Assembly (NCBI GenBank): GCA_965203055.1 | Contig: OZ241863.1 | Span: 160,001 to 224,000, forward strand | From: Spirochaetia bacterium | Lineage (GTDB): Bacteria > Spirochaetota > Spirochaetia > SZUA-6 > Bin103 | Length of the DNA stretch: 64,000 nt | Direction: 5' to 3' | Shown: in pieces, positions 1 to 64,000 of the stretch | How the letters are laid out: the number at the start of each line of letters is the position of its first letter | How positions within the stretch are numbered: the first letter of the stretch is position 1 | Position numbers and translations under genes: made by a program | Notes under the pieces: model-generated | Told to the model about the DNA's origin: nothing | Database searches by the model: none | Seen by the model: the letters and a program-made list of their open reading frames with translations, nothing else

Positions 1-1
1 G

Positions 2-1189
<1,188 letters not shown>

Positions 1190-1209
1190 TCTCCCAGGGG
1201 AGTGACCAA

Positions 1210-2334
1210 ATGAGTCGGGCGGGCTGGCTGGTCAGCGCTCCATACGATCTGACGTTCATCATCGGCTCCGCAATCCTGCTGTTCGTTCCCCACGCCGTCC
1301 ACCTGCTGTGGCCGAGCGCCATCGTCGTCGATCTGGTAATAGCCGCGGCGATCGGCGGCCCCCATCTGTTCGCCACCTACACGCTGACCTTCATGGAGCC
1401 CAACTTCCGGCGCCGGTATCCGCGCTATACCGCGGGCGCGCTGCTGCTGCCGCTGATGGTGCTGGGCACCGCGATCGTGAACCTCGATCTGCTGGTCACG
1501 GCGTTCTTCTTTCTGGCCGCCCTGCACGTGATCCATCAGGCCGGCTACGTCGCCGACAGCTACCGCGCCAAACGCCCGGAGCCGGCGGCGGTGCAGGGCA
1601 TGTCCCGCATCATCGACTACGGCTTGCTGCTGTGCAGCCTGTTCGTGCTGGCCACGTTCAAGTTCACCGGCGCCCGCCTGCGCATCTTCGGCCTGGACCT
1701 GAGCGAACACGAATTCGCCACCGGCGGCCGGCGCCTGCTGTTCCCGGAGTTCCTGCAGACCGAGGTGTTGGCGTGGGCGCTGATGGTGGCGTTCGTGCTC
1801 TGCGCCGCCGCGTTCGTCGTCAAGTCCGTGCATGAAGCGCTCACGGGAAGGGCCAATCTGCCGAAGACCCTGCACCTGGCGGTGGCGGCCGGCCTGTTCT
1901 TCGTCACCCCTGCGCTGCAGAATCTCGACGTGGCGTTTCAGGGACTGAATACCTGGCACTCGTTCCAGTACCTCGCAGTGGTGATCTTCCTCAACCGCTA
2001 CCGTCAGGAGCAAGGATTGATCGGCGCGCCGCGGGTGGCGCGCTTCGCGGCCAGCGGCGTGCGCCTGTACGGCGTCTGTCTGGGCCTCACCGCCGTCGCC
2101 GGCATCGTCTACCTGGCGCTGCGCGGAATGGTGCTGCTGCTCGACGCCTGGCCCGGCGACCTGCGGCACCAGCACTACTTCGCCTTCTACGTGGTAGTGC
2201 TGTCGGCGCTCCTGATCCACTACTACTTCGACCACTTCCTGTTCCTGCGCATCGACGACGTAATTACGCCGCGCGCGGAGAACCTGGCGCCCGCCGGACC
2301 GGCGGCGGCCCGGTCAGGCATCGCGCGGCAGTAG
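1210..2334 (+). CDS. Polytopic membrane protein with conserved His motifs, function unknown
   Basis: ATG at 1210 after GGGAG, 20 nt downstream of acs; many hydrophobic helices; GGPHLFATY, HVIHQ, WHSFQY, HYYFDH motifs. Confidence 0.75.
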   Translation: MSRAGWLVSAPYDLTFIIGSAILLFVPHAVHLLWPSAIVVDLVIAAAIGGPHLFATYTLTFMEPNFRRRYPRYTAGALLLPLMVLGTAIVNLDLLVTAFFFLAALHVIHQAGYVADSYRAKRPEPAAVQGMSRIIDYGLLLCSLFVLATFKFTGARLRIFGLDLSEHEFATGGRRLLFPEFLQTEVLAWALMVAFVLCAAAFVVKSVHEALTGRANLPKTLHLAVAAGLFFVTPALQNLDVAFQGLNTWHSFQYLAVVIFLNRYRQEQGLIGAPRVARFAASGVRLYGVCLGLTAVAGIVYLALRGMVLLLDAWPGDLRHQHYFAFYVVVLSALLIHYYFDHFLFLRIDDVITPRAENLAPAGPAAARSGIARQ

Positions 2335-2438
2335 CGGGCGCCAAGGATGCGAATGTCAAGGGCGGCCGGCAGACGGTCAAGGCGATCCCATGCTAAGGGG
2401 GACTGGACTGTCGAGAACTGAGTTGATAGGCTTAGGCC

Positions 2439-4250
2439 ATGGACTCTCGGAAGGTGCTCGACGAACCCCTGCCCCAGGCCACGCCCCCAGGGTTTGCGCT
2501 CGACGAAGTGGAGGTGCGCCTCGCACACCCCCACGAACGCGTCCAGTGGGACGCGCTGATGAACCACCATCACTATCTCGGCTTCACCCGCTTCGCCGGC
2601 CGCGGCCTGCGCTATCTCGCCGTCTGGCGCGGCCGCTGGCTCGCGCTCGCCGGCTGGCAGGGCGCCGCCCTCAAGTGCGCACCCCGCGATCGCTGGATCG
2701 GCTGGCGCCGCCCCGAAATGTTCCGCCGCCTCCATCTGGTGGCCAACAACACCCGCTTCGTGGTCCTGGGCCAGCGCGGCGTGTTTCCCAATCTCGCCTC
2801 CAGGATGATGGCCGCGATGCTGCGCCAACTCAGCGCCGATTGGCAGCACCACTACGGCCATCCGCTGCTGGTTGCGGAGAGCTTCGTCGATCCGCAGCGC
2901 TTCTCCGGCACCCTGTATCAGGCCGGCAACTGGACCTACGTCGGCGACAGCAAGGGCTACGCGCGCAGCAACGGCCACTACACCGACCCTCACGGCCACC
3001 CGAAGCGTCTCTTCGTGCGCCCCTTGCGGCGCGATGCCCGGCGCATCCTCAGCCAGTCCGGCAAGCTGCCAGACTGCTGGCGGGCACGGCCCGAACACCC
3101 AGACGATAACGCCGCAGTCGACAAGCGCAGTCTGTACGCCGAACTCGAAGACCTCCCCGACTACCGCCGCGGCCAGGGGCGCAAGCACTCCATTGCGACC
3201 GTGCTGACGGTCTACCTGTTGGCTGCGCTGGGCAACTTTCGCGGCCCGGTCGCGGCGGCGGAGTATGCTCAGAGGCTCACGCAGAAGGACCTCAAAGATA
3301 TTGGCGCGTGGCGCAATCGGCGCTCCGGGCGCTACCATCCGCCCCCCAAGTCCACCATCCACCGCGTGCTCATGCACGCCGATACCGAGCACCTCGAAGC
3401 GATCCTGCAGCGCTATTCCGAGTCCCGCCTGCCACCGCCAGCTCCGCGCCAACGCCGCGCCATCGCGGCCGACGGCAAGCGCATTCGCGGCGCCAATCGC
3501 CACGGCTCGCTACGCTACGAGACCGCCACCCTGGTCGAGCACGGCACCGGCGTGCCGCTCGCCAGTCTCAACTTCCACGACGAGAATGGCGAGTTGGCCG
3601 CCGTCGGCGCCCTGCTCGAGACCGTCCCGATCGCCGGCGCGGTGATCACCCTCGATGCCCTCCACACCACCCGCGACACCGCCACCAACATCGTCGAACA
3701 GCACCAGGCCCACTATCAGATGACCGTCAAGCAGAACTCCTCCGAGACCTACGAGGCACTCGTCAGCATCCCCTGGGAACACGCTACCGCGCGCTTCTCC
3801 ACAGCGTCCGAGAAGGCCCATGGCCGCATCGAACGGCGCCACATCGAAGTTATGACCCTGCCGCCCAACACCCTCAACTACCCGCACGTCGCGCAGGTGT
3901 TCCGGGTGCGCCGCGACCGCCACGTGCTCAAGAGCGGCGAGAAGACCGTTACCTACGCCTACGGCATCACTTCGGTGCCGGCCTCCGAAGCCTCTGCGGA
4001 GCAACTGCTGGCCTGGAACCGCGGCCACTGGGCGATCGAGTCGAAGAACCACCATCGCCGCGACCGCACCTTGGCTGAGGACGCCTGCCTGGCGCGGCGC
4101 CACGCGGCGCCTGCCAACCGCGCGGTGTGCAACAACCTGGTGCTGGCACTGATCCTGCGCTACCGCCGGTGGACCAACGTGGCGTCGGCACTACGCTACT
4201 TTACCGGGCGCCCGAAGGTAGCCATCAAGGCCCTCATGGCGCCCGGCTGA
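2439..4250 (+). mobile_element. ISAs1-family DDE transposase with N-terminal DUF4338 (DruA/Mom-like) domain; element ends not resolved
   Basis: N-half HHYLG, RDRWIGW, VANNTRF, PNLAS, ESFVD, GTLYQAGNW (DUF4338); C-half LPDYRRGQGRKH, IAADGK, TLDALHT, VKQN, HGRIERR, HWAIES (ISAs1 D-D-E intact). Confidence 0.9.
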
Positions 4251-4420
4251 GGCTGGCGCAGCCCGCTTCGAGCGCTCCAACCACTCCTCGAACCACTCCC
4301 GGCCCGCCCCGCGCTCCCATCCGGTCGCCGTGCGGGGCCAACTGTGCGACTACGGTCGGGACCAAGCCCTCAGGTGCGCCACCCGCTGTCCCATTCCCCT
4401 CCGCCGGAGGCAGCCGCTAG

Positions 4421-4441
4421 GTTCTCATCTTGATTGTCGCT
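4421..4441. repeat. 21-bp exact repeat GTTCTCATCTTGATTGTCGCT, copy 1
   Basis: Identical to 42570-42590; intergenic, downstream of the transposase. Confidence 0.8.
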
Positions 4442-4540
4442 CGCCACTCCGGCCTCCGCGTCGGCGCGGCTCCGACCAGCCTGGCCTTGGCCACGCCGCT
4501 ACGTTACTTCAGCCGGCGAGCGGCGGCTACCGGGGAAGGC

Positions 4541-5998
4541 TCAGTAGGACTGCTGGTCGGGGTCTATCTCGTCGACCCAGGCGCTGATGCCGCCCTCCAG
4601 GTTGACCACGTCGCGGAACCCTGCCTGCTGCATTTGGGCCACCGCGTTGGCGCTGCGCCCGCCCATCTTGCAGTGCACCACGTAGCTGGCCTGGGGATCG
4701 AGCTCGGCCAGCCGGTCCGGCAGCTCGCCGAGCGGGATCAGGTCGGCGCCCTCGATGTGGTTGATCTCCGCTTCCCACGGCTCGCGCACGTCGATCAGGC
4801 GGACCCCGGCGCCGCGTGCCAACCGCTCCTGCAGCTCGTGCACGTCGATCTCGCGGATACCGCCGCCGGCGCCGTCCGCGCCGGGCGCGGCCTGCCCGCC
4901 GCTGCTGCCGTTCAGCGCCGGCACGCCGCAGAACTGCTCGTAGTCGATCAGCTCGGTGACCGTGGGCCGCTCGCCGCACACTACGCACTGCGGGTTGCGG
5001 CGCAGCTTGAGCTGGCGGAAGCTGAGCTTGAGGGCGTCGTAGATCACCAGCCGCCCGGCGGCCACCTCGCCGAGGCCGAGCAGCGCCTTGATCACCTCGT
5101 TGGCCTGCAAGGCGCCGACCACGCCGGGCAGCACTCCGAGCACCCCGCCCTCGGCGCAGCTCGGCACCAGTCCGGGCGGCGGCGGCTCGCTGTAGAGGCA
5201 GCGGTAGCAGGGTCCGCCCTGATAGTTGAACACCGAGATCTGACCCTCGAAGCGGAAGATGGAGCCATACACGTTGGGCTTGCCGGTGAGCACGCAGGCG
5301 TCGTTCACCAGGTAGCGGGTGGGGAAGTTGTCGGTGCCGTCGGCCACCACGTCGTAGCGCGCGAACAGCTCCAGCGCGTTGGCCGAGGTGAGCGGCTCCT
5401 CGAGCGGCTCGATGGTGATGGCCGGGTTGAGATCGGCCAACCGTTCCTGCGCGCGCTGCAGCTTGGATTGTCCCACCTGCGAGGTGCCGTACAGAATCTG
5501 GCGCTGCAGGTTGGTCTCGTCGATCTTGTCGAACTCCACGATGCCGATGCGCCCCACCCCGGCGGCGGCCAGGTACAGCGCCAGCGGCGAGCCGAGCCCG
5601 CCGGCGCCGATCAGCAGCGCGGAGCCGGCCTTGAGCCGCTCCTGCCCCGCGCGCCCCACGTCGGGGATCAGAATGTGCCGGCTGTAGCGCGCCAGCTCGG
5701 CGGCGCTGAGGGAGGCGCCGCTGCCGCCGGCGATGGAAGGCACGATGGATATGGTGTCGCCGTTCTTGACCGCGGTGTCCTCGCCGTCCTGGTAGCGGAT
5801 GTCTTCCTCGTTCACGTACACGTTGACGAAGTTGCGCAACGAGCCGTCGGCGCCGAACAGGTGCTTGCCGAGCTCGCCGTTGGCGGCCGCCAGTTGCCGC
5901 AGCAGTTCGCCGACGGCGCCCTCGGTCTCGACCGCCACCGTGTCCTGGCCGTCCAGAAAGGGCCGCAGCGGCGTGGGGATGTGAATGGTAATGGCCAT
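4541..5998 (-). CDS. moeB: MoaD/ThiS-like ubiquitin-fold sulfur carrier fused to MoeB/E1-like adenylyltransferase and rhodanese (MoeZ-like)
   Basis: N-terminal IPTPLR...NVYVNEEDIR...IVPSIAGG; then ARYSRH, GAGGLG, NLQRQ, DGTDNF, CYRC, PSCAEGG, CVVC; C-terminal DVRE and HCKMGGRS rhodanese. Confidence 0.9.
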   Translation of the reverse strand: MAITIHIPTPLRPFLDGQDTVAVETEGAVGELLRQLAAANGELGKHLFGADGSLRNFVNVYVNEEDIRYQDGEDTAVKNGDTISIVPSIAGGSGASLSAAELARYSRHILIPDVGRAGQERLKAGSALLIGAGGLGSPLALYLAAAGVGRIGIVEFDKIDETNLQRQILYGTSQVGQSKLQRAQERLADLNPAITIEPLEEPLTSANALELFARYDVVADGTDNFPTRYLVNDACVLTGKPNVYGSIFRFEGQISVFNYQGGPCYRCLYSEPPPPGLVPSCAEGGVLGVLPGVVGALQANEVIKALLGLGEVAAGRLVIYDALKLSFRQLKLRRNPQCVVCGERPTVTELIDYEQFCGVPALNGSSGGQAAPGADGAGGGIREIDVHELQERLARGAGVRLIDVREPWEAEINHIEGADLIPLGELPDRLAELDPQASYVVHCKMGGRSANAVAQMQQAGFRDVVNLEGGISAWVDEIDPDQQSY

Positions 5999-6088
5999 GA
6001 TCGCTACGATAATAACGCCGAACCGCAGCTACGCAAAATCGCCGCTTCCGCCACCGCCGCCGCGGCGGCGCGGCGTCGCGCGAACGCT

Positions 6089-6118
6089 TTGAGCAGCTAC
6101 CGGCCGCGCGGCTATAAT
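6089..6118 (+). promoter_or_regulatory. Putative sigma-70 promoter for the carboxylate-amine ligase gene
   Basis: TTGAGC-18 nt-TATAAT upstream of ATG 6146. Confidence 0.5.
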
Positions 6119-6145
6119 CGGTTGCCGTGAACGCCATGGACGCCT

Positions 6146-7288
6146 ATGAACGCTGACCAATTGACCATCACCTTGGGACTGGAGGAAGAGTTCTTCCTGG
6201 TCGACCCCGAGACCCGCGATCTGATCGTCGATCCCGACCCGGAGCTGTTCGCCGCCTGCGAGCAGCGCAGCGGTCCGCACAAGGTAGTGCACGAGCTGCT
6301 GCGCACGCAGCTCGAGACCAATACGCGGGTGTGTCATTCGGTGGCCGATCTGCGTACCGCGATGCGCGAGACCCGGTCGCTGGTCGTCGACACCGCGGCC
6401 CGGTTCGGCGCCGCGGTCATGGCCGCCTCGACCCATCCGTTCGCCCATTGGAGCGCCCAGGCGATTACTCCCAAGGAGCGGTACGACCGCTTGACCATGG
6501 ATTTCCAGGAGGTAGTGCGCCGCTTCCTGGTCGGCGGCATGCACATCCATGCCGGCTTCGGCGACGCCGATTCGCGCATCCGGGTGATGACGGCGCTGCG
6601 CCGCTACCTGCCGGTGCTGCACGCGCTGTCCACCTCCTCGCCGTTCAACGAGGGCCGCGAGACCGGCTTGAAATCCTACCGCCTGACCTTGATCGGCGCC
6701 CTGCCGCGCACCAGTCTGCCGCCCGCCTTCCGCTCGCGCGCGGAGTACGACCGGCTGGTCGCCGACTACCAGGCGATGGAGTTCATCGGCGACGGCAGCG
6801 AGTTGTGGTGGGACGCCCGCCCGGCGGTCCGCTTTCCCACCGTGGAGATGCGCATCTGCGATATCTGCCCGCGGCTGGAAGACGCGCTGAGCATCGCCGC
6901 CCTGTATGCCTGTCTGGTGCGCCGGCTGCTGCGCCGGGACGCGGATCAGGGTCTGCCGCCGGAGCCGCCGGCGGCATTGATCGCCGAGAATCGCTGGCAC
7001 GCCGCCAGGTACGGGGTGGTCGCCTTCTTCGGCGACATCGATGCCGGCAAGCGCATCGACATCGACGAGTACGTCGAGCAGCTCAGCGCCGACCTCGCCG
7101 AGGACGCTGCGGCTCTCGGTTGCGAGCAGGAGCTGCAGCGCGTCTCCGAAATCATCCGCCGCGGCGCCGGCGCCGACCGCCAGCTCGACCTGTTCCGGCT
7201 GCGCCGGCTGGAGGGCGACACCGTCCCGCAGGCGCTGCGCGCCGTCGTGGACCTGATCATCGCCGAGACCCGCGAAGGGCTGGCCTGA
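6146..7288 (+). CDS. Carboxylate-amine ligase, YbdK/GCS2 (glutamate--cysteine ligase 2) family
   Basis: TLGLEEEFFLVD, QLETNT, AASTHPF, GMHIHAG, ALSTSSPF, LWWDARP, TVEMRICD, ENRWHAARYG. Confidence 0.9.
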   Translation: MNADQLTITLGLEEEFFLVDPETRDLIVDPDPELFAACEQRSGPHKVVHELLRTQLETNTRVCHSVADLRTAMRETRSLVVDTAARFGAAVMAASTHPFAHWSAQAITPKERYDRLTMDFQEVVRRFLVGGMHIHAGFGDADSRIRVMTALRRYLPVLHALSTSSPFNEGRETGLKSYRLTLIGALPRTSLPPAFRSRAEYDRLVADYQAMEFIGDGSELWWDARPAVRFPTVEMRICDICPRLEDALSIAALYACLVRRLLRRDADQGLPPEPPAALIAENRWHAARYGVVAFFGDIDAGKRIDIDEYVEQLSADLAEDAAALGCEQELQRVSEIIRRGAGADRQLDLFRLRRLEGDTVPQALRAVVDLIIAETREGLA

Positions 7289-7304
7289 CCGGTCCGCGTC
7301 TACC

Positions 7305-8423
7305 CTACGCCAAGCCGCGCAGGAACTGCAGCGCCGGCTGCACCCGGATGCCGTCGGGCGTGAGGTAGTCGTCGGTTCCGGTGGCGCTGAGCTGATGGGC
7401 GGCGGCCCCGGGGAAGCGCTTGCTCAGGTAACGCAGCGCCCGGTCCGGCGGCCGGTCGCTCCACTTCACCTCGATCAGATGGGTCGGAGCGCCGCGTTCG
7501 GTGAGCACGAAGTCCACCTCGCGCCCGTCGACGTCGCGAAAGTAGCGCAGGTCGAGTTCGCGCCCGCGCACGTCCTGCTCGTGATGGACCCACTTCAGGA
7601 GCTGGAGCGCTACCAGATTTTCGAACCGCGCCGCCCGATCGGCGACCGGCAGCCAGTCGTAGTGATAGTGCTTCCGAGACTTCTTGACCGCCCTGATCGC
7701 CGGCGCCCCGAATGGCGCGACGCGCACGATGGCGTAGAGTCGTTCGAAGATCTCCAGCCAGCGGGACAGCGTGCGATGGCTCACCTGCAGGTCTTCGCGC
7801 AGCGCATTCACCGACAGTGGACTGCCCACCAGATCGGACAGCCGCACCGCCAGGAGCTGCAGCGCGCCGAGGTCATCCACCTGCTCGAGGTCGGCGATCT
7901 CATCTTCGATCAGGCGGGCGCGGTACTCTCGGGACCAGCGTTGAGCGGCAGCCGGCGAATCACTCAGGTAGGGCTCCGGGAACCCGCCCTGGTCAAGCAA
8001 CCGGCCCAGACCCGGCGGGTCGTCGATCCCGAGCTCGGCGACCGACAGCGGATGCATCCGCAGGTGATGGTAGCGGCCTTGCAGCGAGTCGCCGCCGTAA
8101 CGATAGTAGTCAAGCCGACCGCTGCCGGTGACCAGGATCCGCCGGCCGTCCTGGCGGTCGTAGAGCCCCTTGAGAAAGCTTCGCCACTGGCGGAACTTGT
8201 GCAGCTCGTCGAACACCAGGAGATCGGTTGCCGGCAGCCGGCCGCGCAGGATCGCGTCCCGATGTTCCGGTATGTCCCAGTTCAGGTAGCCGGCCGCGTC
8301 CGCCAGCAGGTGTCGGGCCAGGGTCGTCTTGCCAACCTGCCGCGGACCGGACACGAACACCATCTTGCGCGCCAAGTCGGAGCGGACCTGCGCGGAGAGA
8401 TACCGCGGGAGGGTGCTGGCCAT
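7305..8423 (-). CDS. AAA_14-family ATPase with C-terminal DUF4143 (PD-(D/E)XK-like) domain
   Basis: GPRQVGKTT Walker A, VFDELHK Walker B, VTGSG, SLQGR, GGFPE, FEN, EVDFV..IEVKW. Confidence 0.88.
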   Translation of the reverse strand: MASTLPRYLSAQVRSDLARKMVFVSGPRQVGKTTLARHLLADAAGYLNWDIPEHRDAILRGRLPATDLLVFDELHKFRQWRSFLKGLYDRQDGRRILVTGSGRLDYYRYGGDSLQGRYHHLRMHPLSVAELGIDDPPGLGRLLDQGGFPEPYLSDSPAAAQRWSREYRARLIEDEIADLEQVDDLGALQLLAVRLSDLVGSPLSVNALREDLQVSHRTLSRWLEIFERLYAIVRVAPFGAPAIRAVKKSRKHYHYDWLPVADRAARFENLVALQLLKWVHHEQDVRGRELDLRYFRDVDGREVDFVLTERGAPTHLIEVKWSDRPPDRALRYLSKRFPGAAAHQLSATGTDDYLTPDGIRVQPALQFLRGLA

Positions 8424-8504
8424 ACCTCATGCTACGTTATTTGCGTCCATGAGAAAATCATGGCGACTAATTTCTACCCGCCGCAAAATTGACCGCCGCG
8501 CGCG

Positions 8505-9335
8505 TTACCAGAGAAGCTGCTCGGCGGGGAATACCGGGCCGTCGCGGCAGACCAGGGCGTACGCCGCGCGGTCCTGGCCGTTGCCGGCCGCCCGCACGCG
8601 GATGGCGCAGCCCAGGCAGACGCCGAAGCCGCACGCCATCGGTTCTTCCACCGCGGCCTGGCACGGCACGCCGGCGGCGGCCGTCAGTTGCGCGCAGCGC
8701 CGCAGCATCGGATGGGGACCGCACGCCAGCACCATGGTGCGCGCCGGCGCCGCCGCCAACGCCGCTTCCAGCAGGTCGGTGACCAGCCCATGGTGGCCGC
8801 GCGAGCCGTCGTCGGTGGCCACCCGCACCTGCCAGCCGCGGCCGGCCAACTCCTCCTCGCACAGCAGCAGCTCACCGCGCGCGGCGCCGAGCAGCGCGCT
8901 GCCGGTCAGCGGCGCCAGCTCGGCCGCGGCGTGCGCCAGGGGCGGCACGCCGACCCCCCCGCCGACCAGAATCACCCTCCCCTCGGCCGCGGCGGCCAGC
9001 TCGAACCCCCGGCCCAGCGGCCCGAGCAGTTCCAGCTCGGTGCCGGCCGCGGCCGCCGCCAGGGCACGGGTGCCCGGCCCCACCGCCCGCGACAGGAAGC
9101 TGCACCGATCGTCTTCCGCGGCCAGAAAGCTGAACGGGCGCGGCAGGAACACCGCGCTGCCCGGAATCCGGATCTGAGCGAACTGGCCGGCGCGGGCGCG
9201 GCGGCCGATGGCGCGCGTCGTGACCGTGATCAGGTTGTGGCCGGGCGCCGCCGCATGATTGGCCAGCACCCGGCAGCGCTCCTGCACGGCCTGAGGCGGA
9301 GCCGCAGGGCGGGCTCCTCCGGGGTTGGAATCCAT
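8505..9335 (-). CDS. pyrK: Dihydroorotate dehydrogenase B electron transfer subunit
   Basis: AGQF, PRPFS, GPLGRGF, GGGVGVPP, ACGP, EEPMACGFGVCLGC and CRDGPVF 2Fe-2S motif; follows carB. Confidence 0.88.
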   Translation of the reverse strand: MDSNPGGARPAAPPQAVQERCRVLANHAAAPGHNLITVTTRAIGRRARAGQFAQIRIPGSAVFLPRPFSFLAAEDDRCSFLSRAVGPGTRALAAAAAGTELELLGPLGRGFELAAAAEGRVILVGGGVGVPPLAHAAAELAPLTGSALLGAARGELLLCEEELAGRGWQVRVATDDGSRGHHGLVTDLLEAALAAAPARTMVLACGPHPMLRRCAQLTAAAGVPCQAAVEEPMACGFGVCLGCAIRVRAAGNGQDRAAYALVCRDGPVFPAEQLLW

Positions 9336-9368
9336 CAAGCCGCCCACCGCCCCTGAAGGAGGACGCCG

Positions 9369-12611
<3,243 letters not shown>

Positions 12612-12752
12612 CGCTCGAGGCGCGGCGCGGCATCCTGTATGAGTGGCAAACCATGCGGCGGCGGGCGTAATGTACCATCGACGACGGCGCCGAGTTCAAG
12701 GGCGGGGGCGAAAGCGCCGCCTGCCGATTGGCCGCGGCCCGGCCGGAAGAGC

Positions 12753-15446
12753 ATGAAGTTGCGGCGCTACTACTCCGGGGATACCGGTCCATCCGCCCGG
12801 CGGCCGCCGGCGGCGCTGCTCGGCCGCCTGTTGCGCCGCCGGCGCAACGCCCGGCGCGACCGCGGCGAGGCGAGGTTGCGGCGCACGGCGCAGCGGGTTG
12901 CGCTGCGGGCGTTCAACAAGCGCTGGACGGTGTGGTGGTTCCTCCGTTCCCGGCTGCGGCCGCGGAACGGCGCCGGCCGCGGCCGCGCGCCGCGGCCGGG
13001 CGAGTCGGCGCCGGCCTTCGATCTGCGGGCCTGCAACCCCATTCACTGGCCGCGCGCCGCCCGCGCCCGGGTGGCGGCGCTGGGGCCGCTCGAGCGGCTG
13101 CCGCCGGGGGTCAGGGCGGACCGCGCCGCCCGCGCCTGGAACCCGCTGCGGCTGCGCCGCTACCACCACGTGGAGGACGCGCCGGCGTTCCACGCCGGAC
13201 CGGTCAGCCGGGCCGGCGCGCTGGCCCGGCTGGCCGCGGCCGGGGTGGTGCTGCACGCCGCGGATGCCGACCCCCGGCTCCAGGCGCTGCTCGGCGCTGA
13301 ACTGCATCGACTGATTACCGCCGACGTGGACGGCCTCGATGCCGGCGGGCGCGAGTTGCGCAGCATCGGCCTGCGCCGGGCGGCGCTGCGCAGCCACTCC
13401 ACGTGGGCGCGCGGCGCTGCGCAGCTGCCGTACGTGTCGGTGCTGCTGGCGACCCGGCGCCCGGCGCTGGTGCCGCAGGCGCTCGCCGCGGTGGCGGCGC
13501 AGACCTATCCGCGGCTGGAGCTGGTGCTGGCGCTGCACGGGAACGAAGCGGCCTTCGCCGGCGTCGAGCGGCGCGCGGCCGAGCTGCCGCTCCCCTGCCG
13601 GATCGTGCGCGTGGCGGGCGGCGCGCCGCTGGGCGCGGTGCTGAACGCCGCGGTCGCGGCGGCCGGCGGGGAGCTGCTGACCAAGATGGACGACGACGAC
13701 CGCTACGGCGCCGATCACGTCTGGGACCTGGTGCTCGCGCGCGAGTACTCGCGCGCGCAGTTGGTGGGCAAGGCCGCCGAGTTCATCTACCTTGCCGCTT
13801 CGGATCGGATGGTCCACCGCTTCGCCGGCGAGGGGGAGGCCTACCGCTACTTCCTGATCGGCGGCACGCTGCTGATCGCCCGCCGCGACCTGGAGCAGGT
13901 GGGCGGCTGGCGCAACGTGCCGGCGCGCGAGGACTTGGGGCTGGTGGAGGACGTCCTGCGCGCCGGCGGGGCGGTATACCGGACCCACGGCGCCGGATTC
14001 GTGCTGGTCCGGCACGGCGCCGGCCACGCCTGGGCCGCGGGCGACGACTACTTCCTGTCGGTCGCCGGCCACGTCAGCCGCGGCTGGAATCCGGCGCTTG
14101 CCGGGCTCCCGGACCGGTCGGCGCGGCCGCCCGCCGCCGCGCCGGGCGGGGCCGGGCCGCCGCCGGCGGGCGGCGTCGAGGAGGAGGCGCCGCCCGCGTC
14201 CCTCCTGTGGCGGGCAGCCAACAAGCGCCGCACGGTGGGGTGGTTCCTCCGCTCCCGGCTCGGGGCGGCGGAGCGTCTGGCCGCTCGCGGCGCCGCGCCC
14301 GCCCGCTCGCCCGCCGGGGAGTCGGCGCCGGCCTTCGATCTGCGAAGATACAACCCGATACACTGGCCGCGCGTCGCCCGCGCGGCGGTGGCCGCGCTGG
14401 GGCCGCTCGACCGGCTGCCGCCCGGCGTCACCGCGGACTGCGCCGTCCGCCGCCGCGACCCATTGCGGTTGCGCCGCTACCACCACGTGGAGGACGCGCC
14501 GGCGTTCCACGCCGGCGCCGTTGCGCGGGCCGGCGCGCTGGTCCGGCTGGCCGCGGCCGGGGTGGTGGTGCACGCGGCGGACGCCGGGCCGCGGCTGCGG
14601 GCACTGCTCGGCCGCGAGTTCCATCGGCTGCTGACCGCGGGCGCCGGCGCGCTGGACGCCGGCGCCCGCGAGCGGCGCAGCATTGGCCTGCGCCGGGCGG
14701 CGCTGCGCGAACACTCGTCGTGGGCGCGCGCCGCGGCGCGCCTGCCGCCGGTGTCGGTGCTGCTGGCGACCCGGCGCCCGGCGCTGGTGCCGCAGGCGCT
14801 CGCCGCGGTGGCGGCGCAGACCTATCCGCGGCTGGAGCTGGTGCTGGCGCTGCACGGGAATGAAGCGGCCTTCGCCGGCGTCGAGCGGCGCGCGGCCGAG
14901 CTGGCGCTCCCCTGCCGGATCGTGCGCGTGGCGGGCGGCGCGCCGCTGGGCGCCGTGTTGAACGCCGCGGTCGCGGCGGCCGGCGGGGAGCTGCTGACCA
15001 AGATGGACGACGACGACCGCTACGGCGCCGACCACGTCTGGGACCTGGTGCTCGCGCGCGAGTATTCCCGCGCGCAGTTGGTGGGCAAGGCGATCGAGTT
15101 CATCTACCTGGCCAGGTCGGACCGCACGCTGTACCGCGCCGCCGGGCGCCCCGAAGCCTATGGGATGAACGGCCTGGCGGGCGGCGCGCTGTTGATCTCG
15201 CGGCGCGACCTGGAGTGGGTCGGCGGCTGGCGCAACGCCCGGCGCGGCGTCGATCAGGCGCTGATCGGCGACGTGCTGCGCGCCGGCGGCGGCGTATACC
15301 GGACCCACAGCACCGGCTTCGCGCTGGTTCGGCACGGCGACCGCCACACCTGGGAGCTGGACGACGGCCACTTCCTGGCCCGGGCCGACCGCATCATTCC
15401 GGGCTGGGCCGCGGCTGCGGCCGACGTCGCCGAGCACGACGCCTGA
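12753..15446 (+). CDS. Internally duplicated GT-A (GT2-like) glycosyltransferase with two ~439-aa units
   Basis: Two copies of VSVLLATRRP..AQTYPRLELVL..TKMDDDDRYG..WDLVLA..LVGK..GGW; ATG at 12753 is in frame with the 12063 ORF. Confidence 0.8.
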   Translation: MKLRRYYSGDTGPSARRPPAALLGRLLRRRRNARRDRGEARLRRTAQRVALRAFNKRWTVWWFLRSRLRPRNGAGRGRAPRPGESAPAFDLRACNPIHWPRAARARVAALGPLERLPPGVRADRAARAWNPLRLRRYHHVEDAPAFHAGPVSRAGALARLAAAGVVLHAADADPRLQALLGAELHRLITADVDGLDAGGRELRSIGLRRAALRSHSTWARGAAQLPYVSVLLATRRPALVPQALAAVAAQTYPRLELVLALHGNEAAFAGVERRAAELPLPCRIVRVAGGAPLGAVLNAAVAAAGGELLTKMDDDDRYGADHVWDLVLAREYSRAQLVGKAAEFIYLAASDRMVHRFAGEGEAYRYFLIGGTLLIARRDLEQVGGWRNVPAREDLGLVEDVLRAGGAVYRTHGAGFVLVRHGAGHAWAAGDDYFLSVAGHVSRGWNPALAGLPDRSARPPAAAPGGAGPPPAGGVEEEAPPASLLWRAANKRRTVGWFLRSRLGAAERLAARGAAPARSPAGESAPAFDLRRYNPIHWPRVARAAVAALGPLDRLPPGVTADCAVRRRDPLRLRRYHHVEDAPAFHAGAVARAGALVRLAAAGVVVHAADAGPRLRALLGREFHRLLTAGAGALDAGARERRSIGLRRAALREHSSWARAAARLPPVSVLLATRRPALVPQALAAVAAQTYPRLELVLALHGNEAAFAGVERRAAELALPCRIVRVAGGAPLGAVLNAAVAAAGGELLTKMDDDDRYGADHVWDLVLAREYSRAQLVGKAIEFIYLARSDRTLYRAAGRPEAYGMNGLAGGALLISRRDLEWVGGWRNARRGVDQALIGDVLRAGGGVYRTHSTGFALVRHGDRHTWELDDGHFLARADRIIPGWAAAAADVAEHDA
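13434..15091 (+). repeat. Near-identical ~340-bp direct repeat (13434-13774 vs 14751-15091, offset 1317) within the GT gene
   Basis: Side-by-side reading shows only a handful of mismatches. Confidence 0.9.
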
Positions 15447-16611
15447 CGTCCGCGCGCGCACCGCGCGGGCTCATGCACAGGCCGAGGATGGCCCACTGCA
15501 GCACGCCGATGCTCACCGCGTTCTGCAGCAGCGTGATGGCGAAGATGTTGGTGATGATTACGCTCGTCAGCACGGCGAGCCCGAGCGCCCGCAACGCGGC
15601 GTCCCGCTGCCGGTGCAGCAAGGTCCACAACGCCGCCAGGAGCAGGACGAACGCGCCGAGCCCGACCGCGCCGGTCTGCAATGCGATCTGCAGGAACTGG
15701 CTGTGGGTCGAGAAGGTGATCTCGGACACGTCGCGCAGGATGGTTCCGGCGCCGTAGCCGAAGTAGGGCCGCGCCAGAATCAGATTCAGGATGATCGGCC
15801 AGAACAGCTCGCGCGGACTGCGCACCGACAGGCCGAAGGCAAAGGTCCCGCCGCCGACGATTCCCACGAGAAACTGCGACAGCACGGCCAGAAAGGCGGT
15901 CACGTAGACCGCGAACAGCAGCACCGCGAGCAACGGCAGGTAGGCCAGCCACGCGCCTCCCCGGCGCGTATGGTAGAACCAGAGAAACGCCGGTATCAGT
16001 CCCAGCGACGACGCGATCAGGACTCTGGCGGAGGCTGCGTACGCTATCAGGAACGATCCCAGGACGGCGCCGCCGAGCGCCAGCCATACCGGCGCGGCGC
16101 GCCGGCGGACCGCGAGGCAGGCGAGCAGCAGCAGGACCTGAGTCAACGCCGCGGCGTATTGATAGATCCGCCAGTGGAACGTGGAGGTGCCGATCTCGTC
16201 GCCCAACCGGTCATAGGGAAAGAGGACGACCCGCGCCGCCAGCGCGAGTCCGGCGCCGGCCAGCAGCAGGGCGAAGCCCGGCGAGGCGGACAGATGCTCG
16301 CCGTACTGGTAGGCCGCGGCGAGGTAGATCGCGACCAGCAGGATCACTCCGGTATGCACCGCGGCGCGCGGTTCCGGGTTGCCCAGCGCGGAGACCGCGT
16401 ACACGGCGAACAGCGCGGCGAATGCGAGCAGGACCGGCCGGAAGCCGCGCGCCAGGCTGCCGTCGAGCAGGAACGGCACCGCGCAGGAGGCCAGGGCGCC
16501 GGCCAGCAGGAGATCGCCGAGCGCCGCGTCGTACAGGCCGGTGGCGGCATTCACCGTGGCCGCGAGCACCCCCAGGGAAATCGTGAATGACGCCACCGTC
16601 TGATGGCGCAT
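15394..16611 (-). CDS. O-antigen polymerase/ligase-family (Wzy_C) membrane protein
   Basis: ~10 TM segments; SAR, R..FW..ILNLILARPYFGYGAG, THSQFLQIALQTGAVGL; next to Wzz. Confidence 0.75.
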   Translation of the reverse strand: MRHQTVASFTISLGVLAATVNAATGLYDAALGDLLLAGALASCAVPFLLDGSLARGFRPVLLAFAALFAVYAVSALGNPEPRAAVHTGVILLVAIYLAAAYQYGEHLSASPGFALLLAGAGLALAARVVLFPYDRLGDEIGTSTFHWRIYQYAAALTQVLLLLACLAVRRRAAPVWLALGGAVLGSFLIAYAASARVLIASSLGLIPAFLWFYHTRRGGAWLAYLPLLAVLLFAVYVTAFLAVLSQFLVGIVGGGTFAFGLSVRSPRELFWPIILNLILARPYFGYGAGTILRDVSEITFSTHSQFLQIALQTGAVGLGAFVLLLAALWTLLHRQRDAALRALGLAVLTSVIITNIFAITLLQNAVSIGVLQWAILGLCMSPRGARADVRRRARRRRPQPRPSPE

Positions 16612-16628
16612 GGGCCGCGCGGGCCGCG

Positions 16629-17840
16629 TCAGCGAGCGCTCCAATTGCGGACCGCGTTGAGGACCAGGGCCGCTACCATCCCGATCGCCAGGAACGCGGC
16701 GAACGCGAACATGAGTATTCGGCGGCGCGACGGACCGGACCTCAGGTCCGGGACCTCCGCCCACTCCAGCACCTGAAACACCGACTCCTGCCCGGCCGCC
16801 TCGAGCTTCGCCAGCTCGTACTCCCGTGACAGCAGCTTGAAGAGTTCGACCTGCACCGCTTGTTCAAGGCGCAGGCGGGCGAACTCCTGCGCCAGGTCCG
16901 GCAGCTCGGCCTGCGCCGGAAGCTGCCCGTCGAACTCCACGTATCCCGATTCCATTTCGTCGATGAGCTGGCCGAGATTCTCGCGTTCGGCCTGCAGCAC
17001 CAGCAGCGCCGAGTCGTTGCTCGGAGCCACGCCGGCGTAGGTCTGAATCTCCACTTCCTGCAGCAGCAACTGGGTATTCAGGTCGGCCATGCGGCGCACG
17101 TATTCGCGCGCCAGATCGTCGACGTTCAGCACCCCGTAGCGCTGCTGGAACTCCTTGATGCGTTCCGCGTAGTGGACGATCTGCCGTTCCACCTCACCGT
17201 GCCGCAAGGCGATCAGATCGCGCCTGGTACGGCCGCGGTCGATGCCGAGTTCTTCGAACCGCTGTTCGAGTGTCTCCACCAGGCGGTTGACGACCGCGGC
17301 GGCGAATTCCGGTTCGGCGCTGCGGTACGCAATGCGCAGCGTTCGCTCCGAGAATTGGGTCTCGAACGTGGCCTTGGACAGAAACCGCTTTCGCACCGCG
17401 CCGCGCACCTGCGTGGTGATGTTGTAGCGCGCGGCCAGGTCGAAGTGCTTGGCGACCCGGTCGACCGTCGTCTTGCTGTTCAGGAGGGTGACGGCGAGCC
17501 GCATGTTGTTGACCTGACCCGGCAGCAGGCCGGACAACGAGGAGTTGCTGAGCAGATTGCTCACCTCCGCATTGAAGTCGGGCGCGCTGACCGACCGGGG
17601 TATCAGGAGCAGCGCTTCGGCCTGATAGACGTTGGGCAGCGGGTTGCGCTCCTCGGGCAGCACCAGGGAGAGCAGCAGGTAGATCAGTACCGCGGTGGTA
17701 CCGGCCGCGGTGACCGCGGCAATCAGCCAGCGGTACCGCCAGAGGACGCCGGCCAGGTACCGGATGTCGTAGGCCGCCTCGGGCGCCGGCTCCCGTGACG
17801 GCAACTCTCCCGCGCCGCGCGCGTCGCCCACCTCACTCAC
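16629..17840 (-). CDS. Wzz/GumC-type polysaccharide co-polymerase (chain-length determinant)
   Basis: N-terminal TM (LWRYRWLI..), coiled-coil periplasmic region, FQVLEWAEVPD..SGPSR followed by C-terminal TM. Confidence 0.85.
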   Translation of the reverse strand: MSEVGDARGAGELPSREPAPEAAYDIRYLAGVLWRYRWLIAAVTAAGTTAVLIYLLLSLVLPEERNPLPNVYQAEALLLIPRSVSAPDFNAEVSNLLSNSSLSGLLPGQVNNMRLAVTLLNSKTTVDRVAKHFDLAARYNITTQVRGAVRKRFLSKATFETQFSERTLRIAYRSAEPEFAAAVVNRLVETLEQRFEELGIDRGRTRRDLIALRHGEVERQIVHYAERIKEFQQRYGVLNVDDLAREYVRRMADLNTQLLLQEVEIQTYAGVAPSNDSALLVLQAERENLGQLIDEMESGYVEFDGQLPAQAELPDLAQEFARLRLEQAVQVELFKLLSREYELAKLEAAGQESVFQVLEWAEVPDLRSGPSRRRILMFAFAAFLAIGMVAALVLNAVRNWSAR

Positions 17841-17940
17841 TATGCCTAACCGATAGACCGGGATTCACAGCCGGAGCGGCTGCAGACGGTACCCCTCAAA
17901 GTTCGCTACCGCGGCGCTGCTTGTCAACCTCGGCGCCGCG

Positions 17941-17969
17941 CTGACTTCACTGAGCGCTCCCCTTATAAT
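17941..17969 (+). promoter_or_regulatory. Putative sigma-70 promoter for sulfatase-wzx
   Basis: CTGACT-17 nt-TATAAT. Confidence 0.55.
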
Positions 17970-17984
17970 ACCCGTCCATCGAAG

Positions 17985-20057
17985 ATGATGCTGTCGAGAT
18001 CGTGTTTGGCCGGCGCCTCCCGCCGGAGATCGCCGGCGCAGGCGGTCCGCCGGGCGGCGCTGCCGGTTGCGCTGGCGTGCTGCTACGTTCTGGCCGGCCG
18101 GTGGCCGGCGGCCTCCCAGGAGCGCCCCGCTGACGAGCGCCCGAACGTCGTGGTCATCCTGGCGGACGATCTGGGCTACCGCGACGTCAGCTATCAGGGG
18201 GCGGCCGATATCGAGACCCCGCACATCGACCGGCTGGCGCAGACCGGCGTCATCTTCAGCAACGGCTATGTAGCGCATCCGGTCTGCTCGCCGTCGCGCG
18301 CCGCCCTCATGACCGGGCGCTACCCGGCGCGGTTCGGCATGGAGCTCAACCTGTCCTATGCGCCGTTCGACGAGCATCACGGCCTTCCGCTGCAGGAACG
18401 CACCGTCGCCGGATACCTGCGGGAAGCGGGCTACCGCACCGCCATGGTAGGAAAGTGGCATCTCGGCGCGGCGCCGGCATTCCACCCGCTCAACCGCGGC
18501 TTCGACTATTTCTACGGCTTCACCGGCGGCGGGCACGATTACTACCGCATCGACCTTACCCGATCCCCGCTGAAGGAATACCTGCTGCCGCTCAACGACG
18601 GGCGCGGCGCCGCCGGATTCTCCGGCTACCTGACCGATGCCCTCACCGACCGGGCGCTCGAGTTCATCGCCGCGGAGCGGGACGAACCGTTCTTCCTGTA
18701 CCTCTCCTACAACGCGCCGCACACGCCGCTGCAGGCGCCGGCGGAGACGGTGCGGAAGTATCGTCACGTCGCCGACGGCAACCGGCGCAGATACTTGGCG
18801 ATGATCGACTCGCTGGATCACAACGTGGGCCGCATCACCGCGGCGTTGCAGGAAGCGGGGCGCCGGGAGAACACGTTGCTCTTCTTTCTGAGCGATAACG
18901 GCGGTTCGTCCGGCGCGCGCCAGAACTGGGCGGACAACGGGCCGTTGCGGGCCGGCAAGGGCAGTCTGTTCGACGGCGGCATTCGGGTGCCCTTCGCCGC
19001 CTCGTGGCCGGCCCGCTGGCCCGGCGGTACCACCTTCGAGCCGATGGTCATCAACCTGGACGTCGCCGCCACCGCGCTGGCCGCGGCCGGCGCGGTGGCC
19101 GCCGCGGACCGGCCGCTCGACGGGGTGAACCTGGACCCCTTCATACGCGGCGCCGCGGCCGGCGTCCCGCACGAGGCGCTGTTCTGGGCAACCGACCGCA
19201 TCAAGGAACAAGACGTAGGATACGCGGTGCGGACGGCCGATACCAAGTTGGTCAAGGACCGTCTCGGGGCGGGGCCGGCGCTGTTCGACCTGCGCGCCGA
19301 CCCCGGAGAGACGCGCGACCTGCTCGCCCGGGAACCGGCCACCGCAGCGCGGCTCGCCGCGCTCTGGAACGACTGGAACGAGCGCAACTCCACCGATTTC
19401 TTCTTCTGGAACCAGTTGTACCAGACCGAATTGCACGAGATGCAGTGCCGCATCGAACGCTACATGCGCTACTCCGGCTCCGGCCGGCCGCCGCTGCAAC
19501 TGGCCGGCGAGCCGCCGGCGCCGACCCGCGCCGCGCCGGTCGCGCCGCCCGCTCCGGCCGGGCTCGCCGCCGCCGCCGGCGACCGCTCGATCGAACTCAC
19601 CTGGGACGATCCCCGCGACCACGGCATCATGTTCTATGAGATCCGACACAAGAGCTCGCAAGAGAGCGACTGGAGCGAGTGGACCGGCGCCGGCATCTGC
19701 AGCTATGCCGAGACCAGCCACACGCTGTTCGGCCTCACCAACGGCGTACGCTATCGGGTCCAGCTCCGGGTCCACAACGCGGCCGGCGCGAGCGAGCCGA
19801 GCGAGGCCGCGGCGTCCCCGCAGGAGCCGGGGCGGATCGCGTCCGCGGAGCGGATCGCCTCCACCGCGCCGGCGGGCGCCTCGAGCTCCGCCCCGCCTGC
19901 GGCTCCGCCGCCCGGAGCCGCCACCGCGGCGGAGCCTCCGGCCGCCTTGCCGGGGGCGCCGTGGCTGCTGGCCGGCGCGCTGTTCGCGGCCTTGGCGGTC
20001 GGCACGGCGGCGGCCGTCCGGCGCCGCGCCGCCGGCCGCCGCCGGAGCGCTTGCTGA
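17985..20057 (+). CDS. Secreted formylglycine-type sulfatase with one FN3 domain and a C-terminal membrane anchor
   Basis: PNVVVILADDLGY, CSPSRAALMTGRY, GKWHLG, YNAPH, SDNGG, GKG..FDGGIRVP; FN3 at ~19545-19820; Pro/Ala linker, TM, RRR tail. Confidence 0.9.
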   Translation: MMLSRSCLAGASRRRSPAQAVRRAALPVALACCYVLAGRWPAASQERPADERPNVVVILADDLGYRDVSYQGAADIETPHIDRLAQTGVIFSNGYVAHPVCSPSRAALMTGRYPARFGMELNLSYAPFDEHHGLPLQERTVAGYLREAGYRTAMVGKWHLGAAPAFHPLNRGFDYFYGFTGGGHDYYRIDLTRSPLKEYLLPLNDGRGAAGFSGYLTDALTDRALEFIAAERDEPFFLYLSYNAPHTPLQAPAETVRKYRHVADGNRRRYLAMIDSLDHNVGRITAALQEAGRRENTLLFFLSDNGGSSGARQNWADNGPLRAGKGSLFDGGIRVPFAASWPARWPGGTTFEPMVINLDVAATALAAAGAVAAADRPLDGVNLDPFIRGAAAGVPHEALFWATDRIKEQDVGYAVRTADTKLVKDRLGAGPALFDLRADPGETRDLLAREPATAARLAALWNDWNERNSTDFFFWNQLYQTELHEMQCRIERYMRYSGSGRPPLQLAGEPPAPTRAAPVAPPAPAGLAAAAGDRSIELTWDDPRDHGIMFYEIRHKSSQESDWSEWTGAGICSYAETSHTLFGLTNGVRYRVQLRVHNAAGASEPSEAAASPQEPGRIASAERIASTAPAGASSSAPPAAPPPGAATAAEPPAALPGAPWLLAGALFAALAVGTAAAVRRRAAGRRRSAC

Positions 20058-21547
20058 AGCGCGCGCCCGCCCGGCTCCGGGCGTGGCTTACGCGCCGCTG
20101 GACGCGTGACCGGCTGCTGCGCTCGTTCTTCACCCGCGTCAGCGGCAGCCTGTTCAGTCAGGTGCTGCTCATCGCCGCGACGCCGATCCTGACGCGGCTG
20201 TATCAGCCCGCTGACTTCGGGGTGCAGGCGGTGTACACCGCCTGCCTCGCGGCGATCGGCGTCATCGCCGGCCTCGGCTATCAGCAAGCCATTCCGCTGC
20301 CCGAAGATGACGCCGCCGCGGCCGGCCTGCTTCTGCTGTCGTTCGGCGCCGCGCTGGGAGTCGCCGGCGTCAGCGCCGCGGGCGTGGCGCTGTTCGCCGA
20401 GCCGGTCGCCGCCCTGGTGGGCGCCCCGGCTCTGGCCGCGTACTTGTGGGTGCTGCCGCTCGGCGTGCTGGTCACCTCCGGCTGTCAGCTCGGCTACCAG
20501 GCGGCGGTGCGCCGCCGCGCCATGGCGCGCCTGGCGCGGGTCTCGGTGCTGCAATCGGCGGCTGCCGCGGCGGCGCAGGTCGGCGCCGCGCCGCTCGGCG
20601 CGTTCGGTCTGATCGGCGGGCGCCTGGCGGGCCAGCTCGCGGCGCTGGCCGCCGTGGCGCAGCTACCGGTGAGTCTGGTGCGCGGCGCGTGGCCCTCCAT
20701 CCGCTGGCCCGAACTGGCGCGCCTCGGGCGCCGCTACTGGCGGTTTCCCGCCTTCAACGGAGCCGCGGCCGTCGTAACCAAGCTGACTGAACACCTGCCG
20801 GCGGTGCTGTTCGCGGCGCTGTTCGGGCCGGCCGCGGCCGGGCTCTACGCGCTGGCGCGGCGGGTGTCGCTGGCGCCGCTGGCGCCGCTCGGCCATTCGA
20901 TTGCCGACGTGCTTGGCGCGCAGGTCGGGCCGGCGCACCGCGCCGCCGCCCTGGGCCCGCTGGTGCGCCGCGGGTACCGCCTGCTGGCGGCCGTCGCCGC
21001 GCCGCCGCTGGTCGTGCTCGCCGCCAGCGGCCCGGAGCTGTTCGGCGTGGTGTTCGGGGCGCAGTGGCGCGCGGCCGGGGAGTTCGCCCGCTGGCTGACC
21101 CCCTGCGTGCTCCTGCAGGTGATCGTGGGGCCGCTGCACTACTGCTTCTCGGCGCTGCGCAAGCAGGCGCTGTTCGCGGTCTATCAGACCTGCGCGCTGG
21201 CGGCCCTGATTGCGGGGCTGCTGCTCGGGTCGCTCCTCGGCGACCAGTACGCAGGGGTCGGGGCGGCGTCCCTGCTGGCGGCGGGCTGCTACTTCCTGCT
21301 GACTTGGCATCTGTTCCGGCTGACCCGCCTCACGCTCGGCCAGGCGCTGGCGCCGCTGCTCCTCCAGGCCCTGCTCGGATTGCTGCTGGCGCTGCCGGCG
21401 ATCGCCGCGGCAGCGAGCGGGCGGGCCGGCCTCACCCTGGCCGGCGCCGGCGTCACCGCCGGGCTGCTGCTGCTGCGCTACGCGCACCTCTTCCGCGCGC
21501 GCCGCAACGAGGAGCCGCCGCCGGCCGCCGCCGCGCCGGCCGCATGA
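20051..21547 (+). CDS. wzx: Wzx-type oligosaccharide flippase (start approximate)
   Basis: TPILTRLYQPADFG, YQQAIPLP, RYWRFP, FGPAAAGLYALA, ELFGVVFGAQW; 12+ TM segments. Confidence 0.85.
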   Translation: MLKRAPARLRAWLTRRWTRDRLLRSFFTRVSGSLFSQVLLIAATPILTRLYQPADFGVQAVYTACLAAIGVIAGLGYQQAIPLPEDDAAAAGLLLLSFGAALGVAGVSAAGVALFAEPVAALVGAPALAAYLWVLPLGVLVTSGCQLGYQAAVRRRAMARLARVSVLQSAAAAAAQVGAAPLGAFGLIGGRLAGQLAALAAVAQLPVSLVRGAWPSIRWPELARLGRRYWRFPAFNGAAAVVTKLTEHLPAVLFAALFGPAAAGLYALARRVSLAPLAPLGHSIADVLGAQVGPAHRAAALGPLVRRGYRLLAAVAAPPLVVLAASGPELFGVVFGAQWRAAGEFARWLTPCVLLQVIVGPLHYCFSALRKQALFAVYQTCALAALIAGLLLGSLLGDQYAGVGAASLLAAGCYFLLTWHLFRLTRLTLGQALAPLLLQALLGLLLALPAIAAAASGRAGLTLAGAGVTAGLLLLRYAHLFRARRNEEPPPAAAAPAA

Positions 21548-21556
21548 CGAGTGTTC

Positions 21557-22549
21557 TTACGCGCCGGCGGCGGTGACCTTACATCGGCGCGCCACGGTGC
21601 GCGCGAGCTCCCGAAAATCCCGGTAGCAACCGCGCACGGCGTTGGCATGGCCGCCGATGGCGCCGTCCGCCGGCTTCAGGGCGAACATGGGCTTGCGCGC
21701 CTCCTGCGCCAGTGGCATGAGGCTCCGAAAGTGCCTCAGGGTGGCGAGGCACAGGTGGTCATCTTCCATCCGCGGCCGGGGCGTGCCGGTGTCGCCGACG
21801 ACGGAGTCGTGGTATGCGCCCGGAATACGGTCCATCCAGCGTTCATATGCCATGACCGGCCGGTTCAGCCGGACCGCATGTTGGAGCACCACGTAGCCGA
21901 TCGGCTGCATGCCGCCGCCGGGGAGCTCGAGATCCGGCAAGGGATTGCGGGCCCGGCGTTCGGACCAATCCTGCCGCCACCGGCGCAGCGTCGGACCGAG
22001 ATTGCGGAGACCTTGGAGAGAGTAGAGGTCCGGGGCAAGCGGTACGACGACATAGTCCGCGGCCACCAACGCCGCGCGGTTGAGCGCGCCGATATTGGGA
22101 CCGACATCCACCAGAATCAGGTGTGCGCTACAATCCTCCGCGACCATGCGCAGTACCCGCCAGATAGCCGAAAGCACGCGAAACGCTCGTGGTTTGGCGT
22201 CGAGGCAATCCGGCCAATTGCTTCCCAGTTCGTCTTCGGCGCCGGACAACAGCAGGTCGCCGGGGATCAGTTCGATGCCGAGGGCGGGCCGTGCGACCCG
22301 CGGCTTCCGGACGTCGCCGGTTCCTTCCAGCAGCGGCCGCAGGGCAGCATGGATCGTTCCATCGGTTCCATCGGCCCACAGTCGTTCCAGATCTTCGTCT
22401 TCCAGAAACATGCTGGTGAGGTTCGCCTGCGGGTCGAGATCGGCCACGACGACGTTGTAGTCCAGGTTGGCGTACATCCAGGCGAGATGATAGACGAGCG
22501 AGGTCTTGCCAACCCCGCCCTTGTTGTTGAATACGGCGATGCTCTTCAC
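21557..22549 (-). CDS. ParA/Soj-like (AAA_31) ATPase
   Basis: IAVFNNKGGVGKT deviant Walker A, DLDPQANLT, VDVGPNIG; GTG start overlaps upstream TGA. Confidence 0.88.
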   Translation of the reverse strand: MKSIAVFNNKGGVGKTSLVYHLAWMYANLDYNVVVADLDPQANLTSMFLEDEDLERLWADGTDGTIHAALRPLLEGTGDVRKPRVARPALGIELIPGDLLLSGAEDELGSNWPDCLDAKPRAFRVLSAIWRVLRMVAEDCSAHLILVDVGPNIGALNRAALVAADYVVVPLAPDLYSLQGLRNLGPTLRRWRQDWSERRARNPLPDLELPGGGMQPIGYVVLQHAVRLNRPVMAYERWMDRIPGAYHDSVVGDTGTPRPRMEDDHLCLATLRHFRSLMPLAQEARKPMFALKPADGAIGGHANAVRGCYRDFRELARTVARRCKVTAAGA

Positions 22550-23742
22550 GGCGCAGCCCATACGGTGACGCCGACGAGCGTCGACGCGAACCGGAACTTG
22601 GGTTGCGGATTGCCGTTCGACGCCAGCGCTTTGCGCGCGAGCGGCACGCCCAGTCCGAAGTGCTGCGCGAACCCCAGGTGGTGCATGACCTCGGCCAACA
22701 ACGGATTGCGATAATCGGTGTCGCCGGTGCCGAAAGTCTCCGGCGTGATCCTCCCGTACAGACCGCCCGGGCTGGTAATCTCGACGCGGTCGGCAAACCA
22801 GTAGACGCGCACCGGCGTGTTGGTCCCATCGTAGCTGCGATGCATGACCGCGTTGTGGGCCAGTTGCCGCAAAGCGTCCACCGGATAGTCCGGCCGCCGC
22901 CGCTCCCGCATCGACCCGGCGACCTGAGTGCGAACCGACACGCTTAGCTCCAGCAGCTCGCCGAGCCGGCGCAGCACGTCGTCCAGCCGGCCGGTGAGCT
23001 GATTCTGGCCTGCGATCGGGTCCGTGATCTCCTTCCCGAGGATTCGCAGGAACTGAATGTACGCACCCGGTACCAATGCCTGAGGGTCTCTGCCCAATGC
23101 GAGGATCGCTCCCCACGTGGGCGCGCCTGCATGCATCAGACGCAGAGAACGAAGTTGATGTTCGAGCGATCGCTCGTTCCGTTCCAGAACCTCACCGGCG
23201 ACGGCGTTCGGCAGGTATTGGTTGCCCACGAAGTCCAGGTCGAGGTCGTCGACGGTCGCGCCGGCGGCCGGTCTCATGTCGAACGGCAGATCGGAGGCCC
23301 GACGGCGTTCGCCAAGCAGGCGCTCGTCCGCCACCGATCCTTCGCGGACGGACGGTCCGACCCGGACCCACACGCGGCCATGATACCGTACCGGTGTCTC
23401 CGAGGATGGCTGGACCGTGACGACCGCCACCGCGCAGTTCCGTAACACCCGCTTCTGCACGGTCATCGACGGCAGCGGCAGAATGTCGCCGTCACCGCGA
23501 ATGTTCGCCAACCGTTTGAGCAATTCGTCATCGATCGACAACGACGCGCACGAGCCGTCATCCCGCACCCCGACCAGCACGACGCCCGGCTTGCCGTGCG
23601 CCGGCAGGTCATTGGCGAACGCGCAGATGTTCCGGCGAATCTTCCTGCCGTCGGCGGCCGTTTCCTTGCGCTCCGCCAAGTCGGACTCCAGGTCCGACAT
23701 CAGCGCCTCCAGCTCCGCGTCGGAGTAACTCGGCTCAGCCAT
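22546..23742 (-). CDS. AlbA_2 (Schlafen-like) plus HATPase_c_4 (RecG-C-like) domain protein
   Basis: ESDLAERKE, ICAFAN, VLVGVRDDG, VRVGPS; ALRQLAHNAVMHRSY, DRVEITSPGG, YRNPLLAE, GLGV. Confidence 0.85.
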   Translation of the reverse strand: MAEPSYSDAELEALMSDLESDLAERKETAADGRKIRRNICAFANDLPAHGKPGVVLVGVRDDGSCASLSIDDELLKRLANIRGDGDILPLPSMTVQKRVLRNCAVAVVTVQPSSETPVRYHGRVWVRVGPSVREGSVADERLLGERRRASDLPFDMRPAAGATVDDLDLDFVGNQYLPNAVAGEVLERNERSLEHQLRSLRLMHAGAPTWGAILALGRDPQALVPGAYIQFLRILGKEITDPIAGQNQLTGRLDDVLRRLGELLELSVSVRTQVAGSMRERRRPDYPVDALRQLAHNAVMHRSYDGTNTPVRVYWFADRVEITSPGGLYGRITPETFGTGDTDYRNPLLAEVMHHLGFAQHFGLGVPLARKALASNGNPQPKFRFASTLVGVTVWAAP

Positions 23743-23764
23743 CAGGATCGGCAGTCTATGCGGT

Positions 23765-25705
23765 TCACGGGGAGAACGTCGAGTCCCAGACGTGGATGTT
23801 CCCGGCCAGGTACTGACCCGTCCTGATATCGGCGATTTCGTAGTCAGGCAGCGCCACGACCGCTGCGCACCTGCCGTTCAGGAGCGCGCCGTGCGCGCCG
23901 AAGTCGAAGTCGAGGTTAGCGAAGTGGTGCCGCCGGTCCGGCAGGTCGGCGGGCTCCGACGGCACGACGTGCAGGAAGAATCGCGCCTCTACGTCGTCCG
24001 TTGCGCACGGCTCCTTGAAGTAGGTCAACGTGTTGCCGCCGGCGTCGAAATAGACGTCGAAGACCGAGCCCTCGGCGAGTCGTACCGAATCTCCGGCGAC
24101 GAGAGCCTCCAAATTGTCGGCGACGATAGCAGCCTCGAAGGCGACCCGTCGTCGATCGGCGGAGTTCTTGAGTACCTCGAAAATCGCGCCGTCGGCCAGC
24201 TCCGCGACCGGCACCAAGCCCGCCGACGCTCGCAGCAGGGCAGAGCCATAGCCATAGTAGTCATACTGCACGTCGTCGTCGAACCACACGACGTATGCGC
24301 CGTCCTGAACACCTGCAAGCCAGCGCTGCAGCTGCTCTGCCGCGACCGGCAGATCGCGAAACTCGGTTGCGTCAACGTAGAGATACACGGGGGCCCAATT
24401 GCTGTATACGACGCCCTCAAGCGGGTGCTGTCGCAGGTATTCCAGCGTCTCGGAGTCAAGCCAGTATGATGAAGCGTAGCCGCGGCAGCGGAGGCAGGAA
24501 TTGGCGCGCGCTATTTCGCGGGCGACCGGCTCGACTTGCCCGACCGTCCAGACGCAAAGCAGCGCGATGACGATGGCGCCGGCCAGTCGCGGCGGATGCT
24601 GCCGTACGGAGCTGAGCAGACGATCCAGCGTGAACGCGGCGGTGACCAGCAGCGGGACGTACAGCGGCGTCAGGAATCGGGCCTGAACCCCATGGAAGGT
24701 AGCGCCCAGCATGATCGCCGCCAGGAGCAGTAGGAGATAGATCAGCGCAAAGCCGCCGAACACGCAGCAGGGGGGCCAATCGAACGGCATCCGCGGCATC
24801 CGCCGGCGTCGCTGCGCGCCGATGACCAACCCGACCGCAACCAGCAGCCCGGCGGCCGGTACGAATCGCAGCCATTCGACCGAGACTAGCGGAAGGTCGA
24901 AGTACACCCAGTCCGCAAACCCGCGGCCGATAGCGCTCAGGACCTCCGGCAACGAATAGGGGCCGCCGTCCCGGTACCCGGTGTAGCTCCCGGCGGCCAA
25001 GCGGTTGCGTAGCAGCCACGCTGCCATCGGCGCGGTCGCGGCCAACGAGAAACCGGCGGCGCGCCGCGCGCGCTGCGCCGGCCGTGCGCCGCGCTGACCG
25101 AGCAGGAGCAGCGTGACCACGACGACGACCGCCGCGCCCAGGTAGCGGGTCTGCCACGCCAGCGCGGCCCACGCCGCCGCCCACGCCAGCGAGGAAGTCT
25201 TGTTGCGGGTCAGGTAGTCATCGGTGCGGGTCAGGGCAAGCGCGGCCAGCAGGATGAACAGGGGCTCGGTCAGCGCCCGCGATGCCAACTCCACCAGCGG
25301 GGCCGCCAGCGAGATGGCGAGAGCGGCCCATATCACCAGGACGCGCGATGCGAGGCGCCGCCGCAGGTACCGGGCGACGACGAATATGGTGATGCCGAAG
25401 AGCACGGCGTTGACCGGTCCGGCGACGGCGAGCGGGTCGAATACGTCCAGGCTGGCAACGGCCAGCAGCAGCGGGTAGAGCGGCGGCCACCAGACGTAGG
25501 GATCCCCTCGGTTGAACGTGTGGAAACCGTTGCCATCCAGCAGGTTGCGGGCTGCGGCAATGTAGCTCACCGAGTCCCAGTCCAGCGCCACGCCCCAGGT
25601 GAATTCGCTCGCCAGCACGAGGCCGGCGCCGAGCGCGGCCGCGGCGGCCAGCAGCGAGAGGTCGGCGCGCGTCCGCTCAGGCATGCGGCCGGCAGGGTGG
25701 TTCAT
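23765..25705 (-). CDS. GT-C fold (ArnT/PMT-like) membrane glycosyltransferase with C-terminal soluble domain
   Basis: GVALDWDSVSYIAAARNLLDGNG, WPPLYPLLLA, LTEPLF, QTRYLG; ATGA overlap with upstream paralog. Confidence 0.75.
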   Translation of the reverse strand: MNHPAGRMPERTRADLSLLAAAAALGAGLVLASEFTWGVALDWDSVSYIAAARNLLDGNGFHTFNRGDPYVWWPPLYPLLLAVASLDVFDPLAVAGPVNAVLFGITIFVVARYLRRRLASRVLVIWAALAISLAAPLVELASRALTEPLFILLAALALTRTDDYLTRNKTSSLAWAAAWAALAWQTRYLGAAVVVVVTLLLLGQRGARPAQRARRAAGFSLAATAPMAAWLLRNRLAAGSYTGYRDGGPYSLPEVLSAIGRGFADWVYFDLPLVSVEWLRFVPAAGLLVAVGLVIGAQRRRRMPRMPFDWPPCCVFGGFALIYLLLLLAAIMLGATFHGVQARFLTPLYVPLLVTAAFTLDRLLSSVRQHPPRLAGAIVIALLCVWTVGQVEPVAREIARANSCLRCRGYASSYWLDSETLEYLRQHPLEGVVYSNWAPVYLYVDATEFRDLPVAAEQLQRWLAGVQDGAYVVWFDDDVQYDYYGYGSALLRASAGLVPVAELADGAIFEVLKNSADRRRVAFEAAIVADNLEALVAGDSVRLAEGSVFDVYFDAGGNTLTYFKEPCATDDVEARFFLHVVPSEPADLPDRRHHFANLDFDFGAHGALLNGRCAAVVALPDYEIADIRTGQYLAGNIHVWDSTFSP

Positions 25706-27687
25706 GGCGAAAACGTCACGTCCCAGAGATGGCCTTCTCCCGGCACGTACTGGCCGGTGCGGATGCGGGCGATCTGGTAGTCGGGCAGCGGCGCGACCGC
25801 GACGCACGTTCCGTCCGGCAGATTCCCGCGTTCCGAAAACGAAAAATCGAGGTTTTCGAAGGGCCACTGCAAGCGGCGCAGGGCCGACGGGAGATCGGCG
25901 AGATCCGCCGGGACGACGTGCAGGAAGAACCGCGCATCCACCTCTTTCGCCGTGCACGGCTGCCGGAAATAGGTCAACGCGCCTTCCGCGAGATAGAGGT
26001 CGAAGTTCGAGCGCGCCGCCGGCGCGCCGTAGGAGCCGGCCCGGATCGACTCGGCCACTCGTCGATACGCCGCGTCGGCCAATCGGGCTCCCGAAGGAGC
26101 CGTCAAATTCGGCCGGCTCGGCGCGACGATCCGGAATATGGCGCCATCTTCCAGGTCCGCAACCGGTTCCACGTCCGGCAACGCCGCCAGGTCGTCGTAG
26201 TCGTAGTCGTAATTCCGAAAGAGAAACGACAGGTCGAACAAGACCACGTAGGTCGATTCGGCCGGGTCTCTGTTGGCCAACTGATCCTTCACGGTCGCCA
26301 GCGACATCGCTATCGTACCGGCGCGGATATCGGTATGAAAATAGAGCGCCTGCGGGTCGCTCGACCACCAGCCGCCCGTAAGCCGATTGGCGTTCAGGTA
26401 ACGGATGACGTCGGACTCGGTCCACTCCTTCGCCGTGTAGCCGGCGCCATCCTCCAGCCACTGCCTGATGTCGTAGTAATTCGCGCCGGCCTGCCAAATC
26501 AGCCACAGCGACATGACGACCGATACCACGACGGGAACGCTCCGGGCGCGTGCGTGCGCCATGATCCGGTCCAGTACCAGCGTCGCCGCTACCAGCAGCG
26601 GCGGAAACATCGGCAACAGGTACCTGCCGGGAAGAGTCGTGTCGCCGAGCGGCAGGAATATCGCCAGAAAGAGCGCGTACGCCGCGGTGAAGACGAGAGC
26701 AACGGTCAGTACGGTGCGGTGCGCCGGCAGGAAGCCGGGCCGGCTCCGCGCAAGCGCGTACCCGACGCCGATCGCCGGCAGGATCACTATTGCCGCATTC
26801 GCGGCGACCGCAGGTACGGTGGCGGCGCCCACGCCGACAGCGCCCCCGAGCGCGGCGTTCAGCAAGTGAGATCCGGTTTGCCCCAACAACCACAAGGCGA
26901 GCTCTCCGGTCAGGTTGTGGAGGCTGACGAGAGCGGAAAACCCGTCGGGAAGGTTGTTTCCGAAAACCGATCCTATGACGAATATGTTTCGTACCAGCCA
27001 GACGCCGAACAGCGCCGTCGAAGCGGCCGACCAGATCGCTGCGTCCCGGATCCGGGTACGAACTGCAGCGTCATTCCGCAAGAGGATGGTCAGCGCTCCG
27101 GCGCCGATCAGCGTCACCCCCAGGTAGCGGGTCAGGCTGGCGGCGGCCGCAGCGACCGCCGCCAGCAGGAGCGCCGACCGTTGCCCGGTGTTCAGAAACC
27201 GTTCCAGCAGCGAGAGCGAGACCACGACGAACAGGATGAAGACGATTTCGGTCCACGCGTGAGCCGCCGCGGGGGCCAACGCCGGAGACAGCACGCACGC
27301 GCAACCCGCCCACACGGCGAGCAGCGGCGCGCGGACGTGGCGTTGCAGCCAGGCGGTGACGGCGAAGACCGTCAACCCGAACGCGGCGGCGTTGACGGAG
27401 CCGGCCGCCGCCGCGGCGTCGACACCGAAGAGACGGACCGCGCCTAACAGCAGCGGGAAGAGCGGAGCGGCGCCCTGATACCGGGTCCCGTTCCATTCCA
27501 GGAGCCCGTTTCCGGCCACCAGATTGCGGGCGACCGACAGGTATGAACCGGAGTCCCAGGTCAGCCCCACGCCGAAGTTGGCTTCCCGCAGCAGGATGAG
27601 CAGCGCGCCGAGTACGCCGAGCGCGAGCGGCGCCCATCGGGCCAGGGCGGCCGCTGCCCCGGCGTGTTGCGGCGCGGCTCCGCCCAC
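25702..27687 (-). CDS. GT-C fold membrane glycosyltransferase paralog with the same C-terminal domain
   Basis: GVGLTWDSGSYLSVARNLVAGNG, APLFPLLL, WTEIVF, LTRYLG, RYLLPMFPP. Confidence 0.75.
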   Translation of the reverse strand: MGGAAPQHAGAAAALARWAPLALGVLGALLILLREANFGVGLTWDSGSYLSVARNLVAGNGLLEWNGTRYQGAAPLFPLLLGAVRLFGVDAAAAAGSVNAAAFGLTVFAVTAWLQRHVRAPLLAVWAGCACVLSPALAPAAAHAWTEIVFILFVVVSLSLLERFLNTGQRSALLLAAVAAAAASLTRYLGVTLIGAGALTILLRNDAAVRTRIRDAAIWSAASTALFGVWLVRNIFVIGSVFGNNLPDGFSALVSLHNLTGELALWLLGQTGSHLLNAALGGAVGVGAATVPAVAANAAIVILPAIGVGYALARSRPGFLPAHRTVLTVALVFTAAYALFLAIFLPLGDTTLPGRYLLPMFPPLLVAATLVLDRIMAHARARSVPVVVSVVMSLWLIWQAGANYYDIRQWLEDGAGYTAKEWTESDVIRYLNANRLTGGWWSSDPQALYFHTDIRAGTIAMSLATVKDQLANRDPAESTYVVLFDLSFLFRNYDYDYDDLAALPDVEPVADLEDGAIFRIVAPSRPNLTAPSGARLADAAYRRVAESIRAGSYGAPAARSNFDLYLAEGALTYFRQPCTAKEVDARFFLHVVPADLADLPSALRRLQWPFENLDFSFSERGNLPDGTCVAVAPLPDYQIARIRTGQYVPGEGHLWDVTFSP

Positions 27688-27697
27688 GTGGCGGCGG

Positions 27698-28390
27698 TCA
27701 GCGCTCGGAGCGCTTGCGGAAGACGGCGACGAAGCTCGAGCCGATGAGCGCCACCAGCGGCCCGTCAACGCCCCGCAACCGCATCCCCCACGGCGGAAAG
27801 ATCGAGAACCACTCGACCAGCGCAAGTCCTGCGCGGTCCGCCGCCGCGCGCATCCGCGACGGCGCATGATGGACAAGGGCGAATTGGCGGGCCGGGGCGA
27901 GGACGCGCAACCCGAAGGCCGCGGCGCGATGGACCCACGCGGCGCGATTGGCCCATACGATTACCAGCCGCCCGCCGGCGCGCAGCACCCGCGCCGCTTC
28001 CCGCAGAACGCGTTCGACCACGTCGGCGCTGCACTGTTGGGCCATCTCGACCATCACCGCCGCCTCCGCGGTAGCGTCCGCCAACGGCAGATCGGACGCG
28101 TCGCCGCAGATCGCCTGCAGCCCGTTGCGGCCGGCCTGCCGGCACGCCGCCCGGTTCAGGTCCACGCCGATGACCCGGCGCCCGGCCTGGATCAACGGCA
28201 ACGTCACCAGGCCGGAGCCGCAGCCGAGGTCCAGCACCGTGCCGGCGCCGCCGCCGACGGCGTGCAACACGAACGCTCGTTCGCGCTGAAACCAGCGTTC
28301 GGAGAGATAGCCCGATGCCCTGGCGCTGTTTTCGCCAAACCGCTGCCGCAGCGCGTCGTAATGGGCCTGACCATGATCGGTCTGTTCCAT
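27698..28390 (-). CDS. Class I SAM-dependent methyltransferase
   Basis: VLDLGCGSG, GVDLN, GDASDLP, ARVLRAGGRL. Confidence 0.85.
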   Translation of the reverse strand: MEQTDHGQAHYDALRQRFGENSARASGYLSERWFQRERAFVLHAVGGGAGTVLDLGCGSGLVTLPLIQAGRRVIGVDLNRAACRQAGRNGLQAICGDASDLPLADATAEAAVMVEMAQQCSADVVERVLREAARVLRAGGRLVIVWANRAAWVHRAAAFGLRVLAPARQFALVHHAPSRMRAAADRAGLALVEWFSIFPPWGMRLRGVDGPLVALIGSSFVAVFRKRSER

Positions 28391-28407
28391 CTTGGACTTA
28401 AACTTAC

Positions 28408-29340
28408 TCAATAATCCGCCAGATAGCGACACAGCCGCGGGCCAGCGCGGTCGGTCACGAAGTTCGGCAATGCCCGCCAGAGCCGCTGCGCTGCCCGGTA
28501 GCGGCGGTAGGGGTCGACCGGCTTGTCGGTCAGCCACATGACCGGTACCGGACTGGCGCCGTATTTGCGCTTGAACCAGTAGGGCCCGCTGCCGGCCGGA
28601 GAGCGCCCGAAGTCGAGGATATCCGCGCCCTCGTTCACGGCATGCTCCACCATGGTCCAATACATGAGGTAGGTGGGGTGGTCGGCAGAGAGATATGCTC
28701 CTCCCCATGGAATCCAGATGATCGGGCCATCGCGCAGCCACAGAAAGCTGGCCCGCAGAGCGCCGTCCATTCGGTTCCGAACCACCGTGATCCGCGCGTC
28801 CAGCTCCGTCATCAAAGCCTCGAACAACGCCGCGGGCGGCAGCGGCGCGCCATGCCGGCCATGAGCCAGGCGCAGCATGGCGCAAAATGCCTGCACCGCG
28901 GCCGCGCCGGTCTCTTCCGCCGCTGCCAGACCGGCCCTGCGGGCGCGCTGCACGTACTTGCGCGCCGTGCGATTGAGGCCCCGTTGCCACACCGCCTCTC
29001 GATCATGGCCAAAGGCGGCCAGGTCGACCCTGAGAACCGCGGGCGATCCCGGCGGCAGTTCCCCTTCCCTGCGCGGCGGCGCCAGCGCCCGAATGTTGAA
29101 CCGACGCCCCGCCATCTCGCGCGCCAGCTCCTGCGCCTCGACCGGGTCCAGGTCGGAATAGCTCAGACCCGGCAGATAGGCGAACACCGGCTTTCCCATG
29201 AGTGCGGGAACCACGGCGAATCGACCGGCCCGCCGCCAGCGATAGACGCCGCAGGCTACCGACCGCCACGCGTCGACGAAGTCGGCGCTGTGCCTGACGG
29301 TCGATCGCGCGATTTCCGGCGCTTCGATCACGCGCCGCAT
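28408..29340 (-). CDS. FemAB-like GNAT-fold (aminoacyl/acyl) transferase
   Basis: RKYVQRARRAGL, HGAP, MYWTMVEHA, LDFGRS, YWFKRKYGA. Confidence 0.75.
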   Translation of the reverse strand: MRRVIEAPEIARSTVRHSADFVDAWRSVACGVYRWRRAGRFAVVPALMGKPVFAYLPGLSYSDLDPVEAQELAREMAGRRFNIRALAPPRREGELPPGSPAVLRVDLAAFGHDREAVWQRGLNRTARKYVQRARRAGLAAAEETGAAAVQAFCAMLRLAHGRHGAPLPPAALFEALMTELDARITVVRNRMDGALRASFLWLRDGPIIWIPWGGAYLSADHPTYLMYWTMVEHAVNEGADILDFGRSPAGSGPYWFKRKYGASPVPVMWLTDKPVDPYRRYRAAQRLWRALPNFVTDRAGPRLCRYLADY

Positions 29341-29456
29341 CACCGGGCGAAGCGGAGGTTGGCCCTGGCGGCCAAGCCGGCGCGCCGGCCGGGCATCCGC
29401 AGGCAACTGCGGCCGACGACGGTGACGTGCATACCTAACAAATATACAATCGAAGG

Positions 29457-30464
29457 GTGACCGGTCTCAACAGACTGCCGACGCACCGGATGCGCTGGGC
29501 CAAGCCCTGGACCTGGGCCGTCGCCGCGGCGGTCAGCTTGGCGTTGTTTGGCGTGGTCGCCGCACGGCTCGATGCCGCTTCTCTGGCAGCGGTGGCACAG
29601 CAGCTTTCCTGGCCGCCGGTGGGGGCTGCGTTGGCGCTGCTGCTGGCGGGGCACCTGTTCAGTGCCCTGCGCACCCATCTGATCGCCGAGGACCACGTGT
29701 TCAGCACGGCCCTGCGGGTCAGCGCTTGGCACGCAATCTGGCTGATCGCGCTGCCGATGCGCCTGGGCGAAGTGGCGTGGCTGGTCAGCATGCGCAAGGC
29801 CTACGGCTGGAACGCGGCCACGGCAGTCGTCTGCGGCCTGGTGCAGCGGCTGCTGGACTTGGCGGTCATTGCCGCCCTTCTGCTGCTGGCGATGCCGGCC
29901 ATCTTCATCCCGGGCCGGATCGAAGCGCCGCTGGCCGGCGCGCTGGCGGCGGCGGCCGGCGCGCTGGCGCTCATGGGAGCCGTGACCCTGCCGGTCTGGC
30001 TGCGCCTGACCGGCCGCCTGGTAATTGCGGCCGGCCGCCCCCGTGGCTGGCGCGCGCGCTTGCTGCGCCACCTGTGGCGCGGCCGGCGGTGGCTGGAAAG
30101 CGGCCGCCACCGGCGCATCGTGCGGCTCTGCCTGGTGCCTACGGCGTTGTCGTGGATGGCAATCTTCGGCGGCTACTGGCTGCTCTGCCGCGCCGTCGGC
30201 CTGGACGCGGCCTGGTCCGAGGTGCTGTTCGCGGCCGCCGGCGGCAATCTGATCACCGCCCTGCCGGTACAATCGATCGGCGGGTTCGGGCTGCTGGAGG
30301 CGGGCTTCACCGGCATCCTCGCCTGGTTGGGCTCACCTGCCGATACCGCCGCCGCGGCGGCGCTGACCATTCGCTTCGTCGGCTGGGTCGGCACCGGCCT
30401 GTTCTGGCTCCTCAGCCTGGTTGCGGGCCTGCGCGTATACCGCCGGTTGGCGCGGCAATCATGA
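29457..30464 (+). CDS. Lysylphosphatidylglycerol-synthase TM domain (UPF0104, flippase-like) protein
   Basis: ALPMRLGE, QRLLDL, LPVQSIGGFGLLEAG; ~8 TM segments. Confidence 0.8.
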   Translation: MTGLNRLPTHRMRWAKPWTWAVAAAVSLALFGVVAARLDAASLAAVAQQLSWPPVGAALALLLAGHLFSALRTHLIAEDHVFSTALRVSAWHAIWLIALPMRLGEVAWLVSMRKAYGWNAATAVVCGLVQRLLDLAVIAALLLLAMPAIFIPGRIEAPLAGALAAAAGALALMGAVTLPVWLRLTGRLVIAAGRPRGWRARLLRHLWRGRRWLESGRHRRIVRLCLVPTALSWMAIFGGYWLLCRAVGLDAAWSEVLFAAAGGNLITALPVQSIGGFGLLEAGFTGILAWLGSPADTAAAAALTIRFVGWVGTGLFWLLSLVAGLRVYRRLARQS

Positions 30465-31357
30465 GGTGGCGCAGCGGACGGGCCTTCGACGCCGCGGCGC
30501 ACCGGATCGAGGCGCGGCGCGTGCCCCACAAGGTCGCCGCGCTGACCATCGACGTGGAGCACGACTACAACGGCGGCGGCAGCGAGGCGTTGAACCGGTT
30601 GCCCGATCTGCTGGCCGCGGTAGCGGGCATGGGGATGCCGTTGACGGCCTTCGTCGAAGGGCGCCTGTTCGTCGAACGCCCCGATCTTTGCACCTGCCTG
30701 ATCGAGGCCGGGGCCGACCTGCACCTCCACTGCCATGACCACCGCCGGCCGGGCGACACCGCGGAGAGCCTCGAGGCGGGCATCGACGCGTTCGGGAGCT
30801 TCGTCGGCGCCGCGCCGCGCGGCTACCGCGCGCACACCTACGGCTTGACGGAAGATTTGTTCGACGCGCTGATGGCGGCCGGCTTCGCCTGGGATTCCTC
30901 CATCCTGCCGGGCATCGGCTTCGGCTGCCGGCCGGACGCCGTGTTTCGGCGCGGCGACTGGTTTCTGTTCGACGACTCGCTGGCTGAGTATCCGGTGGCG
31001 AGCTGGCGGTGGCGGGGCCGGGGCACGATCCCGTTCATCTGCTCCTACCGGCAGCTCCTGGGACCGTTCGGCGAATCGATGCTGGAGCGCGCCGCGGCCT
31101 TGCCCGATCTGGTGGTATACGACATGCACATGGTCGATCTGGTGCCGGACGGCCGCCTCGGCAAGTCGCCGCTGCCGCTGTGGTTGAAGGGCGCCCACGC
31201 GCTGGTTCGGCGGCGCCAGCGGGGATTCGGCGACCTGGCGGCGCTGGGCGAACGCCTGCGCCGTCAAGGCTATCGCTGGACCACGATGACGGCGTTGCAT
31301 GAACGGTCGATGAACGGGGCCGGCCGCGGCGAGCCCGGCGCGGTCGGCCAGGGCTAG
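30461..31357 (+). CDS. Polysaccharide deacetylase family protein
   Basis: LTIDVEHD, TAFVEG, HCHDH, GYRA, WDSS; ATGA overlap with upstream gene. Confidence 0.8.
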   Translation: MRWRSGRAFDAAAHRIEARRVPHKVAALTIDVEHDYNGGGSEALNRLPDLLAAVAGMGMPLTAFVEGRLFVERPDLCTCLIEAGADLHLHCHDHRRPGDTAESLEAGIDAFGSFVGAAPRGYRAHTYGLTEDLFDALMAAGFAWDSSILPGIGFGCRPDAVFRRGDWFLFDDSLAEYPVASWRWRGRGTIPFICSYRQLLGPFGESMLERAAALPDLVVYDMHMVDLVPDGRLGKSPLPLWLKGAHALVRRRQRGFGDLAALGERLRRQGYRWTTMTALHERSMNGAGRGEPGAVGQG

Positions 31358-34300
31358 GAGGGCTGCACGAGATACGGTTCCTCGTTCGGCGGCAGCGAGA
31401 TCGCGGCCGTCTCCGCGAACGCGGCGATGCGGGCGACCAAGCGGCCGTTCTGGGTGACCTCGAGCGGCGCTCCGAACCAGTCCGCCGGCCGCCTGAAGCG
31501 CAACGTCAGCGGCTGGTCGAACCGGTCATTGTCCAGGCCGTCGGCCAGCACGAACGCTATCCGGCGCGTCACTCCGTCCCGTTCGATCACCTGCAGGGCG
31601 GCCTCGGCGCGCTCCCGTTCCCGCAGGTAGAGCACGACGTCGTTCATCGGGGCGACCCAGAAATCGCGGGCGGCGATGGCGCGCACGTCCCCCTCGAAGT
31701 CTTCCCATTCGTAGAATCCCCAGCCCGCGCTGCCGATGTTGTGGTACACGGGTATGATCCATGCCGTCCTGGCGAGCGCCTGATCCAGGACCGGAACGAG
31801 CTCTGAAGTGTCGTTGATGCACCACTCGCACTCCCGGAAGCGGATGCTTTCCATGGTCAGGCCGGGCAGGAAGAACCAGTTTTCGGGGGTGGTGGCGGCG
31901 TCGGGGACGATGTACGGGGTCTGACCCATCGCCGGAAACGAGAGCCGGCCGGCCAGAAAGCCGGCGTCGGCCAGCGCCTGTTGGGTTTCCGCTTCGCCGC
32001 CGGCCCCGCGCGGATAGGCGTAGGCCACCGGCTCCAGCCCCAGGTCCTCCATCACCTCGAAGCAGAGCCGGAACGAATCGTAGGCCTGAGCGTAGGTGAG
32101 GGCGTCGTGATCGACGTGCCAGTGCCCGTGTCCGAAGAAGCCGAACCCGTGGGCGGTGAGCGACAGGCTGTGCTCGATCGCGGCGTCGGTCATCGGTCGG
32201 TACAGGTCGCCGGGAACGACGTCCGGGACCAGCTCGGTCAAGTCGTGCTCGACCCAATCGGGCACCTGGTCGAGGTAACGCTGGGTGACTATCTCGTAGT
32301 CCAGCACCAGCCCCTCATCCAGTACCAGCTTGTCGATCCGGTTGGGCGCCCTGGACACGCCGTCATAGGTGATGGAGATCGCCGCGGCATGGTCGTCGAA
32401 CCACTTCGCGATGGTGAGTTCGGGAGGCGCGGGAGGCGGCCGGCTGGCGGTGAACTCCGCGGCCCACAGCGGCTCGCCGCCGGCGGCGGCCTGCTGGCCG
32501 GTGCGGATGCCGGCGATTTCATAGGCGGGAAGCGGAACCACGGCCCGGCACCTTCCGTCGGCCGCCACGCCGTAGTCGCGGAAGTCGAACTCCAGATGGT
32601 CGAAGCCCTCGGCCGCGGCCGGGCGGAGGCGCAGGAAGAACTGCGCCCGGACATCTTCGGCGGCGCACGGCTCCTTGAGGTAGACCAGCGTGTTTCCGCG
32701 CCAGTGGACGGCGAAGTCGCGGCGCGCCCGCGGTTCGGTCAGCGTTACGTTCCAGAGTTGCCCGTCGCGCGGCGTAAACTGGCCGGTCGCAAGGTAGGCG
32801 ATGCGGTAGTCGGGAAGATCGCGGATCGCCACGCAGCGACCGCGGTAGTGGAACCCGTGGCGGTCGAAGTCGAAGTCCAGGTTGTGAAACGCCCACGAGT
32901 GTAAGGGGAGATCGTTGTGGTTGACCGGGTGGACGTGGAGGAAGAACCGCGCCGCGGCGTCAGCGTCCCCACACCCGCTCTTGAAGTAGATCAGCCGGTT
33001 GGCGGCGGCGTCCAGGTAGACCGTGAACCCGGATTGAACGCCGATGCCGGCATCCTGCAGCAGGGGGCGCATGAAGCCGTCCGCTTCCGGCGTCCCGTCC
33101 GGCGCCCCGCTTCGCAGGATGACGCCGTCGTCCACGGCGGCCGCGACCTCCATTCCCGGCGTTCGTATCAATGTCTCCAGGTCGTAGCCGTGCCGTCCCG
33201 AGTCCTGGTAGAACCAGACGACGTAGTGCTCCCGGCCGGCGGCTCCTTCTGCGGCAAGCCGAGCCCGCGTCGGGGAGAGCTCCCGCGGAAGCTGATGCGG
33301 ACCGGTATCCGCCGCCGTCGTCAGCAGGTAGAGCGCGGCGCCGTCGGTGCCGAGGAGCGGGGCCGCGGGCGTGCCGCCGGCGGCGTTCAGGTAGCGCATT
33401 ACGGCGGACTCCGACCAGCGCCGCGAGGCGTAGCCGCCGCCGTTCGCGAGCCACTGGTTCACGTGTTCGGTAGTCGCTCCCACCTGCGGCGCGAACCATG
33501 TCGAGAACAGCAGCGCGGCGGCGAGCCGCCGCCTCACCAGCCCGCGCCGCTCCGGCCGAAGGGCGGCGATCAACCGGTCCAGGACGACCGCTGCCGTAAC
33601 CAGCAACGGCGGGAACAGCGGCGCCAGGTGCCTGAGCTCCAGCGCGGCGTCGGCGGCGGGAAGGGCTAGCAGCAGATACAGCGCGTACGCCGCCGCGAAC
33701 ACGAGGGCCATGGCCGCGGCGTGAGGTGCCGGCAGGAGTTGGGAACGGGCCCGCGCGAGCAGGTACCCGGCGCCGGCCGCCGGTACCAGCAGAACCGCAA
33801 TCCGCAACCCGAGCACGGCCGCGCGGGGATATCCCGCGGCGCCGGCGCCCGCGATTCCCCGGGCCAGCCGGTCCAGCAGGCCGAGCCCGGCGCCTCCGAT
33901 GAGCCAGCGGACGAGTTCGCTGGTGGCGGTGTGGAGACTCGGCAGCGGCAGGAATCCGCCGGAACCGGCCGTTGCCAGTGACGCGCCGCTCACCACGACG
34001 CTGCTCACCAGCCATGCCCCGACCGGCGCCGCCGCTACGCCGCTCCAGACCGCGGCGTGCGCCAGCCGGCTCCGCACCGCGGCGGTTCTCGGCAGCAGCA
34101 GGAGCAGCGCCCCGCTGCCGATCAGCGCCACCCCGGCGTAGTGCGTCAGGCAAGCGGCGGCCGCCGCCGCCGCCGCCAGGAGGAGCGACGACCGCCGTCC
34201 GGTGCGCAGAAAGCGGTCCAGCGTGGCCAGCGCCGCGACGGCGAACAGGATGAACGGGATCTCGGGCCATGCGTACACCGCGACGTCGACCAGCGAGGTC

Positions 34301-36171
34301 GACAGGACGCAGGCGCAGGCCGCCCAGACGGCCAGCAGCCGGGATCGGACGCGGCTGCGCACCCATGTGGCCACGGCGTATACCGTCAGACCGAAGGCGG
34401 CGGCATTGACGTATCCCGCCGCCGTGACCGCGTCCGCTCCGAACAGGCCGGCGCCCGCCAGGGTCAGCGGGAAGAGCGGCGCCGCGACTCGATACGAGGC
34501 GCCCAGAAAGGTGACCAGCCCGTTGCCGTCCAGCAGGTTGCGCGCGACCGACACGTACAACGCCGAGTCGGCCGTCAGCCCCGGCCCGTAGGCGGCCTCC
34601 CGCAGCAGCACCAGCAGCGCGCCGACCCCGCCGAGCGCCGCCAGCAACATCGGCAACCCGTCCAGCCGGGCTGCCCGGCGAACGGCGCCGCTGCGCGCCA
34701 GAGCGCGCCGGGCGGCGTTCGCGGCGTTCGCGGCGCGGCTGCGCGCCAGAGCGCGCCGGGCGGCGTTCGCGGCGTTCGCGGCGCGCCGGGCCAAGCCGGT
34801 CTCCAGGACGGCCGCGAGCGCGGCGCACAGCGGCAGCGCGTACGGCACGAACAGGTATCGCCCGCGGCGGTAGATCAGGTCGTCGGGCACCAGCAGCTGC
34901 ACGGAGGCAAGCGCCATGAGCGCCGCGATCCACCCCATGGCGCGCAGCGGCGCCGGGCGGCCGCTGCGCGCCTGCAGGGCCGCGGCCCAGGCGGCCGCGG
35001 CGCACGCCAGGGCCGCGGCCCCGGTCAGGATACTGCCGGCCGGCGCGCTTCCCAACCCGACCTGCCAGTACGGCTCGAGAACGCCTGCGGTATCAAGGAG
35101 TCGATCACGAGTCTGCCGGCCGACGGTCAGGTCCAGGACGAAGAGCCACCTGCTGGTCAAGATCCGCCACGTCAGTCCATCCTGCGGTGCCCCTTCGCAC
35201 GCTGCCCGCCACGCGAACCAGTCGGGAACGAGACACGCCTCGAGCGCCATCTTGGCCGCCTGACCCAAGGCGTACGCGGCTGCGAATCCGGCGACGCAGA
35301 GCCCGATGCACCCGCCGGCGAGCCGCGCCCTGCGGGCCGGTTCGCCTTGGTGGCCGTACCCGAAGTAGACCAGCATGCCGATGAGCGTGAACAGCGGGAT
35401 GGTGATCGCGTCGCCCAGCGACAGGTAGGCCGCCACCATGCCGGCGGCGAAGCAGACCAGCCGCGTCAGCCGCAGGCGCGTCTCCGGCGGGATCCCCGCC
35501 GGCAGCCGCGCGCGCATGACGACGACCAGCGCGACGGCCGCCCAGACCGTCCAAGCGTACGGCATGCCGTTGGGTGCGCCGGAGAACCAGCGGATGCCGG
35601 AGAACAGGCCGCCGAAGAGGATCAGCGGCGCCAGGATGACCAGCGTGCGGGGCGCGAGCAGCAGCAGCGCGGCCGCCAGCGCGATCCAACCGGCGTACGC
35701 GGCATACCGTATCAGCATGCGGATGTCTCGCACGGAAAAGGTGCGCAGCAAGATGGCATAGAGCGCCTTGCTTCCCCACCAGTATTGCGGCGATGAGAAT
35801 TCCTCGTCGACGCGCATCCCGTTTACGGCGTCCGCCAGCTCGTCGCAGTAATCGTAGTAGTAGCCGGTTCCCGGCACCAGCACCTTCGGCAGCACCGCGT
35901 CAAGCAGAGCGTTGCCGCCGGTCTCCTGCGGCAGGAACGCCCCGGCCAGGACCATCGCCGACAGCTTGCAGTGCTCGAACGGAGTCTTGAATCCCGCGGC
36001 GATGCCCGCGTCGGGCCGTTCCGCCTCGAAATCCGCCGCGAACCGCTGCGCCGCGGTGCGGTAGTGAATCTGATTGCCGAGGTGGTGCAGGAATATGAAC
36101 AGCGCGGTGCCGGCCAGCGCGGCCGCGGCGTAGACCGCGACCGCCCGCAGGCGCCGCCGCCGGGGGGGCAT
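31354..36171 (-). CDS. Large (~1600 aa) fusion: N-terminal polytopic membrane module + GT-C module + two copies of the unnamed soluble domain + polysaccharide deacetylase-like domain (start 36171 or 36213)
   Basis: QYWWG membrane module; GPGLTADSALYVSVARNLLDGNG; 2x RFFL/LDFDF/IRTGQ-type domain; AISITYDG, GHGHWH, AYAYPRG, WIIPVYH, FWVAP. Confidence 0.75.
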   Translation of the reverse strand: MPPRRRRLRAVAVYAAAALAGTALFIFLHHLGNQIHYRTAAQRFAADFEAERPDAGIAAGFKTPFEHCKLSAMVLAGAFLPQETGGNALLDAVLPKVLVPGTGYYYDYCDELADAVNGMRVDEEFSSPQYWWGSKALYAILLRTFSVRDIRMLIRYAAYAGWIALAAALLLLAPRTLVILAPLILFGGLFSGIRWFSGAPNGMPYAWTVWAAVALVVVMRARLPAGIPPETRLRLTRLVCFAAGMVAAYLSLGDAITIPLFTLIGMLVYFGYGHQGEPARRARLAGGCIGLCVAGFAAAYALGQAAKMALEACLVPDWFAWRAACEGAPQDGLTWRILTSRWLFVLDLTVGRQTRDRLLDTAGVLEPYWQVGLGSAPAGSILTGAAALACAAAAWAAALQARSGRPAPLRAMGWIAALMALASVQLLVPDDLIYRRGRYLFVPYALPLCAALAAVLETGLARRAANAANAARRALARSRAANAANAARRALARSGAVRRAARLDGLPMLLAALGGVGALLVLLREAAYGPGLTADSALYVSVARNLLDGNGLVTFLGASYRVAAPLFPLTLAGAGLFGADAVTAAGYVNAAAFGLTVYAVATWVRSRVRSRLLAVWAACACVLSTSLVDVAVYAWPEIPFILFAVAALATLDRFLRTGRRSSLLLAAAAAAAACLTHYAGVALIGSGALLLLLPRTAAVRSRLAHAAVWSGVAAAPVGAWLVSSVVVSGASLATAGSGGFLPLPSLHTATSELVRWLIGGAGLGLLDRLARGIAGAGAAGYPRAAVLGLRIAVLLVPAAGAGYLLARARSQLLPAPHAAAMALVFAAAYALYLLLALPAADAALELRHLAPLFPPLLVTAAVVLDRLIAALRPERRGLVRRRLAAALLFSTWFAPQVGATTEHVNQWLANGGGYASRRWSESAVMRYLNAAGGTPAAPLLGTDGAALYLLTTAADTGPHQLPRELSPTRARLAAEGAAGREHYVVWFYQDSGRHGYDLETLIRTPGMEVAAAVDDGVILRSGAPDGTPEADGFMRPLLQDAGIGVQSGFTVYLDAAANRLIYFKSGCGDADAAARFFLHVHPVNHNDLPLHSWAFHNLDFDFDRHGFHYRGRCVAIRDLPDYRIAYLATGQFTPRDGQLWNVTLTEPRARRDFAVHWRGNTLVYLKEPCAAEDVRAQFFLRLRPAAAEGFDHLEFDFRDYGVAADGRCRAVVPLPAYEIAGIRTGQQAAAGGEPLWAAEFTASRPPPAPPELTIAKWFDDHAAAISITYDGVSRAPNRIDKLVLDEGLVLDYEIVTQRYLDQVPDWVEHDLTELVPDVVPGDLYRPMTDAAIEHSLSLTAHGFGFFGHGHWHVDHDALTYAQAYDSFRLCFEVMEDLGLEPVAYAYPRGAGGEAETQQALADAGFLAGRLSFPAMGQTPYIVPDAATTPENWFFLPGLTMESIRFRECEWCINDTSELVPVLDQALARTAWIIPVYHNIGSAGWGFYEWEDFEGDVRAIAARDFWVAPMNDVVLYLRERERAEAALQVIERDGVTRRIAFVLADGLDNDRFDQPLTLRFRRPADWFGAPLEVTQNGRLVARIAAFAETAAISLPPNEEPYLVQPS
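34690..34785. repeat. Perfect 48-bp x2 in-frame tandem duplication
   Basis: GCTGCGCGCCAGAGCGCGCCGGGCGGCGTTCGCGGCGTTCGCGGCGCG twice; encodes RAANAANAARRALARS x2. Confidence 0.92.
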
Positions 36172-36306
36172 CCCAGCCTCGGCCGCCGCCGCCCCGGTCA
36201 CGCCGCCGGCCACGCGGCGGCCGCGCCGCGCCGGCCGGCGCGGCCGGTTGCATCGAGCGCGGCTCGTTTGTACTCTGCCGGTCCTGTCCCCCGCAGCGAA
36301 CCCGGC

Positions 36307-37479
36307 ATGTCCGATACGTCACACCCAGCGCGCGCGCAGTACAACCTGACGATCCTGATTCTATGCCGCAACGAGGAGGGAGCTATCGCCCACTGCGTCG
36401 GCGAAGCGCGCGGATTCCTGGAACGAAACGCCATCGACGGCGAGGTCGTGGTGGTGGACAACGGCAGCCGCGACCGCTCGGCGGAGCTGGCCGGAGAGGC
36501 CGGCGCACGCGTGGTGGCAGAACCTAGCGCCGGTTACGGCAACGCCATCAACGCCGGCATCGAAGCCGCTCGCGGGCAGTTCATCATCTTGGGAGACGGC
36601 GACGGCGAACATGATCTGGGAGCGCTGGAAGCATACTACGAAAAGCTGCGCGGCGGCTACGACTTCGTGTTCGGGAACCGGTTCGCGCAAGGCGTCCACG
36701 CCTCGGGCCGGCTGCGCAACGCCGGCACCGCGGTGTTGTCCGGCGTCGGCAAGCTGCTGTTCCGATCACCGGTCAGCGACTTCAACTGCGGCCTGCGGGG
36801 GTTCAAGGCGTCCAGCGCCCGTTCCCTCGGGCTGCGCTGCTCCGGGATGGAGGCCGCCAGCGAGATGATCGTCAAGGCGGTGCAGGCGGACATGCGCATC
36901 GCCGAAGTGCCGGTGGTGCAGCGCAGCGCGCTCGATCCGGAGCGCGCCTCGCACCTGCGGGTGTGGAGCGACGGCTGGCGTCATCTGCGGCTCCTGTTGA
37001 TGCTGTCGCCGCGCTGGCTGTACCTCTATCCGGGGTGTCTGCTGCTGGCGGCCGGAGCGCTGGCGATACTCGTCCCCATTCTGGACCCCGTCGAAGCGGG
37101 CGGCGACTACGGATCGCACACCATGCTGTTCGGTTCCGCCTTCGTGGTGTGCGGCGTCCAGCTCGTCATCTTCTCGCTGCTGGCACACCTCTTCTGCGAG
37201 AACATCGGCCTGGCGGCCGGGCGCTGGTCGGCGCGCCTGAGAAGTGGCCGCGTCCTCGACGGCAGCCTGGCGGCCGGCCTGCTGATGGTGCTGCTCGGAG
37301 CGGCGGGAAGCATCTGGAGCCTGTACGTATGGGCGAGGACCAGTGGGCCGGACCTCGAGACGCGGATGCGAGTCGCGATTTCCTCCGTTACCGTGCTGAT
37401 CTGCGGCGTGCAACTGATCTTCTCGGCGTTCTTCTTCGCGCTGCTGGCAACCCAGGGGACCATGCGCGACCGGAGCTAG
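36307..37479 (+). CDS. DPM1-like GT2 (polyprenol-phosphate glycosyltransferase) with C-terminal TM helices
   Basis: CRNEE, VVDNGSRDRS, GYGNA, GDGDGEH, FGNRF, SDFNCGLRGF, GMEAASEM, SHLRVWSDGWRHLR. Confidence 0.88.
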   Translation: MSDTSHPARAQYNLTILILCRNEEGAIAHCVGEARGFLERNAIDGEVVVVDNGSRDRSAELAGEAGARVVAEPSAGYGNAINAGIEAARGQFIILGDGDGEHDLGALEAYYEKLRGGYDFVFGNRFAQGVHASGRLRNAGTAVLSGVGKLLFRSPVSDFNCGLRGFKASSARSLGLRCSGMEAASEMIVKAVQADMRIAEVPVVQRSALDPERASHLRVWSDGWRHLRLLLMLSPRWLYLYPGCLLLAAGALAILVPILDPVEAGGDYGSHTMLFGSAFVVCGVQLVIFSLLAHLFCENIGLAAGRWSARLRSGRVLDGSLAAGLLMVLLGAAGSIWSLYVWARTSGPDLETRMRVAISSVTVLICGVQLIFSAFFFALLATQGTMRDRS

Positions 37480-37504
37480 CGACCGCCGGGTCACCCCGCG
37501 CTTG

Positions 37505-38494
37505 TCACTTTTCCGGCTGCGCCTGCGCGCGCGGCGTCGCCATGATCTCGCGCGGCTCACCCGGTCCGGCGGCGTTGCGGGCTCGCACCTGGATCCGGTA
37601 GAGCACGCCGTTGGACAGGCCGGGCAGCGTCTGGCTGGTGGTCAGGTAGGTGCTGTCGGCGACGGTTCTCCAGCTCCGCCAGTCGGCGTCGCCGGGGCCG
37701 CGCAGCCGGAACTCGTAGGCGGTGATGCCGGCGTCGCCCGGATCCTCCCAGGCGAGGTCGATGCGGTGGTCGCCGGCCAGCGCCGTCAGACCGGCCGGCG
37801 CCGCGGGGGGCGCGCCGGTAGGCGCCGGCGGGCGCGGCGTCGCCGAGGTACCGCTCGGCGGGCTGGCGCCGGCGGCGTTGCGGGCGCGTACCTGGATCTG
37901 ATAGAGCGCGCCGTTGGACAGGCCGCGCCGCAGCGTGTGCCTGGTCGTCGCGTGCGTACTGCCGGGGACGGCTTGCCAGCGTGGCCAGTCGGATTCGCCC
38001 GCGCGGCGAAACCGGAACTCGTAGGAGGCGATGCCGGCGTCACCGGGATCGTTCCAGCCGATGCTGATGCTGCCGTCGCCCGCCCGCGCCGTCAAACCGG
38101 CCGGCGCGGCCGGCGCCAGCGGGCGCGGCGTCGCCGAGGTCGGGCTCGGCTCACCCGGTCCGGCGGCGTTGAGGGCGCGCACCTGGATCTGATAGAGCAC
38201 GCCGGCAGTCAAGTTTGGCAGCGTATGGCTGGTCGTGCCGTGCGAGCTGTTGGCGAGCGGTCTCCAGGGCCGCCATTCGGCGTCGCCGGGGGCGCGCAAC
38301 CGCACCTCGTAGGAGGCGATGTCGGCGTCGCGCGGGTCGTCCCAGCGGAGGTTGATGCTGCGGTCTCCGGGCAGCGCCATCAAACCGGCCGGCGCGGCGG
38401 GCGGCATGCTCGGTTGCGGCAGTTCCGTAGCGCAGCTTGCCAGCGCAATCACTACTCCGAACGCACTCAGGCGCTTGCTCATTCCGCTTGTCAC
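37505..38494 (-). CDS. Lipoprotein with three fibronectin type III repeats
   Basis: Lipobox LASC; 3x PAAPAGL..GD.SI.L.W.DP..Y..R..W..W..L.NG.LY.IQVRA.NAAG. Confidence 0.85.
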   Translation of the reverse strand: MTSGMSKRLSAFGVVIALASCATELPQPSMPPAAPAGLMALPGDRSINLRWDDPRDADIASYEVRLRAPGDAEWRPWRPLANSSHGTTSHTLPNLTAGVLYQIQVRALNAAGPGEPSPTSATPRPLAPAAPAGLTARAGDGSISIGWNDPGDAGIASYEFRFRRAGESDWPRWQAVPGSTHATTRHTLRRGLSNGALYQIQVRARNAAGASPPSGTSATPRPPAPTGAPPAAPAGLTALAGDHRIDLAWEDPGDAGITAYEFRLRGPGDADWRSWRTVADSTYLTTSQTLPGLSNGVLYRIQVRARNAAGPGEPREIMATPRAQAQPEK

Positions 38495-39438
38495 AGGATT
38501 CCCTCCGTGTTCCTCTGGCGCAGATAATGTACGGTGCGGGCGACTCCTTCGGCGAGCGCGACCGCGGGCCGCCAGCCGAGCAGGTCGGCGGCCCGCGATA
38601 CGTCGAGCCAGCTCTCGCGCACTTCACCGGGCCGCGCCGGTCCGGCGGCCGCTGTGAGGTCGGAGCCGCACGCGGAGCGAATCAATCGAAACAGGTCGCC
38701 CGTGTGGACCGGGTTCCCCCCCGAGATGTTGAACGGCCCGGCGGCGCTGCTCTCCAGGGCGCGCAAGTTGGCCTGCGCTACGTCATCCACGTGCACGTAG
38801 TCGCGGGTCATCCCCGCGGGCTGATCGGGGAAGGCATAGATGGTCGGCCGTTCACCGCGCAGCAGCTTCTCGCTGAAGATGGCGACTACGCCGGCCTCGC
38901 CGTGTGGATCCTGGCGCGCGCCGTACACGTTGCCGTAGCGCAGCGCGACCGAATCGAGACCATGCTCCCGCCGGTAGAACTCCAGGTAGCGCTCGCCGGT
39001 CATCTTGTGGATGCCATAGAGAGACCGCGGCCGCAACGGCGCGTCCTCGGGAGTCGGCCGCGCCGCGGCGTCGCCGTAGACGGCGCCGCCGCTGGAGGAG
39101 AACAGGAAGCGGCCGACCTCGTGCTCCACGCAGCTTTGCAGGGTGGCGAGCAATCCCAGGCAATTTACGCGGGCGTCGAGCTGCGGATCGCGCGCCGAGA
39201 CGGCGATGCTCGTCTGGGCAGCGTGATGGCTGACCAGGTGCGGACGCTCCTTGGCGAGGATCGCGGAAAACTCCGGGCCGCCGGCGTCCGCTACGTGGAG
39301 CCGGGCGCCGCGCGGCACCTGTTCCGCTCGTCCGCTGCGCAAGTTGTCCACGACCGCCACTTCGTGGCCGGCGGCGAGGAAGAGCTCCGCCACGTGCGAG
39401 CCGATGAAGCCGGCCCCGCCGGTAATCAGAGTCTTCAT
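38491..39438 (-). CDS. NAD-dependent epimerase/dehydratase (UDP-glucose 4-epimerase-like)
   Basis: TGGAGFIGSH, HHAAQ, SSGGAVYG, YGIHK, LRYGNVYG, TRDYVHVDD. Confidence 0.9.
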   Translation of the reverse strand: MKTLITGGAGFIGSHVAELFLAAGHEVAVVDNLRSGRAEQVPRGARLHVADAGGPEFSAILAKERPHLVSHHAAQTSIAVSARDPQLDARVNCLGLLATLQSCVEHEVGRFLFSSSGGAVYGDAAARPTPEDAPLRPRSLYGIHKMTGERYLEFYRREHGLDSVALRYGNVYGARQDPHGEAGVVAIFSEKLLRGERPTIYAFPDQPAGMTRDYVHVDDVAQANLRALESSAAGPFNISGGNPVHTGDLFRLIRSACGSDLTAAAGPARPGEVRESWLDVSRAADLLGWRPAVALAEGVARTVHYLRQRNTEGIL

Positions 39439-39453
39439 TCGCTGCCGCCCGCC

Positions 39454-41391
39454 TCACTTGGTGTGCGAGGTGGACCGATTCGGCGTTGCCGAAGTCTGGC
39501 TCGGCTCACTCGGTCCGGCGGCGTTGCGGGCGCGCACCTGGATCTGGTAGAGCACGCCGTTGGTCAGGCCGGGCAGGAGGTGGCCGGTCGTGGTGTGCGT
39601 GCTGCCGTCGATGGCCCGCCAGCGCCGCCAGTCGGCGTCGCGCGGGGCGCGCAGCCGGAACTCGTAGGAGGCGATGCCGGCGTCGCCCGGGTCGTCCCAG
39701 CCGAGGCTGATGCTCAGGTCACCGGGCCGCGCCGTCAGACCGGTGGGCGCCTCAGGCGGCGCGCCGCGGGGGGCCGGCGGACGCGGCGTCGCCGAAATCT
39801 CGCCGGGCGCGCCGGCCCCGGCGGCGTTGCGGGCGCGCACCTGGATCTGGTAGAGCACGCCGTTGGCCAAGCCGCGCAGCAGGGTATAGCCGGTGGTGTC
39901 GTGAGAACTGCCGGCGATCGGCCTCCAGTCGGGCCAGTAGGCGTCCTGGGCGGGGCGGATGCGATACTCGTAGGAGGCGATGCCGGGGTCGCCCGGATCG
40001 TTCCAACTGAGGCTGATGCTGCGGTCTCCGGTCAGCGCCGCCAGCGCGCCCGGCGCTGCCGGCAGCAGCGGGCGCGGCGTGGCGGAGGTCTCGCCGGGCG
40101 CGCCGGGGCCGGCGGCGTTGCGGGCGCGTATCTGGATCTGGTAGAGCACGCCGTTGGCCAGGCCGCGCAGCAGGGTATAGCCGATGGTGTCGTAGGAACT
40201 GCCGGCGATCGGCCTCCAGTCGGGCCAGTCGGCGTGCTGCGCGGGGCGGATGCGGTACTCGTAGGAGGCGATGCCGGGGTCGCCGGGATCGTTCCAGTCG
40301 AGGCTGATGCTGCGGTCGCCCGGCAGCGAGGTGAGGCCGCTCGGCGCCGCCGGAGGCGGTGGGAGCGGCGTTGCGGAGGTCTCGCCGGGGGCGCCGGGGC
40401 CGGCGGCGCTGCGGGCGCGTATCTGGATCTGGTAGAGCAGGCCGTTGGCGAGGCCGCGCAGGAGCGTAAAGCCGGTGGTCGCGTGGGAGCTGCCGGCGAT
40501 CGCGTTCCAGTCGGGCCAGTCGGCGTGCTGCGCGGGGCGGATGCGGTACTCGTAGGAGGCGATGGCGGGATCGCCGGGGTCGTTCCAGTCGAGGCTGATG
40601 CTGCGGTCGCCCGGCAGCGCGGTAAGGCCGCTCGGCGCGTCCGGCGGCGGCGAGAGCGGCGTTGCGGAGATCTCGCTGGCCGCCCCGGTGCCGGCGGCGT
40701 TCAGGGCGCGTACCTGGATCCGGTAGGCAACGCCGGCAGTCAGGCCGGGCAGGGTGTGGCTGGTAGTCGCGTGGGTACTGCCGGCGGCGATCTTCCAGTC
40801 CCGCCAATCGGCGTCGCGGGGAGCGCGCAGGCGCACTTCGTAGGAGACGATGCCGGCGTCGTGCGGGTCGTCCCAGTCGAGGTCGATGCTGCGGTCGCCC
40901 GGTTGCGCCGTCAGACCGCCCGGCGCCGCCGGTGCCAGCGGCAGCGGCGTTGCGGAGGTTTCGCTCGGCGGGCTGACGCCGGCCGCGCTGCGCGCGCGCA
41001 CCTGGATCCGGTAGGGCACGCCGGGGGTCAGACCGGGCAGCGCGTGGCTGGTAGTCGCGCCGGTACTGCCGGCGACGACCTTCCAGCTCCGCCAGTCGGC
41101 GTCGCGGGGAGCGCGCAGGCGCACTTCGTAGGAGACGATGCCGGCGTCGTGCGGGTCGTCCCAGTCGAGGTCGATGCTGCGGTCGCCCGGTCGCGCCGTC
41201 AGGCCGCCCGGCGCCGCCGGCGGCGAGGCTTCCGGCGCCGCTTCCGGCAGCTCGGACGGCGCTTCCGGCGCCGCCGGCCCCGGCGCGCCTGCCGCCGGCG
41301 AAACGCAGCTCGCCGCGCCAAGTACCACCGCCGCCACTGCCAAGGTTCCTGCCAATGGCATTACCAGTCGTTTGATCATTCCGCTTGTCAT
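39454..41391 (-). CDS. Lipoprotein with six fibronectin type III repeats
   Basis: ATG 41391 overlaps upstream TGA; lipobox AASC; six ~95-aa FN3 units. Confidence 0.88.
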   Translation of the reverse strand: MTSGMIKRLVMPLAGTLAVAAVVLGAASCVSPAAGAPGPAAPEAPSELPEAAPEASPPAAPGGLTARPGDRSIDLDWDDPHDAGIVSYEVRLRAPRDADWRSWKVVAGSTGATTSHALPGLTPGVPYRIQVRARSAAGVSPPSETSATPLPLAPAAPGGLTAQPGDRSIDLDWDDPHDAGIVSYEVRLRAPRDADWRDWKIAAGSTHATTSHTLPGLTAGVAYRIQVRALNAAGTGAASEISATPLSPPPDAPSGLTALPGDRSISLDWNDPGDPAIASYEYRIRPAQHADWPDWNAIAGSSHATTGFTLLRGLANGLLYQIQIRARSAAGPGAPGETSATPLPPPPAAPSGLTSLPGDRSISLDWNDPGDPGIASYEYRIRPAQHADWPDWRPIAGSSYDTIGYTLLRGLANGVLYQIQIRARNAAGPGAPGETSATPRPLLPAAPGALAALTGDRSISLSWNDPGDPGIASYEYRIRPAQDAYWPDWRPIAGSSHDTTGYTLLRGLANGVLYQIQVRARNAAGAGAPGEISATPRPPAPRGAPPEAPTGLTARPGDLSISLGWDDPGDAGIASYEFRLRAPRDADWRRWRAIDGSTHTTTGHLLPGLTNGVLYQIQVRARNAAGPSEPSQTSATPNRSTSHTK

Positions 41392-42458
41392 TCGAGAGCC
41401 CTCCGACCGTCGTTCCACGCCGCGGCCCGCCGCATGAACACCGCCGCGTCCGCGCGCCACTCCGGATACCCGATCCTGCGCTGGTCGGTGAGCCAGTCGA
41501 TCCGTTCGTTCAGACAGGAGACCAGCTCGGCGTCGTCCGCGGAGAGCGCCATGCCGCCCCATTCCACGCGCTCGTCCAGCGCCGCCACCGCCAGCTCTCC
41601 GCCGGAGGCGTGGGCCGCGTCGCTGTTGCCGATTTCCCCGCGCGCGATCGCGTCCACTTCGCCGCCGCGCAGAGCAGCGATCAGTTCCGCTTCGCCGAGG
41701 TGGTCGCCGAGATAGACGATGCGCGGCGCCGCGGCGGAATGCGGATGCAGGCGCAGTCTCTTGGCGAGCCGCGGCGACTCACCGGCCGCGGAGATGAAGA
41801 AGGCGCCGCTGCCGTCCGCCGTTACGGTGCCGCCCGGCGTCTCGACCCGCACGCCCGCGGCCAGCACGCCCTCTTCATCGGCCAACCCGGTCAACTGCAG
41901 CAGGCGGGCCTCGCCGGTGGTGTTGGCGAGGACGCCGACGGCGTGTTCACCGGTCAGCGCGGAGTAGTCGGAGAAGCGGGCGGCGTCGGCGGCGCGCACC
42001 AGCAGGCTTTGCCGGAAGGCGACGTAACCGGTCGAGAAGGTGATGACCCCGGAGCCGTCGGCGGCGCGGGTGCGTGACTCGAGGATGGTGATGCCGCCGC
42101 TGACCAAGTCGTAGTCCGGGCCGGCGGGCCGCAGCCAGATGTCGTCCCAGGGCGCGATGCCGCGCCGGGAGAACGACAATCCCGTGTCCCGCATCGCTGC
42201 GATGGCGGTAAGGAGATCGGACTCGTAGCCGAGATGGGTGTCGAAGCCCGACGATTCGGGAGCTTCGCCGGCGCTGTAGCTGATCGGCGCGAAGTAGGCG
42301 TAGAAGCCGACCCGCAGCTCGCGCCCGCCGTCCGCGCAGACCTGCGGCGAACTGCGCGCAACGCCGTCCGCGGCGCGCGGCGCGAATGACGAACAGGAGG
42401 CCAGGCACAGCGCCAGTCCGACCCCGGCTGCCCGCCGCCAACTCCTCTTGATGGCCAC
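41388..42458 (-). CDS. Lipoprotein with family-3 (amino-acid-type) solute-binding domain; no cognate permease
   Basis: Lipobox LASC; RVGFYAYFAPISY, GYESDLL, GGITILESR, FRQSLLV. Confidence 0.7.
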   Translation of the reverse strand: MAIKRSWRRAAGVGLALCLASCSSFAPRAADGVARSSPQVCADGGRELRVGFYAYFAPISYSAGEAPESSGFDTHLGYESDLLTAIAAMRDTGLSFSRRGIAPWDDIWLRPAGPDYDLVSGGITILESRTRAADGSGVITFSTGYVAFRQSLLVRAADAARFSDYSALTGEHAVGVLANTTGEARLLQLTGLADEEGVLAAGVRVETPGGTVTADGSGAFFISAAGESPRLAKRLRLHPHSAAAPRIVYLGDHLGEAELIAALRGGEVDAIARGEIGNSDAAHASGGELAVAALDERVEWGGMALSADDAELVSCLNERIDWLTDQRRIGYPEWRADAAVFMRRAAAWNDGRRALE

Positions 42459-42569
42459 GGCCCCGAACCTACCGGAGAAGTGGCACGCAGTGCAACCAAC
42501 CGGCGCCCGGCCGGACCCACCGGACCGGCCCGCGAAGCCGCCACTCGGAGCGCCGCCGCGCGCCGGCGC

Positions 42570-42590
42570 GTTCTCATCTTGATTGTCGCT
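42570..42590. repeat. 21-bp exact repeat GTTCTCATCTTGATTGTCGCT, copy 2
   Basis: Identical to 4421-4441; in a divergent intergenic gap. Confidence 0.8.
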
Positions 42591-42623
42591 GCCGGACACC
42601 TGCGATAGGGTGAGCGTCGTCCG

Positions 42624-43769
42624 ATGACCGGCTCCGCAGTCAGGATCCTGTGCCTCCTGCCGTCGCTTGCGGATGCCCACAACGCGGTGCGAGTCAGCAT
42701 GCTGCAGCGCAGCGGCTTCGCGGTCGAGGCGCTCGGCTTCGAACGCTACGGCCCCGCCGCCCGTATGCTCGACTGCCGCGCCGAGTCGTTGGGGCGGGTC
42801 GAACATAGACGCTACCTCCGGCGCGGCCTCAGACTCCTGCGCTGCCTGTCGCGGGTGCGCGACGCCATGCAACGAAACCACCTCGTCTACGCGTTTGGCG
42901 CCGACCTGCCGCTGCTGGCGCTGGCGGCCGGCGTGGGCCTGAAGGTCCCGGTGGTCGCCGAACTCGCCGACATCAGGGACCTGCAGGTGGCCGCCAGCCT
43001 GCGGGGCAGACTGTTTCGCGCCCTGGACAAGCAGGCGACGGACGCCTGCGCGCTCCTGATCGTCACCTCGGCGCACTATCTGGCGTACTACCGCGGCTGG
43101 TTGCGGACGGCAACGCCGGCCATCGTCGTGGAAAACAAGGTGGAGCCGGCGTTCGCCGCCACCGTCACCGCGGCCTCCTGCGCGGCGCCGGCGCGCCCGT
43201 TGCGGCTCGGTTACTTCGGCATCTTGAAAGATGAATGGTCGCTCGCGCTGATCGAGGCCCTGGCGCGGTCGGCGCCCGAGGAGTTCGCGTTCCTGCTGGC
43301 CGGTATCCCGGGCCGTTTCGTCGACTCCTTTCACCAACGGGTGCGGCGCATCGCCAACCTCGATTACCGGGGCGAATACCGGCATCCTGACGATCTGCCA
43401 ACGTTGTTTGGAGACGCTGACCTGATATTGGCCTGCTATCCGCCTGCAGTCCCGCATGGCTGGTCGCGGTCGAACCGATATTACGACGCCTGCCTGTTCC
43501 GCAAACCGCTGATCGTCCGGGCCGGCACCGGTGACGCCGAGGCCGTGCGGCGGCGCGACGTCGGGTTCGTCATCGCCGCGACCGGCGTGGAGGAGGCGGC
43601 CGCCGAGCTGCGCGGCATTACCGCCGCGGACTGGGAACGATGGCGCGCCAATATGTCGAAGTTGCCGGCCGCGGAGTACGTCCATGCCAAACGCGGGCCG
43701 GACGAGCTGCGGCAGTCACTGGCGGCGCTCGCCGGACGCACGGAACCGGATGCGGCCCCGCCGGCGTGA
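42624..43769 (+). CDS. GT-B glycosyltransferase (ExoL-like)
   Basis: ELADIRDL, LIVTS, VENKV, LGYFGILK, GEYRHPDDL, SNRYYDA, PLIV. Confidence 0.7.
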   Translation: MTGSAVRILCLLPSLADAHNAVRVSMLQRSGFAVEALGFERYGPAARMLDCRAESLGRVEHRRYLRRGLRLLRCLSRVRDAMQRNHLVYAFGADLPLLALAAGVGLKVPVVAELADIRDLQVAASLRGRLFRALDKQATDACALLIVTSAHYLAYYRGWLRTATPAIVVENKVEPAFAATVTAASCAAPARPLRLGYFGILKDEWSLALIEALARSAPEEFAFLLAGIPGRFVDSFHQRVRRIANLDYRGEYRHPDDLPTLFGDADLILACYPPAVPHGWSRSNRYYDACLFRKPLIVRAGTGDAEAVRRRDVGFVIAATGVEEAAAELRGITAADWERWRANMSKLPAAEYVHAKRGPDELRQSLAALAGRTEPDAAPPA

Positions 43770-44525
43770 CGGCAGGAGGCGGGTCTTCAAGTGGGACAAG
43801 GCGTATCCGCCGAAGAACCACAACGACTTGCCGACCGGGAAGCGCTCCACGCTGCGCAGGAGCTTCCAGGTGTAGGCGGCGGCAACGACCTTGTTGGCGG
43901 AGAGGGAATCGCGGTGCAGGCGGTACGTGACCAGAATCTCGTTGACCCCGATGGCGGTCCTCGACCCGTCGCGCAACAGTTCCAGCCAGTAGCCGTGATC
44001 ATGGCGGCGTTTGAGCAGCGGCATCCGCACCGTGCCGCAGGTCGCGCGCCGTACCAGTGAGGTCGAGCAGCCGATGATGCAACGATGGATCATCGTATGG
44101 TAATCTATCCTGTCGGGTACGGAGACGATCGCGCTTCGCAGTCCGCATTCGCGCACGCGCTCGTAGGCCGTGTATACGATGTCCGCCTGACAGCGTTCCA
44201 ATGCAGCTATCTGCTTCGCAGTCTTCTCGGGATACCAGATGTCGTCGCTGTCGATGAACGCGATCAATTTACCGCGCGCGTCGTCCAGCCCCCGGTTGCG
44301 CGCGCTGGCGGCGCCTCGATTGGTCGCCTGCGCAATGAGGCGGATGCGAGGGTCGCGCCGCTGGTAGTCCGCGGCGATAGTCACAGTGGCGTCCGTCGAG
44401 GCATCATCGACGATGATCATCTCCCAGTCTTTCACGGTCTGCGAGATGACGGAGTCGATCGATTCGGCAATGAAGCGCTCAGCGTTGAAGCTGGGCATGA
44501 TCACGGAAACGAGGGGACCGGACAT
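43716..44525 (-). CDS. GT2 glycosyltransferase (TuaG-like)
   Basis: LVSVIMPSFNAE, IVDDASTD, ARNRG, FIDSDDIW, RHD, SLSANK. Confidence 0.9.
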   Translation of the reverse strand: MSGPLVSVIMPSFNAERFIAESIDSVISQTVKDWEMIIVDDASTDATVTIAADYQRRDPRIRLIAQATNRGAASARNRGLDDARGKLIAFIDSDDIWYPEKTAKQIAALERCQADIVYTAYERVRECGLRSAIVSVPDRIDYHTMIHRCIIGCSTSLVRRATCGTVRMPLLKRRHDHGYWLELLRDGSRTAIGVNEILVTYRLHRDSLSANKVVAAAYTWKLLRSVERFPVGKSLWFFGGYALSHLKTRLLPSRRRGRIRFRASGERRQ

Positions 44526-44587
44526 GGATCGAAGCGAGTATAGCATGCCTCATCGCAAGATGAGCGCGGCGCGCCGCGGGTAACGAC

Positions 44588-45589
44588 GTGGCTCGGATAG
44601 CGCTGGTCGGCGGGTCGGGGTTCATCGGCCGGAGCCTGGCGAGTGCGCTGCGGCAGGCGGGCCACGAAGTCACCAGCGTCGATCTGGCGCAGGCCCCCGA
44701 CGGCACGGCGTTTCGCCGGGCCGACGTGCAAGACGGGGCCGGCCTGACCGCGGCGTTGGAGGGGGCTGAGGTCGTCTACAACCTGGCGGCGGTGCACCGC
44801 GACGACGTCAAGCCGGTGACCCGCTATGACGAGGTCAACGCCGGCGGCGCCGCCAACGTGTGCGGCGCCTGCCGGCGCCTGGGGATCGACCGGCTCATCT
44901 TTACCAGTACGGCCGCGGTCTACGGCGTCGCCGCGCCGCCGGAGGTGACGGAGCAGCATGCGCCGGCGCCCTTCAATGCGTACGGCTGGTCGAAGCTGCG
45001 CGCCGAGCAACTGCACCGCGACTGGCAAGCCGAGGCACCCAAGGCGCGGTCGCTGGCGATCGTCCGCCCGACCGCCGTGTTCGGCGAAGGGAACCGCGGC
45101 AACGTGTACCAGCTCGTGCACCAGCTCGACGCCGGACGCTTCCTGATGGTCGGCAACGGCCGCAATCGCAAGTCGATCGCCTACGTCGGCAACGTGAGCG
45201 CGTTCCTGGCCGCGGCCTTGGACTGCGGGCCCGGCTCCCACCTGTTCAACTACGTGGACAAGCCCGACCTCTCGACGCGGGAACTGGTGGAGACGATACT
45301 GCAGGCGCTGGGCCGGGAACCGCGCGTCGGGCTCCGCGTCCCGTTCGCGGTTGGCTACTTCGGCGGGCTCATCTGCGATCTGGCGGCCGCGCTGACCGGC
45401 GCCGCGCTGCCGGTCAGCGCGGTTCGGATCCGGAAGTTCTGCAGCACTACCACGTTCTCGGGGGCGCGAGTACAGGCGACCGGATTCCGGCCGCCCTACT
45501 CACTGCAGGAGGGTCTGCTGAAGACGATCCGGCATGAAGTGAAGTCCCCCCACGACCCCGGCCCGGGGGGGGGGGGGGGGGGGGGGTAG
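44588..45589 (+). CDS. gnu: Gnu-like GlcNAc-PP-undecaprenol 4-epimerase (extended SDR)
   Basis: LAAVHRDDV, PFNAYGWSK, RPTAVFGEGNRGNVY, KSIAYVGN, NYVDKPDL, VRIRKFCSTT match my recollection of E. coli O157 Gnu. Confidence 0.75.
   Translation: MARIALVGGSGFIGRSLASALRQAGHEVTSVDLAQAPDGTAFRRADVQDGAGLTAALEGAEVVYNLAAVHRDDVKPVTRYDEVNAGGAANVCGACRRLGIDRLIFTSTAAVYGVAAPPEVTEQHAPAPFNAYGWSKLRAEQLHRDWQAEAPKARSLAIVRPTAVFGEGNRGNVYQLVHQLDAGRFLMVGNGRNRKSIAYVGNVSAFLAAALDCGPGSHLFNYVDKPDLSTRELVETILQALGREPRVGLRVPFAVGYFGGLICDLAAALTGAALPVSAVRIRKFCSTTTFSGARVQATGFRPPYSLQEGLLKTIRHEVKSPHDPGPGGGGGGG
45565..45586. repeat. Poly-G homopolymer (22 nt)
   Basis: Direct count; encodes the Gly7 tail of the epimerase. Confidence 0.95.
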
Positions 45590-45591
45590 AA

Positions 45592-46341
45592 CTAGAAGAG
45601 GTAGCGGAGGCCCAGCTCCCCGTTGTGGATCAACGCCAACTTCAGCTTCGTCTTCGAGGTAGGTAGCTCGGTCTCGGTGGTGCCGGTCAAACGGTAGCCG
45701 AGCGTGACGACCAGGTCGTCGGTCACGGCGTACCCGATGCCGGCGTCCCCCTGAAACCCGAACGCCCAGGCAGACTCTGATTTCGTAACTTTCGGCTCAA
45801 GTGGCGTCAGGCGGGTCACTGCCGCGTCCGCCAAGGTGAGCGTGATATTCGACGCGCCCCCGGCGATGCCCAGGTAGGGCAGCAACGGCGTACCGGTGTC
45901 GATGTCGTAGTGAATGCCGAGACCCAGGTCCAGCGAGCTGACGGCGCTGCCGGCCCAGTCTAAATCATCCAGACCCTTATTGGTTACACTGTCGGCTTTC
46001 TCGTCGTTTTTGCCGATCTTCGTGATCGTCACCTCGGTGATCGGGGTCCGGCGGTAGGCGCCGTAGACCTCCGGGCGGAACCCGCTGATGGCGTAGCCGA
46101 CGCCGATCTGGGCGCCCAGGAAGCCGAAGCCGGTATCGATATTGGCGATGAATTTCTCCGTCTCCGAGCCTTGGGGGATCGGGCCGGCCAGCTCCCGCTG
46201 GGCGGAGAACGCTACGTCCCAGTTCAAGCTGGCGTAGAACGATCCGGCGCTGAACATGCCGTGGTTGTCGGCAGCCAGGGTGGCCAGCGGAGCTGACACC
46301 AGAAGGGCGCAAAGCGCGAAGCGCAAGCGGCGGTGAGTCAT
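45592..46341 (-). CDS. Outer-membrane beta-barrel protein (opacity/Msp4-like)
   Basis: Signal peptide, alternating beta-strands (IGVGYAI, PYLGIAGG, GIGYAV, LGYR), C-terminal LGLRYLF. Confidence 0.8.
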   Translation of the reverse strand: MTHRRLRFALCALLVSAPLATLAADNHGMFSAGSFYASLNWDVAFSAQRELAGPIPQGSETEKFIANIDTGFGFLGAQIGVGYAISGFRPEVYGAYRRTPITEVTITKIGKNDEKADSVTNKGLDDLDWAGSAVSSLDLGLGIHYDIDTGTPLLPYLGIAGGASNITLTLADAAVTRLTPLEPKVTKSESAWAFGFQGDAGIGYAVTDDLVVTLGYRLTGTTETELPTSKTKLKLALIHNGELGLRYLF

Positions 46342-46407
46342 AGTGTCTGAAATATCGACATGCCGCGGCGCGGTGTCAAGATCTCCGCCGGCGCGGCGCT
46401 TCGCGGA

Positions 46408-47553
46408 TCACTCGGTTTGCGCCGCGCCGCGGGAGCGCGCCGGCGCCCGTTCCATGGCCTCGACGAAGCGGTCGAACAGGTGGCGGGCGTCGTGCGGCCC
46501 CGGCGCGGCTTCCGGGTGGTACTGGATCGCGAACAGCGGCCGCGCGCGATGCTCCAGCCCCTCGATGGTGCCGTCGTTGAGGTTGACGTGGGTAACGCGC
46601 AACTCCGGCGGCAGGGACTCGGCGGCGACCGCGTAGCCGTGGTTCTGACTGGTGATGGAGACCACGCCGGTGCGCTCCTCGCGCACCGGATGGTTGGCGC
46701 CGTGGTGGCCGAACTTGAGCTTGAAGATATCCGCCCCCAGAGCCAGCGCCATGATCTGCAGGCCGAGACAGATCCCGAACACCGGCCGGTCGCGGTGGCC
46801 GGCGAGCAGCTCGCGCACGGTATCCGCCAGGTAGGGCGCCTGCTCCGGGTCGCCGGGGCCATTGGAGAGGAACAGGCCGTCCGGTTCCAGCGCGGCGATC
46901 TGCGGCGCGCTCGCGGTGGCCGGAACCACCGTGACGCGGCAGCCGCGCGCCGCCAAATTGCGCATGATGTTGCGCTTGGCGCCGGCGTCGATGGCCACCA
47001 CGTGATGGCCGCCCGCGCCCGGCGCCGGTCCGGCCGGCAGGGGCAGCGGGGCGATGGCCGCCGGCGCCACTTCCCGCACCAGGTCGAGATCGCCCAGCTT
47101 CGGCGCCCGCCGCGCCTTGGCGGTGAGCGAGGCGGCGGCGAGATCGGTGGTGGAGATCACCCCGGTCTTGGCGCCGTGCAACCGCAGGTGGCGGGTAAGG
47201 GCGCGGGTGTCCACCTCGTCGATGGCGACGATGCCGTGCGCCCGCAGGTAACTGCCCAGATCGCCGGTGGCGCGCCAGTTGGAGTGGCGGGCGGCCAGCT
47301 CGCGCACGATCAGCCCGCGGGTCCAGGGTTGGCGCGACTCCGGGTCCTCGTCGTTGACCCCGTAGTTGCCGATCAGCGGATAGGTCAGACACACGAGCTG
47401 CCCGGCGTAGGAGGGATCGGTGAGGATTTCCTGGTAGCCGGTCATGGCGGTGTTGAACACCACCTCGCCGGTTGCCTCGCCGGACGCGCCCACCGCGCGG
47501 CCGCGGAACACGACGCCATCTTCCAGCGCCAGCAGCGCGGGCCGGCCGCTCAC
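46408..47553 (-). CDS. carA: Carbamoyl-phosphate synthase small subunit
   Basis: [54 protein letters not shown]. Confidence 0.97.
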
Positions 47554-48893
47554 GCCGGCTCCTCCCGGCCGGGCGCGGGCGGCGCGGGATGCGGCGGCTG
47601 GATGCGGCAATCGCGCAGGCGGATGCGCCCGCCCACCAGGCAGTCGGTGGCGCGCCCGATCATGCGCCGCCCCCAGAACGGCGAGTTGCGCGCCTTCGAC
47701 TGCGCCGCGGCCGCGTCGTAGACCCAGGTACGGTCCGGATCGACTATCGTGACGTCGGCTACCGCCCCCACGCGCAGGCTGCCGCGCTCGACGCCGATCA
47801 ACCGCGCCGGATTGACCGCCAGTACCCGCACCAACTGTTCCAGGCTGATGACCCGGTCGCGCACCAGCGCCAGCATCAGGGGCAGCATCGTCTCCACCCC
47901 GGTGATTCCGTTCGGAGCGTGATCGAACTCCACCGCCTTCTCGTAATCGGCATGCGGCGCATGATCGCTGCCCACCAGGTCGATGGTGCCGTCGGCCAGC
48001 CCGGCGCGCACCGCGGCCACGTCGGCCGCGGTGCGCAGCGGGGGATACATCTTGGCGCGGGTGTCGTAGCGCAACACCGCCTCCTCGGTGAGGAACAGGT
48101 AGTGGGGGCAGGTCTCGGCGGTAACCTCGATCCCGCCGGCCCGCGCCTGGCGGATCAGCTCGACCGACCGGCCGCAGGAGATGTGCTGGAAGTGGACCCG
48201 GCCGCCGGCCAGCGCAACGATCTCGAGATCGCGGGCCACCAGCGCCGACTCGGCCTGGCAGGGGCTGCCAAGCAACCCCAGGCGGGCAGCCACCACCCCT
48301 TCGTTCACTACCCCCGCCTGCGAAAGCTCGGGATCCTCCTCATGCAGCAGCAGCGGCAGGCGAAACTTCTTGGCGTACTCCAGGGCGCGGCGCAGGATCG
48401 CCGACGACACGATCGGCTTGCCGTCGTCGGACAGCGCCACCGCGCCGCCGGTGCGCAGTTCGCCGAACTCGGTGAGTCTGGCGCCCTCCTGGCGGACGGT
48501 AGCCGCGCCCACCGGCCACAGGTTGATCAGTTCGAGGCGCCGCGCCTCGCGGCGCAGAAACTCCATGTCGGCGCGCGTGTCGGACACCGGGTTGGTGTTG
48601 GGCATCGGGCAGACGCCGGTGAAGCCGCCGGCCAGCGCGGCCCGCAATCCGCTCTCGATCGTCTCCTTGTACTCGAAGCCGGGCTCGCGCAGGTGGACGT
48701 GGACGTCGATCAGCCCGGGCAGCACCAGCTTGCCGCGCGCGTCGATCACCTCCGCCGCTGCGCCGCCGGCGGCGCCCGCATCGCCCCCGAGCCGGTGCAC
48801 GCGCCCGTTCCGCACCAGGAGATCGACCTGCGCGTCCACCCCTTGGAGCGGGTCCAGCAGCCGGCCGCCGCGCACCAGCACCGAATCAGCCAT
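47550..48893 (-). CDS. pyrC: Dihydroorotase
   Basis: [39 protein letters not shown]. Confidence 0.95.
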
Positions 48894-49896
48894 CCTCGCC
48901 CGCTCCCTCAGCGACCGACTCCTCGGCGCCCGAATCCTCAGAGCGCGTCAGCGTGGTGTGATACAGCACCGCCATGCGCACCGCCACGCCGTTGGTCACC
49001 TGCTCCAGGATCAGGGAATGCGGGCCGTCGGCCACTTCCGCGGCCACCTCCACGCCGCGGTTCATCGGTCCCGGATGCAATACCAGCAGCCCTTCCCTGG
49101 CGCGCCGCAGACGATCGTGCGTCAGCCCGTACTCCACCGCGTACTCCCGCACCGACGGGAAGAACGCCCCGCGCTGGCGCTCGAACTGAATCCGCAGCAG
49201 GTTGAGGACGTCGGCCTCCTCGATCACCTCGTCCAGATCGTAGGACACCGCCGCGCCGAGCGCTTCGATGCCGGGCGGAATGAGACTCGGCGGCCCGCAC
49301 ACCGTCACCCGCGCGCCGAGCTTGCGCAGGCACCACAAGTTGGAGCGCGCCACCCGCGAGTGCAGGATGTCGCCCACCAGGCAGACGTGCAGGTCCTGCA
49401 ACTGCCGTTGCTCGCGGATGGTGAAGATGTCCAGCAGCCCCTGGGTAGGATGCTCGTGGATGCCGTCGCCGGCGTTGATCACGCTGGCGTCCAACTCGCG
49501 CGCCAGCAGCTCGGCCGCGCCGGACGAGGCGTGGCGCACCACCACCGTGTCCACCTGCATCGCCTCGATGTTCCGGGCCGTATCGACCAGGCTCTCGCCC
49601 TTCTGCACGCTGGAGGAGGAGCCCTGGAAGTTGACCGTATCCGCGGACAGCCGCTTGGCGGCCAGCTCGAAGCTGGTGCGGGTCCGGGTAGAGGACTCGA
49701 AGAACAGGTTGGCGATGGTCTTGCCGCGCAGCGCCGGCACTTTCTTGACGGGGCGCGCCGACACGCGCTTGAACTCCTCGGCGGCATCGAGCAGCAATTC
49801 GATCTCGCCGCGGCTGAGCAGTTCCAGCGCCAGCAGGTCCTTGCGCGTCCAGGCGGGCGCCGCGGCCGGCGGCTCAGCGCCGGTGGCCGACGGCAA
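48886..49896 (-). CDS. pyrB: Aspartate carbamoyltransferase catalytic subunit (start approximate)
   Basis: [52 protein letters not shown]. Confidence 0.96.
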
Positions 49897-50428
49897 TGAC
49901 CACCTCCTCATCGGGGTCGGTGTCGCGCAGCCGCACGTGAACGATCTCCTCACGGCTGGTGGGGACGTTCTTGCCCACGTAGTCAGCGCGGATCGGGTAC
50001 TCCCGATGGCCGCGGTCGATCACCACGGCGAGCTGGATGCGGCGCGGGCGCCCGAACTCCACCAGAGCGTCCAGCGCCGCGCGGGTCGTGCGGCCGGTGT
50101 ACAGCACGTCGTCCACCAGCACCACCACCCGGTCGTCGAGGGGAAAGTCGATTTCCGTCCGGCCCACCACCGGGGCGCTGGCGACGTGGCTCAGGTCATC
50201 GCGGTACAGACTGATGTCGAGGATGCCCAGCGGCGCCTCGACGCCGGTGATCTCTTGCACCAGCCGCTGCAGCCGGCGCGCCAGCGGCACCCCGCGGGTG
50301 CGGATGCCCACGAACGCCATCCGGTCGACGGTGCGATTGCGCTCCACCACCTCGTGCGCCAGCCGCGTCAGGCAGCGCGCCAAGTCAGCGGCATCGAGAA
50401 TGCGGCGTTCGGAATAGCAGAAATTCAC
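49874..50428 (-). CDS. pyrR: Bifunctional pyrimidine regulator PyrR / uracil phosphoribosyltransferase
   Basis: [60 protein letters not shown]. Confidence 0.95.
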
Positions 50429-50435
50429 GGTCCGC

Positions 50436-50468
50436 TCCTTTCCGGCCTCGCGGGACCGGCTTAAAGGA
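50436..50468 (-). promoter_or_regulatory. PyrR-binding RNA stem-loop overlapping the pyrR Shine-Dalgarno
   Basis: Minus-strand UCCUUUAAGCCGGUCCCGCGAGGCCGGAAAGGA fits the PyrR loop consensus (UUUAA..GUCCnGnGAGG); the 3' arm is the SD. Confidence 0.85.
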
Positions 50469-50476
50469 CGGCCGGC

Positions 50477-50505
50477 AGGGTAGCCGGGCCGCGCCCCCGC
50501 GTCAA
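50477..50505 (-). promoter_or_regulatory. Putative sigma-70 promoter of the pyrR operon
   Basis: TTGACG-17 nt-TACCCT directly upstream of the PyrR loop. Confidence 0.65.
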
Positions 50506-50612
50506 CGGCGCGCGTCCGCCTCGAGCGCGGCGCGCTTGCCGAGGGGCGCCGTTCGTGCCATGCTGGCGGCAACCAACGAAGACCCGGCGGCCGGGTCACA
50601 AGGAGACGATAC

Positions 50613-51272
<660 letters not shown>

Positions 51273-51322
51273 CGGGGACCACCCAAATAGATACCCCAGG
51301 TACACCAAGGAGGAGAGAACCA

Positions 51323-53338
51323 ATGACCAGACCGAAGTTGACGTTGGCCGTCGCGACGTTGCTGAGCTGTTCGCTGCTGTCGTTCGCCGGCGGCAGCACC
51401 GACTCAGGGGCCGCCGATTCCGGCGCCGCCGCAGCGGCCCGCACCGGCACCTACGGCGAAGCGCCGATGCTGGCCGCGCTGGTGGCGGCCGGGGAACTGC
51501 CGCCGGTGGACGAACGGCTGCCGGCGAACCCGCCGGTGCGCACCCCGATCGAGGAGGTGGGACAGTACGGCGGCACGGTACGGGTATTCGCCCTCGACAA
51601 CTGGCCATGGCAGGACATGACCGAGAGCGTCGAGCGCGGCCCCTACCTGCTCAAGGGGGTCGACGGGCAGATTCTTCCCGACGTGGCCGAATCGGTGCGG
51701 ATGGCCGCGGACAATGCCTCGGTGACGATCCGCCTGCGCGAGGGACACAAGTGGTCCGACGGCCACCCCGTCACTGCCGACGACATGGTGTTCCAGTTCG
51801 TCGCCATGCACCTCCACCCCGAGGTCGTGACCTACAAGACCAGCCCGTTCGTCCAGGACGCGGTGCGGGTCGACGACCTGACCGTGCGCCTGGAGTTCGA
51901 CGCCCCGCACCCGGAGATGATGGTCAAGCTGGCCACCTGGCACGGCGGCGACTGGGAGATGCTGAAGCCGAAGCACTACCTCTCCAAGTGGCACATCGAC
52001 TACAACGACCAGGCCAACGAGGTCGCCAGGGAGGAGGGGCACGAAACCTGGCAGCAGGCGTTCACCGATCACTTCTTCTGGAAGCCGTCGACCGACGTCG
52101 ATCTGCCGGTCATTCAGGCGTGGCGCTTCACCGAGATTACCCCCACCGTGCGCGTATTCGAGCGCAACCCCTACTACCTGCGCGTGGACACCGCCGGCAA
52201 CCAGCTTCCCTACGTCGACCGCATCGTCTCCACCGTGGTGGAGAAGGAGGTGTACAACCTCAAGATCATCGGCGGCGAGGCGGACCTGGCATACGGCAAC
52301 ACGAGCCTGGAGAACTTCGCCCTCTACAAGGAGAACGAGCAGCAGGGCGACTATCGGGTAACCCTGATTCCGGGGCTCTCGGCGTCCGACGTCGCGGTGG
52401 TGTTGAATCAGAACCACAAGGAGCCGTGGCGCGCGGAGCTGTACCAGGACCTGCGCTTCCGGCGCGCCCTGTCGCTGGCCATCAACCGCGGCGAAGTGAA
52501 CGAGCAGGTGTTCTTCGGCCTGGCCACCCCGCGCCAGGCCGCCCCGCCGACCGCGCACAGCTACTATCTGAACGAGTGGGGCAACGCCTGGGCGGGCTAC
52601 GATCCTGACCGGGCCAACGCACTGCTCGACGAAGTCGGCATGACCGAACGCACCCGCGACGGGTTCCGGCGCGCGCCCGGCGGCGAGGAACTGCAGATCC
52701 TCGTCGAGTACGCCGAAGGCACTCCGGTCCCGGCGATGGAGTTGATCAAGGAGTATTGGGAGGCGGTCGGCGTCAAGGTACTGCTCAAGGTGGAGACCGG
52801 TCAGTCTCGCAACGTCACCCGCACGCTGAACGAGCATGACGCGCGCGCCAGCGCCATCGGCGAGGCTTCGGAAACGGGGCAGTACATCACCGGCGGCGGC
52901 GAGCAGTTCACCTGCAACCGGTCGCGCGGCGTGACCAAGGACTCGCGCTGGATGCCGTGCGGCACCGATAACGGCTGGGGCTGGCAGTGGGGCAAGTGGC
53001 TCGCGGCCAACGCCGCCATCGAGGCCGGCACCCACACGCTGGCCGACTTCGGCGGCAGCATGCCCGGCTGGGAACCGCCGCAGGAAGTGAAGGACCTCGA
53101 TGAATGGTCGTGGGCGCTGCGCGTCACCGAGTTCGGCTCCCCCGAATACGTGGAGTTGGCGAGCAACGTCGCGCAACTGCAGGCCGACCGGCTGTGGGCG
53201 ATCGGCGTGGTGGGCCTGAGCCCGACGATCTACATCTCCCGCAGCAACATCGGCAACGTTCCGACCGAATACAGCATCGGCGTGGAATGGTCGATCGGTC
53301 TGAACTACTGGGGAGACCAGCTCTTCTTCCGCCAGTAG
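51323..53338 (+). CDS. Family-5 ABC transporter solute-binding protein (orphan)
   Basis: Signal ending FAGG, EAPMLAALV.AGELPPVDERLP, YGG, LREGHKWSDG.PVTADD, RNPYY..D..GNQLPY, FRRALSLAINR. Confidence 0.9.
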   Translation: MTRPKLTLAVATLLSCSLLSFAGGSTDSGAADSGAAAAARTGTYGEAPMLAALVAAGELPPVDERLPANPPVRTPIEEVGQYGGTVRVFALDNWPWQDMTESVERGPYLLKGVDGQILPDVAESVRMAADNASVTIRLREGHKWSDGHPVTADDMVFQFVAMHLHPEVVTYKTSPFVQDAVRVDDLTVRLEFDAPHPEMMVKLATWHGGDWEMLKPKHYLSKWHIDYNDQANEVAREEGHETWQQAFTDHFFWKPSTDVDLPVIQAWRFTEITPTVRVFERNPYYLRVDTAGNQLPYVDRIVSTVVEKEVYNLKIIGGEADLAYGNTSLENFALYKENEQQGDYRVTLIPGLSASDVAVVLNQNHKEPWRAELYQDLRFRRALSLAINRGEVNEQVFFGLATPRQAAPPTAHSYYLNEWGNAWAGYDPDRANALLDEVGMTERTRDGFRRAPGGEELQILVEYAEGTPVPAMELIKEYWEAVGVKVLLKVETGQSRNVTRTLNEHDARASAIGEASETGQYITGGGEQFTCNRSRGVTKDSRWMPCGTDNGWGWQWGKWLAANAAIEAGTHTLADFGGSMPGWEPPQEVKDLDEWSWALRVTEFGSPEYVELASNVAQLQADRLWAIGVVGLSPTIYISRSNIGNVPTEYSIGVEWSIGLNYWGDQLFFRQ

Positions 53339-53358
53339 CCGCCGCTGCGGTTTCCGGG

Positions 53359-53409
53359 CCGCCGGGCGCGGGAGGCTTGCCTCTCCCGCGTCCGGCGGAC
53401 CCGCTTTTT
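53359..53409 (+). terminator. Rho-independent terminator
   Basis: 16-bp stem CCGCCGGGCGCGGGAG/CTCCCGCGTCCGGCGG followed by a T-run, between convergent genes. Confidence 0.75.
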
Positions 53410-54734
53410 CAGGACGCCAGGGAGGTGGGGCCGGCCGGGAACAGCGTGTCCGATGAGGATTCGGCCGGATCGTCCAACCCGAAGAAGCCCATCAGGATGT
53501 GGCTCAGATTGGAGGCCAGCACGCGGTAGGAGTAGTGCTTGCGCGCCACCGTGTAGTTGAGCTCGACCGCCCACTGCCGGTAGTCGGGGTCGCCCAGGAA
53601 CCGCTTGGCTTCCCCGATCACGTCGTCGGATACGTAATCGTCCATCAGAATGGTGCGGAACCCCTTGGGGCGGATGTCGCTGGCGTAGATCGAGTAGTTG
53701 TTCACGAAGATCGGCTTGCGGTGGTAGACCGCCTCCAGGAAGGCGTTGCCGAAGCCCTCGAACAGCGACGGGTAGGTGACCAGATCGGCGTGCGGGTAGA
53801 CGTCGTCCAGGGAATAGATCTTGCCGCCCTGCGGCGTGGTCGCGCGCCGGTGGTTGATCATCCCGTCGACGAACAGCGTGCGTATTCCGAGCATTTCGGC
53901 ATAGTCGCGGACCCGCTGCTGGTACTCGAAGCCTTCGTCGCCGGCGGCGTGGGAGATGACCAGGATCATGTTCCCGTCCCGATCCAGATGCTTCACCAGC
54001 TCGATGGCGTGTTCGATGCCCTTGCGCTGCACGACGCGCGTGGGCTGCAGCACGAAGATGTCATCCTCCCGCAGCCCCAACGCGCTGCGCACGTCGGCGT
54101 TGTAGTCGTCGATCCCGCGCGGCGGGTCGTCGAAGTCCATCACGTTGGGGATCAGGTAGGCATTGGCGCCGGAGCGCAGCGCCAACTGGTTGCGCGCCGT
54201 GCTGTTGATCACCACGTGCGTCACCGAGTGGAGCCGCGGCGGGTAGGAGTTGCGCAGGTAGTCGGACACGCAACTGACCATGAAGCGCTTGCGTTCCCAG
54301 GTGAAGTCGTGGTGATGGGCGATGGTGGCGATGCGGGTCTCGGCGATCACTTCGGTGATGGCCAGACCGAGGGGAATGTTGAGCGGGATCGACAGGGTGT
54401 TCTCGGCCACCAGCACGTCGAGCGAAAAGCGTTCGATGAACTCGTGGAGGCCCTCTTTCAGTTCCCGCCGCAGCTTGTGGATCTTCTCCGTAACCCACGG
54501 CTTGCGGGTGTCGGTGTCGAACAGATTGTTGGTGATCTCCTGTATCTCCGGGTGCTTGAACTGCGCCTTGGGGAGCAGAATCGAGCATTCGGGCGGAGTC
54601 TCCAACTCGCCGCCGCAGTAGTAGCAGCGGTGGCCCATGCGCTCCAGTACGGTGGCCCACTTGGTGGTTTCCAGCGACACGCCGTCGGTTCCCGCGAAGC
54701 GGAACGACACGAATCCGATGTTGCGCCGGCGCAT
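53409..54734 (-). CDS. GT4 glycosyltransferase (possibly mannosylglucosylglycerate-synthase-like)
   Basis: FAGTDGVSLET, HHHDFTWER, QPTRVVQRKGIE, YPSLFEGFGNAFLEA. Confidence 0.8.
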   Translation of the reverse strand: MRRRNIGFVSFRFAGTDGVSLETTKWATVLERMGHRCYYCGGELETPPECSILLPKAQFKHPEIQEITNNLFDTDTRKPWVTEKIHKLRRELKEGLHEFIERFSLDVLVAENTLSIPLNIPLGLAITEVIAETRIATIAHHHDFTWERKRFMVSCVSDYLRNSYPPRLHSVTHVVINSTARNQLALRSGANAYLIPNVMDFDDPPRGIDDYNADVRSALGLREDDIFVLQPTRVVQRKGIEHAIELVKHLDRDGNMILVISHAAGDEGFEYQQRVRDYAEMLGIRTLFVDGMINHRRATTPQGGKIYSLDDVYPHADLVTYPSLFEGFGNAFLEAVYHRKPIFVNNYSIYASDIRPKGFRTILMDDYVSDDVIGEAKRFLGDPDYRQWAVELNYTVARKHYSYRVLASNLSHILMGFFGLDDPAESSSDTLFPAGPTSLAS

Positions 54735-54740
54735 GGCAGG

Positions 54741-55274
54741 TCAGCGCACGTGGCCGGCGGCGGCCAGCTTGGACAGCTTGGGCGCGATGACGGCGCGGCA
54801 GTAGGGAGCGCGGGGATTGCGCGCGAGGTAATCCTGGTGGTACTCCTCGGCGGGGTAGAAGCGCTCCAGCGGTACGATCTCGGTGACGATGGGACGCCGG
54901 AACCGCGCCTGCGCCGCGTCGCGCGATGCCTCGGCGCTGCGCTGCTGGGCGTGGTCGTGGGTCAGGATGATGGACCGGTACTGCGGGCCGACGTCGTGGC
55001 CCTGGCGGTTGCGCGTAGTGGGATCGTGAGCGCGCCAGAACAGGTCGAGGAGCTGGGCGTAGCTCACCGCTCCGGCGTCGAAGGTGACCTGGACCACCTC
55101 CGCATGGCCGGTGCGCCCGCGGCAGATTGCCTCGTAGGTCGGGTCCGGGGCGCTGCCGCCGGCATAGCCGGACACGACCTTGCTCACCCCGCCGACCCGC
55201 AGATAGACCGCCTCCACGCACCAGAAGCAGCCGCCGCCCAGGGTGGCCGCGGCACTCTCCGACGCGCTCGTCAT
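54741..55274 (-). CDS. msrA: Peptide-methionine (S)-S-oxide reductase
   Basis: GGGCFWC, SGYAGG, TGHAEVV, HDPT, NRQG.DVGPQYRS, AEEYHQDY. Confidence 0.96.
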   Translation of the reverse strand: MTSASESAAATLGGGCFWCVEAVYLRVGGVSKVVSGYAGGSAPDPTYEAICRGRTGHAEVVQVTFDAGAVSYAQLLDLFWRAHDPTTRNRQGHDVGPQYRSIILTHDHAQQRSAEASRDAAQARFRRPIVTEIVPLERFYPAEEYHQDYLARNPRAPYCRAVIAPKLSKLAAAGHVR

Positions 55275-55411
55275 GGCCGGCCTCCGAAAACCGCCACCCT
55301 GCGGCGCCGCTTTTCGCCCATCTCGTCCTCCCGGCAGGAGCCGTTCGCAGATGACCGACTCCGCAGCGATTCACTACATTAGTATATGCATCGGTATCTT
55401 TCGCTACGGTA

Positions 55412-55555
55412 ATGACTGAAGGCAACAGTTATTTTTCGGGCAAGCCGGAACCGCAGCGGCCGGGCGCGCAGTCCCGGGCGCTGGCGCTGGCGCGGGAGCT
55501 GGCGGAACTGCGTCTGCGCCTGCTGAGCCAGCGGCCGCGCTGCGGCGCACGATAG
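55412..55555 (+). CDS. Possible small protein (47 aa)
   Basis: ATG..TAG ORF MTEGNSYFSGKPEPQRPGAQSRALALARELAELRLRLLSQRPRCGAR filling an intergenic gap after an AT-rich stretch. Confidence 0.3.
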   Translation: MTEGNSYFSGKPEPQRPGAQSRALALARELAELRLRLLSQRPRCGAR

Positions 55556-55607
55556 CCGCGCTCAGCGCGCGGCTGAAGCGGTCGTCAGGCGCTGGCCGGG
55601 GCCCCGG

Positions 55608-56435
55608 TCAGTCGAGGTAGCCCTCCAGCATCCGCAGGTTCAGCGAGACCTGGAGCTGCTGCAGCGCCCGCTTCTCGATCTGGCGCACCCGCTCCTTGGT
55701 CAGGCGGTAGCGCCGCCCGAGCTCGGTCAAGGTCAGCCGTTGGCGGCCGTTGAGACCGAACCGACTCTGCAGGATGTCCGACTCGCGTTGCGACAGGCTG
55801 CCCAGAACGTGGTTGATGTCGGCCTTGAGGACGCCGGCCATCGCTTCCTCTTCGGGCGAGCTGGCGCGGTCGCGCACCGAGTCGCCGATCTGGGCCGCGG
55901 TCCCATCGTCGAAGGCGGGCGCCTCGATCGACAGCAATTCCCGTGACACCGAGAGCAACTCGGCGACCCGCTGCGGCGCCAGGTCGAGAAACTCGGCGAC
56001 CTCGTCCACGCTGGGCTCGCGGCTCAGGCGGCCGCGCAACTCGGTCCGCGCCCAGCCGATGCGCTCCACGATGCCGGCCGCGTGGGCCGGCAGCCGAATG
56101 GTGCGCGAGCTCGCCTCCAGGGCCTTCAGAATCGCCTGCCGAATCCACCATACCGCGTAGGTGGTAAAGTGGTACCCTCGTTCCGGGTCGAATTTCTCGG
56201 CCGCCTTGAGCAATCCGACGTTCCCTTCGCTGATCAGATCGGCGAGCGGAATGCCGCGATGCTGATACTGGCGGGCGATGTTGACTACGAACCGGAGATT
56301 GCTGTTGATCAGCTTTTCCTTCGCCACCTCGTCGCCGGCCCGTGCGGCGCGCGCGTAACGCCGCTCTTCCTCGCGGGTCAGGAGTGGATGGCGTTTGAGA
56401 TCTGCGAGATAGCTCGCCAACGCTCCATCTTCCAT
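55608..56435 (-). CDS. Sigma-70 family RNA polymerase sigma factor (RpoD/RpoS-like, lacking region 1.1)
   Basis: NLRFVV.IA, DLISEGNVGL, FDPERG.HFTTYAVWWIRQ, TIRLP, TKERVRQIE. Confidence 0.93.
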   Translation of the reverse strand: MEDGALASYLADLKRHPLLTREEERRYARAARAGDEVAKEKLINSNLRFVVNIARQYQHRGIPLADLISEGNVGLLKAAEKFDPERGYHFTTYAVWWIRQAILKALEASSRTIRLPAHAAGIVERIGWARTELRGRLSREPSVDEVAEFLDLAPQRVAELLSVSRELLSIEAPAFDDGTAAQIGDSVRDRASSPEEEAMAGVLKADINHVLGSLSQRESDILQSRFGLNGRQRLTLTELGRRYRLTKERVRQIEKRALQQLQVSLNLRMLEGYLD

Positions 56436-56548
56436 GTTCGCAGAATCTCACCGGCGGTTGAAGGTGGTTTGAACGCACCGTTAAGGATCCGTAACGTTGC
56501 GCGGCCCGCATGCGCGCCTCGGGGACCGGGCGTGCGCCGCTCCCGCAG

Positions 56549-56845
56549 CTAGCCGAACAGCTTGTCGAAGTCGGTGCGCGCCCGCTTGGCGCGCCGCTGC
56601 TCCGCGTCCGCGGCCCCGTTCCCGCGCGGCCCGGCCCGCAGGCGGAAGTAATCGCAGAAGTTGGCGCGGTCCTTGTCCCGCACCGGTTCCGCAATCGTCT
56701 CCCGGCAGTCCCACTGCGCGCCCCGCTCATAGAACGCGCAGTTCAGGCACACCTTCAGCGGTCGGCTGCAGTTCGGGCACTCCGTCTCGCGAAAGATCGG
56801 CACGTCACGCGGCAGTTCGACGCCGCAGGAATGACACTGACCCAT
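56549..56845 (-). CDS. Small Cys-rich putative zinc-binding protein
   Basis: CHSC, CPNC, CLNC, DCRE, ANFCDYF. Confidence 0.75.
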   Translation of the reverse strand: MGQCHSCGVELPRDVPIFRETECPNCSRPLKVCLNCAFYERGAQWDCRETIAEPVRDKDRANFCDYFRLRAGPRGNGAADAEQRRAKRARTDFDKLFG

Positions 56846-56968
56846 GGCGCCATGGTAGCACGCCCGGCTGCCGCCGATGCCGGCGCATTTCCAAATGTAG
56901 GTACGCGTCTTGCCGCTTGGCGGCCAAGTCCATTTCCAGCGTAGGAGGACGTTCTCGGCGATCTTGAA

Positions 56969-58327
56969 TCACCGGTCTACCGGCGCCTGCCGATCCTCGC
57001 CGGGGCGGTCGAATCCGGCGCCGGCGTGGCGGTAGCGGTGATGGGCGGCGCACAGCAGGCGGAGATTGTTCGGCTCGGCGGCGCCGCCGCAGGCATACGG
57101 CACGACGTGATCGATCTGCAGCAGGTGTTGGGAGCCGCAGCGGCGCCCGCTGGTGCGGTCCACGTAGCGGCAGCGGCCGCGGTCGCGCCGCCAGACCTCG
57201 CGCTTGACCGCCGCCGGGATGGCGCGGCCGGCCACGCCGCCCGTCTTCGCTGCCGAAGTCCGGGTCCGCGGCGGCGCAGCCGGCTGCGCGCACGCCGCAG
57301 CCGGCCGGTCGAGGCGCCGCGTCTTCGGCGCCGAAGTGGTGTCGGTCGCCGGCTTCGCTGCCGAAGTGTCCGGGCGGTCAGCGGCTTCGTCTCCCGGCTG
57401 CGCCGGCGCCTGAGTCGATACCTTCGCCGCCGAAGGAGCGGCGCGGTCCGCGCCGGCCTCCTGCTTCGCTGCCGGGGCAGCGCCGCGAGCCGAGGCTGCC
57501 TGCGTCTTCGGCGCCGAAGTTTGCTCGGCTCCTTTGGCCGGCGCCGCGCGCCGCCCGCGCGGCGGCCGGGCCGGGTCGTGGCGGTCGAGCCCTTCCCGCA
57601 CCAGCCGCCCCATGAGCTGCCCCATCGTCAGATGCGGATCGACGTGGGACAGGAGGCCCTTGAGCCGCTCCAAGCCGCGCCGGCACTCATCGTCGATCAC
57701 CGCCTTGAGCTCCCAGCGCCCGCCGCCCAGGGGCCGCACCCGATCCGCCGGCGCCGCCAGCTCCGGGTCCACCTCGGCCAGCAAACTGCATCACCTCCCG
57801 GCTGCTCTTGCCGGACGCCTGCTCCACCAGCTCCCGCCGCGCCTCCGGGTCCAGCACCGGCGCCAGCGCCGGTTCCGCTCCGCCGGCCGCGGCGGCGCCG
57901 CGCCGTCCAGCGACTGAGCGGCAGCCCCGCACCCGGCCCCGCCCGGCGCGCTACGCGCCGCGCGCTCCTTCTTGCGCTCCTGCCGGTCGAAGGCGTTCTG
58001 CAACTGCGCGGCCGCGTTCAGCGTCATCGTGCCATTCTGCAGGCGCTCGCGCACGCCCTCGACGTCCGCGCAGAGCCGCATCGCCTTGATGCGCCGCCAC
58101 GCTGCGGCGTCGCTGTAGCCCAGCTCGCGCACTGCGTAATCGAACAGGCTGGAGAACCCGCGGCGCAGATACAGGCGGCGCTTCTGAATCTCGCGCAGGT
58201 GGTCGATCACGACCACTTCGAGATGGTGTTCGACGCGGGAAAGTTCCTTGGTCCGCTCCAGCAGGCGGTCGTCTGATAGGGCGGATACGGTAGTGGTGAC
58301 GGCCTCGTCGGAAGCACGTTTGTTCAT
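56969..58327 (-). pseudogene. HNH endonuclease with DUF222-like N-terminus, disrupted by two compensating frameshifts
   Basis: N-part LSDDRLL..HLREI..RRLYL..GFSSLFDY..LGYSD; middle part in another frame; C-part RAIPAAVKREVW.RD.GRC..C..QIDH..GG..NLRLLC.AHH; total span 1359 nt is divisible by 3. Confidence 0.8.
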
Positions 58328-58333
58328 GACATA

Positions 58334-58362
58334 AGTATAATCATAGAAACTACTTGAGTCAA
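58334..58362 (-). promoter_or_regulatory. Near-consensus sigma-70 promoter for a leaderless HNH transcript
   Basis: TTGACT-17 nt-TATACT-6 nt-ATG; inverted repeat ACTTGA-G-TCAAGT over the -35. Confidence 0.75.
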
Positions 58363-58499
58363 GTTATTCGGGCCGGAAGATGCCATATGCGGGCGTGACT
58401 CGGCGGCGCATTTCCAAGCGGCTGGACGTTCCGTCAGATGCTACTGCCGAGAATGTCGCCGGCGTCGACAGGGCGCGATCTGCCGGGTACCGAGGGGCC

Positions 58500-58590
58500 G
58501 GCTTCGGCGCCGGCGGCATTGAGGGCGAGCAGGCGGGCGAGCACTTCGTCGCGGACTCCGGCGCGGTCCATGGCGGCGTGCAGCGGTACT
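58500..58590 (-). pseudogene. Relic resembling the C-terminus of a type IIG/IIL restriction-modification enzyme
   Basis: LHAAMDRA joined directly to VRDEVLARLLALNA; both recalled from C-termini of MmeI/Eco57I-like proteins, where they are normally separated. Confidence 0.45.
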
Positions 58591-58698
58591 CGTAGTACGC
58601 CTTTCCGAGGCTTCGAGGGCGGGATCGGTACCAACAATTTGGAAGTGCGCCCCGGCGCTACGAGCAAAGGCCACCCGTGCTGCACGACGCGCAGGGGA

Positions 58699-60468
58699 TC
58701 ACTCGGTCACGGAGTCGCAGAAGACCATCTCCCAGCCGTGGAACACCACGATCAGGCCGATGAAGCGCACGCCCGGATACTGCCGCGCCAGCCGCTCGTC
58801 GGCCAGATAGCGCCCGAGCTGCTCCTGCGCCTCGCCGGCTGCCGCCGCCACCGCAGCCTGATCCAACGCCTCGGACCGCCGGCGGTACTTGAGCTCGATC
58901 AGGTAGCCGTAGCGCAAGTACGGAAAGGCTGCCACCAGCGGTTCCAGCGCGATGTCGGCGTGACCCTTGCCCAGCTCCGCCTCCGAGCGGAACAGGTAGT
59001 AGTCGGTCACGCTCAGGTAGGCTGCCAGAAATCCCTGGATTACCTTCTCCCCGGCGATGTAGTCCCGAATCCCGGTCTGCCGCGCGATCGCCTCGCTCAG
59101 GAACTCGAACACCGGCCGCCACTCCCCTTCGTCCGCCATCCGCGTCAGCAACTGCTCGAAGCGGAACAGGTTCACTGAAAAGACCTTCACGTCGCGGTAG
59201 CCGTCGCGCAGGAAGCCGTACATGAGCCGCCTCACGGTCTGGTTGGGGATCGCCAGCCGGGGCGTGCCGGACGGCACGCCGGGCGGCGCGCCGCGGATGC
59301 TCAGCAAGCCGAAGAAGTGCAGCAGCGAGAGGAAGTTCTCCGGTTCGGCGAGGCGCTCCAGCGGGAAGCCGGGCTGGATGCGGGCGGCTGCCTGCTCCTC
59401 GCCAATGACGTCCCGCAGCAGATCGAAGTTGCCGTTCAACTGCCGGCCGACCACCAGCAGGTGGCGCAGCTTGCCGTAGTCGATGCGCACGTTGGTGTCG
59501 ATCAGGTACTTGGGTACCCGCCGGTTGGGGATGGAGTGGTCCAGGTAGTAGAGCACCATGTCGGAGTTGTAGAGGTCGGTCGATGCCTCCTCGGAGAAGC
59601 GGTAGCCGTTGTACCACTCGCCCATGATGCCCAGCGCGGTGTCGGCGTCCTGGTTGAACACGCCCAGGTCGCGATACATCTCGACCAGATGCCGCACCTC
59701 GGCCGCGGTGAAGCCGACCATCTCGTTGAAGTCCGGGTGCAGGCTGATGTTCTTGCCGATGTTAAAGCCGCTGGTGACGTCGTCCATGGTGACCGGCGAG
59801 ACGCCGGTGATGAACAGCCGCTCCAGGCCGCCGCCGGCGCGGCCCGCGCCGCCCTTGAGGGCGGCGAAGAAGTTGCGGTAGAAGCCGCCGCCATGGGTGA
59901 ATGAGTGGTACGCCTCGGCGCCGCGGTAGGCCAGCACGGTGTTGGCGAAGTTGTCGTACTCGTCGATCAGCACGTACAGCGGGATGCCGTGGTCGCCCGC
60001 GTACCGGAACAGCTCGGAGAGCCTCGTGGCGATGGACGGCCGGGCGAGGATGTCGCGCACCGCCTCTGCGGGAAACAGGTCGGGATGCCGCCTCAACGTC
60101 CCCCGGAGTTCGATGTGGCAGTAGGTCTCGAATTCCCGCTCCAGGGTTTCGAGCTTGTCGTCGACCATCGAGAAGTCGAAGCGCAGGGTGACGTAGCGGC
60201 TGCGTTCCTCGGTCGGGCTGCGCCCGATGTCGGTGCCGCCGAAGGTGGCGTCGAACTCGCGGCCCCAGAAGCGGTCGTAGTAGAGCTCCAGCAGGGACAC
60301 CCACAGCGACTTGCCGAAGCGCCGCGGGCGGATCAGCAAGGCGTAGCGCTCCTGCTCCAGGCGGCGCAGGAAGCGGGTCTTGTCGACGTACAGCCACCCG
60401 TGCCGGCGGATGCGCATGATGTCGGCCTCGCCGTAGGGGATGCGCGGGTAGGCGGGGAGGGTAGTCAT
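58699..60468 (-). CDS. AAA-ATPase-like protein with C-terminal PD-(D/E)XK nuclease domain
   Basis: YVDKT, RPRRFGKS, LIDEYD, FITGVSP, YNGYRF, IPN; SEAE..GHADI..IELKY. Confidence 0.9.
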   Translation of the reverse strand: MTTLPAYPRIPYGEADIMRIRRHGWLYVDKTRFLRRLEQERYALLIRPRRFGKSLWVSLLELYYDRFWGREFDATFGGTDIGRSPTEERSRYVTLRFDFSMVDDKLETLEREFETYCHIELRGTLRRHPDLFPAEAVRDILARPSIATRLSELFRYAGDHGIPLYVLIDEYDNFANTVLAYRGAEAYHSFTHGGGFYRNFFAALKGGAGRAGGGLERLFITGVSPVTMDDVTSGFNIGKNISLHPDFNEMVGFTAAEVRHLVEMYRDLGVFNQDADTALGIMGEWYNGYRFSEEASTDLYNSDMVLYYLDHSIPNRRVPKYLIDTNVRIDYGKLRHLLVVGRQLNGNFDLLRDVIGEEQAAARIQPGFPLERLAEPENFLSLLHFFGLLSIRGAPPGVPSGTPRLAIPNQTVRRLMYGFLRDGYRDVKVFSVNLFRFEQLLTRMADEGEWRPVFEFLSEAIARQTGIRDYIAGEKVIQGFLAAYLSVTDYYLFRSEAELGKGHADIALEPLVAAFPYLRYGYLIELKYRRRSEALDQAAVAAAAGEAQEQLGRYLADERLARQYPGVRFIGLIVVFHGWEMVFCDSVTE

Positions 60469-60597
60469 TTGCCGCAGCCTGGATAGCGCCGATCCTATCG
60501 GTTCGAGCGCCGTCCGGCAACTTCAGCGGCGCTGCCCCTTGACTCTTGACGGGTTTGGGAACACCGGATCGACGATCTTGCGGAGTTTGGCTTGTAG

Positions 60598-62232
60598 ATG
60601 AGAGAAGGGATCGTGGACCGGGAAGCGCGCCGGTTGGCGCTGCAGCGGGAGTTGGACGCCGGGAAGGACCAGGCGGAGCGGAACCGGATGGGGCAGTTCG
60701 CCACGCCACCGGCGCTGGCAGCGGACCTGCTCCGCTATGCGCACGAGCGTATCGGCAAATCGGGAGCCGTGCGATTCATCGATCCGGCTGTCGGCACCGG
60801 TTCGTTCTATTCGGCGTTGCGCGCCGTGTTCCCGCGCGGCCGTATCGAAGCTGCGGTCGGCTATGAAATCGACCGGCACTACGGAGCGCCGGCGGCGCGA
60901 CTCTGGAACGCGAGCGGTCTGGAAGTCCGCCTGGACGACTTTACGAGGGTCGATCCTCCGCAGGATGCGGAGCGGTTCGATCTGTTGATATGCAACCCGC
61001 CGTACGTCCGGCATCACCATATCCCGAACGCGGAGAAGCAGCGGCTCAAGGCGCAGGCGCGGCAAACAGGGAGCCTGGAGATCAACGGCCTTGCCGGGTT
61101 GTACTGCTACTTCATGGTGCTGAGTCACCCATGGATGGCGCAGGACGCGCTCGCCGGCTGGTTGGTCCCAAGCGAATTCATGGACGTGAACTACGGCTCG
61201 GTCATAAAGCGCTACCTGCTCGACACCGTGACGCTCCGGCACATTCATCGGTTCGATCCGAACGAGGTGCAGTTCGGCGATGCGCTGGTGTCGTCCGCGG
61301 TGGTCTGGTTCAGCAACCGGGCGCCGCACCCGGAACACGCCGTACGGTTCACCTTCGGAGGCTCCCTGGACCGGCCGCGCGTAGATCGTCTGGTGCCGGT
61401 CGCGGCCTTGCGCCGCGCTGCGAAGTGGACTCGGTTTCCGATGGAGGAGCACGAGACGCCGGTCGCTGGCCCGGTGCTCGGCGACTTCTTCGAGATACGG
61501 CGCGGGATAGCAACCGGCGGCAACCGGTTCTTCATCCTGCCGGCGGCGGAGATCGAACGGCGCGGCCTGCCGCCGGAGCTGTTTCGGCCGATCCTGCCGA
61601 GTCCGCGCTACCTTGCCGAAGACGAAGTGCCGGCGGACGACCAGGGGAACCCCCTGCTGGACCGGCGGCTCTTTCTGCTCGACTGCCGGTGGGGCGCGCA
61701 GGAAATCAGGGACCGGTATCCGCGGCTGTGGTCCTATCTCGAGGCGGGGAGAGCGCAAGGTATTACCGAAGGTCACATCTGCCGGCATCGAACGCCATGG
61801 TACGCGCAGGAGAAGCGGGCACCGGCGCCGCTCGTCTGTACCTATATCGGCCGCAGTGACAACCCGCGCCGGAAACCGTTTCGCTTCATCCTCAACCACT
61901 CGCGAGCGACCGCGGCAAACGTCTATCTCATGCTGTATCCGAAAGGACCGATCGCCGGCGTTCTGGAGGACGATCCTGCCGTGAAGCGGGCGGTCTGGGA
62001 GGCGTTGAACGCCATCCGGCCGCAGGCGCTGCTCGGCGAGGGCAGGGTGTACGGCGGCGGCCTCCACAAGCTGGAGCCGAAGGAGCTGGCCAACGTCCCC
62101 GTGCCGGCGCTGGCGACACTGCTGCCGGCCGCGATGCGGTCGCGGGAACCGCAACAAGGCGAGCTGTTCGGACTCCGGCCAGCGCGCGCGAGTTGGAAGA
62201 CAACGGGCGCGCGTGTACACGGGGGGCGCTAA
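60598..62232 (+). CDS. N6-adenine DNA methyltransferase (gamma class, type II-like); no cognate REase adjacent
   Basis: GQFATP, IDPAVGTG motif I, NPPY motif IV, LVPSEF, RRGIATG.N.FF, GRVYGGGLHKLEPKEL. Confidence 0.9.
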   Translation: MREGIVDREARRLALQRELDAGKDQAERNRMGQFATPPALAADLLRYAHERIGKSGAVRFIDPAVGTGSFYSALRAVFPRGRIEAAVGYEIDRHYGAPAARLWNASGLEVRLDDFTRVDPPQDAERFDLLICNPPYVRHHHIPNAEKQRLKAQARQTGSLEINGLAGLYCYFMVLSHPWMAQDALAGWLVPSEFMDVNYGSVIKRYLLDTVTLRHIHRFDPNEVQFGDALVSSAVVWFSNRAPHPEHAVRFTFGGSLDRPRVDRLVPVAALRRAAKWTRFPMEEHETPVAGPVLGDFFEIRRGIATGGNRFFILPAAEIERRGLPPELFRPILPSPRYLAEDEVPADDQGNPLLDRRLFLLDCRWGAQEIRDRYPRLWSYLEAGRAQGITEGHICRHRTPWYAQEKRAPAPLVCTYIGRSDNPRRKPFRFILNHSRATAANVYLMLYPKGPIAGVLEDDPAVKRAVWEALNAIRPQALLGEGRVYGGGLHKLEPKELANVPVPALATLLPAAMRSREPQQGELFGLRPARASWKTTGARVHGGR

Positions 62233-62253
62233 CCGGTTACCCTGGGCGGCGAG

Positions 62254-63411
62254 ATGAGCGATACGACTCTGAGGGCCGGGGTGATCGGCGCCACCGGGCG
62301 CGGCAACTACGGCCACGGATTGGGAGATGCCTTTACCGCCCTCGCCCGCACCCCGGTAGTGGCGGTGGCGGACGCGGACCAGGCCGGGGGCGCCGCCGCG
62401 GCGCGCAGCTTCGGCACCGACACCCACTACCTCGACTTCCGGGAGATGCTGGCGCGGGAGCGCCTCGACGTGGTGGCGATCTGCCCGCGGTGGACCGATC
62501 AACGCCGGGACATGGTGGTGGCCGCGGCCGAAGCGGGCGTCAAGGGCATCTTCTGCGAGAAGCCGTTCGCCCCCACTCTGGCCGACGCCGACGCCATGCT
62601 GGACGCCTGCGACCGCCATGGCGCGCGCATGGTGGTGGCGCACCGGCGCGCCGCGGCGCATGAACAGCGCCTCAAGCAGATGGTCGATTCCGGGGAGATC
62701 GGCGAAATCCAGGTGCTGCGCGGACATGGCAAGGGCGATCACCGCGCCGGCTCCCTGGATCTGATCATCCTCGGCACCCACATCCTGGACGGCATGCGCT
62801 ACGTCGCGGGCAGTGACGTGGCATGGGCGCACGGCCACGTCACGCAGGATGGGCGCGCCATCACCAGGGAGGACATCAAAGAAGGCGACGAGGGCGTCGG
62901 GCTGTTGGCCGGCAACCGCGTCGCGGCCTACTACGTGTTCGAGAACGGCCTCACCGCCCACTACGAGTCGTTCCAGGGCTACCCCGCGGACCCGCACGAT
63001 CACAACCGCCACCTCGGCTTCGAGGTGTACGGCACCAAGGGCATCGTCTCGGTGCGCAACTCGCCCGGCGGCGAGCTGTACCTGCATCGCTACGACCTGT
63101 GGATCCCGGACAGCGGCGCCCGGCCATGGGAGCGGATTCACATTCCCGAATGGGAGCGGCAGGAGGACATCGCTCTGGCGAGCAACCTGATCATCGTCCG
63201 CGAGCTGCTGGCCGCCATCGACGAGGACCGCGACGTCCGGGAAGTCTCCTCGGGCGCCGATTCACGCGCCGCCATGGAAATGATCATGGCGGTGCACGAA
63301 TCCAACCGCCTTGGCACCCGGGTGCCCTTTCCCCTGGTAAATCGCGCCAACCCCTACGCCGTCTGGCTGGCCGAGGAGTCGGCCAAGCCGGCGCAACACT
63401 CGACGGCATGA
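62254..63411 (+). CDS. Gfo/Idh/MocA family oxidoreductase
   Basis: GVIGATGRG, FREML, CEKP, GTHILD, GTKG. Confidence 0.9.
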   Translation: MSDTTLRAGVIGATGRGNYGHGLGDAFTALARTPVVAVADADQAGGAAAARSFGTDTHYLDFREMLARERLDVVAICPRWTDQRRDMVVAAAEAGVKGIFCEKPFAPTLADADAMLDACDRHGARMVVAHRRAAAHEQRLKQMVDSGEIGEIQVLRGHGKGDHRAGSLDLIILGTHILDGMRYVAGSDVAWAHGHVTQDGRAITREDIKEGDEGVGLLAGNRVAAYYVFENGLTAHYESFQGYPADPHDHNRHLGFEVYGTKGIVSVRNSPGGELYLHRYDLWIPDSGARPWERIHIPEWERQEDIALASNLIIVRELLAAIDEDRDVREVSSGADSRAAMEMIMAVHESNRLGTRVPFPLVNRANPYAVWLAEESAKPAQHSTA

Positions 63412-63428
63412 GCCGCGGAGGACACCCC

Positions 63429-64000
63429 ATGGACACCGCCACCCAGTGGATTCGCCGAACGTGCGCGGCCGCGGCGCTCGCGGCCCTGCTCCTGGTCGCC
63501 GGCACCGGCGTTGCGGAGCCGGTGGAATTGACCATCGTCCACTTCAACGACCTGGACCGAATGGACGAGAGCGGCGGCCAGGGAGGGGTAGCCCGCCTGG
63601 CCGCGGTAATCGCCGCCGAACGGGCCGCCCGGAGCAACGTCCTGGTTACCTTTGCCGGCGACGCCATCTCGCCCTCCCTGCTGTCCGGCTTCGATCAGGG
63701 CGCGCACATGATCGAACTGCTCAATCGCCTCGACCTGACCGCAATGGCAATCGGCAATCACGAGTACGACTTCGGCCCCGAGGTCGCCAAGCAGCGTTTC
63801 GCCGAAGCGCAGTTCCCGATTCTGGGCGCCAACAACATCGACGCCGACGGCGAGATCATCGACGGCGCGCGCGCCTCGATGCTGGCGGCGGCCGGCCCCT
63901 ACCAGGTCGGCATCTTCGGTCTCACCACGCTCAGTACCGCGGTCAAGTCCAGTCCCGGCGCGGTCACCTTCCGGCCGGTCACGGAGGTGGCGGCCGAACA
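63429..64000 (+). CDS. Secreted 5'-nucleotidase/metallophosphoesterase, 3'-truncated by window edge
   Basis: Manual translation: signal peptide, TIVHFND, GGVARLA, AGDAISPS, GNHEYDFG, FPILGAN. Confidence 0.88.
   Translation, partial: MDTATQWIRRTCAAAALAALLLVAGTGVAEPVELTIVHFNDLDRMDESGGQGGVARLAAVIAAERAARSNVLVTFAGDAISPSLLSGFDQGAHMIELLNRLDLTAMAIGNHEYDFGPEVAKQRFAEAQFPILGANNIDADGEIIDGARASMLAAAGPYQVGIFGLTTLSTAVKSSPGAVTFRPVTEVAAE

Follow-up and report, generated by a model that had tools for sequence, protein, structure and literature searches.

The genome of a sponge-associated spirochete (96% complete, on a single contig) carries, within the 64,000-nucleotide stretch analysed here (the window), a three-component cassette of the Gtr/Arn kind that, with a probability of roughly 64%, decorates a surface polysaccharide or glycolipid and acts outside the cell. 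The gene context suggests a surface glycan as its acceptor. The cassette is traded horizontally, and the FN3-repeat proteins encoded near its GT-C glycosyltransferases look like bystanders, and not like substrates of a novel tryptophan glycosylation in bacteria, the possibility raised in the original prediction.

Composition and exchange of the cassette

The donor side of the cassette comprises a GT2 glycosyltransferase with C-terminal membrane helices (36307–37479, plus strand; PF00535) and a UPF0104-type membrane protein (29457–30464, plus strand; PF03706, 4e-28; TIGR00374, 1.5e-5) that is a putative flippase, both recovered by profile matches as claimed. The GT2 sequence is that of a probable polyprenyl-phosphate-sugar synthase, scoring 2e-31 against AglJ and 1e-22 against PpgS, both under the cut-offs, and matching ArnC, GtrB-type and DPM synthase structures in the PDB, all near E 1e-5. 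The three predicted GT-C paralogues are all present, on the minus strand, and share the DS loop motif also seen in a GT-C family alignment, but the G.GL said to precede it is wrong for paralogue A, which has G.AL. Paralogue A (23765–25705, 646 aa; PMT_2, E 0.006) consists of a membrane domain, a periplasmic domain and one Ig-like tail detected by HMM, and has a 96% identical copy in genome G011; paralogue B (25702–27687, about 661 aa, its start taken from the 661-aa called gene P0001) has the same architecture. Paralogue G (31354–36213) is a 1619-aa fusion of an N-terminal membrane domain, a GT-C paralogue with weak PMT/PMT_2 matches, two tail domains and a C-terminal deacetylase-like domain. 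Its N-terminal domain matched no Pfam family and did not match the GT-C profile (probability 3.9%), and PF01522 matched the C-terminal domain in the homologue from G010 but not in the window copy.

Absent from the original prediction were a polysaccharide-deacetylase-family protein (30461–31357, plus strand), a FemAB-like GNAT acyltransferase (28408–29340, minus strand), a SAM-dependent methyltransferase (27698–28390, minus strand; PF08241, 7e-19), the Ig-like C-terminal domain, and the Wzx, Wzy_C and Wzz genes at 15394–21547. The deacetylase, in which a signal peptide is not evident, matches PF01522 (1e-3), TIGR03006 (4e-6) and PDB deacetylases (E 8e-4 and 4e-3), and the acyltransferase matches PF13480 (1e-11) and TIGR03019 (5e-28), both TIGR scores being under their cut-offs. 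The methyltransferase gene adjoins a GT-C gene in G010, G011, G015 and at a further locus, L069. Within 9 kb of the cassette lie a Wzx-type polysaccharide flippase (20057–21547, plus strand, start approximate; PF13440, 5e-23) and a Wzz-like chain-length protein with a Wzy_C-family polymerase/ligase (15394–17840, minus strand; PF02706, PF04932; TIGR03007, 2e-11), a candidate source of the acceptor glycan.

By blastn, a recently exchanged block of 14.6 kb (21558–36143) is 96–98% identical in nucleotide sequence to G011, which belongs to another genus, against a background of 66–72% housekeeping identity; it contains all three GT-C genes and zero FN3 genes. Among 26 related GT-C loci, a GT2 gene occurs nearby in 15 (13/22 outside the spirochetes), and this conserved linkage, together with the confirmed GT-C fold (below), bears out the proposed logic of donor synthase, flippase-like protein and GT-C. 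A gene for a flippase candidate or deacetylase was found within 10 kb at 4/26 loci, those with the flippase all being spirochetal; the unit thus does not always include the tailoring genes. An FN3 gene lies near just one of the 26, which, with the lack of FN3 in the transferred block, speaks against the FN3 proteins as the acceptors of these enzymes. The adjacency of the GT2, FN3 lipoprotein and epimerase genes is not an assembly artefact, because contigs of two public runs span positions 36771–39418 unbroken, with 3–4 differences.

Fold and motifs of the GT-C enzymes

The AF2 model of paralogue B (pLDDT 92) shows a multi-helix membrane GT-C fold, and its top 20 VIA structure matches are GT-C-fold proteins (Z 12–28). 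PMT, ArnT and AglB match best (Z 24–28), as opposed to Z 17.7 for DPY19 (rmsd 4.4, 447 aligned), which ranks 13th in VIA as well as in Foldseek (E 1e-5), where ArnT comes first (E 1e-8). The first external loop of the family carries a near-invariant Asp (79/80 alignment rows). Sequence searches of solved structures with paralogue B and its alignment returned nothing useful; in the ESM Atlas, the whole protein retrieved clusters from Chloroflexota and Actinomycetota that were either PMT/PMT_2 or unannotated. A WWDYG-type motif, as in oligosaccharyltransferases (STT3/PglB/AglB), did not occur among the six-frame ORFs of the genome. The 5’ ends of three sister GT-C genes contain an 8-base repeat in 19–28 copies, a feature typical of phase-variable surface antigens.

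The C-terminal Ig-like tail, about 110 residues long, is common to 24 ORFs of the genome, among them 15 GT-Cs and 8 arylsulfotransferases, and outside this genome it occurs also on GtrII-, GT87-, Wzy_C- and SGNH-type proteins. This unannotated domain forms 1925 clusters at 50% identity, and none of the 147 best-scoring tail-bearing proteins carries an FN3 domain. We found no usable match to the tail alone in the ESM Atlas and, in the literature searched, nothing on this tail or on such a glycosylation toolkit in sponge symbionts.

PMT, a protein O-mannosyltransferase, holds the highest VIA scores (Z 27.6 and 26.8, vs 24.5 for ArnT), and 9/20 GT-C members weakly match PF02366 (best E 3e-5; paralogue G, 19.9 bits against a cut-off of 22.7). 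Such matches are consistent with protein O-glycosyltransferases that would act on Ser/Thr of secreted proteins, the FN3 lipoproteins included, with the tail recognising the substrate as in PMT/TMTC/TMEM260 logic. The lipoproteins are 15% Ser/Thr with one invariant Thr, their FN3 clade occurs in the same 5/41 kin genomes as the GT-C clade, and excerpts of PMC11292533 give a eukaryotic precedent of O-mannose on FN3 domains in four proteins. We nevertheless regard protein O-glycosylation as unlikely: the loop motif is DS, whereas DE is described as universal in Pmt homologues in the accessible part of PMC8698208; in VIA, PMT aligns to the membrane part alone (residues 1–401), whereas the ArnT alignment takes in the periplasmic domain (1–510); the tail is common to sulfotransferases and acetyltransferase-like proteins; and 3/19 GT-C-bearing genomes have no PF00041 match.

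The Foldseek rank of ArnT, and the parallel between the set of GT2, deacetylase, flippase and GT-C and arnC-arnD-arnT-arnEF, would also fit enzymes that place an amino sugar on a membrane-lipid phosphate and so alter surface charge. Aligned by hhalign with the single E. coli ArnT sequence, the GT-C pairs in just the first loop, Asp on Asp, at a non-significant E of 0.38, and the deacetylase has no significant similarity to ArnD. LpxC and LpxB were not matched in this 96%-complete, single-contig genome (the controls scored over the cut-off in 4/14 genomes), which makes lipid A improbable as the acceptor, and it was rejected in that role; we consider ArnT-like lipid modification less probable than protein O-glycosylation.

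FN3 domains and the WxxW motif

Both predicted FN3 lipoproteins were confirmed. One has three WxxW-bearing FN3 repeats (37505–38494, minus strand; PF00041 x3), an AF2 model and a lipobox-like Cys judged by eye, and the other has six (39454–41391, minus strand; PF00041 x6); between their genes lies that of a GalE-like NDP-sugar epimerase/dehydratase (38491–39438, minus strand; PF01370, 4e-50; TIGR01179, 6e-48). A sulfatase identified by profile match (17985–20057, plus strand), with a C-terminal membrane anchor and one WxxW FN3 domain, brings the domains of the window to ten (6 + 3 + 1), all matching PF00041; the AF2 model shows the beta-sandwich fold of FN3. WxxW occurs in 10/10, in pentamers identical to those reported before, and would arise by chance anywhere in one 94-aa domain in about 2.7% of cases at the Trp frequency of the window. 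Because these domains are 46–87% identical copies of one repeat with the motif in a single alignment column, the ten occurrences are not independent, and we rejected counting them as ten observations. The claim that most lipoprotein repeats end in SATP also holds (8/9), but the sequence sits at the last FN3 strand of the AF2 model, and a role as a special O-glycosylation tag was rejected.

WxxW is found in 11/13 FN3 domains across the genome, in 21/21 from fetched loci of four kin and in 59/59 domains of close homologues, being invariant in that clade. If the GT-Cs were bacterial counterparts of DPY19, they would C-glycosylate the first Trp of this motif, and the neighbouring FN3 and GT-C genes in G000 and G010, as well as the near-invariant loop Asp, fit that idea, the catalytic Glu of DPY19 being replaceable by Asp according to excerpts of PMC10154233. 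We give it very little credence, however. PF10034, the DPY19 family, was unmatched in all 20 GT-C members (HMMER with its filters, E values up to 10 admitted) and in the genome, and DPY19 stands 13th in both structure searches. In sampled FN3s, mid-domain WxxW is equally common in kin without the GT-C (7/48) and in other phyla with it (8/54). In alignments with titin or contactin FN3, one Trp of the motif falls on their ordinary C’-strand Trp, and the first Trp is replaced by Tyr or Phe in 12/59 distant domains. A single sequon would, moreover, leave six paralogues unexplained. WxxW is an inherited feature, probably structural or glycan-binding, and the three-repeat lipoprotein is probably a neighbour and not an acceptor.

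The five genomes that share the FN3 and GT-C clades form two separate RpoB clades, but the close Wzx orthologue follows the same five-genome pattern, and the FN3 sulfatase adjoins wzx in all five. Three of the genomes, G011, G012 and G015, have the cassette at a distance from wzx, and their multi-FN3 gene adjoins dnaA/yidC, again apart from the cassette. Elsewhere in the spirochete genome, a GT-C remnant (near 1,049 kb) and a solitary FN3 gene (near 1,064 kb) are 15 kb apart, a pair we did not count as linkage because large unrelated genes intervene. An FN3 model search of five genomes chosen for 0–1 PF00041 matches gave 0/5 hits, a weak negative given that choice and the lack of a positive control. 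Without special closeness to DPY19 and without conserved FN3 co-encoding, the idea of FN3 proteins as Trp acceptors is weakened.

Preferred mechanism, known systems and implications

We thus favour the decoration of a surface glycan, given the GT-C fold, the GT2 linkage, the FN3-free transferred block, the tail on sulfotransferases and Wzy_C-type proteins, and the proximity of Wzx, Wzz and Wzy_C; the top VIA rank of PMT, the shared five-genome pattern, the invariant WxxW, the separation of the cassette from wzx and the few loci with tailoring genes weaken this reading. By family-level evidence, the GT2 would load a sugar onto polyprenyl phosphate; the deacetylase, acyltransferase and methyltransferase may tailor an N-acetyl sugar, carried either by this donor or by the polysaccharide repeat, and the UPF0104 protein would flip the donor. 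Outside the membrane, as their fold suggests, the tailed GT-C paralogues would then attach the sugar at various sites of a surface glycan, for which the polymer of the adjacent Wzx/Wzy genes or a glycolipid is the most plausible candidate. The FN3 proteins would belong to this surface package as a repeat family specific to the lineage. Precedents are the three-component periplasmic logic (excerpts of PMC11127046) and a deacetylase with a Fem-like GNAT acting on polysaccharide (excerpts of PMC5362036).

The Gtr systems (GtrA/GtrB/Gtr* O-antigen glucosylation) and the Citrobacter pentofuranose system, in the accessible part of PMC11127046, likewise unite a polyprenyl-phosphate-sugar synthase, a flippase candidate and a GT-C in one mobile unit by polysaccharide genes. 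Unlike them, the cassette has a UPF0104-type and not a GtrA-type flippase candidate, many PMT_2-like GT-C paralogues with a periplasmic domain and Ig-like tail, and extra tailoring genes, in a genome in which no lipid A genes were found. Relative to E. coli ArnT/ArnD, its proteins show no significant sequence similarity. Caulobacter HfsH/HfsK and the XrtA-associated TIGR03006/TIGR03019 pair also tie a deacetylase and a Fem-like GNAT to a Wzx/Wzy-type polysaccharide, whereas here the two travel with a GT2/GT-C cassette. Protein O-mannosyltransferases (PMT; actinobacterial Ppm1/Pmt) share the closest membrane-domain geometry by VIA and a nearby donor synthase, but the cassette enzymes have a C-terminal periplasmic domain and Ig-like tail in place of the MIR domain, which in PMT is located in loop 5. 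DPY19, with its sequon pocket of Leu474 and Tyr395/Tyr578 (excerpts of PMC10154233), shares the GT-C fold, the acidic residue of the first external loop, a periplasmic/luminal domain and WxxW-bearing neighbours, yet at least eight other GT-Cs score closer to the cassette enzymes.

It is conceivable, if most improbable, that one paralogue is a bacterial Trp C-glycosyltransferase placing a tailored amino sugar, not mannose, on the first Trp of the FN3 clade before folding, as a host-like display by a sponge symbiont; this would be the first bacterial protein C-glycosylation in the literature searched, in which we found nothing on spirochete GT-C lipoprotein glycosylation. If instead the cassette decorates surface glycans, sponge symbionts would build and exchange surface identity via a donor-lipid cassette that supplies numerous GT-Cs and sulfotransferases, some of them phase-variable, which have a common tail and move across genera and phyla, and this reading offers a testable path to sulfated, decorated symbiont glycans.

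FN3 domains and their WxxW motif

All the genes and motifs named in the original prediction, which held that the GT-C glycosyltransferases might glycosylate WxxW-bearing FN3 lipoproteins, possibly on Trp, were found in the window. Its ten FN3 domains are 46-87% identical in pairwise comparison and carry WxxW in a single alignment column, and therefore represent one inherited feature. The genome under study (G000, a 4.56-Mb single contig of 69% GC in which the window is C1:160001-224000) has 13 PF00041 domains: 11 are members of this clade and the remaining two lack the motif. WxxW is strongly conserved, in 21/21 FN3 domains at fetched loci from four kin genomes and in 59/59 from 18 close homologues. 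Both Trp positions could be compared without gaps in 59 of the 91 domains from 40 more distant homologues; of these, 24 have both Trp and 12 have Tyr or Phe at the first position. The AF2 model (pLDDT 95) places WxxW in the ordered C-C' segment, directly before the short C' strand. In profile alignments the C' Trp of titin domains pairs with the second Trp, and that of contactin-2 with the first, so that one Trp of the motif is an ordinary FN3 residue.

Single copies of this WxxW FN3 domain were also seen appended to a glycoside-hydrolase-like lipoprotein (in kin genomes G011 and G015, as read by eye), a sulfatase and an unannotated secreted protein (L058:4824-6632, L061:6032-7831 and G000:C1:1,064,423-1,065,514), and these fusions to varied proteins suggest a portable module for anchoring or glycan binding. 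Sponge symbionts are already known to be enriched in FN3 (PMC11706023); the sponge metagenome label comes from five sequencing runs in two studies (word share 0.26-0.84).

Fold and candidate acceptors of the GT-Cs

The three GT-C paralogues lie on the minus strand (A, 23765-25705; B, 25702-27687; the third within fusion G, 31354-36213). Paralogue B was modelled from an 84-row alignment (pLDDT 92) as a GT-C with a periplasmic domain. The structure searches placed the model no nearer to DPY19 than to other GT-Cs; DPY19 ranked 13th in Foldseek (E 1e-5), where ArnT came first (E 1e-8), followed by AftD, ALG12 and STT3; VIA scored PMT at 27.6 (residues 1-401), ArnT at 24.5 (residues 1-510), AglB at 24.1 and DPY19 at 17.7. 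Pfam matched PMT_2 in 17 and PMT in 9 of 20 GT-C members and the Dpy19 family in none, and PF10034 had no match anywhere in the G000 genome. In the first loop a single near-invariant Asp precedes Ser, whereas the Pmt motif (PMC8698208) is DE. These results weaken the case for Trp only in part, since the acceptor cannot be read from the fold and DPY19 can work with Asp as its base (PMC10154233). No report of bacterial Trp C-glycosylation was found in the mostly open-access literature, supplements aside (including the available sections of PMC12990085), and we consider Trp a highly improbable acceptor.

Transfer to protein Ser/Thr, which has a precedent on FN3 domains (PMC11292533), is unlikely. 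Lipid phosphate is a decidedly doubtful acceptor; LpxC and LpxB were not found in the G000 genome search, a result that argues against lipid A.

Distribution and transfer of the cassette

Scanning the genome collection with the 20-sequence GT-C alignment gave 26 loci, in Spirochaetia (the closest matches of the window GT-Cs), Dehalococcoidia, Binatia, Bryobacterales, Nitrospirales, Pseudomonadales, Paracoccaceae, Arenicellales and others. Within 10 kb, a gene homologous to the GT2 (36307-37479) occurred at 15/26 loci, or 13/22 when spirochetes are set aside; counterparts of the deacetylase, flippase and methyltransferase each occurred at 4/26, and one of the GNAT at 3/26. The proposed co-encoding with FN3 genes was confined to 1/26, a spirochete locus syntenic with the window. 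PF00041 had no match in 3 of the 19 non-spirochete genomes with the GT-C, whose completeness is not stated. Of the FN3 domains sampled, mid-domain WxxW occurred in 8/54 from other phyla that have the GT-C (30 loci) and in 7/48 from kin without it (26 loci, 12 genomes).

The close FN3 clade (at least 113 bits, against 81 for the next best) and the full GT-C have an identical distribution across 41 kin genomes, both being confined to five (G000, G010, G011, G012 and G015), which form two separate clades in an RpoB tree of 23 genomes (built without the partial G007 and G033 and without G002, G009 and G017-G023). This coincidence favours the original prediction. However, the GT2 and a close Wzx orthologue follow precisely this pattern too, which therefore links the FN3s to the surface package as a whole, with its polysaccharide. 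Only in G000 and G010 is the cassette flanked by FN3 lipoprotein genes; in the other three a multi-FN3 gene adjoins dnaA/yidC, and in all five an FN3-bearing sulfatase adjoins wzx.

Positions 21558-36143 are 96-98% identical in nucleotide sequence to G011 DNA, and the GT2 gene is 81% identical; between these genomes, housekeeping genes are 66-72% and FN3 genes 68% identical. No FN3 gene occurs in the 60 kb fetched from G011, although that genome does carry WxxW FN3s of its own at other sites. In a tree of 40 GT-C domains, the three window paralogues branch apart from one another, and each pairs with a nearly identical G011 domain; near-identical copies from Nitrospirales, Arenicellales, Thalassobaculaceae, Pseudomonadales and Paracoccaceae records (labels as in the bin records) also group together. 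The moving unit is therefore the enzyme cassette without FN3 genes. A ParA-like and an AlbA_2/RecG-C gene (21557-23742, minus strand), inside the block at 96% identity to G011, may mark its mobile edge.

Elsewhere in the window, pyrimidine/carbamoyl-phosphate genes are split around the surface-glycan region, with carB and pyrK at one end and pyrR-like, pyrB, pyrC and carA at the other (8505-12611 and 46408-50659), an arrangement shared with G010. A small outer-membrane beta-barrel gene (45592-46341, minus strand) is 62% identical to its G010 orthologue, vs 77-89% for flanking genes.

Proposed surface-glycan acceptor and common tail domain

The original prediction did not mention the methyltransferase, FemAB-like GNAT (TIGR03019, E 5e-28) and deacetylase (TIGR03006, E 4e-6; both below cut-off) among the GT-C genes, nor Wzx, Wzz and a Wzy_C protein at 15394-21547, surrounded by further GT2, GT4 and epimerase genes. 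The 'DPM1-like' GT2 does resemble DPM synthase structures, but ArnC and GtrB-type structures in the PDB are about equally near, so the label is no indication of mannose. A gene at 12063-15446 (plus strand) encodes a protein with an internal duplication, both copies of which end in a weak GT2-like domain; its G010 orthologue has one copy.

The modelled GT-C fold, the loop Asp, GT2-GT-C linkage, mobility and the common tail described below are established. A polyprenyl-phosphate-sugar would be made, tailored by deacetylation, N-acylation and methylation, flipped across the membrane, and transferred by the GT-Cs to several positions of a surface glycan. The logic is like that of Gtr-type three-component systems (PMC11127046), and the deacetylase and Fem-like GNAT resemble Caulobacter HfsH/HfsK (PMC5362036). 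We put the probability of a glycan acceptor at roughly 0.64.

Each window GT-C ends in a ~110-residue domain, also absent from the original prediction, that lacks a Pfam match and is predicted to fold as an Ig-like beta-sandwich (Z about 6-7, no specific match). Its relatives number 1925 at the 50% cluster level. G000 has 35 copies in 24 ORFs: 6 window-clade GT-Cs, 9 PMT_2 GT-Cs of a second clade, 8 arylsulfotransferases and 1 fragment. The 147 new proteins classified, from the best-ranked part of a longer list, comprised 27 window-clade and 20 second-clade GT-Cs, 13 like the fusion G N-terminal domain, 6 in smaller classes, 32 fragments and 49 unclassified; none (0/147) had FN3. Pfam on these 49 gave, mostly below cut-off, PMT/PMT_2 (7), SGNH/GDSL (3) and GT87, ALG3, GtrII, DUF2079 and Wzy_C (1 each), and for the rest nothing or implausible matches. 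Dimethylformamidase-beta-like proteins, an unannotated membrane family and AftB-like GT-Cs also carry the tail as a fusion (L075:13291-15657, L077:15080-16957, L083:6011-7645, L056:6447-13438). The ~500-residue N-terminal membrane domain of fusion G (34714-36213, minus strand), without Pfam match and found alone with a tail in L075, is possibly another lipid-donor transferase family.

Outside the window, three second-clade GT-C genes (G000:C1:2,802,673; 2,988,110; 2,992,981) carry perfect 8-base repeats at their 5' ends (28, 22 and 19 copies), and one arylsulfotransferase gene (G000:C1:2,793,543) has a 7-base repeat (12 copies). Two clusters (G000:C1:2,782,000-2,815,000 and 2,944,000-2,998,000) interleave second-clade GT-Cs, tail-bearing arylsulfotransferases and AAA-ATPase/PD-(D/E)XK genes, and include a GtrB-like GT2, a UbiA prenyltransferase, a Sulfotransfer_2 gene and a Wzy_C protein; the GT-Cs seem to be fed by several donor types. 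No report of the GT-C/tail toolkit in sponge symbionts was found in the mostly open-access literature, supplements aside. The repeats are likely slippage switches, and their presence at GT-C and sulfotransferase genes fits antigenic variation of a glycan. Of these results, the unannotated tail and the toolkit shared across phyla stand out most.
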